From an uncultured Candidatus Rokubacteria bacterium (lineage in GTDB: Bacteria; Methylomirabilota; Methylomirabilia; Rokubacteriales; CSP1-6): a stretch of 64,000 nt of DNA. The notes below the pieces were generated by a model. The model ran no database searches. It saw only the letters and a list, made by a program, of their open reading frames with translations, and was not told where the DNA came from. The translations under genes were made by a program, and so were the position numbers. Below are positions 1 to 64,000 of the stretch, in pieces. The stretch is taken from positions 944,121 to 1,008,120 of the forward strand of contig CAVYTA010000005.1 in the NCBI GenBank assembly GCA_963771355.1. Direction: 5' to 3'. The stretch's first letter is position 1; each line of letters opens with the position of its first letter.

Positions 1-414
1 GGGCCGCCAGCCGGTGGTGCGCAGCCGGCGCGTCGCCACCGCCATGGTCGAGGTGAGGTTGAGCATGTCGATGGCCCCGCGCCCCCACACCACGCCGTCC
101 ACCAGCTCGGCGGCGAAGGGATCGCGCTTCCAGCCCGACGGGCTCACCGGGACCACGTCGGTATGCCCCATGAGGAGCAGGGTGGCGGCCTTGGGGTCAC
201 TGCCCTGGATGCGCGTGATGAGGCTCATGCGCCCCGGGGAGGATGTGTAGCGCTCGCAGGACAGCCCCGACCCCGCGAAGTAGCTCTCCAGCGCATCGCA
301 GCTCCGCGACTCGCCCCCCGACGATTCCTCGCCGGTATTCACGCAGGCGTTGCGGATCAGCGTGCGGAGCAGCTCGGTGGACTCGGTCTCGATGGTGGCT
401 TCGGTGGTGGGCAT
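1..414 (-). CDS. M20/M25/M40 family metallopeptidase (5' part; runs off window edge)
   Basis: Own translation from ATG at 414: MPTTEATIETESTELLRTLIRNACVN...LLLMGHTDVVP...W..DPF...VWGRGAIDM (HxDVV and GRGxxD M20 motifs); not in ORF track. Confidence 0.9.
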   Translation of the reverse strand, partial: MPTTEATIETESTELLRTLIRNACVNTGEESSGGESRSCDALESYFAGSGLSCERYTSSPGRMSLITRIQGSDPKAATLLLMGHTDVVPVSPSGWKRDPFAAELVDGVVWGRGAIDMLNLTSTMAVATRRLRTTGWRP

Positions 415-415
415 G

Positions 416-1369
416 CTAGGTCCTCCGGGGGCTGGCGTCGACGGCGGGGCGGATCTCGCGGGCGAAGCGTTCGAAGATCGCCACCATGTCGTCGAGGTCG
501 CGGTAGCGGGCTTCCAGGAGGAAGGAGCCGACCCCGAGCTCCCGGTAGCGTCGGATGTCGGCGACGATCTGGTCGGGCGTGCCCTGCAGCGGCTTGCGGT
601 CGGCGCCGCCGGGCGTGTCGCGGAAGGAGAGCCCCACGCGGAGTGTGATGGCGAGGTCCGCGAATTCCCGGTTGCGCTTCGCGCACTCCTCGCGGAGCCG
701 CGCGATGTCGCGCTCGAAGGCATCCGGCGGCGTGAACGCGGCGTGCCAGCCGTCCCCCAGCTCGGCCACCCGGCGGAGCGCGCGTGGGGTATGGCCGCCC
801 ACCCAGATGGGGATGGCCTTGCGCGGCGGCGGGGGCACCACGCCGATCTCGTCGAAGGAGAAGAATTCCCCCTGATAGCGCGCGCGCTCTTCCGACCAGC
901 AGGCGCGCATGATGCGGATGGCCTCGTCGGACCAGGCGCCCCGCCGGTCGTAGTTGCCGCCGAGGATCTCGATCTCCTCCCGCATCCAGCCCACCCCCAC
1001 CCCGAGGATGACCCGGCCCTCGGCCAGGTGGTCGAGCGTGGCCAGCATCTTCGCGGCGAGCACGGGATGCCGGTGCGGGAGCACCAGGACGGTGGTGCCG
1101 AGCTGCGCGCGCTCGGTCACGCCGGCCACCAGCGCCAGGGTGGTCAGCGGCTCGAGGAACGCGGCGGTCGGCGGCAGGGGGAACTGGCCGCTGGGATTGT
1201 AGGGATACTTCGACTTGATGGTGTAGGGGAGCACCACGTGATCGCTGGCCCAGAGCGACTCGTAGCCCAGCGCTTCCATCTTCCGCGCGAAGGCCAGGAC
1301 ATTGCCGCGGGTGGCGATGGGGCCGAATACCGGCAGGTGGCAGCCGAAGGTCAGCGGGGCGGCGGGCAT
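416..1369 (-). CDS. LLM-class (probably F420-dependent) oxidoreductase
   Basis: GYESLWASDHVV, LGTTVLVLPHRHPVLAAKMLATLDHLAEGRVILGVGVGW, IPIWVGG motifs. Confidence 0.9.
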   Translation of the reverse strand: MPAAPLTFGCHLPVFGPIATRGNVLAFARKMEALGYESLWASDHVVLPYTIKSKYPYNPSGQFPLPPTAAFLEPLTTLALVAGVTERAQLGTTVLVLPHRHPVLAAKMLATLDHLAEGRVILGVGVGWMREEIEILGGNYDRRGAWSDEAIRIMRACWSEERARYQGEFFSFDEIGVVPPPPRKAIPIWVGGHTPRALRRVAELGDGWHAAFTPPDAFERDIARLREECAKRNREFADLAITLRVGLSFRDTPGGADRKPLQGTPDQIVADIRRYRELGVGSFLLEARYRDLDDMVAIFERFAREIRPAVDASPRRT

Positions 1370-1375
1370 GGGAGA

Positions 1376-2968
<1,593 letters not shown>

Positions 2969-3062
2969 GCCGGGTATCCGGGGGACGGTCCCGCTGGGTT
3001 TCGCGTCGCGGCGATCATGGGAGGCGGCCCATTCTAGCGGATCGCGGCGGCCCCGGAAAGCG

Positions 3063-3764
3063 TCACCGTTCGATGACGATGTGGTCGAAGGTCTCCGCGT
3101 ACGCATAACCTTTCGGCTTGCCCAGCTCGGCGTTCCGCTCGCGTACGCGCTTCTCGACGGCGGCGAAGTCCTTGAACTGGCTCGCGTGACAGGCCAGCGC
3201 CTTGAGCTTGAGATCCATGGTCTCGGTGATGTCCACCACGATCTCGGGCGTGTCCCACCACATGAGATAGACCTCCTTCACCTTGTGGGGCTCGAGGCCC
3301 TGGGCGAGGAGCTCGGGGAAGGCCATGTGGTCGCGGGCGAGGGGATAGACGCAGTCCAGCGCGATCCCGGCGGCGGCGCGATGGTCGCGGTGAGAGGCGC
3401 CGAGATTCTTGGTGCGGTGGGGATTCTGGACGATGAGGAGATCGGGCCGATGCCGGCGGATCTGGGCGGTAACCGCCATGCGGCTCGCGCGCGTGTTCTC
3501 GAGCTCGCAGTCGGGAAAGCCGAGGAACTCCACGGTCTCCACCCCGAGGACCCGCGCGGCATTCTGCTGCTCCTCCTCGCGGATCTCCGCGAGGCGCTCG
3601 GGGGTCATGGTGCGGTCGCCGGAGCCCTTGTTGCCGTTGGTGACGATGCAGTAGGTGACGTGCTTGCCCTCCCGGACCAGCCGGGCCACCGTCCCGCCCG
3701 CGCCGAACTCGGAATCGTCCGGATGGGCGGTCACCACCATCACGCGCTGGATACGCTCGGTCAT
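3063..3764 (-). CDS. PIG-L/LmbE family deacetylase
   Basis: AHPDDSEFGAGGT, HRDHR, KALACHASQ; SD AAGGAG upstream. Confidence 0.9.
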   Translation of the reverse strand: MTERIQRVMVVTAHPDDSEFGAGGTVARLVREGKHVTYCIVTNGNKGSGDRTMTPERLAEIREEEQQNAARVLGVETVEFLGFPDCELENTRASRMAVTAQIRRHRPDLLIVQNPHRTKNLGASHRDHRAAAGIALDCVYPLARDHMAFPELLAQGLEPHKVKEVYLMWWDTPEIVVDITETMDLKLKALACHASQFKDFAAVEKRVRERNAELGKPKGYAYAETFDHIVIER

Positions 3765-3797
3765 GGATTCTCCTTTCCCCGCCTTATAATGCGGGCC

Positions 3798-4001
3798 GTG
3801 GCGAAGAAATCAAGCAGTCTCTTGCTGCTCGCCGTCCTCGTGGTCTTCGCCATCATCGGAGCCCTGCCCGGCGAGGTGGCGCAGATCCGGGTCGGCCCGC
3901 TCTCGCTGCTCTGGTGGTGGGGCGGCGTGCTCGGACCGCTGGTCGCCGTGCTGGCGGCTCTGGTCCCGGCGGGCACGCGCGACGAGCCCAGCGCCGAATG
4001 A
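3798..4001 (+). CDS. Small two-TM membrane protein, possible solute:sodium symporter small subunit
   Basis: Hydrophobic ORF (VAKKSSSLLLLAVLVVFAIIG...GPLSLLWWWGGVLGP); TATAAT at 3785-3790; ATGA overlap with next gene. Confidence 0.55.
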   Translation: MAKKSSSLLLLAVLVVFAIIGALPGEVAQIRVGPLSLLWWWGGVLGPLVAVLAALVPAGTRDEPSAE

Positions 4002-5491
4002 CCGGTGCCGGCGGGATCCTCGCCGTCTGGCTCTCGCCCGCGGTCTGGCTCACTCTGCCCGCACTGTTCCTTGCGCACGGCGCGGGCGCGCTGTGGCCCG
4101 GTCTGCTTCTGGTGGCGGCCCCGCTACTCGCGCTCGCGGTTCGGCGCGCTCCATCGGACCCGCGGCAGCGCGCGCCGGTGCCGCTGATCCACATCGTCAT
4201 TCTCTTTCTTGCCGTGGGCGTGCTCATCTGGGCGGGACTCATCATGGCGGGCGACGTGGCGCTGCGGCTCGGGGGCCCGCGCTGGCACGGTATCGCCCTG
4301 GCCGCCTGCGGCGGGCTCCTCCTCACCGCCTGGCGGGGAGCCGGCCGCGCGCTCCCGGCGCTGCTGCTGATCGCGGCCCTCGGCCTGGGCCTGCCGCTGG
4401 TGCTGCTGGCGCGCGTTGCCGGCGTGGGCCCGCTGGATGCCTGGCGGGTGGTGGCCACCCGCCCGGCCTTCACCTTTCCCCCCGGGAGCCCGTGGGTGGC
4501 GGAGGGCCGCGATCTCCGTTTCGCCCAGGGTCACCGGGCCCTGCACTTCCAGGAGGAGCACCGGCTCACCGCGGCGGGCGAGGCGGCGCTGCGCCTCGGC
4601 ACCCGCGACGGGCGGCAGACGACGGAGCGCGCGATCTCGCTGGCCGCGGGCCAGTCCCTGACGGTGCGTCCCGGCGACCGGCTCGAGGCCACGCCCGGCG
4701 CGCGCCTGCGCTTCGAGACGGGCCGTCGCGTGCCCGGCGCTCCCGACACGGGCGTGGCCTGGGCCGCCGGCGCGGCGGGCGGCACGCGCGCCGGATTCCT
4801 CCAGCGCCTGGGGCTGGCGGTCACCGTGCTGGGCGGTGGCATCGCGCTGCTCGGGCCCCCGCTCGTCGGGCGTCCCTCGCGCCGCGCGCTCGCGGTGGTG
4901 GGGGTGGCGCTGGTCGGCGTGCTCTGGCTCGCGCAGGGCTGGGCGGTGTACACGGCGCTGCGCGCACCGGAAGTGTTCCTCGGCGGCATCTCGCCGGAAT
5001 GGCTGCTCGACGTGCCGGCGCTCGTGCTCACCAGCCGGACCAGCGCGTGGCGGGCGCAGACGATGCTCGTCATCGCGGTGGCGGCGGGCTTTCTCGCGTC
5101 CACGGTGGCGCTGCGCGCGCGGCTGTCGGCCGCGGACACCACCGGCGGCGGCGAGATCGGCAGCGATCTCGGCCTCTGGAGCATGGTCTTCGGCGTGGCC
5201 GCGCTGGCGAGCCTCTGGGCGGTGGATCCGTGGCGGCTCGCGCTGGCGGCGCTCGGCGCGGCGGCGGCGGTGCTGGTGCCGGCCGCCCTGCTTCCCGGCG
5301 CGGCCTCGCGGCCGGTGGTGGCGACGGCGGCGGGCCTCGCGGGTCTCACCGTGTTCGCGCTGCTCCTGCTCGCCGGCCGCCTGGGGGGCGGAGGCTCGTG
5401 GCTGGACCCGGTATACGAGCAGCCCGCGCTGGCCGCCGTGCCCGCCGGCATTGTCGTGCTGTGGCTCGGCGCGCGGCGCGCGGGCGCCTGA
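3998..5491 (+). CDS. Polytopic membrane protein, divergent solute:sodium symporter-like, with a soluble insert
   Basis: About 12 hydrophobic segments interrupted by a ~100-aa hydrophilic stretch; paired with a small membrane gene; family assignment is inference. Confidence 0.55.
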   Translation: MTGAGGILAVWLSPAVWLTLPALFLAHGAGALWPGLLLVAAPLLALAVRRAPSDPRQRAPVPLIHIVILFLAVGVLIWAGLIMAGDVALRLGGPRWHGIALAACGGLLLTAWRGAGRALPALLLIAALGLGLPLVLLARVAGVGPLDAWRVVATRPAFTFPPGSPWVAEGRDLRFAQGHRALHFQEEHRLTAAGEAALRLGTRDGRQTTERAISLAAGQSLTVRPGDRLEATPGARLRFETGRRVPGAPDTGVAWAAGAAGGTRAGFLQRLGLAVTVLGGGIALLGPPLVGRPSRRALAVVGVALVGVLWLAQGWAVYTALRAPEVFLGGISPEWLLDVPALVLTSRTSAWRAQTMLVIAVAAGFLASTVALRARLSAADTTGGGEIGSDLGLWSMVFGVAALASLWAVDPWRLALAALGAAAAVLVPAALLPGAASRPVVATAAGLAGLTVFALLLLAGRLGGGGSWLDPVYEQPALAAVPAGIVVLWLGARRAGA

Positions 5492-5495
5492 TCCG

Positions 5496-6695
5496 ATGGC
5501 CGCCGCGCCGGACGACAAGGGGGCGCTGTACACGCGCGCCCTCCTGGCCGCGATCGCGATCACCATCGCCATCCACGTGGCGACCTATTTGCTCCAGGCC
5601 GTGCTGCCCTTTCACGCGACCGCGCTGGGCGCGACCGGCACCCAGGTGGGCTTTCTCTTCTCGATGAACGCGGGAGTGGCCATGTTCCTCCGTCCCGCGG
5701 TCGGAGGCTGGGTGGACCGCTACGGGGTGCGCGTGGTGCTCGTGCCGGGCGTGCTGGTGCTCGCCCTCACCTCGCTGGCCTTTCACGCGGCGGCGTCGCC
5801 GGTCGCGCTCATCGCGCTGATGGCCGGCATCGGGCTGTCCAACGGGCTGGTCTCCACCGCGGCGGGCGTGCTGGCGGCGCAGGCGACGGTGCCGGCGCGC
5901 CGCGGGGAGGCCCTCGGTGTCTACTACGTGGCGACGTCGCTGGCGGTGACGATGGCGGCGCCGGGCGGCATCGCGCTCTACCGCTGGGGCGGCATACGGC
6001 CCGCCTACGTGGTGGTCACCGTGCTGGCCGTCACCATCGCGGCGCTCACGTTCCTCATGACGCCGGCGGGCCCGTCCGGCCCGCCCGCCGCCTCGGCACG
6101 GTTCCGGTTCTGGAGCCGGCACGCGCTGGGGCCGGCCGCGGTGATGGTGCTGGTGACCCTGGGCTGGAGCTCGATCGTCGGGTTCGTGCCCCTGCATGCC
6201 GTGCGCCACGGCCTCGACGCCGTGCTGCCATGGTTCTTCGGCATCTACTCGGGCTGGCTGCTGCTCTGCCGGGTCCTCCTGCGCGGCCTCTCCGATCAGA
6301 TCGGGCGCGCGCGCGTGCTCGTGCCCGCCATGGCCGCCTCCGCGCTGGGCTTCCTGCTCCTGGCCCTGACGCCGCCCAGCGCGATGGTGCTGCTCGTCGC
6401 GGCCTTTCTCCTCGGCACCGGCGCCTCGCTGACGTATCCGACCATGGTGGCGCTGCTGGTGGACCGCACCCCGGACCGCGAGCGCGGGCTCGCCATGGGC
6501 ACGCTGTCCGCCTCCTGGGATGTGGGCGTCGTGGTGGGCTCGGCACTGGTGGGCGCCGTCATCGAGCGCGCCTCCTTCGGCACGGGCTTCGGCGTGGGCG
6601 CGGCGGGCGCCTGCGCGGCGGTGGCCCTCTTTCTCGCGTTGGAGCGTCGCCTCGATCGGGCGCCCGCTTACTCTCGGCCAGCGGCCGGGGTATGA
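5496..6695 (+). CDS. MFS transporter
   Basis: GGWVDRYGVR and GLSDQIGRAR MFS motif A copies; 12 TM pattern. Confidence 0.9.
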   Translation: MAAAPDDKGALYTRALLAAIAITIAIHVATYLLQAVLPFHATALGATGTQVGFLFSMNAGVAMFLRPAVGGWVDRYGVRVVLVPGVLVLALTSLAFHAAASPVALIALMAGIGLSNGLVSTAAGVLAAQATVPARRGEALGVYYVATSLAVTMAAPGGIALYRWGGIRPAYVVVTVLAVTIAALTFLMTPAGPSGPPAASARFRFWSRHALGPAAVMVLVTLGWSSIVGFVPLHAVRHGLDAVLPWFFGIYSGWLLLCRVLLRGLSDQIGRARVLVPAMAASALGFLLLALTPPSAMVLLVAAFLLGTGASLTYPTMVALLVDRTPDRERGLAMGTLSASWDVGVVVGSALVGAVIERASFGTGFGVGAAGACAAVALFLALERRLDRAPAYSRPAAGV

Positions 6696-6704
6696 TCGGG
6701 GATC

Positions 6705-9478
<2,774 letters not shown>

Positions 9479-9482
<4 letters not shown>

Positions 9483-10906
9483 GGCGCACCAAGATCGTCT
9501 GCACCATCGGACCGGCTTCCTCGAGCCGCGAGATGCTGGACCGGCTCGTGGCCGCCGGGATGGACGTGGCCCGGCTCAACTTCTCGCACGGCACCCACGA
9601 GGAGCACGCGGAGGTGATGCGGTCCATCCGCGAGGGCGAGGCCACCTGGGGCCACCCCGTCACCATCGTGCAGGACCTCCAGGGCCCGAAGGTGCGGCTC
9701 GGCCGCTTCGTGGGCGGGCAGGCGCTCCTGCTCAACGGCGAGACCTTCACGCTGTCGGCCAAGAACATCATGGGTACCGACACGCGGGCCACGCTGTCGC
9801 ATCCCGAGTTCCTCCCCGTGCTCAAGAAGGGCGATCAGGTGTGGATGGACGACGGGATGATCCAGCTCGTGGTGGAGTCGGCGTCCGCGGAGGAGGCGGT
9901 GTGCCGGGTGACGGCGGGTGGGGTGGTGTCCGATCACAAGGGCATCTCGCTACCGCGCATTCCGGTGCCGGTGGCCTCGCTCACCGAGAAGGACCGCGAG
10001 GACCTGCGCTTCGGCATCGCCCAGGGCGTGGACTACGTGGCGGTGTCCTTCGTGCGCAACGTCGCCGACATCCAGGAGGTGCGGAAGTTCATCCACGCCC
10101 AGGGGGCGGATCTTCCCATCATCGCCAAGCTCGAGCGCGCCGAGGTGATGGGCAACCTGCCCGGCATCCTCCCGCTGGTGGACGCGGTGATGGTGGCGCG
10201 CGGCGACCTCGGCGTGGAGGTACCGCTGGAGGACGTGCCGGTGATCCAGAAGGAGATCATCCGGCAGGCGCGGCTGGCCAAGGTGCCGGTGATCGTCGCC
10301 ACCCAGATGCTCGAGTCCATGGTGCGCCACATCCGCCCCACGCGCGCCGAGGTGACCGACGTGGCCACCGCCATCTTCGACGGTGCCGACGCCACCATGC
10401 TCTCGGCGGAGACGGCGACCGGGCGTTTCCCCGCGGAGACGGTGCGGGTGATGGCGCGCATCGCGGAGCGCGCGGAACAGGCGTTGTCCAAGAACCCCGC
10501 GGACCAGCGCCGCGGGGAGCGCGGGGAGGCCTACGGCTTCCCGGAGGCCACCTCGCAGGCGGCCTGCCACGCCGCGCGGGTGCTGCACGCCAAGGCCATC
10601 GTGGCCTTCACCCAGTCGGGGTTCACCGCGCGTCTCATCTCGGAGGAGCGGCCGGACGTGCCCATCCTCGCGCTGACGCCCTTCCCCGAGGTGCAGCGGC
10701 GGCTCGGCCTCTACTGGGGAGTCGTCTCGCGCCTGATCCGGAAGGTGGAGACCACCGACGAGATGGTCGACGAGATCGAGTCCACCCTGCTGTCCGACGG
10801 GACCGTGCGCAACAACGACGTGCTCGTCATCATCTCGGGCGCGCCGATGTGGGTGACCGGGACCACCAATCTGCTGAAGTTCCACCGCGTCGGCGAGCGC
10901 CGCTAG
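9479..10906 (+). CDS. pyk: Pyruvate kinase
   Basis: [54 protein letters not shown]. Confidence 0.98.
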
Positions 10907-11031
10907 TGCCGGGCCAATTGACTTCGCCATACTTCGTTCTCGGTCGGCGCCGCCCCTCGACGTACAACCACGTACGCCTCGGGCCGTCGCCTCCCTCGGG
11001 CCTCGTCTGGCTCGCCACTTGGCCCGGCACT
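10905..11031. repeat. MITE/REP-like intergenic element with terminal inverted repeats
   Basis: AGTGCCGGGCCAA (10905-10917) is the exact reverse complement of TTGGCCCGGCACT (11019-11031); internal CGTAC-AACCAC-GTACG dyad. Confidence 0.7.
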
Positions 11032-11048
11032 GTTCCAGGGAGACCGTG

Positions 11049-11837
11049 ATGGCCTACCAGACGCTCGGATACGAGGTGAAGGACGCGATCGCCACCCTCA
11101 CCCTCAACCGTCCCGACGCCTACAACGCGCTCAACCTCACCCTCGGGCGGGATCTCTTCCACGCCACGCTGGAGGCGGACGAGGATCCCGGGGTCCGGTG
11201 CATCGTGGTGACGGGGGCGGGGAAGGCCTTCTGCGCGGGCGGCGACGTCAAGGACTTCGCGGAGGCGGGCGACCGCGTGGGGGTGGTGATCAAGGAGCTG
11301 ACGACCTATCTCCACGGCGCGGTGTCGCGCCTGGCGCGGACCGCCAAGCCGGTGATCATGGGCATCAATGGCATCGCCGCCGGCGGCGGGATGAGCTTCG
11401 CCCTCGCCGGTGATCTCGTGGTGGCGGCGGAGTCGGCGAAGTTCACCATGGCGTATTCTCGGATTGCGGCCTCCCCCGACGGCTCCTCGTCGTATTTCCT
11501 GCCGCGCCTGATCGGGCTGCGCCGGGCGCTGGAGCTGCACTACACCAACCGTGTCCTCACCGCCCGCGAGGCACTGGACTGGGGGCTGGTGAATCGCGTG
11601 CATCCGGACGCGGAGTTTCCGGGCGCCCTGGCCGGGCTGGCCCGCGAGCTGGCGGCGGGGCCCACCCTGGCCTTCGGCCGCGCCAAGCAGCTCTTCCACC
11701 AGTCCACGCAGGAAAGCCTGGAGACCCAGATGGAGCTCGAGGCGCAGGCCATCGCCGCCAGCGGCCATACCGCGGACTTCCAGGCGGGCGTGAAAGCCTT
11801 CGCCGCCAAGCAGCCGGTCAGCTTCCGGGGACGCTGA
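11049..11837 (+). CDS. Enoyl-CoA hydratase/isomerase (PaaG-like)
   Basis: LNRPDAYNAL, GKAFCAGGDV, GIAAGGG, ALDWGLVNRV, DFQAGVKAF. Confidence 0.93.
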   Translation: MAYQTLGYEVKDAIATLTLNRPDAYNALNLTLGRDLFHATLEADEDPGVRCIVVTGAGKAFCAGGDVKDFAEAGDRVGVVIKELTTYLHGAVSRLARTAKPVIMGINGIAAGGGMSFALAGDLVVAAESAKFTMAYSRIAASPDGSSSYFLPRLIGLRRALELHYTNRVLTAREALDWGLVNRVHPDAEFPGALAGLARELAAGPTLAFGRAKQLFHQSTQESLETQMELEAQAIAASGHTADFQAGVKAFAAKQPVSFRGR

Positions 11838-11841
11838 CCGC

Positions 11842-12435
11842 TTGGCCTCGGGAAGCTGGGAAGACGTGGCGCGCGGCTATCGGCGCTACCGGCAGCTGCC
11901 GGTGTGGGCGGGGCAGAAGGCGATGCCGAATAATCAAGGACTTCTGTCGCGTGAGCTGATCCGGGACATGAAGGCGCGCGGCGCCAAGGCGGCCGCGGAC
12001 GTGGAGGCCGCGCTGGCGCGCCTGGTCGGTGAGGCCGCGCTACCAGAGACCCCCCGCACGCTCGAGCAGCGTCACGTGGACGGCCTCGCCGCGAAGCGGC
12101 GGCTGGGACGGGAGACGCTCGAGGCCCTCTGGGAGGCCATCGTGTTCGACCGGGGCGGCTACACCTGCGCCTACTGCGGCCGGACGCCGGAGAGCGTCTC
12201 CCACGCGGAGGGCCGGCGGCGCGGGCTGCTCCTGGTGGTGGACCACTTCAGCGCCCGCTCGACGCTGGCCGAGCGGCACCGCCTCGACAATAGCGTCACG
12301 TCCTGCGCGTCCTGCCGTGCGGTGAAGGCCGACCTGCCGCGCGATCCCTTCCTCGACGAGCTGCGCTCGCAGGCGAGCGCGGTGGCGGCGCGGCACGCGC
12401 GCTCGGAAGGCGCGCGCGGGGAGGCCGCCGGCTGA
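11842..12435 (+). CDS. HNH-fold (Zn-binding) protein
   Basis: CAYCG...VVDHF...DNSVTSCASCRAVK; start codon (TTG) uncertain. Confidence 0.7.
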   Translation: MASGSWEDVARGYRRYRQLPVWAGQKAMPNNQGLLSRELIRDMKARGAKAAADVEAALARLVGEAALPETPRTLEQRHVDGLAAKRRLGRETLEALWEAIVFDRGGYTCAYCGRTPESVSHAEGRRRGLLLVVDHFSARSTLAERHRLDNSVTSCASCRAVKADLPRDPFLDELRSQASAVAARHARSEGARGEAAG

Positions 12436-13804
12436 TGAAGCGCGGCCGCGCGGCGCAGGCCGCGCTCCTGCTCTCCCCCTTCCTGATTTCCCTCCTGCTG
12501 TTCCCGCCCGCCCCGTTTTCGGCTGGTCGCTCTCCGTCGGCTCCACCACCGGCAATCGTGTGGCCGCCGGGCGCGGCAGCTTTCCGCGCTTTCACGCGTT
12601 CGGCATCGCGACCGAGGTGCCGATGCGCTGGGTGGTCCTGCTGGACCCGACGCGGCTCGCCACCGTGGATCGCGAGGGCACGATGTGGATCCTCGACGCC
12701 TCCCGCAGCGGACTCGGCGTGGCGGCGCGCTACGGCGAGGTGGTGAACCCGGAGGCGCCGCCCGCGGTGGTGGCGCTGGACGAAGACCAGGTGGGCCTGG
12801 CCCTGATCGGCCGCGACGGCCGCCTCATGCTCTGGAGCGATGAGGCCCTGCGGAGCTACGACGTGGGGGCGCCGCTCTCTCAGCTCGCCGTTCCCACCCC
12901 GGTGCGGCTGACCGGCCAGCACTGGGATGATCTGCTCGCGGTGGCGGCGGACGGCGCGGTGGTGCTCATCGGCGGCCTGCCCTCGGGGCCCCGCATCGTG
13001 TCGCGGGTCGAGGTCCGGGCCTTGCCGGACGCGCGCATCACGCTGGCCGACCTCGACGGCGACGGCATGCCGGAGGCGGTGATCCTGACCGACCCCACGG
13101 AGCGGTACTCGCAGGGCTTGCTGGGGGACCGCGCCGAGGCGGCGAGCGTCACCGTGATCGGCGTCACGCCCTTCGGCCTGTCGCTGCGGGGGCGGCACGC
13201 GCTGCCCACCGCCGTCTTCGAGGATCTCGTTCCCGTGCTCGCGCCGCTCGGTCCGGGGAGCCGCCCCGCGGTGCTGATGGCGCGGAGCACGGCCCAGCAG
13301 GGAACGGTGGTCAGCGCGCTGGGCTGGCGGGACGGGGCACTGGTGGCCCTGGCCGAGAGTCCGCCCGCGGACCAGGCCGATCGCTGGATCCACGTGGTGG
13401 GGGTGGCCGATCTGTCGCGTGACGGCTCACCCGAGGTGGTGGCGGTGCGCACTCCCCATCTGGGCGGCGTGCTGACCGCCTATCGCCGCAAGGGGGCCGC
13501 GCTCAACGTGGCCGCCCAGGTGGTCGGCTTCGCCTCCCACACCGCGGGCTCGCGCAACGCGGACCAGGCCCTCATCGCGGACCTCGACGGGAACGGACGG
13601 CTGGAGGTGATCGTGTCCCGCCCGTCGCGGGAGACCCTGGTGGGGCTGGAGCGCAACGGCTCCCGCTTCGTGGAGCGGTGGAACATCCACCTCCGCGCCG
13701 CCATCGAGTCCAACCTGCTCGCCGCCGACGTGGACGGCGACGGGCTGCTCGATCTGGTGGTCGCGGATCGGCGGGCGCTCTACGTGTTCTTCAGCGTAAG
13801 ATAG
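12435..13804 (+). CDS. Secreted FG-GAP/VCBS-repeat beta-propeller protein (one frameshift near 12503)
   Basis: Signal peptide MKRGRAAQAALLLSPFLISLLLF in one frame joins PARPVFGWSLSVGSTTGNRVAAGRG... in the next frame if one C is added to the CCC run at 12503-12505; repeats DLDGDGMPE, DLSRDGSPE, DLDGNGRLE, DVDGDGLLD. Confidence 0.8.
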
Positions 13805-13809
13805 CGGGC

Positions 13810-14550
13810 ATGCGCCCCCGACTCTTCTATCGCCCCGGCTGAAGCAGCTGCGCCAAGACGAAGGAGCTCCTCACGTCTTGGGGGGTCGAGTTCGACCCGG
13901 TGAACGTCGAAGGAAATCCCGCCGGCCTGGAGGAGCTGCATGCGGCCGGCGTGCCGCTCGTTCCCGCGGTGGTGGTGGATGGGCGCGCCGTGCACGGCTG
14001 GAATCCGCCCGGCTATGCCGCGCTGCTCGGCGTCGAGTATCACCCGGCGGTGCAGCTCTCGCCCCGTACGCTGGCCACGCGCCTCGACCACATCCTCGCC
14101 TGCACCGGGCGGCTGGTAGCGGCGTTGCCGGCCACCGCGCTCGCCTACAAGCCGCCGGAGCGCGACCGCGACCTGCGCAATCTCGGCTTCCACGTGTTCC
14201 GCCTGGCGCTGGCCTTCGCCGACGGCATGGACCGGGGCGAGTTCCCCGAAGGTTGGCTGCAGGAAAAGGCGCCCGCCGACCTGGTCGACGGACCGTCCAT
14301 CGCGCGCTACGGCGCGCTGGTGCGCGGCCGCCTGGCCGGCTGGTTCGAGGGGGCGGGGGATGGGGAGTTTGCCCGCACCATCGCGGTCTACTACGGGCCG
14401 CAGTCCGGGCATGATCTCCTCGAGCGCACGACCTGGCATGCCGCCCAGCATCTCCGCCAGCTCCATGTGATGACGGAGGGGCTGGGCCTGCGACCGCCGG
14501 ACCCGCTGCCCGACTTCACCGGCCTGCCCTTGCCCGCGAGTCTCTGGTGA
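13810..14550 (+). CDS. Glutaredoxin(UxxC)-DinB fusion, predicted selenoprotein
   Basis: ATG 13810 reads MRPRLFYRPG-TGA(13840-42)-SSCAKTKELL in frame with the 13900 ORF; Grx cis-Pro (LVPAV); DinB His motifs (GFHVF, WHAAQHLRQL); hairpin CCAAGACG..CGTCTTGG starts 10 nt after the UGA. Confidence 0.85.
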
Positions 14551-14566
14551 GGGGAGGAGGCGTCCG

Positions 14567-15682
14567 GTGAGCCTGATCTCGAAGTCGGAGTTCGTGGGGC
14601 TGGATGGCGTGACGCATCTCTGCACCGGCGGCGAGGCGCCGTGGCTCCGGTCCCACGACGCCGCTTGTGCGCGCTTCGGTGAGCTCAAGAGCGCGGGCAT
14701 GGCCGGGCGCGAGGCGATCTTCGGCGTCTACGGGCGTGCCAAGTCGCGCGTGGCGCGCCGGCTCGGCGTGTCCCCCGAGCGGGTCGCCTTCCTCGCCCAT
14801 TCCTCCGAGGGCCTGAACCAGGCGGTGCGGGCGGTGGACTGGCGTCGGGGCGACAATGCCGTGTTCGCGGACCTCGAGTATCCCTCGCTGGTCTTTCCCG
14901 TCGCGGGGCTGGCCGACCGCGGGGTCGAGCCGCGCGTGGTGCGGACGCTGGGCCATCACCTCTCCATGGATGCCCTCGCCGCCGCGGTGGATGCGCGCAC
15001 GCGCCTGGTGCTGGTGAGCCAGGTGAGCTATCTCACCGGGCAGCGCCTCGACCTCGCCCGCTGCGCCGAGCTGGCGCGGCGACGCGGCGCCTGGCTCGCG
15101 GTGGACGCGACCCATGCCCTGGGGGTGGTGCCGGTGCCCGGCGACGTCTGCGACTTCGTGGTGTCGTCCTGCTACAAGTGGCTGCTCGCCACCCACGGGG
15201 TGGGCATCTTCGCCTACAGCGCGGAGCGGGTGGGGGAGCTCGCGCCCGCCACCATCGGCTGGCATAGCGTGGAGGGTCGCGGAGGCTTCGAGGATCCCCT
15301 GGCCATGCCGCTCCGTCGGACGGCGGCGCGGCTCGAGGCGGGCAACCCGTCGCTGCTGCCGCTGTTCGTGCTCGACAATGCGCTCGAGCGCACCGAGGGA
15401 CTCGACCTCGGCACGGTCGAGCGTCATGCCCAGGCGCTGGGCGCGCGCCTCATCGAGGGGCTCACCGCGCGCGGGCGCAAGGTGATCACCCCCGAGGCGC
15501 CCGCCGAGCGGGCGGGGAATGTCTGTTTCCTCGCCGACGACGCGCGGGGGTTGGCCGACCGCCTCGCCACGCGAAAGGTGCTCGTCTGGGGGGGCGACGG
15601 CCGCATCCGCGTCTCCGCCCACCTCTACAACGATGGGGAGGACGTGGCCGCCTTCTTCGCGGCGATGGACGCGGTCGGCTAG
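14567..15682 (+). CDS. Class V PLP aminotransferase / C-S lyase-like
   Basis: DLEYPS, AVDATHALG, SSCYKWLL (PLP Lys), RLEAGNP, IRVSAHLYN; no NifS/SufS catalytic Cys loop. Confidence 0.88.
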   Translation: MSLISKSEFVGLDGVTHLCTGGEAPWLRSHDAACARFGELKSAGMAGREAIFGVYGRAKSRVARRLGVSPERVAFLAHSSEGLNQAVRAVDWRRGDNAVFADLEYPSLVFPVAGLADRGVEPRVVRTLGHHLSMDALAAAVDARTRLVLVSQVSYLTGQRLDLARCAELARRRGAWLAVDATHALGVVPVPGDVCDFVVSSCYKWLLATHGVGIFAYSAERVGELAPATIGWHSVEGRGGFEDPLAMPLRRTAARLEAGNPSLLPLFVLDNALERTEGLDLGTVERHAQALGARLIEGLTARGRKVITPEAPAERAGNVCFLADDARGLADRLATRKVLVWGGDGRIRVSAHLYNDGEDVAAFFAAMDAVG

Positions 15683-15686
15683 ATCC

Positions 15687-16265
15687 TTACGGCAGGAGAT
15701 CCGCCACGCGGATCCGCGCAGCGGGCGCGGCGACCGGCGCGACGGTCTCGTCGCGTCCGAGGGAATGGACTTCCTGGTAACGCCATCCCGCCGCCGTCTC
15801 GGGCGTCGCCACGGGCTCGCGGTGCACCTCCAGGGTTCCCTCGACCAGGTTGACGATCCAGTAATCCCGAATGCCCGCCCGAGCATAGAGGGTCGCCTTG
15901 CGCCCTCGATCGAGGGCGAGACTGGACTCGGCAACCTCCACGAGGAGGGCGGCGTGGCGCGGATGCCCCCCGCGGAGGTCGGCGAGCACGCCATGGACGA
16001 TGCTGAAGTCGGGCTCCGGCTCCGACATCTCATCGAGCGCCAGAGGGAGCTGCATCGCGAGGAGCCACCCGTCGCCAAAGTGGGGACGGAGGGCCGCGTC
16101 GACCCGGCGGATCGCCAGCGCGTGACGGTCGTGCTGGGGTTCCCTCACCAGGAGCAGGCCGTCGAGGAGCTCCAGCCGCTCGTCCGGCCGGAACAATCCC
16201 TTCTCGATCATCTGCTCGTATTCGACTCGCGACCAGCGGCGCGTGTAGACGATCGCCTCGCCCAT
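15687..16265 (-). CDS. Uma2 (DUF820) family endonuclease
   Basis: ERLELLDG, SEPEPDFSIV, LLVEVAESSLALDRGRKATLYARAGIRDYWIVNL. Confidence 0.92.
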   Translation of the reverse strand: MGEAIVYTRRWSRVEYEQMIEKGLFRPDERLELLDGLLLVREPQHDRHALAIRRVDAALRPHFGDGWLLAMQLPLALDEMSEPEPDFSIVHGVLADLRGGHPRHAALLVEVAESSLALDRGRKATLYARAGIRDYWIVNLVEGTLEVHREPVATPETAAGWRYQEVHSLGRDETVAPVAAPAARIRVADLLP

Positions 16266-16306
16266 GCGCTCACGTCAGCGAAGCGACGCAAGGGCTGTCA
16301 ATGTCC

Positions 16307-16978
16307 TCACCCGGAGACGCCCGGCGAGAGCACGCGGAAGCCGTAGTCGGAGTAACGGAGCGTGGGGGGCAGGGACGAGCGGTGCGCCACCGGACTCCAG
16401 GGATCCTGGTGCCGCCACGCGCCGCCACGGGAGACGCGACGCGTGCCGGTCGACGGCCCCGGAGGATTCCGCTCCGGTGAGACCGCGTAGTAGCCGGCAT
16501 CCTCCCAGTCCTGGCACCACTCGTGGCAGACGCCGGACAGCGCGTGAAGCCCGAGCGGGTTCGGCTTGCCCTCGGTGACGCGCGGGGGGCGCTCGGCGCG
16601 CCCGGTGCCGGGATGCGCGTCCCCCCACGGAAAGCGCGCGTGCTCGACGCCTCCGCGCGCGGCCTTTTCCCACTCCGCTTCGGTGGGGAGGCGGACGGGC
16701 CGGCCCTCGACGCCGGAGAGCCACTCGCAGTACGCGACGGCCTCCGCCCAGGCGACGCCGACCACTGGTTGCTCGGGGTCCGCGAAGTCGGCGTGCGTCC
16801 ACCAGGGCGGCGGCGCGGCGCCGCCCGCCGCGAGAAAGCGCGCGAACTCGGCGTTGGTCACCGGGTAGCGGCCCACCGCGAAGGCATCCAGCCACACGCG
16901 ATGGCGCGGCCGCTCGGCGGGAGGGCCCGCCTCCCAGCCCATCCAGAACCAGCCCGCCGGGACCTCCACCAGCTCCAC
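16307..16978 (-). CDS. SUMF1/FGE-sulfatase domain protein
   Basis: VPAGWFWMG, ERPRHRV, PVTNAEF, RLPTEAEWEKAARGG, RVSRGGAW, GFRV; GTG start at 16978. Confidence 0.9.
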   Translation of the reverse strand: MELVEVPAGWFWMGWEAGPPAERPRHRVWLDAFAVGRYPVTNAEFARFLAAGGAAPPPWWTHADFADPEQPVVGVAWAEAVAYCEWLSGVEGRPVRLPTEAEWEKAARGGVEHARFPWGDAHPGTGRAERPPRVTEGKPNPLGLHALSGVCHEWCQDWEDAGYYAVSPERNPPGPSTGTRRVSRGGAWRHQDPWSPVAHRSSLPPTLRYSDYGFRVLSPGVSG

Positions 16979-16985
16979 GGCTCGG

Positions 16986-16993
16986 AGTATAAT
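16986..16993. promoter_or_regulatory. Overlapping bidirectional -10 element for two divergent leaderless genes
   Basis: AGTATAAT gives TATAAT on + (9 nt before ATG 17003) and TATACT on - (7 nt before GTG 16978). Confidence 0.7.
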
Positions 16994-17002
16994 CGCCGGA
17001 CC

Positions 17003-18172
17003 ATGAACTTCGCGGATCGGATGACGCGACTGGGAACCGAGTCGGCCTTCGAGGTGCTCGCGCGTGCCAAGGCGCTCGAGCGCCAGGGCAAGGAGATCGT
17101 CCACCTCGAGATCGGCGAGCCGGACTTCGACACGCCGGCGCATATCCGCGAGGCGGGCAAGCGGGCGCTCGACGGCGGCGCCACCCACTATGGCCCGGCG
17201 GCGGGGCTGCCCGAGCTGCGCGAGGCCATCGCCAAGGACGTGGGCGCCACGCGGGGGATGCCGGTGGAGCTCGACGAGATCGTGGTGACCCCGGGCGCCA
17301 AGCCCATCATGTACTTCGTCATCACCGCGCTGGTGAACCCGGGCGACGAGGTGATCTATCCCAACCCCGGCTTCCCCATCTATGAATCGGTGATCAATTT
17401 CGTCGGCGGCAAGGGGGTCCCGATCCCGTTGCGCGAGGAGTCCGGCTTCGGCTTCGACATGGAGCTGTTCGAGAAGAAGGTGTCGGCCAAGACCAAGCTC
17501 ATCGTGATCAACTCGCCGCAGAACCCCACCGGCGGCGTGCTCGACCGGGATCAGCTCGGCCGCATCGCGGAGGCGGCGAAGAAGTACCGCATCCCCGTGC
17601 TCACCGATGAGATCTACAAGTCCTTCCTCTACGAGGGCGAGTTCGTGTCCATCACCGCGTTTCCCGGGATGAAGGACCTCACCATCATCCTGGACGGCTT
17701 CTCGAAGTCGTACGCCATGACCGGCTGGCGTCTGGGCTACGGCGTGATGCCGCGCGATCTCGCCGACCATGTCGCGCGGCTCATGGTGAACTCCAACTCC
17801 TGTACCGCGTCGTTCACCCAGCTGGCGGGAATCGCGGCGCTCCAGGGCGATCAGCAGCCGGTGCACGCGATGGTGGCCGAGTTCAAGCGCCGCCGCGACA
17901 TCATCGTGGAGGGACTCAACAGCCTGCCCGGTGTGAGCTGCCGCTCGCCCCGCGGGGCCTTCTACGTATTCCCCAACGTGAAGAAGCTGGGACGGCCCTC
18001 GGCCGAGGTGGCGGCCGCCGTGCTCAGCGAGGCGGGGGTGGCCGTGCTCGGCGGCTCCGCCTTCGGCGAGTACGGCGAAGGCTATCTGCGGCTCTCGTAC
18101 GCGAACTCCGAGGCGAACATCCGCAAGGCCCTCGAGCGGATGCGTCCCGTGCTCGCCCGGCTGGCCGGCTAG
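17003..18172 (+). CDS. Class I/II PLP aminotransferase (aspartate aminotransferase-like)
   Basis: IGEPDFDTP, NSPQNPTG, TDEIY, GFSKSYAMTGWRLGY. Confidence 0.95.
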   Translation: MNFADRMTRLGTESAFEVLARAKALERQGKEIVHLEIGEPDFDTPAHIREAGKRALDGGATHYGPAAGLPELREAIAKDVGATRGMPVELDEIVVTPGAKPIMYFVITALVNPGDEVIYPNPGFPIYESVINFVGGKGVPIPLREESGFGFDMELFEKKVSAKTKLIVINSPQNPTGGVLDRDQLGRIAEAAKKYRIPVLTDEIYKSFLYEGEFVSITAFPGMKDLTIILDGFSKSYAMTGWRLGYGVMPRDLADHVARLMVNSNSCTASFTQLAGIAALQGDQQPVHAMVAEFKRRRDIIVEGLNSLPGVSCRSPRGAFYVFPNVKKLGRPSAEVAAAVLSEAGVAVLGGSAFGEYGEGYLRLSYANSEANIRKALERMRPVLARLAG

Positions 18173-18208
18173 CCGACCACCCGGGACGACGCCGGGCGCG
18201 CGGGCTCC

Positions 18209-18829
18209 ATGCTTTCCGTCTTCCTCCGTGGTCTGCTCATCGGCTTCTCCATCGCCGCGCCGGTGGGGCCCATCGGGCTGCTCTGCATCCGGCGCACGGT
18301 CGCCGACGGCCGAATGGTGGGCTTCGTCTCCGGACTGGGCGCGGCCACCGCGGACGCCTTCTATGGAGCGGTGGCGGGTTTCGGGCTCACGGTGGTGTCC
18401 GGGGCGCTCGTGCACGGCCAGACGCCGCTGCGGCTCGTGGGCGGGGCGTTTCTCTGCTATCTCGGCGTGCGGACCTTTCTGGCCCGTCCCGCCCAGACCG
18501 CGGCGGTGGCCGGCCGCCGGGGGCTGCTGGGCGCCTATGCCTCCACCCTGGCTCTCACCCTGACCAACCCGTCGACCATTCTCTCGTTCGTGGCGATCTT
18601 CGCGGGGCTGGGCCTGGGAAGCGGCGGATCGAACTACGCGAGCGCGGGCCTGCTGGTGGCGGGGGTCTTCATCGGCTCCGCGCTCTGGTGGCTGATCCTG
18701 AGTGGTACGGCGGGAGTGCTACGAGGACGGCTGACCCCGCTAGGCCTGCGCTGGATGAACCGGCTCTCCGCCGTCATCCTCGCCGGCTTCGGGGTCGCCG
18801 CCCTCGTATCCGTGTGGCCCGGAGGCTAG
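18209..18829 (+). CDS. LysE family translocator
   Basis: SIAAPVGPIGLLCIRRT, GLGAATAD, LTLTNPSTILSF. Confidence 0.92.
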   Translation: MLSVFLRGLLIGFSIAAPVGPIGLLCIRRTVADGRMVGFVSGLGAATADAFYGAVAGFGLTVVSGALVHGQTPLRLVGGAFLCYLGVRTFLARPAQTAAVAGRRGLLGAYASTLALTLTNPSTILSFVAIFAGLGLGSGGSNYASAGLLVAGVFIGSALWWLILSGTAGVLRGRLTPLGLRWMNRLSAVILAGFGVAALVSVWPGG

Positions 18830-19416
18830 CCCAGGCGCCCGCGGCTCTCCTCGAAGCGGCGCTCCACCGCATCCCAGTTCACGTTCTCCAGGAACGCCTC
18901 GATGTAGTCCTTCCGGCCGCCGGCCCCATGATCGACCATGTAGGCGTGCTCCCACACGTCCATCACCAGGATGGGCGTGAACCCGGCCGGATGCCCCAGC
19001 TCATGATCGCTCACCCACCAGTTGAAGAGATGGCCGGTGCCGGGATCGTGATAGAGAATCGCCCAGCCCACTCCGCGAATCTCGCCGGTGTGGGCGAAAT
19101 CTTCCTTCCACATTTCCAGGTCCTTCCAGGTCGCGTCGAGCGCCTGGATGAGCTTGCCGCGCGGGCGAAGGGTCGTGCCCGCCTTGAGGTTCTCGAAGTA
19201 GTACTCGTGCAGCACGACGCCGTTGAGCTCGAAGCCGGCGCGGCGCTTGAGCTCTGCCCAGGGGCGGGATCCGGGTTCCGCTCCCGCGATCTCGGCGATG
19301 AGCTCGTTGACGTTCTTCACATAGCCGCGGTAGAGCTCCCAGTGCTGCTCGATCTGATCGCTCGAGATCCCCTTCAGGTTTTGCGGCTTGAGTGCGTCCT
19401 TGGCTTTATAGGGCAT
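18826..19416 (-). CDS. sod: Fe/Mn superoxide dismutase
   Basis: EQHWELYRGYV, LHEYYF, MDVWEHAYMVD. Confidence 0.92.
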   Translation of the reverse strand: MPYKAKDALKPQNLKGISSDQIEQHWELYRGYVKNVNELIAEIAGAEPGSRPWAELKRRAGFELNGVVLHEYYFENLKAGTTLRPRGKLIQALDATWKDLEMWKEDFAHTGEIRGVGWAILYHDPGTGHLFNWWVSDHELGHPAGFTPILVMDVWEHAYMVDHGAGGRKDYIEAFLENVNWDAVERRFEESRGRLG

Positions 19417-19431
19417 AACGGTCTCCCTTTC

Positions 19432-19581
19432 TCATACGGGTCGGCGCCCCTGGATCACCCGGACCAGGACCACCACGACGGCGGCGACGAGCAAGATATG
19501 GACGAAGCCGCTGAGAGTGTAGGAGGTGACCAGACCAACGGCCCACAGGAGCAGCAGGACAACCGCCAATGTCTCAAGCAT
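19432..19581 (-). CDS. Small membrane protein, lmo0937/DUF5670 family (49 aa)
   Basis: Own translation MLETLAVVLLLLWAVGLVTSYTLSGFVHILLVAAVVVVLVRVIQGRRPV; SD GGAGG upstream. Confidence 0.85.
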   Translation of the reverse strand: MLETLAVVLLLLWAVGLVTSYTLSGFVHILLVAAVVVVLVRVIQGRRPV

Positions 19582-19748
19582 GGCAAATCCTCCTTGCCCG
19601 CGTGCGAACGCAAGGGCCGTGCCCGGAGGGAGGGAGATCAGATTCGCTCGGAATCACGCAGAGTTCTGGCGCCGATTGGCTTGCGACGCGCGGGTAGGAC
19701 TTACCTGCCATGGACAAATCGGACCGCCTGTTGAAGAATGCGGAGGCC

Positions 19749-21407
19749 ATGCCCACCGTCGCCGAGCTCATCGTCTCCGCACTGGTCCGCGCGGGCGTCG
19801 CGCGTCTGTTCGGCGTGCCCGGAGGGGGCTCCAACCTCGAGGTGCTCGAGGCGGCGCGCGTGCAAGGGTTACCCTTCGTGCTCTGCCATCAGGAGTGGGC
19901 GGCCTGCCTCATGGCCGCGGTGACCGGCGAGCTGACGGGTCGGCCCGGTGCCGTGCTCTCCACGCTCGGACCCGGCGTCACCGCCAGCGCCACCGGGCTG
20001 GCGCACGCGCTGCTCGACCGTTCGCCGCTCATCTATCTGAGCGACCGGCATCCGGACAAGGCCCTGACGTTCACCACGCATCAGACGGTGGATCACGCGG
20101 CCCACGCGGGCGCGGTCGCGAAGGGGACGGTGACGGTGACGCCGGAGTCCGCGGGCCACTGGGTGGCGCATGCGGTACAGCTGGCCCTCGCGGAGCCGCG
20201 CGGGCCGGTGCATCTGGACCTTCCCGCCGACGTCGCCGACCGCGAGGCGCTGCCGGTGGCGACGAGCGTGACGCCGGCGCTTCCCGCGCGTCCCGATGAC
20301 GCCGCGCTGGCACGCGCGGCGGTGCTGATTCGCGGCGCGCGGCGGCCCGTGATCCTGGCCGGGCTGGGCTGCCGCTCCGCGGACACGAAGTGGCTGCGCG
20401 CCTTCGCCGAGGCCTTGCCCGCCCCCGTGCTGACCACCTACAAGGCCAAGGGCGCGCTCGCCGACCCGCACCCGCTCGCGATGGGCGTGGTCACGGGCGG
20501 CGCCCTGGAGGAGCCCTTCGTCCGCCAGGCCGACCTCATCATCGCCTTTGGCCTGGACACGGTGGAGCTGATCCCCCGCGCCTGGCCGTACACCGCCCCG
20601 GTGCTCAATCTCACCCGTTGCGCGTCGGACGCCGCGGGGCTGCGCGCGCCCGGCGGCGGCGCCTATTTCACCCCGGCCGCCGAGGTGGTGGGGGACCTCG
20701 GGACCATTCTGGAGGATCTGGCTCCACGCCTGGCGGGCGCCGCTTCCGCGGACTGGGACGTGGCCGCGGTGGACCGCTGGCGCCGCGAGCGCCGCGCCGC
20801 GCTCGAGGTGACGGTATCCGGCCTGGCTCCGCATCGGGTGGTGCAGCTCGCGCGCGAGCTCACGCCGGAGGGCACCATCGCCACGGTGGACGCGGGCGCC
20901 CACATGTTCCCCACCACCGCCTACTGGGACGCCACCGAGCTGGGCGAATGCCTCATCTCCAACGGGCTGGCCACCATGGGCTTCGCCTTGCCGGCGGCCA
21001 TCGCCGCCCAGCTCGTCCACCCGGACCGGCGCGTCGTGTGCTTTACCGGCGACGGCGGCCTCATGATGGTGGCCGCCGAGCTGGAGACGGTCGCGCGGCT
21101 GCGGTTGCCCCTCCTCATCGTGGTGTTCGACGACCAGGCGCTGTCGCTCATCGACGTGAAGCAGATGCAGCGCGGCCTCGCGGGCACCTCCATGCGCTAC
21201 GCGGGACCGGACCTGGCCGCGCTGGCGCGCGCGTTCGGCATCCGCGCGTGGATCGCGGAGGACGAGACGACGTTCCGCAACGCGCTCGTCGCCGCGCAGG
21301 CCTCCGCGGCCCCCGCGCTCATCGCCGCGCGCATCGACGCCTCCGGCTATCTCAAGACGCTGGAGATCGTCCGCGGCGCCGGCCCCGTCGCCTCTCGCCA
21401 ACCCTGA
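19749..21407 (+). CDS. Thiamine diphosphate-binding enzyme (acetolactate synthase-like)
   Basis: FGVPGG, HQE, TLGPG, GPVHLDLP, ATMGFALPAAIAA, GDGG; SD GGAGG. Confidence 0.9.
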   Translation: MPTVAELIVSALVRAGVARLFGVPGGGSNLEVLEAARVQGLPFVLCHQEWAACLMAAVTGELTGRPGAVLSTLGPGVTASATGLAHALLDRSPLIYLSDRHPDKALTFTTHQTVDHAAHAGAVAKGTVTVTPESAGHWVAHAVQLALAEPRGPVHLDLPADVADREALPVATSVTPALPARPDDAALARAAVLIRGARRPVILAGLGCRSADTKWLRAFAEALPAPVLTTYKAKGALADPHPLAMGVVTGGALEEPFVRQADLIIAFGLDTVELIPRAWPYTAPVLNLTRCASDAAGLRAPGGGAYFTPAAEVVGDLGTILEDLAPRLAGAASADWDVAAVDRWRRERRAALEVTVSGLAPHRVVQLARELTPEGTIATVDAGAHMFPTTAYWDATELGECLISNGLATMGFALPAAIAAQLVHPDRRVVCFTGDGGLMMVAAELETVARLRLPLLIVVFDDQALSLIDVKQMQRGLAGTSMRYAGPDLAALARAFGIRAWIAEDETTFRNALVAAQASAAPALIAARIDASGYLKTLEIVRGAGPVASRQP

Positions 21408-21419
21408 TATACTCGCCCC

Positions 21420-22079
21420 ATGCCATTCCTCTCCGCGGCCGACGAGCAGGCGGTGCGTCAGGAGTTCGAGAAGCTGAAGGGCCCGGTGAAGATCACCGTG
21501 TTTGCCTCCGAGCTGGGTGGCGAGAACAACCAGCAGACGGTGGCGCTGGTCCGGGAGGTCGCCGCGCTGTCGGATCAGATCTCGGTGCAGGTGCTCAACC
21601 CGCTCATCGAGCGCGAGCAGGCCCAGGCCTATGGCGTGGACGTGACGCCGGCCCTGGCGGTGGAAGGCGCGGCGGACTATGGCATCCGCTTCCTCGGCCT
21701 CCCCGCCGGCTACGAGTTCGCCAACCTCATCGATTCGATCATCGTCGCCTCGACCGGCGAGCCGGCCCTCAGCACGGCCACCCGGGACGCGCTGGACGGC
21801 CTCGGCGCGGACGTGACGATCAAGGTCTTCACCACGCCGACCTGACCCCACTGTCCCCGGGCCGTGCGCCTGGCGCAGCACATGGCGGTGGCGTCGAGCA
21901 GGGTGCGGGCCGAGTGCATCGAGGCCACCGAGTTCCCGGAAATGGCCCAGCGCTACCGCGTGATGGCGGTGCCCAAGATCGTGATCAACGACCGCGTCCA
22001 GTTCGAGGGGGCGCTGCCGGAGCCGCAATTCCTCGCCGCCGTGCTCGAGGCCGCGGGTGGCGAGGCGGCGAAGGGCTAG
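21420..22079 (+). CDS. Protein disulfide oxidoreductase (PDO/AhpF N-domain-like, two Trx folds), predicted selenoprotein
   Basis: ORFs 21420 and 21864 are in one frame, joined by TGA 21843-45 in VFTTPT-U-PHC (CxxC position); GLPAGYEF, MAVPKIVIN, FEGALPE. Confidence 0.9.
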
Positions 22080-22089
22080 CGACGCCCCC

Positions 22090-22545
22090 GTGGCCGCGGT
22101 GAGCGTGCCGCGGATCACACCTTCCGGCCGGGCGTGGCATCCGCTCACCGCCGCGCTGGATCTTCTCTTCACGTACGGCACCCTCATGCGCGGCTTCCGC
22201 CTGCACGACCTGCTAGAAGAGCGCGCCGAGTGGGTAGGGGAGGGACGCGTCATGGGACGGCTCATCGACCTGGGCCGCTATCCTGGCGCCCTGGCGGATG
22301 ACCGAGCGGTGATCCACGGTGAGGTGTATCGGCTCCGTGCGGCCGAGCACTGGACGGCGCTGGACTCCGCGGAAGGACCCCAGTATCATCGCAGCCGGGT
22401 CGCTGTCCGGATGGCGGACGGGCGATCGGTCGAGGCCTACATGTACTGGTATCGCGGACCGCTCGATCGGGGCCTGCCCATTCCCGGCGGCGACTACCGG
22501 GCGCATGCGCCCGCGCGTTCCATTCACCGTCACGCCACACTCTAG
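22090..22545 (+). CDS. Gamma-glutamylcyclotransferase family protein
   Basis: LFTYGTLMRG, DLGRYPG, IHGEVY, LDSAEG; start uncertain. Confidence 0.85.
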   Translation: MAAVSVPRITPSGRAWHPLTAALDLLFTYGTLMRGFRLHDLLEERAEWVGEGRVMGRLIDLGRYPGALADDRAVIHGEVYRLRAAEHWTALDSAEGPQYHRSRVAVRMADGRSVEAYMYWYRGPLDRGLPIPGGDYRAHAPARSIHRHATL

Positions 22546-22555
22546 GAGACAGCCG

Positions 22556-23911
22556 ATGCCGCTCGAGCCCGCGCAGCTCATCAAGGACGACCAGGATCAT
22601 CTCATCCACCCGCTCCACCACCCGAGCGACCATCTCGAGCCGATGGTCTACGTGCGCGGGCGGGGCGCCATGGTCACCGACATCCAGGGGCGCGACTACA
22701 TCGACGGCCTCGCGGGGCTCTGGAACGTCAATGTCGGCCACGGGCGCGAGGAGCTGGGGAAGGCGGCCGCCGACCAGATGGGCGAGCTGGCCTACTACTC
22801 CTGCTACACGGGCTCGTCGAACGTGCCGGCCATCCAGCTCGCCGACAAGCTCATCGAGCTCGCGCCGAAGAACATGCAGGCGGTGTTCTTCACCTCGGGC
22901 GGCGCCGAATCCAACGAGTCTGCGTTCAAGACCGCGCGCTTCTACTGGAAGGCCAAGGGCAAGCCGGACAAGATCAAGATCATCTCGCGCATCAACGCCT
23001 ACCACGGGGTGACGCTGCAGGCGATGAGCGCCACCGGCATGGCGCCCTACTGGAAGATGTTCGAGCCGCGGGTGCCCGGCTTCATCCACATCCCGACGTG
23101 CTATCCGTATCGTCAGGAGGGCGCCAAGCCCGGCGAGACGGCGGGGCAGACCGCGGCACGGCTCCTCGAGGAGGCCATCCTGCGCGAGGGGCCGGACACG
23201 GTGGCCGCCTTCATCGCCGAGCCCATCCACGGCGGCGGCGGCGTCATCTATCCCACCGACGACTACTTCCCGCTGGTGCGGCAGGTCTGCGACCGGCACC
23301 AGGTGCTCTTCATCGCCGACGAGGTCATCACCGGCTTTTGCCGCACCGGGAAGTGGTTCGCCATGGAGCACTGGAAGGTGAACCCGGACATCCTCTCCTT
23401 TGCCAAGGGCGTGTCGTCGGGCTATCTCCCGCTCGGCGGCATCATGGTCTCCAAGGCCATCAAGGAGGCCATGGATACCGTGAAGCTCGAGGATCGCTGG
23501 ATGCATGCCTACACCTACTCGGGGCATCCCACCTGTTGCGCGGTGGGGATCAAGAACATCGAGATCATGGAGAAGGAGCGGCTCTGGGAGCGCGCGGCGG
23601 TGATGGGCAAGCGGCTCCACGAGGGGCTGCACGCCGCCTTCGACGATCACCCGAACCTGGGCGACATCCGCTCCGGCAAGGGGCTGCTCGCCGCGGTCGA
23701 GCTGGTGGAGGACAAGGCCACCAAGAAGATGTTCGACCCGGACAAGAAGATCGGGCCGCGCCTCATGCAGGAGATGACCAAGCGCGGGCTGGTCACGCGG
23801 GCGCGCCTGGAGAACATCTTCTTCTCGCCGCCGCTGGTCATCACCGAGGCCGAGCTCGACCGGATGATCTCGATCACCCGCGACGCCGTCAAGGCCGTTA
23901 CCGGCAAGTAG
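22556..23911 (+). CDS. Class III aminotransferase (omega-amine transaminase-like)
   Basis: GLWNVNVGHGR, GGAESNE, AYHG, FIAEPIHG, FIADEVITGFCRTG, AKGVSSGY. Confidence 0.95.
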   Translation: MPLEPAQLIKDDQDHLIHPLHHPSDHLEPMVYVRGRGAMVTDIQGRDYIDGLAGLWNVNVGHGREELGKAAADQMGELAYYSCYTGSSNVPAIQLADKLIELAPKNMQAVFFTSGGAESNESAFKTARFYWKAKGKPDKIKIISRINAYHGVTLQAMSATGMAPYWKMFEPRVPGFIHIPTCYPYRQEGAKPGETAGQTAARLLEEAILREGPDTVAAFIAEPIHGGGGVIYPTDDYFPLVRQVCDRHQVLFIADEVITGFCRTGKWFAMEHWKVNPDILSFAKGVSSGYLPLGGIMVSKAIKEAMDTVKLEDRWMHAYTYSGHPTCCAVGIKNIEIMEKERLWERAAVMGKRLHEGLHAAFDDHPNLGDIRSGKGLLAAVELVEDKATKKMFDPDKKIGPRLMQEMTKRGLVTRARLENIFFSPPLVITEAELDRMISITRDAVKAVTGK

Positions 23912-23918
23912 GCCGTCC

Positions 23919-23946
23919 GCCCTCTCCCCCGGCCGGGGGAGAGGGC
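23919..23946. repeat. Perfect 28-bp palindrome (REP-like CCCTCTCCC...GGGAGAGGG hairpin)
   Basis: GCCCTCTCCCCCGG|CCGGGGGAGAGGGC directly after the stop codon of the class III aminotransferase. Confidence 0.8.
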
Positions 23947-23964
23947 CGGGTAGGGGGTCCGTCC

Positions 23965-25494
23965 ATGCGTGCCGCTCTCGCTCGGATCCTGGCGCTCGGC
24001 GCCGTCCTCGTCTTGCTGGGCCCGAGCGATGCCGGCGCCGCGCCCGAGGGCACGCTCACCTTCGCGCTGCACTTCAGCCCCGTGAACCGCTGGCTGGATC
24101 CCGCCGAGGGTGAGAGCACCATCACCCCGTATCTGCTGCTCTACGCGCTCCACGACGGGCTGGTGAAGCCCATGCCGGGAAGCGGCTCCGCGCCGAGCCT
24201 GGCCGAGTCCTGGTCCATGACGAAGGATGGGCTGTCCGCGGAGTTCCTCCTCCGCCAGGGCGTCAAGTTCCATCACGGCGAGCCGGTGACCGCCGACGAC
24301 GTGAAGTTCTCCTTCGAGCGCTACCGCGGCGGCGCCGCCAAGGTCCTCAAGGACAACGTGAAGGAGATCCAGGTCCTCGGACCCCAGCGCGTGCGCTTCG
24401 TCTTCAAGGAGCCGTGGCCGGACTTCCCCGCCTTCTACGGCACCTTCGTGGCCAGCGCGGGCTGGGTCGTGCCCAGAAAATACGTGGAGCAGGTGGGCGA
24501 GGAGGGCTTCCGCAAGGCGCCGGTGGGCGCGGGGCCCTACAAGTTCGTGAGCTTCAAGCCGGGCGTGGAGCTGGTGCTGGAGGCCTTCGAGGGCTACTGG
24601 CGCAAGACGCCCTCCATCAAGCGCCTGGTGTTCCGCAGCCTGCCCGACGAGACCACGCGGGCGGCCGCGCTCAAGGCCGGTGAGGTGGACGTGGCCTTTC
24701 TCCTGAGTGGGCCCGTGGCCGACGATGTCCGCAAGACGCCCGGGCTGCGCCTGGTGGCGCCGCTCCTCGGCATCTTCTGGCTGGATTTCCCCGACCAATG
24801 GGACCCGAAGTCCCCGTGGGCGGACAAGCGCGTCCGGCTCGCCGCCAGCCTCGCCATCGACCGGCAGGCCCTCAACCAGGCCGAGACGCTAGGCCTCTCG
24901 CGCCCGACCGGCAGCATCGTGCCGCGCGACTTCGAGTTCGCGCTGCCATTCGAGCCGCATCCCCACGATCCCAGGCGCGCGCGCCAGCTCCTCGCCGAGG
25001 CCGGCTATCCGCAGGGCTTCGACGGCGGCGAGATCGCGCCCTTCCCCCCGTACAACGCCATGGGGGAGGCCATCATGGGCTGGCTCCAGGCCGTCGGCAT
25101 CCGCACGCGCATGCGCAGCATGGAGCGCGCCGCCTTCATGACCGCGTGGCGGGAGAAGAAGCTGCGAGGCGTGGTGCTGACCATCAGCGGCGTATCCGGA
25201 AACGCGGCGACGCGGCTGGAGTCCTTCGTGACCGCCAGCGGGGCCTTCGCCTTCGGCTCCCTGCCCGAGGTGAACGACCTCTTCGCGCGGCAGCAACGGG
25301 AGCTGGACCGGAAGAAGCGCGAGGCGCTGCTCCACCAGCTCCAGCGCATCCTCCACGAGCAGGTCACCCAGGCGCCGGTCTATCATCTGGGTTTTCCCAC
25401 CGGGCTGGGGCCGCGAGTGGAAGACATCCTCACCGGAGCCATTCCCGGCTTCTACATGGCTCCGTTCGAGGATCTGCGGCTCCGGCGGCCGTGA
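23965..25494 (+). CDS. ABC transporter substrate-binding protein, family 5 (peptide/nickel)
   Basis: Signal peptide; PSLAESW, LRQGVKFHHGEPVTADDVKFSF, PVGAGPYKF, RVRLAASLAIDR. Confidence 0.93.
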   Translation: MRAALARILALGAVLVLLGPSDAGAAPEGTLTFALHFSPVNRWLDPAEGESTITPYLLLYALHDGLVKPMPGSGSAPSLAESWSMTKDGLSAEFLLRQGVKFHHGEPVTADDVKFSFERYRGGAAKVLKDNVKEIQVLGPQRVRFVFKEPWPDFPAFYGTFVASAGWVVPRKYVEQVGEEGFRKAPVGAGPYKFVSFKPGVELVLEAFEGYWRKTPSIKRLVFRSLPDETTRAAALKAGEVDVAFLLSGPVADDVRKTPGLRLVAPLLGIFWLDFPDQWDPKSPWADKRVRLAASLAIDRQALNQAETLGLSRPTGSIVPRDFEFALPFEPHPHDPRRARQLLAEAGYPQGFDGGEIAPFPPYNAMGEAIMGWLQAVGIRTRMRSMERAAFMTAWREKKLRGVVLTISGVSGNAATRLESFVTASGAFAFGSLPEVNDLFARQQRELDRKKREALLHQLQRILHEQVTQAPVYHLGFPTGLGPRVEDILTGAIPGFYMAPFEDLRLRRP

Positions 25495-25504
25495 GCCGAC
25501 GGCG

Positions 25505-26584
25505 CTAGCGGCGCCGGTACTTCTCCAGCGCCCCCGGAGCCAGCGCCATGCCGTGGCCCGGCCGGTCGGAGATGCGGAAGACGCCGCCCTCGCAGCGCGG
25601 CAGCTCCTCGAAGAGGTCCGACGGCGCCCAGTCCATCAGCTCCACCAGGAACCCGTTGCTGAGCGCCCCCACCACGTGGAGCGAGAGCTCGTGCACCACG
25701 TGCGGCGAGATGGGCACGCCGTGGGCAGCGGCCAGGTGACCGATGCGCAGAGTCTCCGAGTAGCCGTTGGCACGGCCCACGTCGGGCATGAGGTAGCGGG
25801 CGGCGCGCTGCTCGATGAGCTCGCGGAACTCGTAGCGGGAATAGGCATTCTCGCCGGTAGCTACCGGGATACGGATGGAGCGGGCGACCTCGGCGCAGGC
25901 GGCGATGTCGTCCGCGAGGACCGGCTCCTCGTACCAGACGAGATCGAGATCCTCCAGCATCTGCGCCTGGCGGATGTTGCCGACCACGTCGAGCTTCTGG
26001 TTCACGTCGACCATGAGCCGGACGCCGTCCCCCACCGCCTTCTTCACTGCCTCGATGCGCCGCCGGTTTTCCCGAGGGTCCGGATGGTGGATCTTCATCT
26101 TGTAGTAGCGGCAGCCGCGCCCAACGTACTTCTTGGCCTCCTGAATGAGGTCCTCGATCGCGTACTTGCCCCAGCCTCCGCTGCCGTAGGCCTCGGCGCG
26201 GTCCGTGTAGCCGCCCCAGAGCTTGTACAGGGGCAGGCGCGCCACCTTGCCCGCCACGTCCCAGAGGCCGATGTCCAGCGCGGACAGCGCGTAGGCCGCG
26301 ATGCCCTGGCGCTTGATGCCCCGATCGGCGCGGTACATCCGCTCCCAGTGCTTCTCGACCAGAAGGGGGTCTTCCCCGATGAGCAGCGGCTTGAGCCGCG
26401 TCTCCAGATAGACCTGGATCGCCTCGGCGCCCCCGCCGCCGAAGGCCAGGGTGTAGCCCAGCCCGCTCACGCCCGCGTCGGTGTGGATGAAGGTCGCGAC
26501 CATGCGATGGTCCGCGAACTCGAGGGACATGGGGCGTCCGCAGGGCAGGACGAGGACGGCGCTCTCGATGGCGGTGATCTTCAT
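25505..26584 (-). CDS. Mandelate racemase/muconate lactonizing enzyme family protein
   Basis: SALDIGLWD, YKMK, LMVDVNQ, WYEEP, VATGEN, MPD, SPH. Confidence 0.92.
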   Translation of the reverse strand: MKITAIESAVLVLPCGRPMSLEFADHRMVATFIHTDAGVSGLGYTLAFGGGGAEAIQVYLETRLKPLLIGEDPLLVEKHWERMYRADRGIKRQGIAAYALSALDIGLWDVAGKVARLPLYKLWGGYTDRAEAYGSGGWGKYAIEDLIQEAKKYVGRGCRYYKMKIHHPDPRENRRRIEAVKKAVGDGVRLMVDVNQKLDVVGNIRQAQMLEDLDLVWYEEPVLADDIAACAEVARSIRIPVATGENAYSRYEFRELIEQRAARYLMPDVGRANGYSETLRIGHLAAAHGVPISPHVVHELSLHVVGALSNGFLVELMDWAPSDLFEELPRCEGGVFRISDRPGHGMALAPGALEKYRRR

Positions 26585-26660
26585 GGCGTGAGGATCATAC
26601 GGGGGCGGGGGGTTGCTTGGCTACTCGTCTTGTGTTTAGTATATCGTCGGAGGGCCCCCA

Positions 26661-27899
26661 ATGAACCAGCCAATGAAGCAGATGGATAGACACCAGCGGC
26701 TCCAGCTCTTGACCGAGTCTGCCACCGGCGATCGCGAGCATGGCCTGCCCGGCAAGGGGCGCTTCACCGAAGGTCCGGTGGGCATCCGCAATGTGCGGGT
26801 CCCCGGCCGCGGCACCACCACCCTGATGCGGGTGATGCAGACGAATGCCTGCTCCCTGTCCTGCGGCTATTGCCCGACGTTCTGCGGCGGCAAGGTCAAG
26901 CGCACGGCTCTGGCCCCGGAGGAGGTCGCGCGGACCTTCATGGAGGCCAATCGCGCGGGCCTGGCCAACGGCCTCTTCCTCACCTCCGGCGTGCCGGGAC
27001 GACCCGAGCGCGCGATGGACCGGATGCTGGACGCGGTGCATATCCTCAGGCGCCGCGAGGGCTTCGCGGGCTACGTCCACCTCAAGATGCTGCCGGGCGC
27101 CCAGGCGGATCAGGTGCGTGAGGCCACGCGACTGTGCGATCGCGTCTCCATCAACCTGGAGGGCCCGCGCGCCGACGTCGTGCGACGGCTCGCGAAGGAG
27201 AAGGACCTCGATGGCGATCTCATCCCCAAGCTCGAGCTGGCCGGCCGCCTCTCGCGCGAGGGGCGGCTCGAGGGCCGGCCGGACCGCCCCGCCCCGATGG
27301 GGACCACGACCCAGTTCGTGGTCGGCGCGCAGGGCGAGCGGGATCGGGAGATCCTCGGCCTCGTCGGCCGTCTCGAAGGCCAGGGCCTGCTGCACCATGC
27401 GCACTTCAGTGCCTTTCAGCCGGTGGCGGGCACGCCGATGGAGGGCCTGGCACCCACGCCGGCCGTGCGTGAGTTCCGCCTCTATCAGGCCGAGCACCTG
27501 CTGCGCCAGTACCGCTTCCGCTTCGAGGAGCTCGTCTTCGAGGCGGACGGCAATCTTCCGCTCGAGCACGATCCCAAGACGGCCTGGGCCCTCGCGCATC
27601 CCGCGGAGTTTCCCCTGGACGTCGGGCGGGCGTCGTTCGACCGGCTGCTGCGCGTGCCCGGCATCGGCCCCCGGGCGGCGGAGCGGCTGGTGGCCGAACG
27701 GCGGGGGGTGGTGTTCCGCGGCGCGAGCGATCTGCGCCGGCTCGGCGTCGACACCGCGCGCGCGGGCTATTTCCTCATTCTGGGCGGGCGCCGGCTCGCG
27801 CGCGAGCAGCCACCGCTCCAGCGGCCGCTCTTTGCCGACGGGGGCCATCTGCCCTCCGTGGTCTGGAAGACGGCCGTGCCCCCCTGCGCCTATCGCTAG
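26661..27899 (+). CDS. Putative DNA modification/repair radical SAM protein with HhH motif
   Basis: TNACSLSCGYC, GLFLTSG, GYVHLK, TTQFVVG, RLYQA, DPKTAWA, LLRVPGIG. Confidence 0.92.
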   Translation: MNQPMKQMDRHQRLQLLTESATGDREHGLPGKGRFTEGPVGIRNVRVPGRGTTTLMRVMQTNACSLSCGYCPTFCGGKVKRTALAPEEVARTFMEANRAGLANGLFLTSGVPGRPERAMDRMLDAVHILRRREGFAGYVHLKMLPGAQADQVREATRLCDRVSINLEGPRADVVRRLAKEKDLDGDLIPKLELAGRLSREGRLEGRPDRPAPMGTTTQFVVGAQGERDREILGLVGRLEGQGLLHHAHFSAFQPVAGTPMEGLAPTPAVREFRLYQAEHLLRQYRFRFEELVFEADGNLPLEHDPKTAWALAHPAEFPLDVGRASFDRLLRVPGIGPRAAERLVAERRGVVFRGASDLRRLGVDTARAGYFLILGGRRLAREQPPLQRPLFADGGHLPSVVWKTAVPPCAYR

Positions 27900-27943
27900 C
27901 GTCGGCGCGAGGCCGACCGCCTACAATGGCCGCGAGTCCCAGC

Positions 27944-28726
27944 ATGACGATCCAGACGGCCGGACGCGTCGCGCTCATCACCGGAGCCTCGGCCGGCATC
28001 GGCGAGGCCACCGCGCGGGTGTTCGCGGACGCCGGCATGCGCCTGGCCCTCTGCGCGCGCCGGGCCGATCGCCTGGAGCGGCTCGCCGGTGAGCTGCGCG
28101 CGAGGGGAACCGAGGTCGCCGTCTTTCCCCTCGACGTGACCGACGCCGCGGCGGTGCGCGGGATGGTGGAGGCCGTGGCGGCCCGCTTCGGCGCCGTGGA
28201 CGTGCTCGTCAACAACGCCGGCCGCGGGCTCGCCGCGAAATTCGAGGACACCACCGCCGAGGAATTCCGCGCGCTGCTCGAGCTGAATCTCCTCGCGGTC
28301 GTCACCGCCAGCCAGGCCGTGCTGCCGCTCATGCGCGGGCAGGGGCGAGGCCATATCCTGAACGTCTCCTCGATCGTGGGGCGCCGAAGCCTGCCCGGCC
28401 GCGCCGCCTACGCCGCGACGAAATTCGCGATGGTGGCGGTGAGCGAGTCGCTGCGCCTCGAGCTGCGCGGGAGCGGCGTGCACGTGAGCCTCGTGTATCC
28501 GATCTACACGGTGACCGAGTTCCACGACGTGGAGACCCAGCGCTTCCGGCTTCGGCGCCGGGGTCCGGTGCAGACCGCCGAGCAGGTCGCGCGGGCCATG
28601 CTTCGCTGCGTCCGGCGCCCGCGCGCCGAGGTGTATCCCTACCGCCCGGCGCGTCTCCTCGCCGGCTTCGCCGCCATGTTCCCCGGCCTCCTGGACCGCA
28701 TGATGGGCCGCGTGCTCACGAGATAG
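27944..28726 (+). CDS. Short-chain dehydrogenase/reductase
   Basis: TGASAGIG, VNNAG, NVSS, YAATK. Confidence 0.93.
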   Translation: MTIQTAGRVALITGASAGIGEATARVFADAGMRLALCARRADRLERLAGELRARGTEVAVFPLDVTDAAAVRGMVEAVAARFGAVDVLVNNAGRGLAAKFEDTTAEEFRALLELNLLAVVTASQAVLPLMRGQGRGHILNVSSIVGRRSLPGRAAYAATKFAMVAVSESLRLELRGSGVHVSLVYPIYTVTEFHDVETQRFRLRRRGPVQTAEQVARAMLRCVRRPRAEVYPYRPARLLAGFAAMFPGLLDRMMGRVLTR

Positions 28727-29130
28727 CGGCGGAGCGGCTTCCAGTAAAAGGCCACCCAGCCGCTGGCATAGCGGTCTGCCTGCGCCGCCGGGACGTCCGA
28801 GTGAAACATGGTGAGCCGGGTGCCCTTCCCGTCCGGCTCCAGCCGGATCTCGAGCCGCGAGTCCGGCGTCTCCTTGGGCCACTCCGTAGTCCGCCAGGTC
28901 TGTAACCACCCGCGTCCCGGCCACATGCCGAGCACCTTGCCCTGGATATAGCCGTCGTAGGCGGTCATCGGGCCGCCGACGAAGCGGGGGATCTGAGCCG
29001 GGGATCCCGTGAACTCGGTATGTCGCTTCGCCTCCGCCAGGGCGGCGTAAACGACCTTGGGCGGAGCGGGAAGGCGAACCGACTGTCGAATCGTTCGAGT
29101 CTTCGGAGCCGGTCGAGCGGGTCTGGCCAT
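28639..29130 (-). CDS. SRPBCC/Aha1 domain protein
   Basis: TIRQSV..PAPPKVVYAAL, QTWRTTEW, GTRLTMFHSDVP, GWVAFYWKPL; tail overlaps the convergent SDR gene. Confidence 0.85.
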   Translation of the reverse strand: MARPARPAPKTRTIRQSVRLPAPPKVVYAALAEAKRHTEFTGSPAQIPRFVGGPMTAYDGYIQGKVLGMWPGRGWLQTWRTTEWPKETPDSRLEIRLEPDGKGTRLTMFHSDVPAAQADRYASGWVAFYWKPLRRYLVSTRPIMRSRRPGNMAAKPARRRAGR

Positions 29131-29140
29131 GGCGGGACTC

Positions 29141-30298
29141 CTAGCGGGTCCGGACATTGCGGATGGTGAAGTACAGGAGGAGATCGTAGACGATCTTGAG
29201 TCCGCCGCCGAGGAGGAACGGCGCCGACAGCGAGAGCGTCTGCATGATCCAGCCGGTCACGGCGGGGCTCACGGACTGGGCCACCGTGCGGGTCGTATTG
29301 GTGAGGGTGGCGGCGTGCTCCCGCTCCTGGTCCTCCACCGCCAGCATGAGGAAGGTCTGCCGCGTCGGTAAGTCCATCTGGGAGAGGAGGTGCCGGGCGA
29401 GGAGCAGGGTCACCGCCACCCACAGGGTGGGCGCCAGCGCGAGGGCGATGAGCAGCACGTTGGAGATGAGGTGGGAGAAGACCATGGTATTGACCAGGCC
29501 CAGCCGCGGGGCCAGCCGCGCGGCTAGCAGCAGCGAGAGCCCGGAGAGAATCTGCGTGCCGAAGAAGATCCAGCCCAGCGTTCCCAGCGCGAGGTCGAAG
29601 CGCGTGTAGAACCAGTAGGTCACCAGGCTCTGGATGACGAAGCCGCCGGCGAAGGAGTCCAGCGCGAACAGCGCGGCGATGCGGCGGACGAGCGAGCGCG
29701 ACGGCGTAGTGTGGCGCGCCCGCGTGGCGGCGGCCACGGGCGGGGTGGGACGCATCAGCCCATAGGCGGCGAGCTGGACCAGGCCGCCCACGAGGAAGAG
29801 CGCGAAGACCCAGGTGGGCGAGCCGGTAAGGCGCGTCACCAGCGCGGCGCCGAGCCCCGAGGCCACGTACCCGGTGAGGTTGTAGAGGCTGAGCGCGCGC
29901 GTGAGCCCGTCGCGCGTGCTCGCGCGCGTCACCGCCACCTGCTCGAGGGCCAGGAATGGCCCGCTCTCCCCGGTGCCGACGGCGAGGTTGCCCAGCATGG
30001 CAGCCACCACCACCAGCCATGGGCTCCGCGCGGTGAGGAAGAGGAGCGCCGAGAGCACGATGAGCGCGGCGAGGCCGAGGAGCGCCGTCCGCGGGCCCCA
30101 GCGCTGAGCGGGCCGCCGCACGGCCACGGTCAGGGCCGCGCTCGAGAGGAGAGCCAGCGTCACCGCGACACCCAGGCCCCGCGCATCGAGCCCCAGCTCG
30201 GTCAGGTAAACCGGAAACAGGACCCCGAGCGAGCCATAGCAGAACGTGCGCGTGGTCTTGGCGATGAAGACGAGCCGGGCGTCACGGGCGAGGGGCAT
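29141..30298 (-). CDS. MFS transporter
   Basis: GESGPFLALEQ, LFALDSFAGGF, NTMVFSHLISN, LSQMDLPTRQ. Confidence 0.9.
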   Translation of the reverse strand: MPLARDARLVFIAKTTRTFCYGSLGVLFPVYLTELGLDARGLGVAVTLALLSSAALTVAVRRPAQRWGPRTALLGLAALIVLSALLFLTARSPWLVVVAAMLGNLAVGTGESGPFLALEQVAVTRASTRDGLTRALSLYNLTGYVASGLGAALVTRLTGSPTWVFALFLVGGLVQLAAYGLMRPTPPVAAATRARHTTPSRSLVRRIAALFALDSFAGGFVIQSLVTYWFYTRFDLALGTLGWIFFGTQILSGLSLLLAARLAPRLGLVNTMVFSHLISNVLLIALALAPTLWVAVTLLLARHLLSQMDLPTRQTFLMLAVEDQEREHAATLTNTTRTVAQSVSPAVTGWIMQTLSLSAPFLLGGGLKIVYDLLLYFTIRNVRTR

Positions 30299-30342
30299 GC
30301 GGGCCGACTGTGGGGGAGGGCTCGAAATCCGTCAAGGCCGCC

Positions 30343-30374
30343 TTGACAGGATAGCTCCTCAGGTGTTTAGTATA
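30343..30374 (+). promoter_or_regulatory. Sigma70-type promoter sharing a motif with the radical SAM promoter
   Basis: TTGACA 30343-48 and GTGTTTAGTATA 30363-74; SD AAGGAGG before ATG 30409. Confidence 0.6.
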
Positions 30375-30408
30375 GGTACGGTAAAGGTACGCTGAAGGAG
30401 GTGTCCAC

Positions 30409-30681
30409 ATGACACTCGATCAACTTCTCCGGTCGGATCTCGGCCGGCTGCTGGACCGGATCGCGACCTGCGAGGGTGCCGGCCCGGCGGTGACGGCGCT
30501 GGATCCCGAAGGACGGAGGCGCATCGAGGAAGCCGAGGCCCGGCTGGCCGCGGCCCGGCTGCGACTGCTGGCCGAATACGAGGAATGGGAGCGGACCCTG
30601 GAGGCCTGCGCGGACCTCTGGGCGGTCTCGAGCCTCCGAGCCTCCGGATTGAACGGGATGCCGGACCAGCAGGCGGCCTAG
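30409..30681 (+). CDS. Hypothetical helical protein (90 aa)
   Basis: Strong SD, own promoter, coiled-coil-like sequence. Confidence 0.75.
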   Translation: MTLDQLLRSDLGRLLDRIATCEGAGPAVTALDPEGRRRIEEAEARLAAARLRLLAEYEEWERTLEACADLWAVSSLRASGLNGMPDQQAA

Positions 30682-31136
30682 CCGCCGATCAGGCGCCGCA
30701 GCCAGCCCTTGTCGGGCGAGGCGGCGCCCATTCGCGCCTCGACGAAGGCCATGCGCGCGGCGTCGAAGCGCTGCCAGTAGTCGGGGAGCCGCCGGGCCAG
30801 GAACACCTGGCCCAGCAGCGCGCGTGAGCGCGCGTCGTTCCCCCCCGCCTCGGCGGCGTCCATGGCGGCGCGGTCGGCGTCTGCGAGCCCTTCTCGAAGG
30901 GCGGTGCGGAGATGGGAGAGCAGGTCGCCCGACAAGGTCACCCATTCCGCGCGGTCCTGCGCGTTGTCCTCTGCCGGCGCGGGGCGTCCGGCTTTCTGGC
31001 GCACGCCCACCAGCAGCTCGAGCGCCGCCATCTCCGTGGCTTCCACGATCCGCTCGCCGAGCTGGGCCTCGATGCGCTCGGCGAGGTTGCGGGGATCCCC
31101 ATGCTGATGGCCGAAGGCGCCCGGGCCCGTGGGCAT
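30678..31136 (-). CDS. Hypothetical protein
   Basis: GC3-biased ORF 2 nt downstream of the NDUFA9-like gene. Confidence 0.75.
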   Translation of the reverse strand: MPTGPGAFGHQHGDPRNLAERIEAQLGERIVEATEMAALELLVGVRQKAGRPAPAEDNAQDRAEWVTLSGDLLSHLRTALREGLADADRAAMDAAEAGGNDARSRALLGQVFLARRLPDYWQRFDAARMAFVEARMGAASPDKGWLRRLIGG

Positions 31137-31138
31137 GG

Positions 31139-32056
31139 CTAGCGGCCGCCCGGGCGTCCGGGGGAGAGCATGCGCCGGAGCCCCTGGTCCAGGGACTGCG
31201 GAACCAGGCGGAAGTCGGCGTAGAACGCCGCGGGATCGGTGACGCTTTCCTCCTCGAGCATGGTGAGCTGATCACTGCTGATCGGATAGAACGGCAGCGC
31301 CTGGAGGATGCGCGTGGCGACGCGGACCGGTGCCAGCGGCACATGGACCTTTCGCACCGCGCGCCGGCCCAGCGCCGCGCCGATATGGTCCAGGATCTCG
31401 ACGAACGGGTACGCCACGGGACCGGCCACCTCGTAGACTCGTCCGTCGCTCGCCGGGACCCGGAGCGCCCGCGCGAAGCCCTCCGCCACGTGCTCGACGG
31501 CGATCGGCTGGAGCCGGTAGCGGCCGTCGCCCAGTACGGGCACGGCGGGCAGGCGCTGCACCATTCCCGCGAGCATGGACACGAGCTCGTCGCCGGGTCC
31601 GAAGATGACGGACGGACGGAAGATCGTCCAGTCCAGCCCGCTGGCGCGTACCGCCTCCTCGGCGGCCCACTTGGTCCGGTGATAGCGGGAGCGCGCGTCG
31701 GGGCGCGCGCCCAGTGCGCTCATGTGGAGAAAGCGCGGCACCCCGGCCGCCTTCGCCAGCCGGAGCATGTTTTCCGTCGCACGGGTGTGAAGAGCGTCGA
31801 AGGTGACGCCGCGCGCCCGGTGCTCGCGGATGACCCCCACGAGGTGGATGATGGCGGCGCAGTCCTCCACTGCGGGCGTCAGGCTCCCGGGCGCCAGCAC
31901 GTTGCCGGGAGTGCGCTCGATGGCCTCGAAGCCCTTGAGGTCGCGCTCCGAGCCGGTGCGGACAAGCGCACGGACCAGGAAGCCGTGGGCCAGGAGCGCG
32001 CGGATGACAGACCTACCGACGAAGCCCGTGCCGCCGGTCACGAAGATGCGCTGCAT
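31139..32056 (-). CDS. NAD(P)-binding atypical SDR (NDUFA9-like)
   Basis: VTGGTGFVG, IHLVG, HMSALG, YHRTKW, WTIFRPSVIFG. Confidence 0.9.
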   Translation of the reverse strand: MQRIFVTGGTGFVGRSVIRALLAHGFLVRALVRTGSERDLKGFEAIERTPGNVLAPGSLTPAVEDCAAIIHLVGVIREHRARGVTFDALHTRATENMLRLAKAAGVPRFLHMSALGARPDARSRYHRTKWAAEEAVRASGLDWTIFRPSVIFGPGDELVSMLAGMVQRLPAVPVLGDGRYRLQPIAVEHVAEGFARALRVPASDGRVYEVAGPVAYPFVEILDHIGAALGRRAVRKVHVPLAPVRVATRILQALPFYPISSDQLTMLEEESVTDPAAFYADFRLVPQSLDQGLRRMLSPGRPGGR

Positions 32057-32123
32057 CTGCGCGGAATCGTAGCACGGATAAATCCCCGGCGCCTCCGCCG
32101 GGGCCGCTCGGTATCATGGGAAC

Positions 32124-34481
32124 ATGCGCGCGCTCGCGGGCGTCCTGGTCGTGCTCCTCGGCGGCCTTGCGCTCGCCGCCGCAGGACCGCCCGGCCTCGC
32201 GCGCGCCCAGGCGGCGCCGGACCTCTCGGCGCTGGACGAGGCGGCCCGCGACGCGTTCAACGCCGGCGACGTCCCCGGCGCAGTGATCGTGGTGGGCCAG
32301 GGCGACCGGGTGCTCTATCGCAAGGCCTTCGGCATGCGCAGCGTGGTGCCTCGCCTGGATCCGTTGACGCTGGACACCGTCTACGACGTGGCCTCGCTCA
32401 CCAAGGTGCTGGCCACGCTGCCGGCCGTGCTCGCGCTCGTGGACGACGGCAAGGTCAGCCTGGACGCTCCGCTCGGCCGCTATCTCCACGAGTTCGGCGG
32501 GCCCGCCTTCCGTGAGGTGACGGTGCGGCGCGTGCTTATCCACAGCGCCGGCTTCCCCGATCTGCCCTCGCCCACCGCGATTCCCCGCGGCTTTCCCGAG
32601 GCCGCGCGCCTGCTGGCCCGCGCCGATCTCCGTTACAACCCGGGCTCCACCTTCCACTACAGCGACACCGGCTTCATCCTGCTCGGCGAGCTGGTGCGGC
32701 GGGTGAGCGGCGAGCCCCTCGACCAGTTCATGCGTAAGCGCTTCTATGGTCCGCTCGGGATGAAGGACAGCACCTTCCGCCCGCCCACCGAGTGGAAGCC
32801 GCGTCTCGCGCCCACCGAGGTGCTCGGCTCGGGCATGCTCCGCGGCGTGGTCCACGACGGCAACGCGCGGCTCCTGGGGGGCGTGGCGGGGCACGCGGGA
32901 CTCTTCTCCACCGCCGATGACGTCGCCCGCTTCTGCCGGATGCTCCTCCGGGGCGGGGAGCTGAACGGCAAGCGCTATCTCAAGGAAGCCTCCATCCGCG
33001 CCATGCTCGTCCCGCATCAGATCGGCGAGACCACCCGCGGGCTCGGCTGGGACATGTCCTCCGCCTACTCGCGCGCGCTGGGCTCATTCTTCCCGGTGGG
33101 TGCGGTGGGGCATACCGGCTTCACCGGCACCTCCATCTGGATGGATCCGGCCACCCGGGTGTATGTCGTCCTCCTCACCAACCGCGTCCATCCCTATGGG
33201 AAGGGCAATGTGGTGGACCTGCGCCGTCGGGTGAGCGGGGTGGTGGGGGCCGCCTTCTTCGGCGTGAACGAGACGCCCCCGGCGGCGGCGGTGGTGCCCG
33301 AAGAGCCGTTACCCACGGCGCCCGCCGCGGAGCCCCCGACCCCACCGACGCACGCGACCCGTACGGGACTCGACCAGCTGGCGGCGCAGGGGTTCGCCCC
33401 GCTGGCCGGACGTTCGGTGGGACTCGTCACGAATCAGACCGGGGTGGACGCTCAGGGGCGACGCAATATCGACCTGATGGCCAATGCGCCGGGCGTCCGC
33501 CTGCGCGCCATCTTCTCCCCCGAGCACGGGCTGACCGGTCAGCTCGACGTCAATGTGCCGCACGGACGCGACGCCGCCACCGGGTTGCCCGTGTGGAGCC
33601 TCTATGGCTCGGAGCGGCGGCCGTCCCCGGCCATGCTGGCCGGCGTCGACACGTTCGTGTTCGACATCCAGGACGTGGGAGCGCGCTACTACACCTATCT
33701 CACCACCCTCGTCTACATCCTCGAGGAGGGCGCCCGGCGCAATGTGCCGGTGATGGTGCTCGACCGGCCCAACCCCATCACCGGGAAGTACGTGGAGGGG
33801 CCGCTCATGGATCCGGACCTGCGCTCGTTCACCTCCCCGCACACCATCCCCGTCCGCACGGGCATGACCATGGGCGAGTTCGCGCGGATGGTGGTGACGG
33901 AGCGGAAGCTCGCGGTGCCGCTCACCGTGATCCCGCTCGAGGGCTGGGCGCGCGAGCGCTGGTTCGACGAGACGGGGCTGCCCTGGGTGAACCCGTCGCC
34001 CAATATCCGGTCGCCGCAGCAGGCCCTGCTGTACTCGGGCATCGGGTTGCTGGAGGCCACCAATCTCTCGGTGGGCCGCGGCACCGACTGGCCCTTCGAG
34101 GTGATCGGGGCGCCCTGGATCGGCGATCCGGCTGGGCTGGCCGAAGCGCTCAACGCGCGTGGGCTGCCCGGGGTGGCCTTCGTGCCGGTGAGCTACACGC
34201 CCCTCAGCAGCGTGTTCGCCGGGCAGCCGCTGGGCGGCGTACGCTTCGTGGTGAAGGACCGGGAGGCGCTGCGGACGGTGACGCTGGGGCTCGTGGTGGC
34301 CCGCGAGCTGATGGAGCGCTACCCGGCGAACTTCCGGCCGGCGGCCATCCAGAACCTGCTGGTCAACCGGTCCACCATCTGGGCTCTCCTGCGGAGGGAG
34401 CCGCTGACGCGCATCTGGAGCTGGGCTGACGCGGACCGCCCGAGCTTTCTCCAGCGCCGCGCGTCGTATCTCATCTACTGA
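32124..34481 (+). CDS. Secreted beta-lactamase-fold serine hydrolase fused to DUF1343 (NamZ-like exo-muramidase)
   Basis: Signal peptide; ASLTK (SxxK), YSD, GHTGFTG; Pro linker; GLVTNQTG, FSPEHG, FDIQDVGARYYTY, LDRPNP, PSPNI, GRGT. Confidence 0.92.
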   Translation: MRALAGVLVVLLGGLALAAAGPPGLARAQAAPDLSALDEAARDAFNAGDVPGAVIVVGQGDRVLYRKAFGMRSVVPRLDPLTLDTVYDVASLTKVLATLPAVLALVDDGKVSLDAPLGRYLHEFGGPAFREVTVRRVLIHSAGFPDLPSPTAIPRGFPEAARLLARADLRYNPGSTFHYSDTGFILLGELVRRVSGEPLDQFMRKRFYGPLGMKDSTFRPPTEWKPRLAPTEVLGSGMLRGVVHDGNARLLGGVAGHAGLFSTADDVARFCRMLLRGGELNGKRYLKEASIRAMLVPHQIGETTRGLGWDMSSAYSRALGSFFPVGAVGHTGFTGTSIWMDPATRVYVVLLTNRVHPYGKGNVVDLRRRVSGVVGAAFFGVNETPPAAAVVPEEPLPTAPAAEPPTPPTHATRTGLDQLAAQGFAPLAGRSVGLVTNQTGVDAQGRRNIDLMANAPGVRLRAIFSPEHGLTGQLDVNVPHGRDAATGLPVWSLYGSERRPSPAMLAGVDTFVFDIQDVGARYYTYLTTLVYILEEGARRNVPVMVLDRPNPITGKYVEGPLMDPDLRSFTSPHTIPVRTGMTMGEFARMVVTERKLAVPLTVIPLEGWARERWFDETGLPWVNPSPNIRSPQQALLYSGIGLLEATNLSVGRGTDWPFEVIGAPWIGDPAGLAEALNARGLPGVAFVPVSYTPLSSVFAGQPLGGVRFVVKDREALRTVTLGLVVARELMERYPANFRPAAIQNLLVNRSTIWALLRREPLTRIWSWADADRPSFLQRRASYLIY

Positions 34482-34493
34482 GCGCGGCTGACC

Positions 34494-35453
34494 TCATGGG
34501 CGCTCGACCACGCGGGCGCCGCCCGGCACCCGGACCTGCCCTATCTGGCCGCGGGGCACGGTGACGGTGGCAGGGTCGCCGTCACTCATGTAGCGCTCCT
34601 CCCCCCGCTTGTCGAAGTGGCCGATCCAGTACCCGAGCTCGGCCTCGGTGGCCTGGATGCGCGGCAGGTGATAGAGGTCCAGCCCCCGCGCGTGCGGCGA
34701 GAGCGCGGCGCCCCCCGCCACCATCAGGACGGCATCGTGGCGGTAGGCGCTGCCGTTGAGCCCGCCCGAGATGGCCCAACCGAGCTCCTTCGGGTAGGCG
34801 CCCATCGGAAGCGCGAGCGAGCGGAAGCGATAGCCGGGTAGGTGCTTCTGCACCCACTCCTGCGCCTCGAGGAGCTGCTTGCGCACGGTCGCCTCGTCGT
34901 ACTTGGCCAGGTTGGCGTGCCACAGCGTGTGGTTGCCGATCTCGAAGCCCCGACTCTTGAGATAGGCGAGCTTCTTTCCTACCAGATCCGGCTGATTGAA
35001 GAGCCGGTTCGGCGGGCTCGCCCCCGGCAGCACGAAGAAGGTCGCCGCCCGGCCAAAGCCCGGGTGGTCCTTCTCGAACTGCTCGAGGATGCCGACCGCG
35101 CAGTCGGGGTCCACCACCCAGTCGCCGTTCTTCTCGAGATAGCGGAACTGACCGGGCGAGGAGTCGTCGAAGGTGAGAATCACGGGCGTGGTGCCCTTCG
35201 GCAGCGCGATGCGGCCGTCGAGGTAGTCGTTCAGGCTGACCAGCCGGTAGCCGCGCTCCCAGAGGCGCTGGAGGTCCCGCCGGAAGTTGTCCGGCGTGCG
35301 GGTCCAGCGCTCCTCGGGCAGGTCGATCTTGTGGTACTCGAGGATCATGACCCGGCCGAGCTCGTTGCTGGGCGGGTCTCCGGCGCCGACGGCCAGGGCC
35401 GAGAGCCCGAGCACCGCGGCCAGAGCGACGGCGAGCGGCGCGAAGCGCGTCAC
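34494..35453 (-). CDS. Secreted polysaccharide deacetylase family protein
   Basis: Signal peptide; ILEYH, ILTFDDS, IGNHTLWH, ALPMG; GTGA overlap with upstream gene. Confidence 0.88.
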   Translation of the reverse strand: MTRFAPLAVALAAVLGLSALAVGAGDPPSNELGRVMILEYHKIDLPEERWTRTPDNFRRDLQRLWERGYRLVSLNDYLDGRIALPKGTTPVILTFDDSSPGQFRYLEKNGDWVVDPDCAVGILEQFEKDHPGFGRAATFFVLPGASPPNRLFNQPDLVGKKLAYLKSRGFEIGNHTLWHANLAKYDEATVRKQLLEAQEWVQKHLPGYRFRSLALPMGAYPKELGWAISGGLNGSAYRHDAVLMVAGGAALSPHARGLDLYHLPRIQATEAELGYWIGHFDKRGEERYMSDGDPATVTVPRGQIGQVRVPGGARVVERP

Positions 35454-36961
35454 GGCTGGGCGGCGGTCTTCTTCGCCAGGGTGGGCGTCGGGCGGAGGGC
35501 CGCCGCCGTGTAGTCGTTGCGGGGATTCCAGAGCATCCAGCCGGTGGCGCCCGCCTCCTCGGCACCGCGCACCTGGGCCTGGATTTCGCCCACGCCGAAG
35601 ATGCGCTTGTCGAAGGCGTAGTCCCGGAAGTCCTGGAGCCACGGCCGAACCTGGACCGGCATCCCCTCCGTGCGCTTGCGAGTGAGCCGCACGCTTTCCC
35701 GGACGATCTCGTAGGAGTGGCTCACTGGGTTGCGGAAGCCGGGGATCCCCATGTGGTAGCCGGACGGGTAGACCATGGGCGAGAAGTAGTCGAGGTGCGG
35801 CGCCATGTCCTCGATCCGCTGCCCGATGTCGGTGTCGTTGTCGTTGAAGGCGGTATAGCCGAACACGTCGGCGGCGATGAAGACCCCGGTGGGGCCCAGC
35901 ACCTTGCGCGCCTTGGCGAGGAAACCCGCGATGGTCTCGATCCGGACCTGCGGGGTGATCGGCTTGGAGTACTTCGCGGCGGCGAGCTTGCCGTCGGTCG
36001 GGAAGCGCACGTAGTCGAACTGGATCTCGTCGAAGCCCTTCAGCGCCGCTTCCTTGGCCACCGCGATGAGGTAATCCCAGACTTCCTCGCGGGTGGGATC
36101 GACCCAGGCGAGCTTCTCGTTGTCGATCCACGGCTTCCCGGTCCGGGTGTCGATGACGGCCAGCTCGGGATGCGCGCTGGCGAGGATATTGTCCTTGAAG
36201 GCGACGATGCGGGCGATCGTGTAGATGTGCCGGCCCTTGAGCTCCGCCAGCAGCTGGTCGAAGTCCTTCATGATCACCGGCCCCAGCGCCCCGGCTTCCA
36301 GCGCCGCGGGCACCGTGGTGCGATAGGGGATGAGCCCGCGATCGCCCTTGACGTCGATCACCACCGAATTGAGCTCGGTGCGGTCGAGGAGGCTGAAGAC
36401 CCGCTCGCGGATACCCTTGTCGGCCACGCCGTAGTAGGTGAGGTAGGCCGCCTTGACGGTGTGCGGGGAGAGCGTCACCGTGGGCTTGCTCTGGTCGAGC
36501 GCGACCCACCGCTTCTGATAGCCCGGCAGCTTCACGAGCACCGAGTGGTCCGCGCCGACGAGCCCGATCGAGAAGTGCCCCTCGGCGTCCGTGAGTGATT
36601 CGATCGCGCCGGAGCGGACGGAGACGTTGCGGAGGGGCTTACCATCCAGGTCCACCACACGTCCCTCGGCGGTGACGAGCGTGCCCAGCGGCAGGGGCTG
36701 GCCGTCGGCGCCCAGGGCCGGGAGGCTGCCCGGAGCATTGGGGCTCACCTGGCTGGCCAGGAGGCGACCCGGTGCGGCGAGGAGGACGTAGCCGGTGACG
36801 CCGACGAGGGCCACGGTCGCCAGAGCCGCCACCAGGAGGACGGCGCGTCGCCGTCGTGGCGTCTCGGACGAAGGAAGGAGCGTCATGGGCAGGGACGACA
36901 GTAAATCGTCCGCTCGCTCAGTCCGAAGGAAATTCTTCACGCGCGCGCGCCACTCGCTCAC
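35450..36961 (-). CDS. Putative glycoside hydrolase (DUF4015) with N-terminal TM and carboxypeptidase-regulatory-like domain
   Basis: LNSVVIDVKGD, IARIVAFKD, GFDEIQFDYVRFP, SPMVYPS, RPWLQDF, WMLWNP; GTG 36961 with GGAGG 7 nt upstream. Confidence 0.88.
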   Translation of the reverse strand: MSEWRARVKNFLRTERADDLLSSLPMTLLPSSETPRRRRAVLLVAALATVALVGVTGYVLLAAPGRLLASQVSPNAPGSLPALGADGQPLPLGTLVTAEGRVVDLDGKPLRNVSVRSGAIESLTDAEGHFSIGLVGADHSVLVKLPGYQKRWVALDQSKPTVTLSPHTVKAAYLTYYGVADKGIRERVFSLLDRTELNSVVIDVKGDRGLIPYRTTVPAALEAGALGPVIMKDFDQLLAELKGRHIYTIARIVAFKDNILASAHPELAVIDTRTGKPWIDNEKLAWVDPTREEVWDYLIAVAKEAALKGFDEIQFDYVRFPTDGKLAAAKYSKPITPQVRIETIAGFLAKARKVLGPTGVFIAADVFGYTAFNDNDTDIGQRIEDMAPHLDYFSPMVYPSGYHMGIPGFRNPVSHSYEIVRESVRLTRKRTEGMPVQVRPWLQDFRDYAFDKRIFGVGEIQAQVRGAEEAGATGWMLWNPRNDYTAAALRPTPTLAKKTAAQP

Positions 36962-36987
36962 AGGTAGTCCTCCCACCGCGTCTGAAC

Positions 36988-37003
36988 AGCAACATCCTTG
37001 CCA
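36988..37003 (-). promoter_or_regulatory. Sigma54 (-24/-12) promoter
   Basis: Minus strand TGGCAAGGATGTTGCT (GG-N10-GC); 9-bp inverted repeat CCCGTCGAT-N9-ATCGACGGG at 37039-37065. Confidence 0.65.
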
Positions 37004-37142
37004 GGGACGCAAGTGGGATCAAGCCCGCGATATCACGTCCCGTCGATGAAACGCGTATCGACGGGCGGTGGTGCCCGGCTGACAAAAGACGTCCGGGCCT
37101 GAACAGGAACGTCACCCGGCCCGGCGGTATAGAATGCCGCTC

Positions 37143-38015
37143 ATGACCACTACCCCTCCGGCCTTCGGCTGTGTCACGGCGGCACGCAGAGCCTTCGCGG
37201 TCAACGGGCTCCGCCTCAGCGCGCTCGAGTGGCCGGCGCCGGGACGCCCCGCCCTCTGCTTCCTGCATGGCGGCTCCGCTCACGCGCACTGGTTCGACGC
37301 GGTGGTTCCCGCCTTCGTCGGGCGCTACCACGTGCTCTCCCTCGACCAGCGCGGTCATGGCGCGAGCGAGTGGTCCTCGACAGGGGAGTACGCCACCGAG
37401 CACTTCGCCTCGGACCTCCTGGGCGTGATGGAGGCCCTGGGCTGGGAGCGGATGGCTCTGGCCGGGCACTCCATGGGCGGGCACAATGCCATGGCCTTCT
37501 CGGCCTGGAACCCGCAGCGAATATCGGCGCTTACCATCATCGACAGCCGGCCGTCGCTGCCGCCCGAGCGCCTCAACGCCATGCATCGCCGCGGGCATCG
37601 TGGCCCGCGCCGGCACGAGACGTTCGACGCCGCCCTGGCGAGCTTTCGGCTCCTGCCGGCCGAGACGACGGCGGACCCGGCGCTGCTCGCCCATCTCGGC
37701 CACGAGGGGATCGCGGAGCGGGACGGGCGCTTCCTCTACCGGTTCGACCCCTTGACCAGCGGCGAGCGTCAGCCCGTCGACGCCTGGCCGCTTCTCGAGC
37801 GCATCACCGCGCCCACCCTGGTGGTGCGCGGCGAGCATTCACCGATCCTGCCCGTCCCCATGGCGCAGGACATCCTCAAGCGCGTCCCCAACGTGCGCCT
37901 GGTCGAGATTCCCGGCGCCTATCACCACCTGGTCCTGGACGCGCCCCGGGCTTTCAGCCTGGCCCTGGACGGATTCTTGACCGAGGCGCTGGGCGGGACG
38001 GACGCTACTCGATGA
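37143..38015 (+). CDS. Alpha/beta hydrolase
   Basis: LHGG, LDQRGHGAS, GHSMGG, GAYHHL. Confidence 0.92.
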   Translation: MTTTPPAFGCVTAARRAFAVNGLRLSALEWPAPGRPALCFLHGGSAHAHWFDAVVPAFVGRYHVLSLDQRGHGASEWSSTGEYATEHFASDLLGVMEALGWERMALAGHSMGGHNAMAFSAWNPQRISALTIIDSRPSLPPERLNAMHRRGHRGPRRHETFDAALASFRLLPAETTADPALLAHLGHEGIAERDGRFLYRFDPLTSGERQPVDAWPLLERITAPTLVVRGEHSPILPVPMAQDILKRVPNVRLVEIPGAYHHLVLDAPRAFSLALDGFLTEALGGTDATR

Positions 38016-38070
38016 TCTTGTCGGCCCGGGCCAGGACGGACGGGGAGACGCGCGACACCCGCGTCATCCG

Positions 38071-40749
38071 CTAGACCCGCTCCAGGCGGACCGCGCAGAC
38101 CTTGTACTCGGGAATCCGGGCGGAGGGATCGTGCGCCGAGTTGGTCAGGAAATTGGCCGCCGACTCCTCGAGCTTCACGAACGGGACGAACACGGCGCCC
38201 GGACGCACGGCCTCGGTGAGCCGCGCATAGCCCTGGAGCTCGCCGCGCCGGGACAGCATGCGGAGCCGGTCCCCCGTCTCCACGCCCAGCCGCCGGGCAT
38301 CCACCGGGTGGACCGCGATCTCGAGGCGGGGCGCCAGCGCGAGCAAGCCCTCCACGCGGCGGGTCAGGGTGCCGCCATGCCAGTGGTAGAGCAGACGGCC
38401 CGTGTTCAGCGAGAGCGGGAAGTCGGCATCGGGCAGCTCGTCGGCCTCCGCGCCCTGGGTCACCGGCACGAAGCGCGCGCGCCCGCGGGGGAAGTCGTCT
38501 CCGTAGAGAAAGCGGGTGCCCGGGTGCTCGGGCGTGGGGCACGGCCACTGGAGCCCGCCCGCCTCGAGGCGCGCGTAGGTGATGCCCGCGGCCGCGGGCC
38601 AGAGCCCCACCAGCTCGTCCCAGATCTCGCTCGGGTGGCGATAGTCGAAGCCCGTCTCCGGGAGGCCCAGCCGCCGGGCCACGCGCCGCGCCAGCTCGCA
38701 GGTGATCCACCAGTCCGGCTTGACCTCGCCCGGCGGCGGAATGGCCTGGCGGACGCGCTGGACGCGCCGCTCCGAGTTGGTGAAGGTCCCGTCCTTCTCC
38801 GCGAAGGCGGCGGCAGGGAGAAAGACGTGCGCGCGCTCGGCCGTCTCGTGCATGAAGAGGTCCTGGACGATGAGGCAGTCGAGCTGGCCGAGGGCCTTCT
38901 CCGCATGATGGAGATCGGGCTCGGAGAGCAGCGGGTTCTCGCCCACCACGTACATCGCGCGGACTCGCCCGTCGAGGCAGCCTTCGACCATCTCGGTGAC
39001 GACGAGCCCGGGCGCAGCAGGCGGGCGCCGCCCCCAGGCGCGCTCGAAGCGCTCGAGGCTGCTCGTGGAGTAGTCGGCATAACCCGGCAAGTTGGTGGGG
39101 ATGCAGCCCGCATCGCCGCACCCCTGCACGTTGTTCTGCCCGCGCAGCGGCGAGATGCCGGAGCCGACGAAGCCCATCTGCCCCGCGGCGAGGGAGAGAT
39201 TCAGCAGGGCATGGGCATTGGCGGTGCCGTTGATGTGCTGGGTGATGCCCATACCCCAGATGAGGCAGGAGCCGGCGAACGGTGGCCGCGCGTACCAGCG
39301 GGCGGCCTGGGCGATGGCCTCGGCCGGCACGCCGGTCACGGCCTCCGCGTGCTCGAGCGTGTATCCGGCGAGCGACGCGGCCCACGCCTCGAATCCCTCC
39401 GTGCGCGCCGCGATCCAGTCCAGCCGGGCCAGCCCCTCGTCGAGGATCACCTTGGCCATGGCGTTGAAGAGCGCCACGTCCGTGCCGGGGCGCTCCTGGA
39501 TCCAGAGATCCGCCTGGTCGCACAGCTCCACGCGCTTGGGATTGACCACGATGAGCCGGGCCCCGCGGGCCGCGGCCTGACGGAATCGCACGGCGATGAC
39601 CGGGTGATTGGCCGAGGCATCGGCGCCCACCACCATGAGGCAGCCCGCCTCGGCATAGTCCTGATACGAGTTGGACGTGGCGCCGGAGCCCATGGAGACC
39701 AGCATGGCCTCCACCGACGGGGAGTGGCAGAGCCGCGTGCAATGATCCACGTTGTTGGTGCCCAGCACCAGCCGCGCGAGCTTCTGGATGACGTAGCCGT
39801 CCTCGTTGGTGGCCTTCGCCGAGGCCAACGCCCCGAAGCGGCCCGCGTTCCGCGCCAGGCCGTCCGCGGCGGCGTCCAGCGCCTCGTCCCAGGTGGCCGG
39901 GTGCCAGATCCCGTCTCGCTTGAGCATCGGAGTGGTGATCCGGTCAGGCGAGTGGACGAAGCCCGTGCCGAAGCGGCCCTTCACGCAGAGCATCCCCTGG
40001 CTCGACGGGTTGGCGGGCGCGTCCTCCGCCATGCCGGCCAGGCGGCCATCCTCGCGTACCGCCACCTGGATGCCGCAGCCGACGCCGCAATAGGGGCAGG
40101 TGGTATCGACACGACGTGTGATGCGCGCCGGCGATTCCTTGGGGCGCAGTGCCCCGGTTGGACAGGTGGCCACGCACTGCCCGCAGGAGGTGCAGATGGA
40201 GCCCGACATGGCGCCATCGGCGAAGACGCCCACGCGCGCCTCGTGACTCCGGCCGATGAGCGAGATGGCGCCGATAAACTGGACGTCGGCGCAGGCAGTG
40301 GTGCAGCGGCCACAGAGGATGCAGGCCTCGCGGTCCAGCACGAAGAATGACTTCGAGGCATCCACGGGGAAGCGATGCTGCGGCGCCCAGGACGCGCCGG
40401 CCAGCTCGTGGTGCTCGGCGGCCACTCCCACCTGGCCAAAGCCGTTCCGCTCGGCCGCCGGCGTCAGCATGGACAGCGTGAGGTCGAGCACGGCCTTCCG
40501 CACGCGCTGGGCCTCGGGGTGCGTCGTCTCCACGACCATGCCGTCGCGGGCAGGGAGGTGACAGGCGGCGGGGAGCCCGCGCTGCCCTTCGACGTGGACG
40601 AGGCAGGTCCGGCAGGCCCCGAGCGGGGGACGGTCCGGATCCTTGCAGAGCTGGGGCAGAGCGATCCCGAGACTGTTCACGGCGTCCAGCACCGTGGCGC
40701 CCTGGGGAACCTCGACCTCCGAGCCGTCTACGCGGAGTGTGATGGCCAT
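38071..40749 (-). CDS. fdhF: Formate dehydrogenase alpha subunit (Mo/W-bisPGD, Cys-type)
   Basis: 2Fe-2S (LC..GACRTC..AC), 2x4Fe-4S, CPYCGVGC, NNVDHCTRLCHSPS, LRGQNNVQG, FTNSERRVQ, PEYKVCAV. Confidence 0.93.
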   Translation of the reverse strand: MAITLRVDGSEVEVPQGATVLDAVNSLGIALPQLCKDPDRPPLGACRTCLVHVEGQRGLPAACHLPARDGMVVETTHPEAQRVRKAVLDLTLSMLTPAAERNGFGQVGVAAEHHELAGASWAPQHRFPVDASKSFFVLDREACILCGRCTTACADVQFIGAISLIGRSHEARVGVFADGAMSGSICTSCGQCVATCPTGALRPKESPARITRRVDTTCPYCGVGCGIQVAVREDGRLAGMAEDAPANPSSQGMLCVKGRFGTGFVHSPDRITTPMLKRDGIWHPATWDEALDAAADGLARNAGRFGALASAKATNEDGYVIQKLARLVLGTNNVDHCTRLCHSPSVEAMLVSMGSGATSNSYQDYAEAGCLMVVGADASANHPVIAVRFRQAAARGARLIVVNPKRVELCDQADLWIQERPGTDVALFNAMAKVILDEGLARLDWIAARTEGFEAWAASLAGYTLEHAEAVTGVPAEAIAQAARWYARPPFAGSCLIWGMGITQHINGTANAHALLNLSLAAGQMGFVGSGISPLRGQNNVQGCGDAGCIPTNLPGYADYSTSSLERFERAWGRRPPAAPGLVVTEMVEGCLDGRVRAMYVVGENPLLSEPDLHHAEKALGQLDCLIVQDLFMHETAERAHVFLPAAAFAEKDGTFTNSERRVQRVRQAIPPPGEVKPDWWITCELARRVARRLGLPETGFDYRHPSEIWDELVGLWPAAAGITYARLEAGGLQWPCPTPEHPGTRFLYGDDFPRGRARFVPVTQGAEADELPDADFPLSLNTGRLLYHWHGGTLTRRVEGLLALAPRLEIAVHPVDARRLGVETGDRLRMLSRRGELQGYARLTEAVRPGAVFVPFVKLEESAANFLTNSAHDPSARIPEYKVCAVRLERV

Positions 40750-40843
40750 TCGCGGTCCCATCCATCTGTCGTTCGCGCGGCGCGCGGGTCCGACGTCCCA
40801 TGATACACGGTCCGTCCGCGCACGCAGCCGCCCGGGGAGAAAG

Positions 40844-42964
40844 TCACGCCTTCAAGTTCAGGTCGAGGAACGCGGAGGGAAAGTCCCGGAAACCCGAGAG
40901 AATCGACAGCGGGGCGGCCTGGCCCAAGCCGCAGAGCGAGGCCAGCCGGACCACCTCGGCGAGCTCGGTGACGGCGTCGCCCGCCACCGGTTGCCGGCCA
41001 TTCAGCAGCTCGCGAAGCCGCGCGGTGCCCTCGCGACACGGGGTGCACTTGCCGCAGGATTCGCGGGCGTTGAAGTCCAGCAGCGTGCCCACGACGTCGC
41101 GGAGCGAGGCGCGCTCGTCCAGCGCGGTGACGCCGCCGGTGCCCGGATTCACGGGCCCGCCCGGCACCAGGGGCTCGTCGAGCAGGCGTGGCGGCACGAG
41201 GCTGCCTGACGGGCCGCCGACCAGTACCGCCTGGAACGTGTGTCCCCCGGCGGGCCCGCCGCCCAGGCCCTCGAGCAGGTCGCGCAACGTCGCGCCCAGC
41301 GGCAGCTCCACGAAACCCGGTCGGCGCACGTGGCCCGAGAGGCCGAAGCATTTGGTCCCGTGACCTCCGCCGAGCCCCGTCCACCAAGCCGCGCCCTGCG
41401 CCACGATGAGCGGGACGGCGAAGAGGGTCTCGACATTGTTGATGACGGTGGGCCGGCCCCAGAGGCCGGCCTCGACCGGGAAGGGCGGCTTGGCGCGCGG
41501 CATCGCGCGCCGGCCTTCCAGCGATTCCATGAGCGCCGTCTCCTCGCCCAGCACGAAGCCGCCCGCGCCGCGGCGGATCTCCACCTCCACCGAGAAGTCG
41601 CTGCCGAGCACGTGCCGGCTCACCAGGCCCCAGCGCCGAGCCGCGTCCAGGGCCCGCTCCAGCCGGCGCGCCGCGAGGTCCGCCTCGCCGTGGATGTACA
41701 GATAGATGTGGCTGACTCCGGCGGCATAGGCGGCAAGGAGCGCGCCCTCGAGCAATCGGTGGGGATCCCCCTCGAGGAGGTGGCGGTCCTTGAAGATGCC
41801 GGGCTCGCCCTCCTCACCGTTGACGATGAGGTACTTGGGCTCGCCCGCCGCGCGCCGCGCCCCTTCCCACTTCACCGCAGCGGGGAAATACGCGCCGCCG
41901 CGACCCTGGAGCCGCGCGGCCTTCACGGTCTCGATCACGGCGAGGGGATCGCCGGCGGCCAGCGCCGCCGCGAAGGTCGCGTACGAGCCGCGCTGGATCG
42001 CGTCGGCCATGTCGCCGGGGTCGGTGAGCCCGCAGCGGTCGGAGAGCACGCGCCGCTGCCCGGCAAGAAAGGCGGTCACGTCGGCCGGTTCCACTCGTCG
42101 GCCGGCGGTCACCGCGTCCAGCAGCGCACCGACCTCGCCCGGGCCCACGTGGGCGACGGTCTCGACGGCGCCGTCGGGGTGCAGCACGCTGACCGTGGGG
42201 GCGGCCCAGCAAAGGCCCGGGCAACCCGCCGCCACCACACGCGCGCGGATCCCGCGCCGACCCACCTCGGCCGCGAGCGCGGCCAGGGTGACCGCGGCGC
42301 CTACCGACAGGCCGCAGCTCCCGAGCCCTACCGCCAGACGCAGCTCGCCGGGGCTTGCGAGCGCGCGCGCGAGGCGCTGGGAGCCGGCGAACCAGCGGCC
42401 GGGATCCGCGACCTGCCCGATGGCGGGTCCGGGATCGCCCGCCGCGAGCGGTGACGGCATCGGCATGGTCACCGCGATCACGGCGGGTGTCGTGCGGTCG
42501 ACCTCGGCGGGCTCCGGTGTCCGCGGCGGACGGGCCGGCGCGCCCAGCAGCCGCTCCACGTCATCGGCGGCGAGGCGACCGAGCTGGCGTCCGTCGACCT
42601 CGGCCACGGGCGCCATCGCGCAATTGAAAGCGCAGTCGAAGGGCTCGAGCGTCCAGACGCCATCGCCGGTGGTGCCCCCGGCGGTGACGCCCAGCCGCCG
42701 TTCGAGGGCGGCGAGCAATTCCAGCGAGCCCAGGATCCGACAGGACACGCCCACGCAGACGCGGGCGACCCGGCGGCCGGGCGCGGTGAGACGGAACTCC
42801 GGATAGTTGGTGGCCACGCCATAGACCTCACTGAGCGGCACGCGAAGATGCTCGGCCACCGCGGCAAGGTCCTCGGGCGAGATCCAGCGCCCCTCGTGCT
42901 GGACGGCGTGAAGGGCGGGGAGCAACCAGGTACGCTCGCGGGGGAAGCCCTCGAGGGCGATCAC
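40844..42964 (-). CDS. Fused NuoE-like / Trx-like 2Fe-2S / NuoF-like diaphorase subunit of NAD-linked FDH
   Basis: [72 protein letters not shown]. Confidence 0.9.
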
Positions 42965-43647
42965 GGCGCCGCGACCGGATCCTGGAGATTCGCCTCGGCG
43001 AAGCCCCGGGCGCGGAGAAGACAGGAGTCACAGGCGCCGCACGGCCGGCCGTCCGGGCCGGGCTCGTAACAGGACCAGGTGAGCGCGAAGTCCACGCCGA
43101 GCTCCCAGGCGCGCAGCACGATCTGCGCCTTGCTGAGCGTGATCAAGGGCGTGTGGACCCGGAAGCGCCGCGTGCCCTCGACCCCCGCCTTGGTGGCGAG
43201 ATTAGCCAGCCGCTCGAAGGCCTCCACGAACTCGGGGCGGCAATCCGGATAGCCGGAATAGTCGAGGGCATTGACACCCAGGAAGAGATCCTGTGCGTCC
43301 AGCACCTCCGCCCAGCCCAGCGCGTAGCCGAGGAAGATGGTGTTCCGCGCCGGCACGTAGGTGACGGGAATGCCCTCGCCGATGGCGGCATCGCTCCGCG
43401 CCTTGGGCACCGGGATGTCGTCGGTGAGGGCCGAGCCGCCGATGGCGCGAAGGTCGAGTCGCAGCACGAGGTGATGGCGCACCTCGAAGGCCGCCGCCAC
43501 GCGCCGGGCGGACTCCAGCTCACGCGCGTGGCGCTGGCCGTAATCGAACGAGAGCGCGTAGCACTCGTAGCCCTCCGCCCGGGCCACCGCGAGCGTGGTG
43601 GTGGAGTCGAGCCCGCCGGAGAGGAGGATCACCGCGCGGTCGGCCAT
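42961..43647 (-). CDS. queC: 7-cyano-7-deazaguanine synthase
   Basis: [44 protein letters not shown]. Confidence 0.97.
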
Positions 43648-44313
43648 TCAGACGCCTCGCCGGGCCCCCCAGAGGAGGACGTGCAGCCGCGGCGAGAACC
43701 GGAATCCGTGGCGCGTGCAGGCCTCGGCCACCCACGGACCGCGCTCCGCGAGGTCCTCGGTCCGGGTCCCTTCGGGTTGGAGGAGAATGCGCCCGCGTGG
43801 CAGGGCGAAGCGCTCGGCGAGGCGGAGCACCTCGGCGAGATCCGCCGCTTCACAGACGACGAACTTCCACCAGGCCTCCGCGGCAAGGAAGGCCCGGATG
43901 GCCTCGGGCTGAATGCGCCGCTCCTCGGCGACGCCCGAGCCCGCCAGCTTGACGGAGACATTCCACTGGATCGAGACGACGGCCAGCGACGGTGGTGGGG
44001 GGAGCGTGCCCGAGGTCTCCACCTCCAGGGCCCAGCCCCGCGTGCCCAGGGCGGTCACGAGGGGCAGGAAGAGCGGCGACTCGAGCGGCTCGCCGCCCGT
44101 GACGACCGCGCGCCGGCAGGGGTGGGCTTCCATCTCGGCCAGCAGTGCGTCGAGCTCGATGGCCCGGCCCCGGGCGGGGTCCCACGAGTACTTGGTGTCG
44201 CACCACTCGCAGCCGACCGAGCAGCCCTGCAACCGGGCGAAGACCGCCGGCACGCCGGCCGTCGCCCCCTCGCCCTGTATCGAGTAGAAGACTTCCGCGA
44301 CGCGTCCCGTCAT
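43648..44313 (-). CDS. queE: 7-carboxy-7-deazaguanine synthase
   Basis: EVFYSIQGEG, GCSVGCEWCDTKY, TGGEPL, VETSG, SPRLH. Confidence 0.95.
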   Translation of the reverse strand: MTGRVAEVFYSIQGEGATAGVPAVFARLQGCSVGCEWCDTKYSWDPARGRAIELDALLAEMEAHPCRRAVVTGGEPLESPLFLPLVTALGTRGWALEVETSGTLPPPPSLAVVSIQWNVSVKLAGSGVAEERRIQPEAIRAFLAAEAWWKFVVCEAADLAEVLRLAERFALPRGRILLQPEGTRTEDLAERGPWVAEACTRHGFRFSPRLHVLLWGARRGV

Positions 44314-44413
44314 AGGGTCCTGAGAGGAAGGGTAGCACGAGAGACCGGCAGCATCCCCTTGCCGCCATGGGGGTTTTACTGCTATAACGGGTCATCGGAA
44401 AGGAGGATCACCG

Positions 44414-44689
44414 ATGAGCCTTGGCCTGACCGATTCCCTCAAGCAGGATCGCCTGATCGTGGTGGCCGTAGACAAGACGGCCGGCCGCATCCGCGTGAAG
44501 AGCGAGGCGGAGGTGTGTAGCGACCTCGGCTGCGACGGCGCCCTCGTGGTCACCGACGAGGGGCAGAGCAACGACCTCGCCAACCTGAACGCGGGCGACA
44601 TCATCAAGCTCGAGATGAAGAACGGCCGCGCCAGTCAGATCCGCGTGGTGCGCCGCGTCTACGACGAGTACTCCAGCCCCGAGTGGTGA
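44414..44689 (+). CDS. Hypothetical small beta-rich (OB-fold-like) protein
   Basis: SD AGGAGG; TGcTATAAC upstream; LNAGDIIKLE pattern. Confidence 0.75.
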   Translation: MSLGLTDSLKQDRLIVVAVDKTAGRIRVKSEAEVCSDLGCDGALVVTDEGQSNDLANLNAGDIIKLEMKNGRASQIRVVRRVYDEYSSPEW

Positions 44690-44894
44690 GCCGGCCACCC
44701 GGCCGCTAGCATTTCGGTGGCTCCGGCGATGTCGCGCGAGCGCCCGCCGCGTGCTCGCCCAACGCGCTCCGGGTCGCCGCGGGGCATTCTGCTGATCCCT
44801 TCCCGTGTCATCCGACACGGCCGAGAGCTCGCATCTTGTCGGCACGCTTCCGCCGCTTGCTCGAGGCGGCCCCGGAGAAGCCGCGGGAGAACCG

Positions 44895-45866
44895 ATGATG
44901 GAGCGACGCACGTTCTTGGTGCTGGCCTCAGGGAGCTTCCTCACTGCGCCGCTCGTCGTTGCCGCGCAGCCGGTGGGGCAGGTCTACCGGATCGGGTTCC
45001 TGCGCGCGGGCCAGCCGCCAAAGACCTGGATCGAATCCTTTCAGCAAGGCCTACGGGAGCGGGGATACGTGGAGGGCCAGAGCCTCAGCATCGAATACGC
45101 CCTGGCAGATAGCACGGCCCAGCTTCCAACCGTGGTAACCGAACTGGTCCGTCGCAAGGTCGACGTGATCGTCGCGTCGGGGACACCATCGGTTCCGCCC
45201 GCGAAGAGCGCCACGAGCACGATCCCCATCATCTTCGTGGCATCGATCGATCCTGTCGCGACCGGCATGGTCGCCAGCCTGGCGCGCCCGGGCGGAAACG
45301 TGACCGGCCTGGCTGGCATCCACGCCGATCTGATGGGCAAGCGACTGGAGATTGTTCGAGAGACCGTCCCGAAACTCTCCCGCGTGGCGCTCCTATCCCA
45401 CGCGGCCAACCCGGGCAACGCCGAATACGTCAAGCAGGCGCAGCTTGCTGCGCGGACTCTGGGAGTGCAGCTGCAACTGGTGGCGGTTCGCGATGCCGGC
45501 GACTTCGAGCGCGTCTTTAACGAGGCCCGAGCGGCCAACGCCATGATTCAACTGGACGACGTCATCTTCACCTCTCACCGAAGACAGATCGTCGAGCTCT
45601 CGGTGAGGTACCAGCTCCCAGTGATGTACGGCTTCAGAGAGTTCGTCGACGTCGGTGGCCTCATGGCCTATGGTCCGGACTGGCCGGACCTGTACCGACG
45701 TGCCGCCCACCTCGTGGACAGGATCCTGAAGGGCGCCAAGCCGGCCGATCTTCCCATCGAGCAGCCGACCAAGTTCGAGCTGGTCATCAACCTCAAGACC
45801 GCGAAGGCGCTGGGTCTCACGATCCCTCAATCAGTCCTACAGCGGGCGGATCAGGTGATCGAGTGA
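44895..45866 (+). CDS. Orphan ABC substrate-binding protein (COG2984/ABC_sub_bind type)
   Basis: MERRTFL twin-Arg-like leader, YRIGFL, SLARPGGNVTG, GAKPADLPIEQPTKFELVINLKTAKALGLTIP..ADQVIE; no permease or ATPase adjacent. Confidence 0.93.
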   Translation: MMERRTFLVLASGSFLTAPLVVAAQPVGQVYRIGFLRAGQPPKTWIESFQQGLRERGYVEGQSLSIEYALADSTAQLPTVVTELVRRKVDVIVASGTPSVPPAKSATSTIPIIFVASIDPVATGMVASLARPGGNVTGLAGIHADLMGKRLEIVRETVPKLSRVALLSHAANPGNAEYVKQAQLAARTLGVQLQLVAVRDAGDFERVFNEARAANAMIQLDDVIFTSHRRQIVELSVRYQLPVMYGFREFVDVGGLMAYGPDWPDLYRRAAHLVDRILKGAKPADLPIEQPTKFELVINLKTAKALGLTIPQSVLQRADQVIE

Positions 45867-45915
45867 TGGACCGCCGCGCGTTCCTTGGCGCCATCGCCGC
45901 GCCCGGCGAGCGCCT

Positions 45916-46651
45916 TTACGCCACGCCCACGTGAATGCTGACGGTGCCGAGGCCCAGCCGCTGATACTTCACCGCGCGCAGCCCGACCTCGCCCATGAGT
46001 CCCGAGAGCTCCGGGCGGGGTAAGGAAGCGGTCCACCGACTGGGGCAGATAGGTATAGGCCTCACGGTCGCGGGCGATGACGCCGCCGATGCAGGGCACC
46101 ACGCGGTGGAAGTAGAAGCGGAACAGCGGCCGGAAGCCGGGCAGGGTGGCCTGGGTGATCTCGAGCGCCACCACGCGGCCGCCTGGCCGAGTCACGCGCC
46201 GCATCTCGGAGAAGCCCTGGCGCAGGTCGGCCAGGTTCCGCAAGAGAAAGGCCGAGGTCACGCACGCGAAGGTGCGATCGGGGAAGGGGAGCGCGAGGGC
46301 GTCGGCGGCCACGAGCCGCACGCGGTCGCCGGCGCCGATCTCGCGCAGCTTGGACGCCGCCTCGCGGAGCATACCCGGCGCGAAGTCCGCCGCGACGATC
46401 TCGCGATGCGCGTGGAGCTCGCGCAGCTCGAGCGCCAGGTCGCCGGTCCCGGTGGCGAGGTCCAGCGCGGGGCCGTCCGGGGCCGCGATGGTGTGGCGGG
46501 CGGCCACGCGCCGCCACGCGTGGTGCATCCCCAGCGTCATGAGCCCGTTCATGAGGTCGTAGCGGCCCGCGATGCGCGAGAACATGCTGGCCACGAACTG
46601 GGCTTTCTCCGGCCCCGTGCCCAGCGGCGGGCCGCTCATACTCCCACTCAT
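45916..46651 (-). CDS. ubiE: Ubiquinone/menaquinone methyltransferase UbiE/MenG (one frameshift near 46014)
   Basis: MFSRIAGRYDLMN, LDLATGTGD, AYTYLPQSVDRF; removing one base at 46013-15 restores ELSGLMGEVGL...GTVSIHVGVA-TAA. Confidence 0.88.
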
Positions 46652-47496
46652 ACCCAGTATCCCGCCAGCACCGCCGCGAAGAGGATCACCGCGATGTACC
46701 CATTGATGTTGAAGAAGGCCACGTCGAGGCGCGAGAGATCGCCCGGCGAGACCAGGGAGTGCTCGTAGACGAGGAGGCCCGCCACGATCGCGACGCCGGC
46801 CCAGTAGAGGAAACCCAGCCCCATCATCACGCCGAGGGCGGCGAATGCGGCGATGGTGAGGACGTGGCAGACCTTCGCGATGTGCAGCGCGGTGGCCACG
46901 CCGAAGCGCGCGGGCACCGAGTGCAGGCCCTCCGCGCGGTCGAACTCCACGTCCTGGCACGCATAGATCAGGTCGAAGCCGGCGATCCACACCATGAGCG
47001 CGAACCACAGCACGAAGACGGGCGGGTCGAAGCTGCCCCGCACCGCGATCCAGCCACCGGCCGCCGCGATGCCGTCGGTGAAACCCAGGATCCAGTGTGA
47101 CAGCCAGGTGAAGCGCTTGGTATACGAATACCCGATCAGGAAGAGGAGAGCCAGCGGGGAGAGCGCGAGGCACAACGGGTTGAGCCGCCACGCCGAGAGC
47201 AGGAATACCGCACCCGCTGCCACCGCGGCCGCCGTCACCTGGGCGGGCGTGAGCAGTCCCGCGGGCAGGTGCCGGCCGCGGGTGCGGGGATTTCGCGCGT
47301 CGAACCAGCGGTCGGCGAGCCGGTTCACCGCCATGGCCAGCGTGCGGCCGCTGACCATGGCCAGCGTCACCCACCCCACGATGCGAACGTTGGGCCAGCC
47401 GTTGGCAGCGAGCACCATGGCCACGTAGGCGAAGGGCAGCGCAAAGACGGTGTGCTCGAACTTGATGGCATCGAGGAAGTGGCGAATGGAATTCAC
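46648..47496 (-). CDS. ubiA: UbiA-family prenyltransferase (MqnP-like)
   Basis: IKFEHTVFALPFA, NRLADRWFDARNPRT, YSYTKRF, FDLIYACQD. Confidence 0.92.
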   Translation of the reverse strand: MNSIRHFLDAIKFEHTVFALPFAYVAMVLAANGWPNVRIVGWVTLAMVSGRTLAMAVNRLADRWFDARNPRTRGRHLPAGLLTPAQVTAAAVAAGAVFLLSAWRLNPLCLALSPLALLFLIGYSYTKRFTWLSHWILGFTDGIAAAGGWIAVRGSFDPPVFVLWFALMVWIAGFDLIYACQDVEFDRAEGLHSVPARFGVATALHIAKVCHVLTIAAFAALGVMMGLGFLYWAGVAIVAGLLVYEHSLVSPGDLSRLDVAFFNINGYIAVILFAAVLAGYWV

Positions 47497-47502
47497 GGGC
47501 GG

Positions 47503-48957
47503 CTAGAGGCCGTACTCGGCCCAGCGGCGGGTCACGCGCGCGCGGGTCTCCGCATCCATGACGATCTCCTCGGGCCAGGGCTGGCCGATGCCATCCGCGT
47601 CGGTCTTCTCGGTGGCGTCGATGCCGAGCTTGCCGCCGAAGCGGTGCCGGATGGCGGCGTGGTCGAGGTCGTCGGTAGGGCCGTCCACGAGCACGAGATC
47701 GCGCTTGGCGTCCACGTTGCCGGTCGCCCGCCAGGCCACCTCGGAGAGGTTCTGGACGTCCACATGCTCGGACACCACGAGGATATTCTTGGCCAGCATC
47801 ATGAGCCCGAGGCCCCAGAGGGCGTACATGACCTTGCGCGCGTGGCCCGGATACCGCTTCCGGATGGAGACGATCACGAGGTTGTGGAACACGCCCTCGG
47901 CGGGCATGTTCATGTCCACGACCTCCGGGAGCAGCAGGCGGATGATGGGCAAGAAGATCCGCTCGGTGGCCTTGCCCAGCCAGTAATCCTCCTGCGGCGG
48001 CCGGCCCACGATGGTGGTGGGATAGATGGGATGGTTCCGCCGCGTCAGGGCCTGCAAGTGAAACACGGGGTAGTCGCGCGCCAGCGAGTAGTAGCCGGTG
48101 TGGTCGCCGAAGGGCCCTTCGAGGCGCCGCTCCCCCGGATCCACCCAGCCTTCCAGCACGATCTCGGCCTCGGCCGGCACCTCGAGATCCACCGTCTTGC
48201 ACGCCACCATGGGGACCCCGGCGCCGCGCAGCCACCCCGCGAACACCATCTCGTCGACGCCGGGCGGCAGGGGCGCCGAGCCCGAGTAGATCGAGACGGG
48301 ATCGCCGCCGAGCGCGATGGCCACCTCCATCCGCGCGCCGCCGCGCTCCTCGGCCACCCGGTGATGCTCGGCCGAGCCCTTGTGAATCTGCCAGTGCATG
48401 CCGAGCGTCCGCTCGTCGTACACCTGAAGGCGGTACATGCCGACGTTCCGCGCTCCCGTGGCGGGGTCCCGGGTGAACACGAGCGGCAGCGTGATGTAGC
48501 GTCCGGCGTCCCCCGGCCAGCACTGGAGCACGGGGAGGGCGGCGACGCTGGGGTTGGCGGTCTCCACCACCTCCTGGCACGGCGCGGACCGCACGCGCTT
48601 GGGCCCCGCCTTGGCCACGTCGAGGAGAGTGCCCAGCTTGCGGAGCTTCTCGAACAGCGAGCCCGGCATGCGGAGGTCGAGGAGCTTGGCCACGCGGGCG
48701 GACACCTCGTCCAGGCGCTCCACGCCCAGCGCCGCCGCCATGCGCGGCGCGGTGCCGAAGGCGTTGATGAGGACGGGCATCGAAAAGCCCTCGACATTCT
48801 CGAAGAGGAGGGCCTGGTTGCTCTCGGCGGGACCCTTGGACACGCGGTCGGTGATCTCGGTGATCTCGAGGTCGCGCGAGACGGGCGCGCTGATCCGACG
48901 GAGCTGGCCCGTCTTCTCCAGGTGCGCCACGAACTCGCGGAGATCGGCGAAAGCCAC
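47503..48957 (-). CDS. ubiD: UbiD-family (menaquinone biosynthesis) decarboxylase
   Basis: DLREFV, RNVGMYR, MHWQIHK, EGPFGDHTGYY, GRPPQED, KLGIDAT. Confidence 0.95.
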   Translation of the reverse strand: MAFADLREFVAHLEKTGQLRRISAPVSRDLEITEITDRVSKGPAESNQALLFENVEGFSMPVLINAFGTAPRMAAALGVERLDEVSARVAKLLDLRMPGSLFEKLRKLGTLLDVAKAGPKRVRSAPCQEVVETANPSVAALPVLQCWPGDAGRYITLPLVFTRDPATGARNVGMYRLQVYDERTLGMHWQIHKGSAEHHRVAEERGGARMEVAIALGGDPVSIYSGSAPLPPGVDEMVFAGWLRGAGVPMVACKTVDLEVPAEAEIVLEGWVDPGERRLEGPFGDHTGYYSLARDYPVFHLQALTRRNHPIYPTTIVGRPPQEDYWLGKATERIFLPIIRLLLPEVVDMNMPAEGVFHNLVIVSIRKRYPGHARKVMYALWGLGLMMLAKNILVVSEHVDVQNLSEVAWRATGNVDAKRDLVLVDGPTDDLDHAAIRHRFGGKLGIDATEKTDADGIGQPWPEEIVMDAETRARVTRRWAEYGL

Positions 48958-48964
48958 GCGGTTC

Positions 48965-49471
48965 CTACTCGTGGTAGTACAGCTTCACCAGCCAGCCCGC
49001 GAGCACCGGAAAGAGAAAGCTCGAGGCGACCCGTACCGCCACGAAGTGCCAGCCCATCAACGGCGCCTCCCAGGCGATGATCCGCTGCATGCCGAAGAGC
49101 GACCACGACGTCATGTAGGCGACGAGCGGCCCCAGCGCCATGCCGGAGTTGGCGAGCACCACCAGGAGCGGCACGCTCACCATGGGCCCGCCCGGCGTGA
49201 TGACGCCGGCGGCGGAGGCGAGGCAGATCGCGGAGAGGCCCGACTGGGTGCCGAAATAGCGCGCCACCACCTGCTGGGGAATCAGCACCTGGAGCATTCC
49301 GGCGAGGATGAGAGCGGGGATGAGGCGAGGCACGATGAACCACAGCAGCGACAGGCCCGTCTTGGCGCCGATCCAGGGAAGACCGGGATCTTTCCAGTAC
49401 GCGAGGCCCGCGCTGGCGGCGGCAAGGATGACCAGGATGAGCATGGAGAGGTCGACGCCCGTCCGCGCCAT
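48965..49471 (-). CDS. Predicted permease (DUF318/ArsP-like half-size)
   Basis: Hydrophobic; AGVITPGGP, YMTSWS, WEAPLMG..RV. Confidence 0.8.
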   Translation of the reverse strand: MARTGVDLSMLILVILAAASAGLAYWKDPGLPWIGAKTGLSLLWFIVPRLIPALILAGMLQVLIPQQVVARYFGTQSGLSAICLASAAGVITPGGPMVSVPLLVVLANSGMALGPLVAYMTSWSLFGMQRIIAWEAPLMGWHFVAVRVASSFLFPVLAGWLVKLYYHE

Positions 49472-49531
49472 GCGCGCATTATACGTCAGGTGGGCTATAC
49501 TGGCCCCGCTCGGCGACGCGCCGAGCAGCAC

Positions 49532-52471
49532 ATGCGCCGGACGTTTTGGATCGGATCGACCCTCGTTGCGCTTGCCCTGCTCGCGCTGGTGGTCGCGGGG
49601 GTAGTCACGGGTCACTCAGTCGATCCACTCACCCTCGCGCTGGCCGTGGGCGGCCTGACCCTCCTCGCGCTCGGCGCCGCGTGGCGTCTCGCGCGCCGCA
49701 CGCAAGCCGCGATGGCCGCGCACAGCCGGGCCCTCATCGACCTCGGCGCCCGCGAGCAACGCGTCAGCGCCTTCGCCGGGGTCAACGCGGCCCTGGCGCA
49801 GGAGCTCGACGCCGAAGCGCTGCTGCGCCGGATCACGGACACGCTCGCTCAGCTCACCGGCGCTCCCTGCGTGGTGCTCTGGGCGACCGACCTCGCCGGC
49901 CGCCGGCTGGTGCGGCAGGCCTGGACCATGGAGCCCGCGATCGCGCGCCTCAACCTGCCCTACGAGCTGACCTTCGATCAGGGCGCCACCGGCTGGATCG
50001 CGCGTCAGCGCGAAGCCGTCATCATCAGCGACGTGGCGACCGATCCACGCATGCACGCCCCGGCCTGGTGCATTCAGCAGGGGCTCCACGCGTTCGCGGG
50101 CGCGCCCGTCCTCGAGGGCGGCGAGCTGGCGGGCGTGCTGACCCTGAACATGCGCGATATCGACGCGCTGGGCGAGGACGGCCAGACGCTCCTCGTCTCC
50201 TTCGCCGCCCAGGCGGCGCTGGCCATCCGGAACGCCCGGCTCATCTCGGAGGCCCAGAAAAGGCGGCGCGAGGCCGAGGCCCTCGCCGCGCTGGGCCGTC
50301 GGCTCGCCCAGACGCTCGATCCCGAGGCGATGGCCCAGGAGTTGGCGGATAGCCTGCGCGCGCTGCTCGCCACCCGTACCTCCGGCCTCTACCGGCTCGC
50401 CGCCACCGGCGACATCGTCTCGGTGGCCATCTCGGGGGATATCGGCCCCGCCCTTGGGCGGGTGGTCGTGTTTCCGCCCGGCACCGGCGTGGCGGCGCTG
50501 TCCGCGCGCGAGCGCCGGCCGGTGATCACGAACAACCTCCTCACCGACCCGCGCATCACGCTGACCCCCGAGGTGCGGGCGCGTATCGAGCAGGCCGTCT
50601 ACCGCGCCGTCCTCTCCGTGCCGCTGGTGGTGCGGGATGCCGCCATCGGCGCTCTCTCGGTGGGCGATGCTGAGGGTCGCGTGTTCACGCCGGACGACGT
50701 GCGTCTCGCCGAGGCGGTGGCCGATCAGGCGGCGCTCACGCTCGACAACGCGCGGCTCTACGTCGAGGCCACCGGCCGCCGGCGCGAGGCGGAGGAGCTC
50801 GCGCGCGTCGCGCGGAGCCTCACCGAAAGCCTCGACGTGGTGGACGTCGGCCGCCGCATCGTGGACGGTGTCTGCCCGCTGCTCCGCGTCGCCTTCTCGC
50901 GGCTCCGTCTGAAGGACCCCGATGGCTCGCTTCGGGCCATCGCCTGGAGCGGGGCCACTCCGGATCACGTGGGCCCGGACATTCCGCTGCCCGCCGGGGT
51001 GGGGGTGGCGGGGCGCGCGGTGCTGGAGGGCCGGCCGGTGTGGTCGGCGGACTTCGCGCAGGACGCCGACCTCGTCCTCAGCGACCGGCTGCGGGACTAT
51101 GCGGCGCGCAGTGCGGCGCGCTCCGTGCTCGGCGTGCCGCTGCGCGTCCGGGGCGAGATCATCGGCTCGCTGACCGTGGGCGATGAGGTGGGGCGCGTCT
51201 TCGCCGCCTCCGACGTCACCCTGCTCGAGGCCTTCGCGGATCAGGCTGCGCTGGCGCTCGACAACGCCCGACTGTACGAGCAGACGCGCGCCCGGCTCCG
51301 CGCGCTCCAGGAGACCCAGGCCCAGCTCGTCCAGGCGGCCAAGCTCTCCGCGGTGGGCCAGCTCGTCTCCGGCGTGGCGCACGAGCTCAACAACCCCCTG
51401 TCCGTCGTGATCGGCCACGGCCAGCTGATGCTCACCCGAAACCCGGCGCCGGAGATCCGCCGGCCGGTCGAGCTCATCGTGTCACAGGGCGATCGCATGT
51501 CCAAGATCGTCCAGAGCCTCCTTCTCTTCTCCCGGCAGCGCGCGACGGCCCGCGGGGCGGTGGACCTGCCACAGATCCTCGAGCAGACGCTGGTGCTCCG
51601 CGCGGCGCAGCTCCGACTCTCCGGCGTCACCGTCATTGCCGAGCACGAGCCGGGCTTGCCGCCCGCCGACGGAGACGCCCAGCAGCTCCAGCAAGTCATC
51701 CTGAATCTGCTTCTCAACGCGGAGCAGGCCCTGCTCCAGACGCGCAAGGACTTGACGGGGTCTCTCGACGCGGAGCCGCGCCCAGGGGCCCGGATCGTGT
51801 TCCGGACGAGCACGCGCGCGCTGGCCGACCGCGACTGGGTACGCATGGAGGTGGAGGACAACGGCCCCGGCATCGCGCCCGAGGTGCTACCGCGGATCTT
51901 CGAGCCGTTCTTCACCACCAAGGCCGTCGGGCAGGGGACGGGACTGGGGCTCAGCGTGTCCTATGGCATCATCCAGCAGCACGGCGGCCGCCTCACCGCG
52001 CAGAGCGAGTCGGGGTGCACCGTGTTCGCGTTCGAGGTGCCCCGCTGGGTGCCGGGGGCGCCGGCGCCGGTCGTCGCGCCGGAGCCCATCGGCCGCATCG
52101 AGGGGGCGGGGCGCGCCGCGCTGGTGGTGGACGATGAGCCGGAGATCGTGGATCTCGTCGTGACCATCTTGCGCCGGGACGGCTGGAAGGTGGACGTGGC
52201 CGAGGGCGGGCGGAGCGGGCTCGAGCGGGTGCGCGCCGCGCGCTACGATCTCATCGTGTCCGACTTCCGCATGCCCGACGGCGACGGCGAGGCGTTCTAC
52301 CGGGCCGCGGTGGAAGCGCAGCCGGAGCTGATGAGACACTTCCTGTTCATGACCGGCGATACCGCCAACCCCATCGCGTGGCAGTTCCTCCAGGACGCAC
52401 GCATCACCGTCATCGAAAAGCCGTTCTCGCCCGACGCTCTCCGCGCCGCCATCGCACGGCTCGGCTCCTGA
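49532..52471 (+). CDS. Hybrid sensor histidine kinase (2 TM, 3 GAF, HisKA, HATPase, REC)
   Basis: Three GAF repeats ending QAALA..NARL; GVAHELNNPL, NLLLNA, DNGPGI, FEPFFTTK, GTGLGL; VVDDE..SDFRMP..KPF. Confidence 0.95.
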   Translation: MRRTFWIGSTLVALALLALVVAGVVTGHSVDPLTLALAVGGLTLLALGAAWRLARRTQAAMAAHSRALIDLGAREQRVSAFAGVNAALAQELDAEALLRRITDTLAQLTGAPCVVLWATDLAGRRLVRQAWTMEPAIARLNLPYELTFDQGATGWIARQREAVIISDVATDPRMHAPAWCIQQGLHAFAGAPVLEGGELAGVLTLNMRDIDALGEDGQTLLVSFAAQAALAIRNARLISEAQKRRREAEALAALGRRLAQTLDPEAMAQELADSLRALLATRTSGLYRLAATGDIVSVAISGDIGPALGRVVVFPPGTGVAALSARERRPVITNNLLTDPRITLTPEVRARIEQAVYRAVLSVPLVVRDAAIGALSVGDAEGRVFTPDDVRLAEAVADQAALTLDNARLYVEATGRRREAEELARVARSLTESLDVVDVGRRIVDGVCPLLRVAFSRLRLKDPDGSLRAIAWSGATPDHVGPDIPLPAGVGVAGRAVLEGRPVWSADFAQDADLVLSDRLRDYAARSAARSVLGVPLRVRGEIIGSLTVGDEVGRVFAASDVTLLEAFADQAALALDNARLYEQTRARLRALQETQAQLVQAAKLSAVGQLVSGVAHELNNPLSVVIGHGQLMLTRNPAPEIRRPVELIVSQGDRMSKIVQSLLLFSRQRATARGAVDLPQILEQTLVLRAAQLRLSGVTVIAEHEPGLPPADGDAQQLQQVILNLLLNAEQALLQTRKDLTGSLDAEPRPGARIVFRTSTRALADRDWVRMEVEDNGPGIAPEVLPRIFEPFFTTKAVGQGTGLGLSVSYGIIQQHGGRLTAQSESGCTVFAFEVPRWVPGAPAPVVAPEPIGRIEGAGRAALVVDDEPEIVDLVVTILRRDGWKVDVAEGGRSGLERVRAARYDLIVSDFRMPDGDGEAFYRAAVEAQPELMRHFLFMTGDTANPIAWQFLQDARITVIEKPFSPDALRAAIARLGS

Positions 52472-52537
52472 GCGCGACGGAAGCCACTGGCGCGCGTGCG
52501 GGCTTGACTTGGTCCGGTCGATCGATTACCTAGGGGC

Positions 52538-52810
52538 ATGATCAAGGCGGACCTCGTCGCGGTCATGGCCAAGGCGGCCGGCGGATCGAAGGTGTCGTCC
52601 GAGAAGGCGCTCAACGCGATCATGCTGGGGGTGTTCGACTCGCTCCGGAAGGGCCGGCGGGTCACCATCGGCGGCTTTGGCACCTTCATGGTGAGCCGGC
52701 GCGCGGAGCGCAACGGCCGCAACCCCCGCACCGGCAAGGCCATTCGCATTCCGGCCGCCAAGGTGCCCCGCTTCAAGCCCAGCCGCACGCTCAAGGCCGC
52801 CATCCTCTAG
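52538..52810 (+). CDS. hup: HU family DNA-binding protein
   Basis: MIKADLV, GFGTF, RNGRNPRTG, VPRFKP. Confidence 0.95.
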   Translation: MIKADLVAVMAKAAGGSKVSSEKALNAIMLGVFDSLRKGRRVTIGGFGTFMVSRRAERNGRNPRTGKAIRIPAAKVPRFKPSRTLKAAIL

Positions 52811-52841
52811 CGCTGCGCTGCCGCGCCTCGCGTCTCGCGCC

Positions 52842-52871
52842 TTGACACCCCGAAAGCACGCCACGTACAAT
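52842..52871 (+). promoter_or_regulatory. Sigma70 promoter of the tRNA operon
   Basis: TTGACA-N18-TACAAT followed by a GC-rich discriminator, 11 nt before tRNA-Gln. Confidence 0.8.
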
Positions 52872-52882
52872 GGCCGTCGCGC

Positions 52883-52956
52883 TGGGGGATCGTCTAATGG
52901 TAGGACGCCAGGTTCTGGCCCTGGTAATGGGGGTTCGAGCCCTCCTCCCCCAGCCA
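52883..52956 (+). tRNA. tRNA-Gln(CTG)
   Basis: TGGGGGA acceptor / TCCCCCA, anticodon arm CCAGG-TT-CTG-GC-CCTGG, GTTCGA T-loop, encoded CCA. Confidence 0.97.
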
Positions 52957-53010
52957 TTTTCGTCTCTCGAGCAGCGCGACGTAGACGCAGGACGCAGCAG
53001 ACGCACGGCC

Positions 53011-53086
53011 GGCCCCATCGTCTAGAGGCCTAGGACACGGCCCTCTCAAGGCTGAAACACGGGTTCGAATCCCGTTGGGGCCACCA
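53011..53086 (+). tRNA. tRNA-Glu(CTC)
   Basis: GGCCCCA/TGGGGCC acceptor, CGGCC-CT-CTC-AA-GGCTG, GTTCGAAT, encoded CCA. Confidence 0.97.
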
Positions 53087-53099
53087 TTCAGAGAATCAG

Positions 53100-53155
53100 G
53101 GTTTTCCGGGGTTTCTCGCGCAATTCCACGACGTGGAGCGAGACCCCGGAAAACC
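53100..53155 (+). terminator. Long hairpin after tRNA-Glu (terminator/att-associated)
   Basis: GGTTTTCCGGGGT(TT)CTCGC ... GCGAGACCCCGGAAAACC; followed by ATGGAAATGA x2 (53184-53204). Confidence 0.6.
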
Positions 53156-53276
53156 ACGAAATGCCCCGCAATGACCCCCTCGAATGGAAATGAGATGGAA
53201 ATGACCGCGCAGGGAAGTTAAGGTCGTTTTCGGTCTGGCTGGTAACAGGCAGAATCAGGGACAGCGCGGTGACAGT

Positions 53277-53690
53277 ATGCCGGGCCAGCGGGTGCAGAAC
53301 TTCCCGAAGGCGTGGCGCTCCGCGTGTGACCCCGCCGGATGCGCCTGGATGCTCCGGCACGACTTCCGCCGGACGGCGGCGCGGAACATGGTCAACGCAG
53401 GGGTGCCAGAGCGCGTGGCCATGACGGTCATCGGCCACCGAACGCGGTGCGTGTTCGACCGCTACAACATCGTCTCGCCGGCCGAGCAACAGGCGGCGGC
53501 CCGCCTCATCGGGACGGCCAGTGACGAGGCCGTCCGGCGCGTCGCCGCGGCAGCGTCTGTCGTGACGCGACTTGCCCCGAGACTTGACCCTACAGAGGGC
53601 ACGAGCAGGGGGACTGAGGCACGGCGGGGCACAGTAGAGGGACGGGTTATCTCTGCGAAAGTGTTGGAAACAGCGGCGGTCGCGGGCTAG
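53277..53690 (+). pseudogene. Tyrosine integrase C-terminal fragment
   Basis: KAWRSAC, LRHDFRRTAARNM, GVPERVAM..GHRT..VFDRYNIV; N-terminal two-thirds absent. Confidence 0.88.
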
Positions 53691-53823
53691 CGGGTGACCG
53701 CCTCATAACCCAAAGGTCGCTGGTTCAAATCCAGCCCCCGCAACCAACAAACACAAGGGGTTCGGCGCTCTCGCCGAGCCCCTTGTGTGTCTCAGTTGGC
53801 CGACTTGTCCCGAAACTTGTCCC
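53569..53823 (+). other. attP-like site: tRNA-fMet 3' half (53702-53746) flanked by paired arm-type repeats
   Basis: CTCATAACCCAAAGGTCGCTGGTTCAAATCCAGCCCCCGCAACCA without a tRNA 5' half; RACTTGNCCC at 53569, 53581, 53802, 53814; hairpin ACACAAGGGGTTCGGCG/CGCCGAGCCCCTTGTGT at 53751-53788. Confidence 0.8.
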
Positions 53824-54297
53824 TTCGCGGGGGCGACCATGGCGCTGAGCGCCGGGTTCACGGCGCCGATCGTTGATGGCGGCCCTTGGCATGGAAGACG
53901 GAACGGACGATGCGGAGGTATGCGGCAGTGACGGATCAGACTCTCCGGGCGGCGGCGGAGCGTCAGGCACGCGCCCGAGCCGCCGATCCTCGGCCAAAGT
54001 CGAGACGCGAAACTCGCGGAGGACGTGCGCCCGGTCGGCGTTGGCGGCGGCGAAGAGTGTGTGGGGATCGGCCTCGGAGAGGGCCTCGCCCGAGTCGAAG
54101 CCGTGCATGAGGGCGAACGCGCCAAGCCGGAGGGTGAACCCATCGTCCAGGGCCCGCACCCGTCCGGCCCAGTCGTCGAAGCAGCGAGTTACTTCAGGCT
54201 GGTGAAGCATCCAATCGACGACGTCTCCATGCAGCCCCGAGCGGTCAGTGTCGAAGAAGAGGTCGGCGGGCTGGGGTGTCGCCTCGTCCTCCATCAC
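53725..54297 (-). CDS. Hypothetical protein; 3' part probably read-through into antisense integrase/att DNA
   Basis: GTGA overlap with upstream gene; protein-like composition for the first ~110 aa only. Confidence 0.45.
   Translation of the reverse strand: MMEDEATPQPADLFFDTDRSGLHGDVVDWMLHQPEVTRCFDDWAGRVRALDDGFTLRLGAFALMHGFDSGEALSEADPHTLFAAANADRAHVLREFRVSTLAEDRRLGRVPDAPPPPGESDPSLPHTSASSVPSSMPRAAINDRRREPGAQRHGRPREGTSFGTSRPTETHKGLGESAEPLVFVGCGGWI
53830..53965 (+). pseudogene. Second tyrosine integrase C-terminal remnant (frameshifted)
   Basis: Across frames: GATMALSAGFTAPIV/MAALG/WKTERTMRRYAAVTDQTLRAAAE (box II with catalytic Tyr). Confidence 0.65.
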
Positions 54298-54608
54298 CGT
54301 TTCCCCCCGCGCGTCGCGCCCGGCGCGATCTGCCCCGAACCCGTCCGATTCCCCTTGGTGTCGTAGAGGTCGATCCGCCCGCCCTTGTCGATGGTCCCGT
54401 AGCCCGTCCGGTTGCTGGACTTGTCGTAGAAATCCACGCGCTCGCCCTTTTTGTCGATGATGGCGGAGCCCGTCCTGTTGCTGGATTTGTCGAAGAGGTC
54501 AACGCGGGTCTCGGCGGGGCGCTCGTCGGCGAGGGCGGGGGCGGCGAGCGCAACGAGACCGAGCATCAGGCTCCCGGCGAGCGCGAGTCCCTGCCGTCCG
54601 TCAGTCAT
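54294..54608 (-). CDS. Secreted small protein with three ~21-aa beta repeats
   Basis: Signal peptide; RVDLFDKSSNRTG / RVDFYDKSSNRTG / RIDLYDTKGNRTG; TATAAT and AGGAGG upstream. Confidence 0.8.
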   Translation of the reverse strand: MTDGRQGLALAGSLMLGLVALAAPALADERPAETRVDLFDKSSNRTGSAIIDKKGERVDFYDKSSNRTGYGTIDKGGRIDLYDTKGNRTGSGQIAPGATRGGKR

Positions 54609-54784
54609 TTGTGCCCTCCTGAGAGCATTATAGTCCCCGGCCAGTGGTGGCCCGGCAGACGCGCCGGGCGTGATCAGATGGTCTCAAGGATCCTGCGCCC
54701 GAGCTTGCGATCTCTACCGGACGATGGAACCCTTGACACAGGGTATATGGTCGTCGTGCTGAGGCGACCTTTGGAGGCCCGCGG

Positions 54785-54812
54785 TTTGGCTCACAGCTTT
54801 GGCTCACAGCTT
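54785..54812. repeat. 13-bp tandem direct repeat (integrase arm-site-like)
   Basis: TTTGGCTCACAGC x2 plus TT. Confidence 0.6.
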
Positions 54813-54862
54813 AGATGGTATTGGGGGGCCCGACTCATTCGGGGCGGTAGCGGAGCGGCAGC

Positions 54863-55603
54863 ATGCGCATGATGGCTATCTTGCTCACCACGCTCTTCTT
54901 GCTCGCTGTCACGCATGCCGGCCCCCCCGCCGCACAGGACCGGCATTCGGCGCAGCGCGCGCGTATGGTGGCAGAAATCGCCGCAATGGCGCGCGAGACC
55001 GGCAGCGCTACCGGACGGCCGAGTTTCAGCCAGGCGGTGATGACAGTAATGGGAAGAGTCCCGCGCCATCGGTTCGTGCCTCCGCTCCAGCAGACTTTCG
55101 CTTACGAGAACCGAGCGCTCCCCATCGCTGAAGGGCAGACGATCTCGCAACCTTTCCTTGTCGCGCTGATGACGGACCTGCTTGATCCGAAGCCAAGCGA
55201 CACCGTGCTGGAAGTCGGCACCGGCTCGGGCTATCAGGCCGCGGTCCTCGCGGGACTTGTGGCGAAGGTCTACACCATCGAGATCGTCGAACCGCTCGGC
55301 AGGCGAGCGATGCAGCTCCTCGATGAGCTCGGCTATCGTAATGTCGAGGTGCGCATCGGCGACGGCTACAATGGCTGGCCCGAAGCGGCGCCTTTCGATT
55401 CAATCGTTGTCACAGCGGCTCCGGCGGAGATCCCGACCCCCCTGATCGACCAGCTCAAGCGCGGCGGCCGAATGGTGATCCCGGGCGGAACCTCTGACAT
55501 GCAGTATCTTCTGCTCGTGGAAAAGCGGCCGGATGGCACTATCACAACGAGGCGTACGCTCCCGGTGAGGTTCGTGCCCTTCACGAGAGATCGTGCGAAA
55601 TAG
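54863..55603 (+). CDS. pcm: Protein-L-isoaspartate O-methyltransferase with signal peptide
   Basis: VPRHRFVP, GQTISQP, VLEVGTGSGYQAAVL, APFDSIVVTAA, GGRMVIP, VRFVP. Confidence 0.95.
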   Translation: MRMMAILLTTLFLLAVTHAGPPAAQDRHSAQRARMVAEIAAMARETGSATGRPSFSQAVMTVMGRVPRHRFVPPLQQTFAYENRALPIAEGQTISQPFLVALMTDLLDPKPSDTVLEVGTGSGYQAAVLAGLVAKVYTIEIVEPLGRRAMQLLDELGYRNVEVRIGDGYNGWPEAAPFDSIVVTAAPAEIPTPLIDQLKRGGRMVIPGGTSDMQYLLLVEKRPDGTITTRRTLPVRFVPFTRDRAK

Positions 55604-55696
55604 GGCCTTAAAGTCTTCAGCATCGTTTGGGTGTAGGTCGGTTGAGCGCCGGAGACCCACTTCCAGCCAGTTAGCCCGCTCGAAGATCACCGTGCT

Positions 55697-56112
55697 ATGA
55701 GCAAGCTGGAGAGGCCGATGATCGATCGGTACTGGGAGAAGGTTGGTGGCACTTTGATTCGTGAGTTCCAAGCGGTGCCTCGCTCTCCGGCGTCGGACGG
55801 CGCTTGCTCGATGCTGTCATTCTGCCAGCCCTCCCGCGCGAGGTGGCTCATTGGCGCGAAGTCAGTCTCGCTGGTCAGCGCGTCATCGTGGTGCAAGCGA
55901 AGGCGTCTCGCCTGGGAATGTACTTGATGGGCCAGGCGATCTTCTCGGCAGAGCTTGTCCGAACCCGGTTCGCTCCGGCAAGCCTTCGCTCGGTGATTCT
56001 ATGTTCCAAGGACGACAGGGTGTTGCGACCATACTTGGTCTCGTATCCGGAGGTCGAGGTCGTCATTGATGAAGCCGCGCCCGTGTTGCCATCGGAAGAG
56101 GAGACGGGCTAA
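55697..56112 (+). CDS. PD-(D/E)xK-like putative nuclease carried in a gene cassette (frameshift near 55790)
   Basis: MSKLERPMIDRYWEKVGGTLIREF joins GRRLLDAVIL...VIVVQAKASRLGMYLMGQ if one G is added at 55789-90; D..QxK..GQ pattern. Confidence 0.6.
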
Positions 56113-56160
56113 CATCGGGCTCGACCGGGCCGGCTGACGCCGTCAGCCTGACCGTTAGAC
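56107..56160 (+). other. Integron attC site
   Basis: R'' GGCTAAC (contains the TAA stop), L'' GGCTCGAC, L' GTCAGCC (pairs with one extra C in L''), R' GTTAGAC; R'' is the exact complement of GTTAGCC at 55670-76 upstream of the ORF. Confidence 0.8.
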
Positions 56161-56167
56161 ACATGGG

Positions 56168-56377
56168 ATGACGGAGGGGAGCATGCCTCAGGTACCAGCG
56201 CGGCAGATGCTCGACGAGGCCCTGAGGGATTTTCGGAAGGCGCTCGTCCAGCAGGGCGTCTATCCAGCTGATCACCAGAACCTGGACCGCGCGTACAGCG
56301 GGGCAAAGGATTTCGTCGATTTCCTCCTTGATGGTCCGACCGTCCTTCGAAAGCACCGGATCCGGAAGAACGCGTGA
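56168..56377 (+). CDS. Hypothetical protein (start of next cassette or phage-like small ORF)
   Basis: Begins just after the attC R' site; GGAGGG SD before the second ATG. Confidence 0.5.
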   Translation: MTEGSMPQVPARQMLDEALRDFRKALVQQGVYPADHQNLDRAYSGAKDFVDFLLDGPTVLRKHRIRKNA

Positions 56378-56469
56378 GGCGACCTCGGGTGCACTTCGTT
56401 GCGACCCGGGACGATATCCTTCGAAACGTCCGGGGCCTTCATGGCCTGAGCCGGTCGGCGAGCCAAAAC

Positions 56470-56736
56470 GAGCGCGAGCACTCACTGCCTGTCATCTCGC
56501 TGTACAAGGACTTCGCCGAGGCCGGGGGCCTCCTCGGCTACGGGGCGAGTCCCCCTGCCATATACCGGCGCTCAGCGTACTACGTGGATCGAATCCTCAA
56601 GGGTGCCAAGCCCGGAGATCTCCCCGTCGAGCAGCCGACGAAGTTCGACCTAATCATCAACCTCAAGACCGCCAAAGCGCTCGGCCTCACCATCCCGCCG
56701 TCGGTCCTGCCGCGGGCGGATCAGGTGATCGAGTAG
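56470..56736 (+). pseudogene. C-terminal fragment of COG2984-type substrate-binding protein
   Basis: LPVISLYKDFAEAGGLLGYG...GAKPGDLPVEQPTKFDLIINLKTAKALGLTIP..ADQVIE; 5' part missing. Confidence 0.85.
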
Positions 56737-56916
56737 CCCGTGCTCGACCAACGGGGCCGACTCCCGCGGACCGGACTCGGATTCGCCACTCTCTCCATGC
56801 CCTCGTAATGACTGTGCGCTCTGTGCTCTCATCGCTAGCATTGGACGGGTTACGGTGGCAACAGGCCACCAAGGCTACCCCTAGCTTACCGGCGTTAGGC
56901 TGTGGCTGGAGAGACG

Positions 56917-57441
56917 ATGATGACTCAGTTCAGCATCAAAAACAGAGTTGAGCAGAACGTTACGGTCTGGCTGCTGGGTACGCTGCTTACAGGATTTCTC
57001 TCCGGCATCGGTGTGTACCGCGCAGTCCAGGATATGGCAGGACTCGGAGTAGTCGCAGTCGCGGATCTGGAGAACTTGAAGCGACAGATCGCTGAGCTGG
57101 AGCAAAAGTTGGTGGCCTCGGAGAAGCGTGCGGCAACCGCCACCGCGCAAGCCAAGCAGGCCTCTTGGGCGGTCCGAGGCACCCAAGTAACCGTATTGCA
57201 CGCGGAACGCAACATTGAGGCGGCCATTGAAATCAAGGAGCGCCTCGCCACTTTAGGAGCCGTAGTTATGCTCAAGCCACAGGAAGCCGCAGAACACGCG
57301 GGGAAGCTGTATTACGGAGCGGATAGTCGCGACGCGGCGATGCAAATAAAAGCAATCGTCTCCGACATTGCATTGGCCCACCTCGCGGAAAGTCGTGAGC
57401 ATCGACCGGGCGTTGTTACCCTTTGGTTACTGCGCAGGTGA
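56917..57441 (+). CDS. Membrane-anchored coiled-coil protein with LytR_C-like C-terminal domain
   Basis: TM VWLLGTLLTGFLSGIGVY, heptad region, VTVLH...LYYG...VVTLWL; atypically low GC; GTTAGGC core-like site at 56894. Confidence 0.65.
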   Translation: MMTQFSIKNRVEQNVTVWLLGTLLTGFLSGIGVYRAVQDMAGLGVVAVADLENLKRQIAELEQKLVASEKRAATATAQAKQASWAVRGTQVTVLHAERNIEAAIEIKERLATLGAVVMLKPQEAAEHAGKLYYGADSRDAAMQIKAIVSDIALAHLAESREHRPGVVTLWLLRR

Positions 57442-57487
57442 CTAGGATGCCGAGTCGGTGTTGACAGAGTGATACCTGATAGATAAC

Positions 57488-57688
57488 ATGTCCCCGAAGA
57501 GATTCGCCGTGCGACTCAGGACACTCCGCCTCAAGAAGAACCTGACGCAGGCCGCGCTGGCCAAGAAGGCCGGCGTGACTCGCGGCTACCTGGCGCGCCT
57601 CGAGATGGGCCGGCACGACCCGCCGCTTTCGCGTTTGCGGAAGTTGGCTAAGGCCCTCGGCGTGCCGCTGGCGGAGTTGCTGGGATGA
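57488..57688 (+). CDS. XRE/Cro-type HTH regulator
   Basis: LRTLRLKKNLTQAALAKKAGVTRGYLARLEMGRHDPPL..LAKALGV; TTGACA at 57461. Confidence 0.92.
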   Translation: MSPKRFAVRLRTLRLKKNLTQAALAKKAGVTRGYLARLEMGRHDPPLSRLRKLAKALGVPLAELLG

Positions 57689-57918
57689 ATCGCGCCATCT
57701 GTCTCAGCCTCGCCGCCCTCCTCACCACGAGCAGTGCGGCAGGGTGCGCCGTCGACGTCGCCGCGACCTGCAAGGCCTCGGGCGGCACGTATACGGTGGA
57801 GGGAACGTGTACTCAATATGGTCCGAGCCAGCAGGCGGCGAGGGATAGATGCTCAGCTAGCGGGGGCGTGTATTTCGTGGACAGCAACGCTTGCATACTT
57901 GGCAGCGGGGGACCGTGA
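57685..57918 (+). CDS. Small Cys-rich lipoprotein
   Basis: Signal peptide with AAGC lipobox; two CxASGGxY..C repeats; ATGA overlap with the HTH gene. Confidence 0.75.
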   Translation: MNRAICLSLAALLTTSSAAGCAVDVAATCKASGGTYTVEGTCTQYGPSQQAARDRCSASGGVYFVDSNACILGSGGP

Positions 57919-57948
57919 TGACCTTTGACGGAGCGACCTTGAGACCAG

Positions 57949-58043
57949 AGCGCCCCCGGCCGCGTTGCCGCGCGACCGAGGGCTTGGCCGATTAACCCTA
58001 ACCGGCGAGGCGAGAATCAATGGCCACCGCTACGGTAGCACGC
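57949..58043 (-). ncRNA. Candidate ~95-bp structured element/antisense sRNA, copy 1
   Basis: Homologous to 59727-59820; hairpin CCCCCGGCCGCG..CGCGACCGAGGG and TGcTACCGT extended -10 on the opposite strand. Confidence 0.4.
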
Positions 58044-58068
58044 TCCCGCCCGCGCTGCGCCGGGCGAC

Positions 58069-58315
58069 GTGATCCCCGACGCCCGCGAGCTTCACCGCGT
58101 CATCACCGCCAGCGTGCACGAGCTGCTGGAGACCGCCCGGCTCGAGGCGCAGGCCGGCCCGATGGACGTGGCCGAGATCGAGCGCCTCATCTTCCGCGCC
58201 GCCGCGCCCATCGTCCAGCAGCGTGGCGTCGTTGACCGAGGCGCAGCGCGGCGAGCTGCTCCCGAATATCGTCCGCGTGATGTTGGCGGCGTTCCTCGAG
58301 GAGCAAGCGCGATGA
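58069..58315 (+). pseudogene. 81-aa helical ORF, copy 1 (+1 indel near 58219)
   Basis: VIPDARELHRVITASVHELLETARLEAQAGP...; paralogues at 59463-59706 and 62071-62315. Confidence 0.75.
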
Positions 58316-58708
58316 GAGCCGCCGCTGCCGCGTTTCGCCTACGACGTCAACGCGGGATCTCGCGCGGCCCCTCGAGGGGCGGGGGAATGGCGTTGAGTAG
58401 AGTCGGATCTTGGTCGTGGTCTACGCTCCGGCTCGGGGACAGCATCTGTTCGATCAGGAGCCAGAGTGGAAGCGAGAGCACTACCACATGCGCGATCAGC
58501 TCTTTGATCACCATGCCTTCATGTCGCCGCACCTCCTGCGGATGTCATGCCGGCCCCGGTCGTCATCGTCCCTTCCTCACCTCCGGGGCTGCCCCCGTAT
58601 AGCACGCGTGGCTCCGCATTTAAACCCTCGAAAGGTTACGAGACGATGATCCCCGCCATCTACGCCCACAAACGCACCGACCGAGAGTAGGGAGGGGCCG
58701 TGATGCCG

Positions 58709-58812
58709 CTACTTCTCGCGGACTCGCTTCAACCCTCGCTCGATCGCGGGCACGGCGCCCTGCGCGCCCTCGCGCGATTGAGCGCGGGTTGAAGCGAGCG
58801 CGCGAGAAGTAG
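58709..58812. repeat. 40-bp-arm inverted repeat made of two gene 3' ends
   Basis: 58709-58748 vs reverse complement of 58773-58812: 36/40 identical; each arm encodes an IERGLKR(V/A)REK* tail like the end of ORF 62759-63031. Confidence 0.75.
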
Positions 58813-59048
58813 TCCACACGCGCAGTTTGTTCTGCAACGCTGTATTTGCAGACGGCCTCGATCCTCCTCGATCCCCGCGGCAGGCATATGCATATGGTGT
58901 CGGGAGCTTTGACAACGGCGGCCCAGGGCGATTCCATCCACTCCGAAAGCTCTCACCACCGCAGGCGTTTCTGTTCAGGCATTCAGCTTGCTTGAAAGTA
59001 ATCGGAGTGTACTGAGCAGCGGGGGATCCCCCGCGGAAGGAGTTGCCT

Positions 59049-59342
59049 ATGCGTGTGGTCTATCGGCTGTTTGTGCTGCTGGTAGTCGCGCTTCTCGTGC
59101 TCGTGCCCGTTGGCGTAAGTTACGCAGCGGGAAGCGGCGGCGGCTCGGGGTCCGGAAGCGGTGGCCCAGGAGGGGGGGCCGGCGGCGGCTCGGGGTCCGG
59201 TGGTGGTAGCGGGAGCGGAGGCGGTGGAGCCGGCGGCGGGGGCGGCTCGGGGTCTGGCGGGCCCGGTGGTGGCAGCGGGTCCGGCGGCGGTAGCGGGGGC
59301 GGTGCGGGAGTTGGTGGGAGTGGCGGAGGAGGCTCGCTCTAG
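59049..59342 (+). CDS. Secreted Gly/Ser-rich low-complexity protein
   Basis: SD GGAAGGAG; signal peptide ending VSYA; mature part ~70 aa almost only G/S/A/P. Confidence 0.75.
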   Translation: MRVVYRLFVLLVVALLVLVPVGVSYAAGSGGGSGSGSGGPGGGAGGGSGSGGGSGSGGGGAGGGGGSGSGGPGGGSGSGGGSGGGAGVGGSGGGGSL

Positions 59343-59462
59343 TCGCGAACGTCCCTTCGAGTCCGCTCACATCCACAAGCGTCGGGAGGTGTTCAGCCCC
59401 GGCGCTTGTGGCGCTTCTTCGACCGAAGTAGCGCGTGGTCGGGACGCCGCCGACGGCGGTTG

Positions 59463-59706
59463 TCATCGCGCTTGCTCCTCCAGGAAGGCCGCCAACATCA
59501 CGCGGACGATATGCGGGAGCAGCTCGCCGCGCTGCGCCTCGGTCAACGGCGCCACGCTGTGGACGATGGGCGCGGCGGCGCGGAAGATGAGGCGCTCGAG
59601 CTGGGCCTCGTCCACCGGGCCGGCCTGCGCCTCGAGCCGGGCGGTCTCAGAGCTCGCGCACGCTGGCGGTGATGACGCGGTGAAGCTCGCGGGCGTCGGG
59701 GGTCAC
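59463..59706 (-). pseudogene. 81-aa helical ORF, copy 2 (2-nt deletion near 59648)
   Basis: VTPDARELHRVITASVREL/../TARLEAQAGPVDEAQLERLIFRAAAPIV...FLEEQAR*. Confidence 0.75.
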
Positions 59707-59726
59707 GTCACCCTGCCATGTCGCGG

Positions 59727-59820
59727 GCGTGCTACCGTAGTCATGGCCATCGATGCTTTCCTTCCCAGGGTGAGATTGATCGGCTACAGCCTCGGTCGCG
59801 TTCGCGCGGCCGGGGGCGCT
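59727..59820 (+). ncRNA. Candidate ~95-bp structured element/antisense sRNA, copy 2
   Basis: GTGCTACCGT extended -10, then ends in CCTCGGTCGCG-TTCG-CGCGGCCGGGG hairpin followed by CTTCT. Confidence 0.4.
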
Positions 59821-59821
59821 T

Positions 59822-60076
59822 CTATATCGACCAGCGAATCCCCTTCCTAATGCGAAGTCGCAACGCATTCGCTGATACGGTCTTGGAGAATCCTGTTGGC
59901 CGTGTTCCGGTCAAAACTCTGTCTTCGCCACGACGCTTCATCGCTTCCTCCGCGAACACCATGCAAAACTCCATGCGCTCAAACTGGAATATCCACCGAT
60001 GGAGAAGGAAGCCGCCGACGAAGCCGACGGGGAGGGAGAGCACGACCGCGAGAACTACGGCCCACCGCCGAGTCAT
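59822..60076 (-). CDS. Small membrane protein
   Basis: N-terminal TM (WAVVLAVVLSLPVGFVGGFLL); ATGA overlap with the upstream HTH tail. Confidence 0.55.
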   Translation of the reverse strand: MTRRWAVVLAVVLSLPVGFVGGFLLHRWIFQFERMEFCMVFAEEAMKRRGEDRVLTGTRPTGFSKTVSANALRLRIRKGIRWSI

Positions 60077-60329
60077 CCCAGCAACTCCGTCACCGGCACC
60101 TTCAGGGCGCGGGCGAGGCTGTTCAGCGTGCTCAGCGGGGGGTTCTGTCCTTCGACGTATCCGTGGTCGCGCAAACCTTGCCGGACCGCCTCCGTGTAAT
60201 TGACAGCCGGAGTGTTGGGGAATGGCTGAAGGACGCCGACGCGATACACCTTCCCCGCCTGCTGCGCCTCCGCGGCGAGCGGCGCGGCGAGGAGCGCCGA
60301 GCAGTGCCGAGGAACGCCCGCCGGTCCAT
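60073..60329 (-). pseudogene. Chimera: N-terminus of substrate-binding protein fused to C-terminus of XRE HTH
   Basis: MDRRAFLG../LLAAPLAAEAQQAGKVYRVGVL..GLRDHGYVEGQN|PPLSTLNSLARALKVPVTELLG*. Confidence 0.75.
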
Positions 60330-61322
60330 CACTCGATCACCTGATCCGCCCGCGCCAGCAGCGACGGCGGGATCGTCAGGCCGAGCGCCTTCGCGGTCTT
60401 GAGGTTGATCACCAGCTCGAACTTCGTCGGCTGCTCGACGGGCAGGTCGCCGGGCTTGGCGCCCTTGAGAATCTTGTCCACGTAGGTAGCGGCGCGCCGA
60501 TACAAATCAGCAAGGTTCGGTCCATAGGCCATAAGGCCCCCGGCATCGACAAACTCCCTCCATGGGTACACTGCCGGCAGCCGGTTCTTTGCCGCCAGGT
60601 CCACGAGGCGTCTTCGCTCACTGATGAACATGGCGCTTGGCAGCACAGTCAGAGCACCCGCGCGCGCCCTGGTCATGTCCGAGAAGGCCCTGTCGAAATC
60701 GGCGGGACCTCGCGCCTCAACGAATTGAAGCCGCACCCCCAGCGCCCGCGCCGCGACTTCTGCTGCCTTCAGCATGTCCTTTTCCGTGCGTTCGCCGAGA
60801 GCCACCTGGCTGCCAGAGGACAGCGACCCGACTGACCCCCGGAACGGCCTGCTTGAGCAGTTCCAGACACTTGCCGACTAGCTCCGGGGCGAGGACGGAC
60901 AACCCCGTGACATTGCCGCCCGGCCGCGCAAGGCTGGTGACGAGCCCGCTCGTCAACCGGATCGGCAGCAGCAGCGAAGACAATGGGGAGGGTCCTGGTC
61001 GCTTGCTTGGCGGCCAGGGCGGCGAGTGTGCCTCGCGGCCACGATGACATCAACCTTGAGCGCAACCAGTTCGGCCGCAAGAGCGGGGAGCCGCTCGAGC
61101 TTCCCCTCGGCATCTCGGTATTCGATCACGACGTTGCGGCCCTCGACGTAACCGAGGTCACGCAGTCCTTGGCGGAAGGCCTCTTGCAGGTGGGGGCTAG
61201 CGGCCAGGTTGCCCGCCAGGTAGCCTATTCGAGCGACCTTGGCCGCCTGCTGCGCCTCGGCGGCGAGCGGCGCGGCGAGGAGACTCCCTGGGATCATCGC
61301 TGAGGAAGGTGCGTCGCTCCAT
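60329..61322 (-). pseudogene. COG2984-type substrate-binding protein with about four frameshifts
   Basis: Pieces in ORFs 61197, 60953, 60769, 60717 and 60329 assemble into a full-length MERRTFL...ADQVIE protein. Confidence 0.85.
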
Positions 61323-61507
61323 CACGGGTCCTCCCTCAGCTTCTCCAGTGCCGCCTCGAGCAGCGCCCGGATCTCCGCGTCGCGCTTCCGCCGGGCCTCG
61401 GCCTTCCGCTGCCGGCTCCGGGCGGCCCGACACCGGCCGCTGCAGACCTCCTGGCCGGCGTGGATCGGCACCTTCTGGCAGACGGGGCATAGCCGGGAGG
61501 CTAGCAC
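61322..61507 (-). CDS. Small Zn-finger/coiled-coil phage-like protein
   Basis: CPVC..VCSGRC followed by basic helix; stop overlaps the ATG of the binding-protein gene. Confidence 0.65.
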   Translation of the reverse strand: MLASRLCPVCQKVPIHAGQEVCSGRCRAARSRQRKAEARRKRDAEIRALLEAALEKLREDP

Positions 61508-61635
61508 GCCCCCTCTAGCGGGCGCACGTACGCCGTCCGGGCTCGCTACAGGCGGAGTTTCCTCGGCAGACAGGGTGAGACCCTACTCTTGGCCTTCGGC
61601 GGGCTGGGAGGGCAGGAAACGGGCTCCCTGACGCT

Positions 61636-61923
61636 TCACAGGAGGCGAACCTCGGGCCGGGGGCCCCCATCCACGTAACTGTGAATCAACCGGCCGGTGC
61701 TGGCCGGCCACCGCGGCGGGATGCCGAAGCTCTGAACCCCCAGCATCTCGGGCCAGGTCCCGCGGACCACATGCACGAGAAGGAGACCATGCGGACCGAT
61801 GCCGAGCAGGTTCCACGCCTGGGCGATGGGTCGGAGCAGCGGCACCACGTCGCAGCCGGCCGCCTCGAGGATCGCGGCACTCTGCTCGACGTCGGCTTGA
61901 TGCTGCTCCGCGGGGGTTGGCAT
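61636..61923 (-). CDS. Hypothetical protein (possible degenerate Hjc/PD-(D/E)xK fold)
   Basis: SD AGGAG; E..AA.LEAAG.DV..WNLLGI..GLLLVHV topology; acidic catalytic residues not evident. Confidence 0.5.
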   Translation of the reverse strand: MPTPAEQHQADVEQSAAILEAAGCDVVPLLRPIAQAWNLLGIGPHGLLLVHVVRGTWPEMLGVQSFGIPPRWPASTGRLIHSYVDGGPRPEVRLL

Positions 61924-62070
61924 GGAGTCTCCTAGGAGGCTCAGCGCCTCAGCCAACGGGCTCGACTCGTCCGGGTACCGCGACCCGCTCCACTGTCGGC
62001 AAGCCTTACGGAATCCGCAGGCCCTTGGCACCGCGAGAAGGATTTCAGCCAGTTATGCGGAAGGGCTGAC

Positions 62071-62315
62071 GTGATCCCCGACGCCCGCGAGCTTCACCGC
62101 GTCATCACTGCCAGCGTGCGCGAGTTGCTGGAGACCGCCCGGCTCGAGGCGCAGGCCGGCCCGGTGGACGAGGACCAAATCGAGCGCCTCATCTTCCGCG
62201 CTGCCGCGCCCATCGTCCAGAGCGTGGCTTCGTTGACCGAGGCGCAGCGCGGCGAGCTGCTCTCGCATATCGTCCGCTTAATGTTGACGGCGTTCCTCGA
62301 GCGCATGCGCGATGA
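62071..62315 (+). pseudogene. 81-aa helical ORF, copy 3 (-1 indel near the end causes read-through)
   Basis: VIPDARELHRVITASVRELLETARLEAQAGPVDEDQIERLIFRAAAPIVQSVASLTEAQRGELLSHIVRLMLTAFLE; homologous TGA at 62313-15 is out of frame. Confidence 0.75.
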
Positions 62316-62377
62316 CAACTTGGCAAGGATCCCACGCGGCTGCACGAGTGGTCGGGGGAGGAGCCGATCAAATGACG

Positions 62378-62641
62378 CTAGACGGGTTTGGTCCGCTCCA
62401 GCTCCCACGCCGCGAAGCACCGGAAGTGCAGGTGGTGCGTTTGCTTTCCGCCCACGACTCTACGGAGATCGTCGAAGTGGATCTCCAGTGCCACCTGCTT
62501 GCTTGGAATCGTGACCTCGCAAACCGCGCAGAGTTCCCCGCGGCCCGGCCCGCCGTAGGTGCGATCGGCCGCCCACCCGGGCAAGCGTCGGTGCGAAATC
62601 GCCACGCGCGCCTTCTCGCGGAGAAGCAGCTCGTCAGACAT
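62378..62641 (-). CDS. Small Zn-binding protein (CxxC...HxxC)
   Basis: YGGPGRGELCAVCEVTI...HLHFRCFAAWELER. Confidence 0.7.
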   Translation of the reverse strand: MSDELLLREKARVAISHRRLPGWAADRTYGGPGRGELCAVCEVTIPSKQVALEIHFDDLRRVVGGKQTHHLHFRCFAAWELERTKPV

Positions 62642-62758
62642 GTGGCTAGACATGTTCATAACCATAGTCGCGCTTCTTTTCGCGGAGCGCCAGAGCCAAT
62701 GAAGGAAAGTTTTCGAGCTCTGCAAATAGAGAAATGCGGAACACTCTGCGCGTATGGG

Positions 62759-63031
62759 CTACGCCTCGCGAGCCCGCTTCAACGCCCGGTCGATCTCGGG
62801 CACGGCGTCCGGGGCATGGACGAGCGCGATGCCGCGCAAGGCGAGCGCGTCCGTCAGAAAGCCGGTGAAGAGATAGGGGCCCCGCTTGCCTTTGCGTGCG
62901 CTCGTTTCGGGCTCGACGACCCGGAGCAGACGGGCCGCTACGCTCGAGCTGTTCCTTGCGTGTTTCAAGAGCACGAGATATTGCGCCTCGCTCAGCTCGA
63001 TCTGAACCGCCAGGGTATCGGCCTTCGCCAT
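62759..63031 (-). CDS. Hypothetical protein
   Basis: MAKADTLAVQIELSEAQY...AVPEIDRALKRAREA; paralogous tails at 58709-58812. Confidence 0.6.
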   Translation of the reverse strand: MAKADTLAVQIELSEAQYLVLLKHARNSSSVAARLLRVVEPETSARKGKRGPYLFTGFLTDALALRGIALVHAPDAVPEIDRALKRAREA

Positions 63032-63267
63032 CGTGCCGGCGATATCAGCACGCGCGCTGGAGCGCGTCAACCCGGGAACGGGGGACTGATGGGGGCAGAG
63101 GCTCGGGGGCCGTGGTCTTTATTTATGGAACAGTCGGTTGACTTGGTTCGGTCCCCGAGCCCAGCCGAGAGTATCTGCCAGGAGACAGCCCAGTCAAGCA
63201 GCCATCCGAGGGAGAGAACAGTGATCTACCTCCGCAAGCACACCGACCTCGAGTAGGGGAGGGATCC

Positions 63268-64000
63268 ATGGCCGTCCGACGACACAAGAGTCACGGGAAG
63301 TGAGTCTGGCAGGCACGGGTGGCGTTTCGTGGCCGGCGCACAAGCGTCGACCGCGCCACCTACGCCGAGGCGCGCACCGCTGAGCGGCAGCTCCTTGAGC
63401 GGTTCGAGGCCGAGGCCGAGCGGGAGGCCCAGGCCGCGGCGGCGCCGGCCACGCTGCGGATGCTCTTCGAGGGCTACGTGGCGGACCTCGCGCACTGCCG
63501 CAAGAGCGCGGACACGATCGGCCGCGCGGTCACCACGGCCAAAGCGGTGGAGACGCTGATGCCCGAACTCCTCGATCTGCCGGTGTCTCGGATGGGCGAC
63601 CGCGAGCTCTACGCCTTCACCGGGGCGCGCTCGGCCAAGGCCACGCCCGGCACCATCAATCGGGACTTGCGCACGCTGCGCGCCATGCTCAAGCGGGCCC
63701 GCCCCGAGTACCGGTTCCCGGGTGCCGTGTTCTTCCCCACCAATGACACGCGGGTGCGCTGGCTCCGGCCCGAGGAGGAGATCCTGGTACTCGAGACGAT
63801 GCCCTCCCCCTTCCGAGAGATCGCGAAGCTGGCGGAGCTCACCCTCATGCGGCAAGGGGAGAGCTCCGGACGCTCAAGCGCGAGATGGTGCACCTTGAGC
63901 AGGGCGTGGTGCTCCTTCCCCAGGCTCCTACGTGAACAAGGACGCGATCTGTGGACCGGGCTCATCCTGTTCCACTCGGGCATGCGCCTGGAAGAGTGCG
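63268..64000 (+). pseudogene. Tyrosine integrase N-terminal/core part, inactivated, joined to another integrase fragment
   Basis: MAVRRHKSHGK*VWQARVAFRGRR (TGA 63301), TINRDLRTLRAML, RVRWL..EE, LTLMRQGE then a frameshift near 63860; ends with LILFHSGMRLEEC (a second box I). Confidence 0.85.

Follow-up and report, generated by a model that had tools for sequence, protein, structure and literature searches.

The window considered here (the whole 64,000-nucleotide stretch of DNA that was analysed) carries on its plus strand a frame in which an ATG at 13810-12 is followed by ten codons (MRPRLFYRPG), a TGA at 13840-42 and codons for S-S-C, and which then stays open to a further TGA at 14548-14550. 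This raises the question of whether the first TGA is read through as selenocysteine, giving a protein of 246 residues, and what such a protein, proposed in a preliminary description to be a glutaredoxin fused to a DinB domain, might do. That description's reading of the start, the ten codons, the in-frame TGA and the SSC is correct. Without read-through, ORF calling starts at the GTG at 13900 and gives 216 amino acids. The features of the gene and its transcript are:

13810 to 14550, plus strand: full coding sequence of the 246-residue Sec-glutaredoxin/DinB fusion, stop codon TGA (14548-14550) included; relatives align across residues 1-246
13840 to 13842, plus strand: in-frame UGA, almost certainly Sec11, the first position of UxxC; 76 of 77 loci have TGA here, and orthologues on plasmids and in metagenomes have Cys
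13849 to 13851, plus strand: resolving Cys14, last residue of U-S-S-C
13853 to 13881, plus strand: SECIS-like hairpin; core pairs 13858-13861 with 13873-13876, apical-loop G at 13866 invariant
13883 to 13898, plus strand: second small hairpin directly behind the SECIS-like one, present in minimum-energy folds and kept in the close clade only

The TGA is no assembly error, because in two other studies DNA contigs, from two runs in all, read across the codon with 13840-42 unchanged. Contigs from RNA libraries lie over parts of the gene, none of those listed spanning the TGA, and these are not taken as expression; a promoter scan for the gene found none. The residues upstream of the TGA are conserved, with G10 invariant and Y7 and R8 kept in at least 90%. 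As had been anticipated, standard annotation cuts the gene short, such that only 4 of the 120 best database matches cover at least 98% of the protein.

Comparison of homologues for Cys versus TGA, suggested earlier as a check, recovered both forms at this codon, in the close loci as well as in a second subfamily. Among the best 80 of 126 close genome loci, 77 cover the codon, which is TGA in 76 and TGC in one. Within the phylum the gene is matched in 93 of 151 genomes (79 of 93 relatives from the window's family, 11 of 11 from the sister family, and 90 of 105 relatives within the order, the window's genome not counted); 88 of the 93 matching genomes have one TGA inside the match, while the other five matches lack the N-terminus. 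Some of the counts for gene presence, selA, egtD and selB include the unpublished genomes G100, G057 and/or G028, on which alone no conclusion rests. A profile search recovered 212 representatives at E <=1e-30, many of which, among the matches listed, are full length with GCSSC or GCTSC in place of the Sec motif, and Cys forms occur on 14 plasmid records from Rhizobium, Caballeronia, Burkholderia, Roseomonas and Variovorax. In the second subfamily (the best 80 of 577 metagenome loci) the codon is TGC or TGT in 61 of 80 and TGA in 11, with another codon in two and the N-terminus missing in six. The in-frame UGA lies opposite a Cys in the orthologues, and the residues before and after it are conserved. 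A quick, unrooted tree of 44 non-redundant rows (out of 114 passing filters, from 166 loci and the window), built after removal of the motif and hairpin residues, needs six changes between Sec and Cys, at least four of them forced by well-supported branches; being unrooted it does not give their direction. A metagenome scan with the protein P0146 gave no match, and a 151-genome sample around the genome G151 gave a match in G151 alone. A divergent Sec subfamily from other families of the phylum (L097:4984-5736 and L098) has G-U-F-T-C and G-U-T-N-C motifs and an altered C-terminal motif, with His210 missing in L098.

In the usual model of a bacterial SECIS element, a hairpin follows closely on the 3' side of the UGA and one of the first bases of its apical loop is a G; both a conserved hairpin and such a G are found here. 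The hairpin described earlier is present in all its parts, namely an 8-bp stem (13853-60 with 13874-81), an inner 3-bp stem and an AGCU loop, beginning 10 nt past the UGA, and 13853-13881 is the minimum-energy fold. Taken alone the window's hairpin is only modestly better than chance, with a z of -2.0 over 61 nt, which 5 of 200 shuffles match, and of -2.9 over 36 nt (3 of 200). That it is under selection across relatives is well supported. Once 11 loci with identical or near-identical sequence are set aside, 67 sequences remain, in which 88.9% of the cells of a 12-pair stem are paired, as against 38.6-53.0% in slid controls, and three pairs of the stem account for 29 double-sided changes; kinship among the sequences inflates these counts. 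Across 74 genes the 116 fourfold-degenerate codon positions have a median entropy of 1.26 bits, and only two of them do not vary at all; these two zero-entropy sites are the third bases of codons 17 and 22, the G's of the hairpin's two central pairs. The upper stem differs in register among members, and RNAalifold alone retains only the 4-pair core (-1.29 kcal/mol).

All four genes of the selenocysteine machinery, whose presence had been named as a further check, were found in the window's genome, which is 99.77% complete: tRNA-Sec (selC) is followed about 2-5 kb behind by selA and selB, and selA, selB and selD all score above their cut-offs. Elsewhere, selA is present in 75 of the 88 genomes with a TGA-containing match. 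The 13 such genomes without selA have selD in ten and selB in five, with at least one of the two in 12, and four of these five selB matches begin within 500 bases of a contig end. Hosts of the gene from outside the phylum have selA in five of five cases. A crude scan of the window's genome returned 62 TGA read-through candidates, about 30 of which look, by eye, to be of known types (Prx, AhpD-like, UGSC, DsbA, SelW-like and FDH); one further candidate, C8:141186 on the minus strand, ending EEFTGF-U-CGF, could be assigned to no selenoprotein type. The window itself has a second selenoprotein gene at 21420-22079 (plus strand; TGA at 21843-21845, U-P-H-C motif), which when read through scores 249 bits against a cut-off of 185 on TIGR02187 and belongs to a known family, the protein disulfide oxidoreductases homologous to the AhpF N-terminal domain. 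Relatives place the organism in the Rokubacteria/Methylomirabilota, a phylum credited with large selenoproteomes in parts of a recent survey (PMC13188914). Thus, the codon, the hairpin, the Sec machinery and the Cys orthologues together bear out the selenoprotein reading: the in-frame UGA is almost certainly decoded as selenocysteine by way of the hairpin 3' of the codon, and that this insertion depends on SelB can hardly be doubted.

The translated protein resolves into two domains, as had been claimed, with the following features:

13810 to 14037, plus strand: NrdH/YruB-like glutaredoxin domain, residues 1-76; PF00462 at 45.5 bits, GWNP motif
13963 to 13965, plus strand: Pro52 of the predicted cis-Pro loop, invariant
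14053 to 14511, plus strand: DinB/YfiT four-helix bundle, about residues 81/82-234, as predicted from a fold match to 6iz2 (Z 16.6)
within 14053 to 14511, plus strand: conserved DinB-domain residues R118, R120, E205, R206, W209, R216 and Q217
14191 to 14193, plus strand: His128, the first of three predicted metal ligands, kept in 400 of 403 aligned rows
14437 to 14451, plus strand: His210-x3-His214, second and third predicted metal ligands; 399 and 400 of 403 rows

The Pfam Glutaredoxin match (residues 5-60) lies well above the gathering cut-off of 22.9 bits, and this score, the predicted thioredoxin-like fold, the C/UxxC motif and Pro52 define the first domain as a glutaredoxin. In the AlphaFold2 model of the window's protein (pLDDT 93.6, pTM 0.86; a Cys orthologue of 64% identity, modelled with 103 sequences, reaches 95.2 and 0.90), predicted residues 1-76 match the NrdH/glutaredoxin structure 3zij with Z 14.0 and an rmsd of 1.3, and 7c10 with Z 12.3. 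Cys14 is kept in 208 of the 211 family rows covering the position. DinB_2 matches residues 87-218 with 23.4 bits against a cut-off of 24.8, which three of six scanned relatives exceed; on the predicted model, the fit to 6iz2 has an rmsd of 2.1 over 143 residues, 3dka follows with Z 15.4, and the top six Foldseek rows are all DinB/YfiT. The predicted four-helix fold is accompanied by the H...HxxxH triad noted earlier (His128, His210 and His214), kept in about 99% of the 403 family rows and invariant in 54 of 54 aligned proteins. Arg118 and Arg120 recur in 382 and 392 of the 403 rows. The protein reaches the cut-off of no NCBIfam model, the Uxx-star selenoprotein models included; on the classical glutathione-dependent glutaredoxin model TIGR02181 it scores 20.6 against 90 bits, and its host is without gshA/gshB.

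These observations can be combined into a functional proposal, to which we give about an even chance: the UxxC domain would be a reductase that is fed by thioredoxin reductase (TrxR) and whose substrate is a small compound bound in the metal pocket of the DinB domain, with no part played by glutathione, bacillithiol or mycothiol. A divalent metal would sit on His128, His210 and His214, and together with the Arg118/Arg120 pair would hold an anionic small substrate in the pocket; Sec11 would attack the bound substrate, Cys14 would resolve the adduct to a selenenylsulfide, and TrxR/NADPH would re-reduce it. NrdH-type redoxins are reduced by thioredoxin reductase in this way, and a TrxR gene scores above its cut-off in the window's genome. 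The tethered UxxC might in this manner take the role that a diffusible thiol plays in other DinB enzymes. The more specific form of the proposal, a DinB enzyme whose tethered selenol arm reaches its own metal pocket in place of a diffusible thiol co-substrate, is offered only tentatively.

A rather doubtful alternative, closer to the earlier suggestion of selenol chemistry coupled to bacillithiol or mycothiol transfer, is that a low-molecular-weight thiol is handled by the DinB domain as its S-transferase or S-conjugate lyase and that the Sec-glutaredoxin keeps the thiol or its conjugates reduced. The predicted fold indeed matches YfiT (Z 14.1), MST (Z 13.0) and BstA (Z 10.2), and the characterised His-triad DinB enzymes are metal-dependent S-transferases as far as parts of three sources describe them (PMC5815605, PMC10950700, PMC4360819). 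The thiol inventory of the hosts speaks against this, since gshB, bshC and mshC are each found in none of 61 genomes of the order, with controls as expected; the host probably makes neither bacillithiol nor mycothiol, and the earlier idea is weakened. The window's genome likewise has no above-cut-off match to gshB, bshC, mshC or either gshA family, and its sub-cut-off MshC match, adjoining tuf and a tRNA cluster, is most likely a CysRS. Because Cys forms also occur in Proteobacteria, which are generally glutathione users, there is no one small thiol that would suit every host. The enzyme might still be a transferase for some other thiol, which would have to be CoA, cysteine, imported or novel. 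Ergothioneine was considered as a partner and rejected, as egtD does not track the gene: it scores above its cut-off in the window's genome beside an egtB-like gene, and is present in only 20 of 61 genomes of the order; the sister family, in which 11 of 11 genomes have the gene, shows egtD in 0 of 14. At the locus L089:5778-10651 (G000:C6 about 2319800-2324650) egtD is divergent from an egtB/ovoA/senA-like sulfoxide synthase gene, which falls below all three cut-offs and is followed by a longer TrxR-like protein, and a candidate AhpC/TSA-like selenoprotein lies directly behind egtD. The 22 DinB_2 matches in the window's genome, which favour the S-transferase account, suggest in the absence of gshA/gshB, bshC and mshC either an unrecognised small thiol or non-thiol roles of DinB domains; the former may exist because all eight DinB-type enzymes of B. 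subtilis are bacillithiol transferases, as stated in parts of PMC5815605.

The gene neighbourhoods bear on two further alternatives. The gene's neighbours in the window, both on its own strand, encode an FG-GAP repeat protein, whose stop at 13804 lies 5 nt ahead of the ATG, and a class V aminotransferase; they flank it in only 8 and 6 of 81 filtered loci, respectively. In the analysis of the 80 genome loci, 44 of the 81 loci left by filtering have an enoyl-CoA hydratase and 40 have a class I/II aminotransferase; these neighbours were rejected as a functional clue, being plain Rokubacteria synteny. A 197-residue frame at 11842-12435 (plus strand), between the enoyl-CoA hydratase and FG-GAP genes, shows weak HNH similarity (E 0.006) and is seen in only 6 of 81 loci. 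At the 80 second-subfamily metagenome loci no real neighbour family occurs in more than 12 loci, and a 39-locus neighbour cluster appears to be dominated by antisense frames. The Cys forms are accompanied by genes for amidase, isochorismatase, AtzG-like, LeuCD-like, dioxygenase, CoA-transferase, MmgE/PrpD and transporter proteins, which hints at a link to the catabolism of small organic compounds, with no single pathway named. In a single example (P0181, 721 residues) MmgE/PrpD is itself fused to the Cys-form glutaredoxin-DinB protein.

This last fusion, the LeuCD-like, isocitrate lyase/PEP mutase, MmgE/PrpD, amidase and dioxygenase genes around the Cys forms, and a predicted fold match to 2nsg (Z 13.5) would fit a non-redox isomerase or lyase resembling the mycothiol-dependent maleylpyruvate isomerase, in which Sec11 would be a built-in nucleophile adding to and then leaving a metal-bound unsaturated acid. 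We regard it as improbable, since the resolving Cys would be superfluous to an isomerase and yet is kept in nearly every row, and no gentisate-type pathway gene is recurrent among the neighbours scanned. Quite unlikely, too, is a role in metal or metalloid handling, with the UxxC and the His triad forming a relay or a bound metalloid being reduced: one compact protein does appear to have two potential metal-binding sites, and parts of PMC13188914 tie many bacterial selenoproteins to metal resistance, yet no ars, mer or metal-transport gene is recurrent in the neighbour clusters scanned from 160 loci, and the conserved Arg/Tyr/Trp residues of the pocket suggest an organic ligand.

The proposed reductase acting at a DinB pocket presupposes that the domains work together. 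In the predicted models the glutaredoxin domain is probably packed on the DinB bundle in a fixed arrangement, because a freely linked pair would score a pTM nearer to the larger domain's share, and the fusion is present in members down to about 26-30% identity. Eight DinB copies without a glutaredoxin domain (L091-L096, L099, L100) were examined in genomes with a full Sec copy elsewhere; at least five lie at the usual site behind enoyl-CoA hydratase. In five of them two or more of the three His are gone with the frame still open, and the three copies that keep the whole triad are from one genus. This decay of the triad points to coupling, suggestively only, the copies being few and related; the His-depleted ones are possibly pseudo-enzymes or remnants. 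Three of the top interdomain coevolution pairs (L50-L150, V51-L241 and N65-F130) would turn the glutaredoxin substrate-binding loop toward the DinB pocket, but the hint is weak: 130 of 2000 random draws do as well as the 3-pair patch, and L50-L150 is confined to the near clade, so that, while pairs inside the DinB bundle are plausible, the interdomain signal was dropped as support for coupling. That weakness, and the open-frame copies with an intact triad (three of eight), are what might favour independent modules, i.e. a general Sec-dependent protein disulfide reductase and an unrelated DinB domain in one chain; the defined interface implied by the predicted models (pTM 0.86-0.90), the retention of the fusion at low identity and the triad decay in five of eight copies make this, again, quite unlikely. 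The reading of the TGA as a real stop (which would leave a short peptide and a separate DinB protein begun at GTG 13900), as the mark of a pseudogene or as an error of sequencing is scarcely credible, for although gene callers start downstream, few database matches are full length and one 78%-complete genome has the TGA gene with no selA, selB or selD match, it is at odds with the conserved residues before the TGA, the near-constancy of this codon in the close loci, the Cys orthologues, the constrained SECIS bases and the TGA in independent contigs.

The selenoprotein reading brings into the bacterial selenoproteome a domain architecture not listed there so far, ties selenium to the DinB superfamily and corrects a family cut short by gene callers. 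It also raises the question of how Rokubacteriales, with more than 20 DinB-domain proteins in the window's genome and without gshB, bshC and mshC, run thiol-type chemistry. Culturable Variovorax, Caballeronia and Roseomonas carry Cys orthologues, which makes the enzyme directly assayable. The interest is tempered by the fact that no kind of selenoprotein is commoner than the thioredoxin-fold UxxC domain. Should the tethered-selenol reading be true, no DinB enzyme before this one would have depended on selenium; it would be present almost throughout a soil order that is abundant and produces none of the three classic redox thiols, and its Cys versions would serve catabolic pathways in Proteobacteria.

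The closest known systems each share one part of this protein. The Cys-dependent GST classes omega and xi combine an N-terminal thioredoxin-fold catalytic domain with a helical substrate-binding domain, a functional analogy only: GSTs are among the fold matches with whole-chain TM-scores of about 0.26-0.29, and the helical domain here is, unlike the GST C-domain, a DinB bundle with a predicted metal site. The Uxx-star selenoproteins (NF041212 and relatives) and the NrdH and YruB redoxins have an N-terminal domain weakly alike by profile, with scores far under the cut-offs (28 against 66 bits for NF041212, 31.6 against 85.75 for the NrdH-redoxin model TIGR02194 and 37.5 against 88.55 for a third model), and none of these models contains a DinB domain. 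The members of the DinB/YfiT S-transferase-like superfamily (BstA/YfiT, DR0053, mycothiol S-transferase and MDMPI) have the four-helix bundle predicted here and the His...HxxxH triad, although solved DinB-type chains are only 6-23% identical to the gene product, which differs in having its own UxxC/CxxC domain and in hosts without bshC, mshC and gshB. In the parts of the sources concerned, the metal of B. subtilis BstA is held by three His (PMC5815605) and the M. tuberculosis MST site is described as two His and an Asp (PMC10950700), as opposed to the three His predicted here.

The 2026 table of 119 selenoprotein families (PMC13188914) lists the glutaredoxin UxxC family and has no DinB-containing entry, nor does its text use the term DinB, which is also absent from the main text and four supplements of PMC12013277 and from the main text of PMC13326102. 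NCBIfam has no DinB-containing selenoprotein family, and full-text searching turned up no earlier account, a listing under generic glutaredoxin in other surveys being conceivable. The selenoprotein glutaredoxins (PF00462, UxxC; PMC13188914 Table 1), including cGrx1, whose structure 7c10 is the best PDB sequence match of the gene product (E 1.7e-11), share with it UxxC in a glutaredoxin fold; they are single small domains, whereas here a 165-residue His-triad DinB domain is added, in hosts without glutathione synthesis genes. Proteins named 'glutaredoxin domain-containing protein' or 'DinB family protein' in RefSeq/GenBank (for example WP_207446294.1 from Roseomonas, WP_244817409.1, and WP_162571355.1 from Variovorax) are Cys orthologues of the same architecture and motifs, and automatic glutaredoxin+DinB_2 clusters exist in the ESM Atlas; these forms have Cys in place of Sec and bear names taken from domain labels, with no function and no NCBIfam family model attached. 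Thus, in conclusion, Sec-glutaredoxins and Cys-form glutaredoxin-DinB proteins are both known, and what is new is the Sec form of the fusion.

Follow-up and report, generated by a model that had tools for sequence, protein, structure and literature searches.

PF04392 binding-protein genes as cargo of tRNA-integrated elements in Rokubacteria, with a possible role in sensing

We analyzed a window of 64,000 nt (the whole stretch of DNA studied here) from an uncultured Candidatus Rokubacteria bacterium, whose genome (G000, hereafter the host genome) is of the Rokubacteriales type and 99.8% complete. Solute-binding protein genes of the PF04392 family are carried in arrays at a fixed slot of tRNA-integrated elements, and one such gene is inserted in the core genome of this bacterium. 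We hold, with moderate confidence, that these genes are cargo of the tRNA elements, that their cores are swapped via shared ends, and that their exported products detect ligands on behalf of a conserved dCache sensor kinase and are not parts of a transporter. The original prediction had placed five pieces of the family in the window, and all five were recovered, one of them (the tail-only remnant) at approximate ends (Table 1).

Table 1. Features of the window, with positions counted from its first nucleotide
Position	Strand	Feature	Evidence or remark
44414..44689	+	Host gene of 91 aa, to the left of the insertion site	No Pfam match
44746..45889	+	Inserted segment, about 1.14 kb, missing from congeners	Comparison with congeners; short-read contigs bridging the junctions
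44858..44897	+	Decayed tail of Zn-finger gene, extending into the binding-protein start codon	Inverted repeat; genome search
44895..45866	+	Intact PF04392 solute-binding protein gene, 323 aa, twin-arginine-type leader, mosaic	Profile; model; comparison
45866..45889	+	Stub of the following array unit (its first 8 codons), ending at the right junction	
45916..46639	-	Host ubiE/menG methyltransferase gene, to the right of the insertion site	One-base assembly indel near 46012-46016
53011..53086	+	tRNA-Glu(CTC), marking the island's left end	Last 46 nt repeated
53277..53690	+	Tyrosine integrase, C-terminal fragment	
56470..56736	+	Binding-protein unit, tail-only remnant	
57488..57688	+	Xre-type HTH gene	Comes after the cargo slot in these elements
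58069..58315	+	VIPD (working name), recurrent element gene	More copies at 59454-59716 (-) and 62071-62315 (+)
60143..60329	-	Head of second array unit, truncated	
60329..61322	-	First array unit after the Zn-finger gene	Reading frame broken in this assembly
61322..61507	-	Zn-finger gene, 61 aa, marker of the cargo slot	Weak DUF2116 treble-clef match
61636..62031	-	Recurrent gene of the elements, 5' of the Zn-finger gene	No family match
62759..63070	-	MTRS (working name), recurrent element gene adjoining the integrase	
63269..64000	+	Tyrosine integrase, frameshifted	Continues past the contig end

A binding-protein gene inserted in the core genome

The product of the intact gene at 44895 scores 165 bits with the PF04392 profile (cut-off 25.9), and its structural model (pLDDT 95.7) has the type I periplasmic binding fold, superposing on 3LFT at a TM of 0.92. 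The gene is a true insertion, and the syntenic site between the 44414 gene and ubiE is found without it in congeners (7 of 7). A terminator-like hairpin lies 3' of the 44414 gene in relatives. There is no att site and no clear target duplication at the insertion; a 9-nt direct repeat was considered as a duplication and rejected because its right copy sits within sequence shared with genome G003. For another copy of the host genome, at C5:14709, the same kind of comparison matched only the right flank in congeners.

The claimed likeness between the start of this gene and the tail of the Zn-finger gene in the island takes the form of a 58-nt inverted repeat with 86% identity (44858-44915 and 61305-61362). 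The best whole-genome match of the 43 nt preceding the start codon has an E-value of 1e-5, and the matches that span the junction in this search are Zn-finger gene tails. The idea that part of the Zn-finger gene had been inverted locally, at 44824-44855, was also considered and was not significant (162 of 1000 shuffles). The inserted gene combines a first-slot element head, a foreign core, and an element-type tail. It is intact although its Zn-finger stub has decayed, and its core is under purifying selection (dN/dS of 0.15-0.24, relative to relatives from another family). Contigs from one RNA run, where DNA carry-over was not controlled, span 44850-45018 and 45147-45392.

That the junction matches reflect local misassembly between paralogues is hardly probable at all. 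The assembly does contain indel errors, and the contig breaks off within the island. Misassembly at 44895 is nonetheless excluded, because both junctions are spanned by short-read contigs that come from several independent studies (44664-45782 and 45858-45968, with another at 45844-46992), and these junctions recur in other genomes and in metagenomes. This bridging covers the 44895 insertion; the internal order of the island is not bridged.

The elements and their cargo slot

The tandem arrays lie, as predicted, at a fixed position in an integrative element with an integrase and tRNA repeats, and the order of the slot is Zn-finger gene, tandem binding-protein genes, HTH gene. In the window, the last 46 nt of the tRNA-Glu(CTC) recur in the host genome at C6:3884-3929, after an intact integrase. 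The decayed element copies of the window lack the primase-helicase/replication module, and their first array unit needs three reading frames and has an intact metagenomic counterpart at about 90% DNA identity. Most small element genes have no PHROGs or Pfam match, and the VIPD protein has no Atlas match.

A 14.3-kb element of the host genome (C6:683936-698225) has a 42-nt tRNA-Val 5' repeat at both ends and encodes a primase-DnaB helicase, a replication initiator, and a large terminase. The copy in G040 has a Prim-Pol, an excisionase-like HTH (HTH_17), and an intact integrase, and terminases in the copies L135 and L288 bring the elements with a large terminase to three. The small ORFs before the large terminase have no PHROG match, and no capsid gene was recognised in the elements; the gene after one terminase, considered as portal or capsid, is a glycosyltransferase according to the Atlas. 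No relatives were found in viral contigs with single-protein queries (Zn-finger and primase-helicase proteins), nor in GTDB contigs with the terminase, and there was no excision joint among the joints listed. The copies of the binding protein in a curated phage collection are all distant (<30% identity).

With their integrase, primase-helicase, and terminase, the elements are best described from sequence as tRNA-integrated and satellite-like. Like the PICIs and tycheposons in the passages of bioRxiv 2020.12.28.424599 that describe them, they are 10-20 kb long and have a tyrosine integrase, tRNA-derived attachment repeats, a primase/helicase, a packaging gene, and cargo, and they also share tandem integration and decayed remnants. 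The features of PICI-like elements found here are the integrase with tRNA attachment repeats at 10-20 kb and an own replication module with regulators. Relative to the elements of those passages, ours have a large terminase, whereas neither a small terminase nor a capsid was recognised in them; in several copies the duplicated part of the tRNA is its 5' half, and paralogues in tandem make up the cargo. Their integrase is oriented outward, into the attachment repeat, unlike that of a tycheposon as defined there.

Among the 48 PF04392 matches of the host genome, 23 lie in elements or carry element junctions, and 25 are without an element link. The expected recurrence of the flanks is found in other copies: element-type junctions in 17 of the 48 matches, and 13 occurrences in the genome of the tail|head motif that starts another copy. 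The junction between the Zn-finger gene and a binding-protein gene recurs at 7/13 Zn-finger loci of relatives. In metagenomes, a binding-protein gene stands directly behind the Zn-finger gene in 11 of 15 close homologues with room for it, against 1 of 37 distant ones, in line with the association foreseen for these genes. Single units with neighbour stubs, predicted to be deposited in core DNA, are indeed found at other sites in congeners, and head-only and tail-only scars are present in core DNA. Many array units are truncated, internally deleted, reduced to stubs, or frameshifted. Long-read errors may account for some of these frameshifts; one in ubiE is such an error.

Constant ends and varied cores

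The prediction of conserved ends and divergent middles holds for silent DNA sites, and these set the element copies apart. In 13 element-type copies, identity at four-fold sites is 0.63 in the head, 0.60 in the tail, and 0.34-0.41 in the middle (46 end columns vs 124 middle columns, p = 1e-11, the columns not being independent). It holds less well for the protein, where conservation of the ends is partly family-wide and is seen also in 3LFT/3LKV. The silent identity of the ends is also raised in comparisons with the order's other families (0.59/0.54) and with integron-type copies (0.55/0.48), so that a lineage-wide nucleotide constraint could contribute; it is at baseline only against Alphaproteobacteria (0.28/0.30).

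Heads group by slot position (0.77 and 0.86 within positions, 0.69 between them), and cores do not (0.51-0.53). Two copies of the host genome have cores of about 50% identity, yet 351 nt of downstream flank are common to them at 98%, and orthologous slots at tRNA-Lys and tRNA-Arg hold different cores and different numbers of units. Cores are under constraint (dN/dS of 0.15-0.38 across the six pairs measured), the transporter-type motifs of the pocket loops are replaced, and the variation lies in the cleft loops, with hypervariable pocket-loop positions.

Core exchange by recombination at the shared ends is likely. Units would be stacked head-to-tail behind the Zn-finger gene of the tRNA-integrated elements, and homologous recombination in the head (~75 nt) and tail (~140 nt) would swap cores and change the number of units. 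Integron cassettes may be a further source of cores: other genomes have the core of the 44895 gene at different places, in one case within an integron cassette. Core sites could receive single units and their ragged neighbour stubs by illegitimate fragment capture, Ku and LigD being encoded in the genome, or by decay of a whole element around a selected gene, and helper phages would move the elements. The arrays resemble integron cassettes and CALINs in consisting of exchangeable gene units, and the same cores occur in attC-flanked cassettes. However, array units overlap stop-to-start with no attC between them, and their exchange would use homology in the coding ends instead of an integron integrase. 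An attC-like site follows only other copies, such as the relative of the 44895 core in genome G002 (L085).

Transport or sensing

The host genome has more than 40 PF04392 pieces and, as had been noted for those of the window, none is beside a permease: no PF02653 gene lies within 3 kb of any of the 48 matches. The permease of the family itself was found neither in the host genome nor in 24 family relatives (one query, E-value of 1e-10); it is present in 4 of 41 genomes, all from another family. The best ATPase matches reach only 31-35% (one query). With NF041285 (TrpX), the 44895 product obtains 138 of 390 bits, below a cut-off that is narrow, since the canonical Salinivibrio TrpX also falls short of it (289 bits). 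In family and fold, the proteins are like the aromatic amino acid binding proteins of PF04392/COG2984 (SP1069, 3LFT; VC_1101, 3LKV; CD0873, 6HNI; TrpX), with TM of 0.92-0.93. They differ from these in scoring below the TrpX cut-off, in lacking a permease/ATPase operon, in their twin-arginine-type leader, in their replaced and hypervariable pocket motifs, and in numbering tens of copies per genome.

Sensing seems the likeliest role of these proteins, because a dCache-HAMP receptor family adjoins PF04392 genes in Rokubacteria and Alphaproteobacteria. This receptor is encoded in 31 of 41 genomes, with a binding-protein gene directly upstream in 17/30 loci; for the receptor type closest to the stand-alone kinase of the host genome, this is the case in only 11 of 80 loci. 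In Alphaproteobacteria, the dCache family is fused to a cyclase or a kinase, and the gene is within 2 kb in 4/4 plasmid loci examined; a culturable Rhizobium has a pair of binding protein and dCache cyclase (locus L143). In the host genome, the two dCache domains are encoded at C6:310196 and C6:1255499, and the cognate binding protein at C6:309294. The linkage does not concern the copies of the window. In a quick tree, most inner branches of which are unsupported, three receptor-adjacent copies fall within the expanded clade. The receptor that stands beside a binding-protein gene in the host genome has its own vertically inherited partner clade in this tree, so mobile copies may not be needed at that receptor. 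Three genomes at least 90% complete, with 2, 11, and 21 copies, gave no receptor match. When folds were searched with the domain of the receptor, all matches were to generic dCache structures. Copy number and receptor number are correlated across the 41 genomes (Spearman 0.61), to which we give little weight because kinship and completeness confound them and the top counts are at least about 43.

LuxP-LuxQ, HptA-HptS, NspS-MbaA, and CBP-ChiS likewise have a periplasmic binding protein encoded beside a dCache membrane receptor, with varied outputs. In the passages of PMC8050422 on these pairs they are one-to-one and chromosomal, and PF04392 is not in its table passages. Compared with the pairs of those passages, 1-4 receptors here would face 10-40+ mobile and mosaic binding proteins. 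TatC is encoded in the host genome, and Tat export would bring folded proteins to the periplasm, where docking of a ligand-bound protein onto the dCache domain would set off a signal passing via HAMP/GAF to the kinase. We put forward only tentatively the broader idea that satellite-like elements and integrons circulate a library of dozens of ligand-binding cores in a constant frame, reshuffled by end recombination and all feeding one conserved dCache kinase.

The original prediction proposed a role other than conventional transport, namely sensing, decoy, or exclusion. The missing permease and the dCache linkage speak for such a role, and of the three options sensing has evidence, decoy and exclusion none. 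It is unlikely that the proteins, mobile as described, supply existing ABC importers of the branched-chain or sugar type in trans and widen nutrient uptake. In fold they agree with transporter binding proteins that have aromatic amino acids bound (PMC6816091), 71 PF02653 permease matches of the host genome are possible acceptors, and tycheposons are a known case of tRNA-targeted elements with nutrient cargo (in passages of bioRxiv 2020.12.28.424599); this has to be set against the failure to find the family's own permease, the lack of PF02653 neighbours, and the fact that the only recurrent neighbour, in two phyla, is a signalling receptor.

Quite unlikely, in our estimate, is that the arrays are largely selfish or neutral, with repeated ends driving amplification and scatter of mostly useless copies, as the many stubs, deletions, frameshifted units, and scars could suggest. 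Purifying selection on the 44895 core and the integrity of this gene beside a decayed stub argue against it, as do the possible long-read origin of some frameshifts and, with carry-over not excluded, the RNA-library contigs. Periplasmic decoys, sponges, or phage-exclusion factors diversified by an arms race would fit an accessory slot of satellite-like elements and variable middles, but they are very unlikely: selection is purifying and not diversifying in all six pairs, the variation is located in the cleft loops, the phage collection has only the distant copies, and the receptor linkage would be left unexplained.

In the literature accessible to the search, we found nothing on PF04392 expansion or the PF04392-dCache pairing, and no description of this element family of Rokubacteria. 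The 44895 locus, with its empty sites, shows element cargo becoming fixed in core operons. PF04392 proteins are annotated as parts of amino-acid transporters, yet there are up to 40 or more copies without a transporter, and hence metabolic reconstructions of this abundant soil lineage likely misread them. As soluble 32-kDa proteins with variable pockets, they are a natural library of candidate ligand binders and biosensor parts. If the broader library idea is true, exchange of just one secreted protein would give a cell a further chemical sense, which would make the system the bacterial equivalent of a diversified receptor repertoire, and if the detectors share one kinase, this would be a many-to-one, horizontally reshuffled sensing system.

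A binding-protein gene inserted into core DNA

The window is the final 64 kb of contig C5 in G000 (5.5 Mb, 8 contigs, 99.8% complete). All five PF04392 pieces of the original prediction were found there at the positions claimed, including the intact one (the 44895 gene). As predicted, the 58 nt spanning its start resemble (86%) the junction between Zn-finger and binding-protein genes in the window's island, and the G000-wide matches covering this junction are Zn-finger gene tails. The G+C content of the gene is 64%, against 69-73% in its neighbours.

Synteny in all relatives had been named as evidence against an insertion. Instead, the queE-side and ubiE-side flanks are joined without the gene in all seven congeners; six empty sites were read fully, five of them from congeners. 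Since homology to congeners stops near 44745 and resumes at 45890, where an ORF of 35 codons retained by the congener G003 has its start codon, the insertion replaced a short stretch; its borders carry no att site and no clear duplication. Local misassembly had been proposed as an alternative, but contigs of independent studies bridge both junctions. The proposed deposition of units and neighbour stubs in core DNA recurs reciprocally in congeners, among nine loci selected from junction matches. Directly before uvrA, where G000 is empty, G003 carries a unit together with a decayed Zn-finger tail, and G005 has a bare tail-plus-head stub. Further arrays or units lie between core genes in G002, G003 and G004.

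The second large piece, an island copy, requires three reading frames. Short-read contigs of at least 90% identity have indels at several of its frameshift places, and a one-base insertion in the core gene ubiE/menG is missing from short-read contigs of several studies and is an assembly error. Some frameshifts of G000 may therefore be long-read errors, although the island indels could be explained by paralogous contigs as well.

Coordinates of the features (window positions unless a contig of G000, C5 to C7, or a locus in relatives or metagenomes, L, is named)
Feature	Location	Description
44895 gene	44895-45866 (+)	PF04392 protein, 323 aa
Contigs bridging its junctions	44664-45782, 45858-45968, 45844-46992	
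35-codon ORF	L003 (G003:C12)	hydrophobic, between terminator and ubiE; start region survives at G000 right junction
Gene between queE and ubiE	44414-44689	91 aa, conserved; no Pfam/NCBIfam match; absent at corresponding site in G001 and G004
ubiE/menG insertion	46012-46016	
Empty site before uvrA	about 6695-6705	
Island copy	61322-60329	
Small ORF	59050-59342	signal-like start, long Gly/Ser repeat; tRNA-Val element has one too
Block of 1.9 kb	53702-55613; C7:761865-763777 (start of tRNA-Met island)	99% identical; opens with 60-nt copy of tRNA-Met 3' end
Decayed binding-protein tail	C6:804600-804680	flanked by two TRAP transporter genes; two intact units at this place in G003
Most complete G000 element	C6:683936-698225	between 42-nt repeat of tRNA-Val 5' half and full tRNA
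tRNA 5'-half duplications	C6:683894-683935 and 698226-698301; L082 (G002)	in several elements, which lie upstream of intact gene; tRNA-Val 42 nt, tRNA-Arg 52 nt
Large-terminase genes	C6:689050-690141; L135; L288	elements without recognisable capsid or portal; in L135, then phage-type glycosyltransferase and 2OG-Fe(II) oxygenase
Soluble multi-GAF histidine kinase in slot	C7:687462-690700; C6:681315; C6:29331; L027 (G005)	in place of binding-protein gene
Multi-GAF histidine kinase fused to binding-protein tail	C5:14600	
Binding-protein gene directly preceding dCache-HAMP-GAF receptor	C6:309294	
Second receptor kinase, same family	C6:1255499	stand-alone; beside two response regulators

Elements at tRNA genes and their cargo slot

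A tblastn search of G000 gave 46 PF04392 matches at E 1e-5; at 1e-3 there were 48 rows, of which three belong to one locus. The suspected association with tRNAs and mobile elements holds for part of the copies: of the 48 matches, 23 have at least one of two element marks, either a recurrent element gene no more than 6 kb away (19) or an element-type junction (17), and 11 have a tRNA within 6 kb, a position shared by 6.7% of the genome. Each of the 41 genomes of the order that were searched has the family, with 1 to at least 44 matches. The window pieces had been described as lacking a permease, and no PF02653 permease was found within 3 kb of any of the 48 matches or in a Pfam scan of 87 genes neighbouring PF04392 copies. 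With the canonical permease of an annotated Salinivibrio operon as query, partners were found in 4 of the 41 genomes, all four from one other family, and no match in G000 or 24 family relatives.

The elements have a recurrent order: terminase region, a gene without assignment, Zn-finger gene, cargo slot, HTH gene, VIPD and MTRS (our names for recurrent genes without assigned function), integrase and tRNA repeat. The most complete G000 element encodes a primase-DnaB helicase, a replication initiator and a large terminase. A copy in G040 has a Prim-Pol, an excisionase-like HTH and an intact integrase, and a metagenome contig and G006 also carry terminase-bearing copies; no capsid gene was recognised in these elements. 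The window's island, a stack of decayed copies in both orientations, begins at a tRNA-Glu and probably continues on contig C6, where an intact 373-aa integrase precedes the last 46 nt of tRNA-Glu. This island duplicates the 3' half of its tRNA, unlike the tRNA-Val and tRNA-Arg elements. The 1.9-kb block shared with the tRNA-Met island looks like a recent move between islands.

The fixed position claimed for the binding-protein gene is also seen elsewhere. It stands directly behind the Zn-finger gene in 7 of 13 loci of relatives, and behind 11 of 15 close metagenomic Zn-finger homologues with room for it, against 1 of 37 distant ones, some of which are followed immediately by the HTH gene. At the DNA level this junction is strongest inside the genus. 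The slot can hold a histidine kinase instead (Table), and the kinase and binding-protein expansions have a vehicle in common.

Constant ends and probable exchange of cores

The conserved ends and divergent middles of the original prediction are apparent at silent sites. Among 13 element-type G000 copies, four-fold site identity is 0.63 in codons 1-25 and 0.60 in codons 276-323. The codons in the middle give 0.34-0.41, against 0.33-0.40 expected from composition, and core proteins have a median identity of 40%. Slot position groups heads, not cores. Compared with another first-slot copy of G000, 44895 is 82% alike in the head but only 35-65% in the middle bins. Genes of G034 and G037 resemble it at 73-75% in the core and at 40-49% in the head; the 44895 tail is nearer to element paralogues. 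Another G000 copy matches a metagenomic one at 88-100% in the core and 65% in the head, and two G000 copies with unlike cores have 351 nt of downstream DNA in common (98%). In the tRNA-Lys slot, flanks, heads and tails of G000 and G006 are alike but cores are not, and the tRNA-Arg slot has about six units in G002 and one plus a remnant in G000.

The silent-site excess is also seen throughout the order and with integron-type copies, disappearing only against two alphaproteobacterial genes. Such a gradient fits a pool shared by the whole order as well as a nucleotide constraint common to the lineage, and its order-wide reach speaks against purely within-genome homogenisation. Recombination is nevertheless needed, given the incongruent head and core pairs. 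In G002, a relative of the 44895 core and the gene next to it each have an attC-like hairpin behind them, which suggests that cores move between the arrays and integrons. When contigs of other organisms were mapped at ≥95% identity, depth over the constant ends (tail and head, window 45707-45907) was hundreds to thousands, against 8-19 over the 44895 core; the ends are widely shared in soil communities.

A putative sensory role

The 44895 core is under constraint, the proposed dN/dS comparison giving 0.15-0.24 against three relatives. In 75 sequences of the expanded clade, motifs of transporter-type proteins, which we take to line the cleft in this fold, have been replaced and vary strongly, but they are nearly fixed in the 13 members of a receptor-cognate clade. 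Element heads have RRxFL, the twin-arginine motif, and G000 encodes TatC. The 44895 model (pLDDT 95.7) has TM scores of 0.89-0.93 to 3LFT, 3LKV and 6HNI, proteins that bind Trp, Phe and Tyr (PMC6816091, PMC10443332).

Gene neighbourhoods point to a dCache-HAMP receptor family as the likely partner of these binding proteins. The closest GTDB homologue of a G000 receptor, 96% identical, is from an uncultured Candidatus Rokubacteria genome, and G000 is accordingly assigned here to Rokubacteriales (Methylomirabilota). The family occurs in 31 of the 41 genomes. A binding-protein gene directly precedes the receptor gene at 17 of 30 loci and at 11 of the best 80 GTDB loci by closeness to the stand-alone receptor. 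On alphaproteobacterial plasmids, one lies within 2 kb in four of four loci, hand-picked from 54 records; one of these is a Rhizobium gene that overlaps a dCache-HAMP-cyclase gene. A quick tree sets the vertical receptor-cognate clade apart from a star-like clade of 77, in which the mobile copies and three receptor-adjacent ones, including the Rhizobium gene, are found. The amino-acid motif YxxxxRxWY (PMC8915833) is absent from the receptor alignment, in agreement with indirect sensing; signalling by binding proteins via dCache domains is established (PMC8050422).

We propose that the elements integrate at tRNAs, and that recombination in the constant ends lets arrays grow, shrink and exchange cores. 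Fragments or decayed elements would leave single units in core DNA, some kept by selection; as G000 has Ku and LigD genes, end-joining capture is possible. Exported binding proteins would then report ligands to a common kinase. Among the papers listed by our literature search, none described this expansion, these elements or a PF04392-dCache pairing. The observation is real, and combines a satellite-like cargo element with probable binding-protein/dCache sensing, both of known kinds. The mobility and exchange part of this scheme is very probable, and the sensing part somewhat more likely than not.
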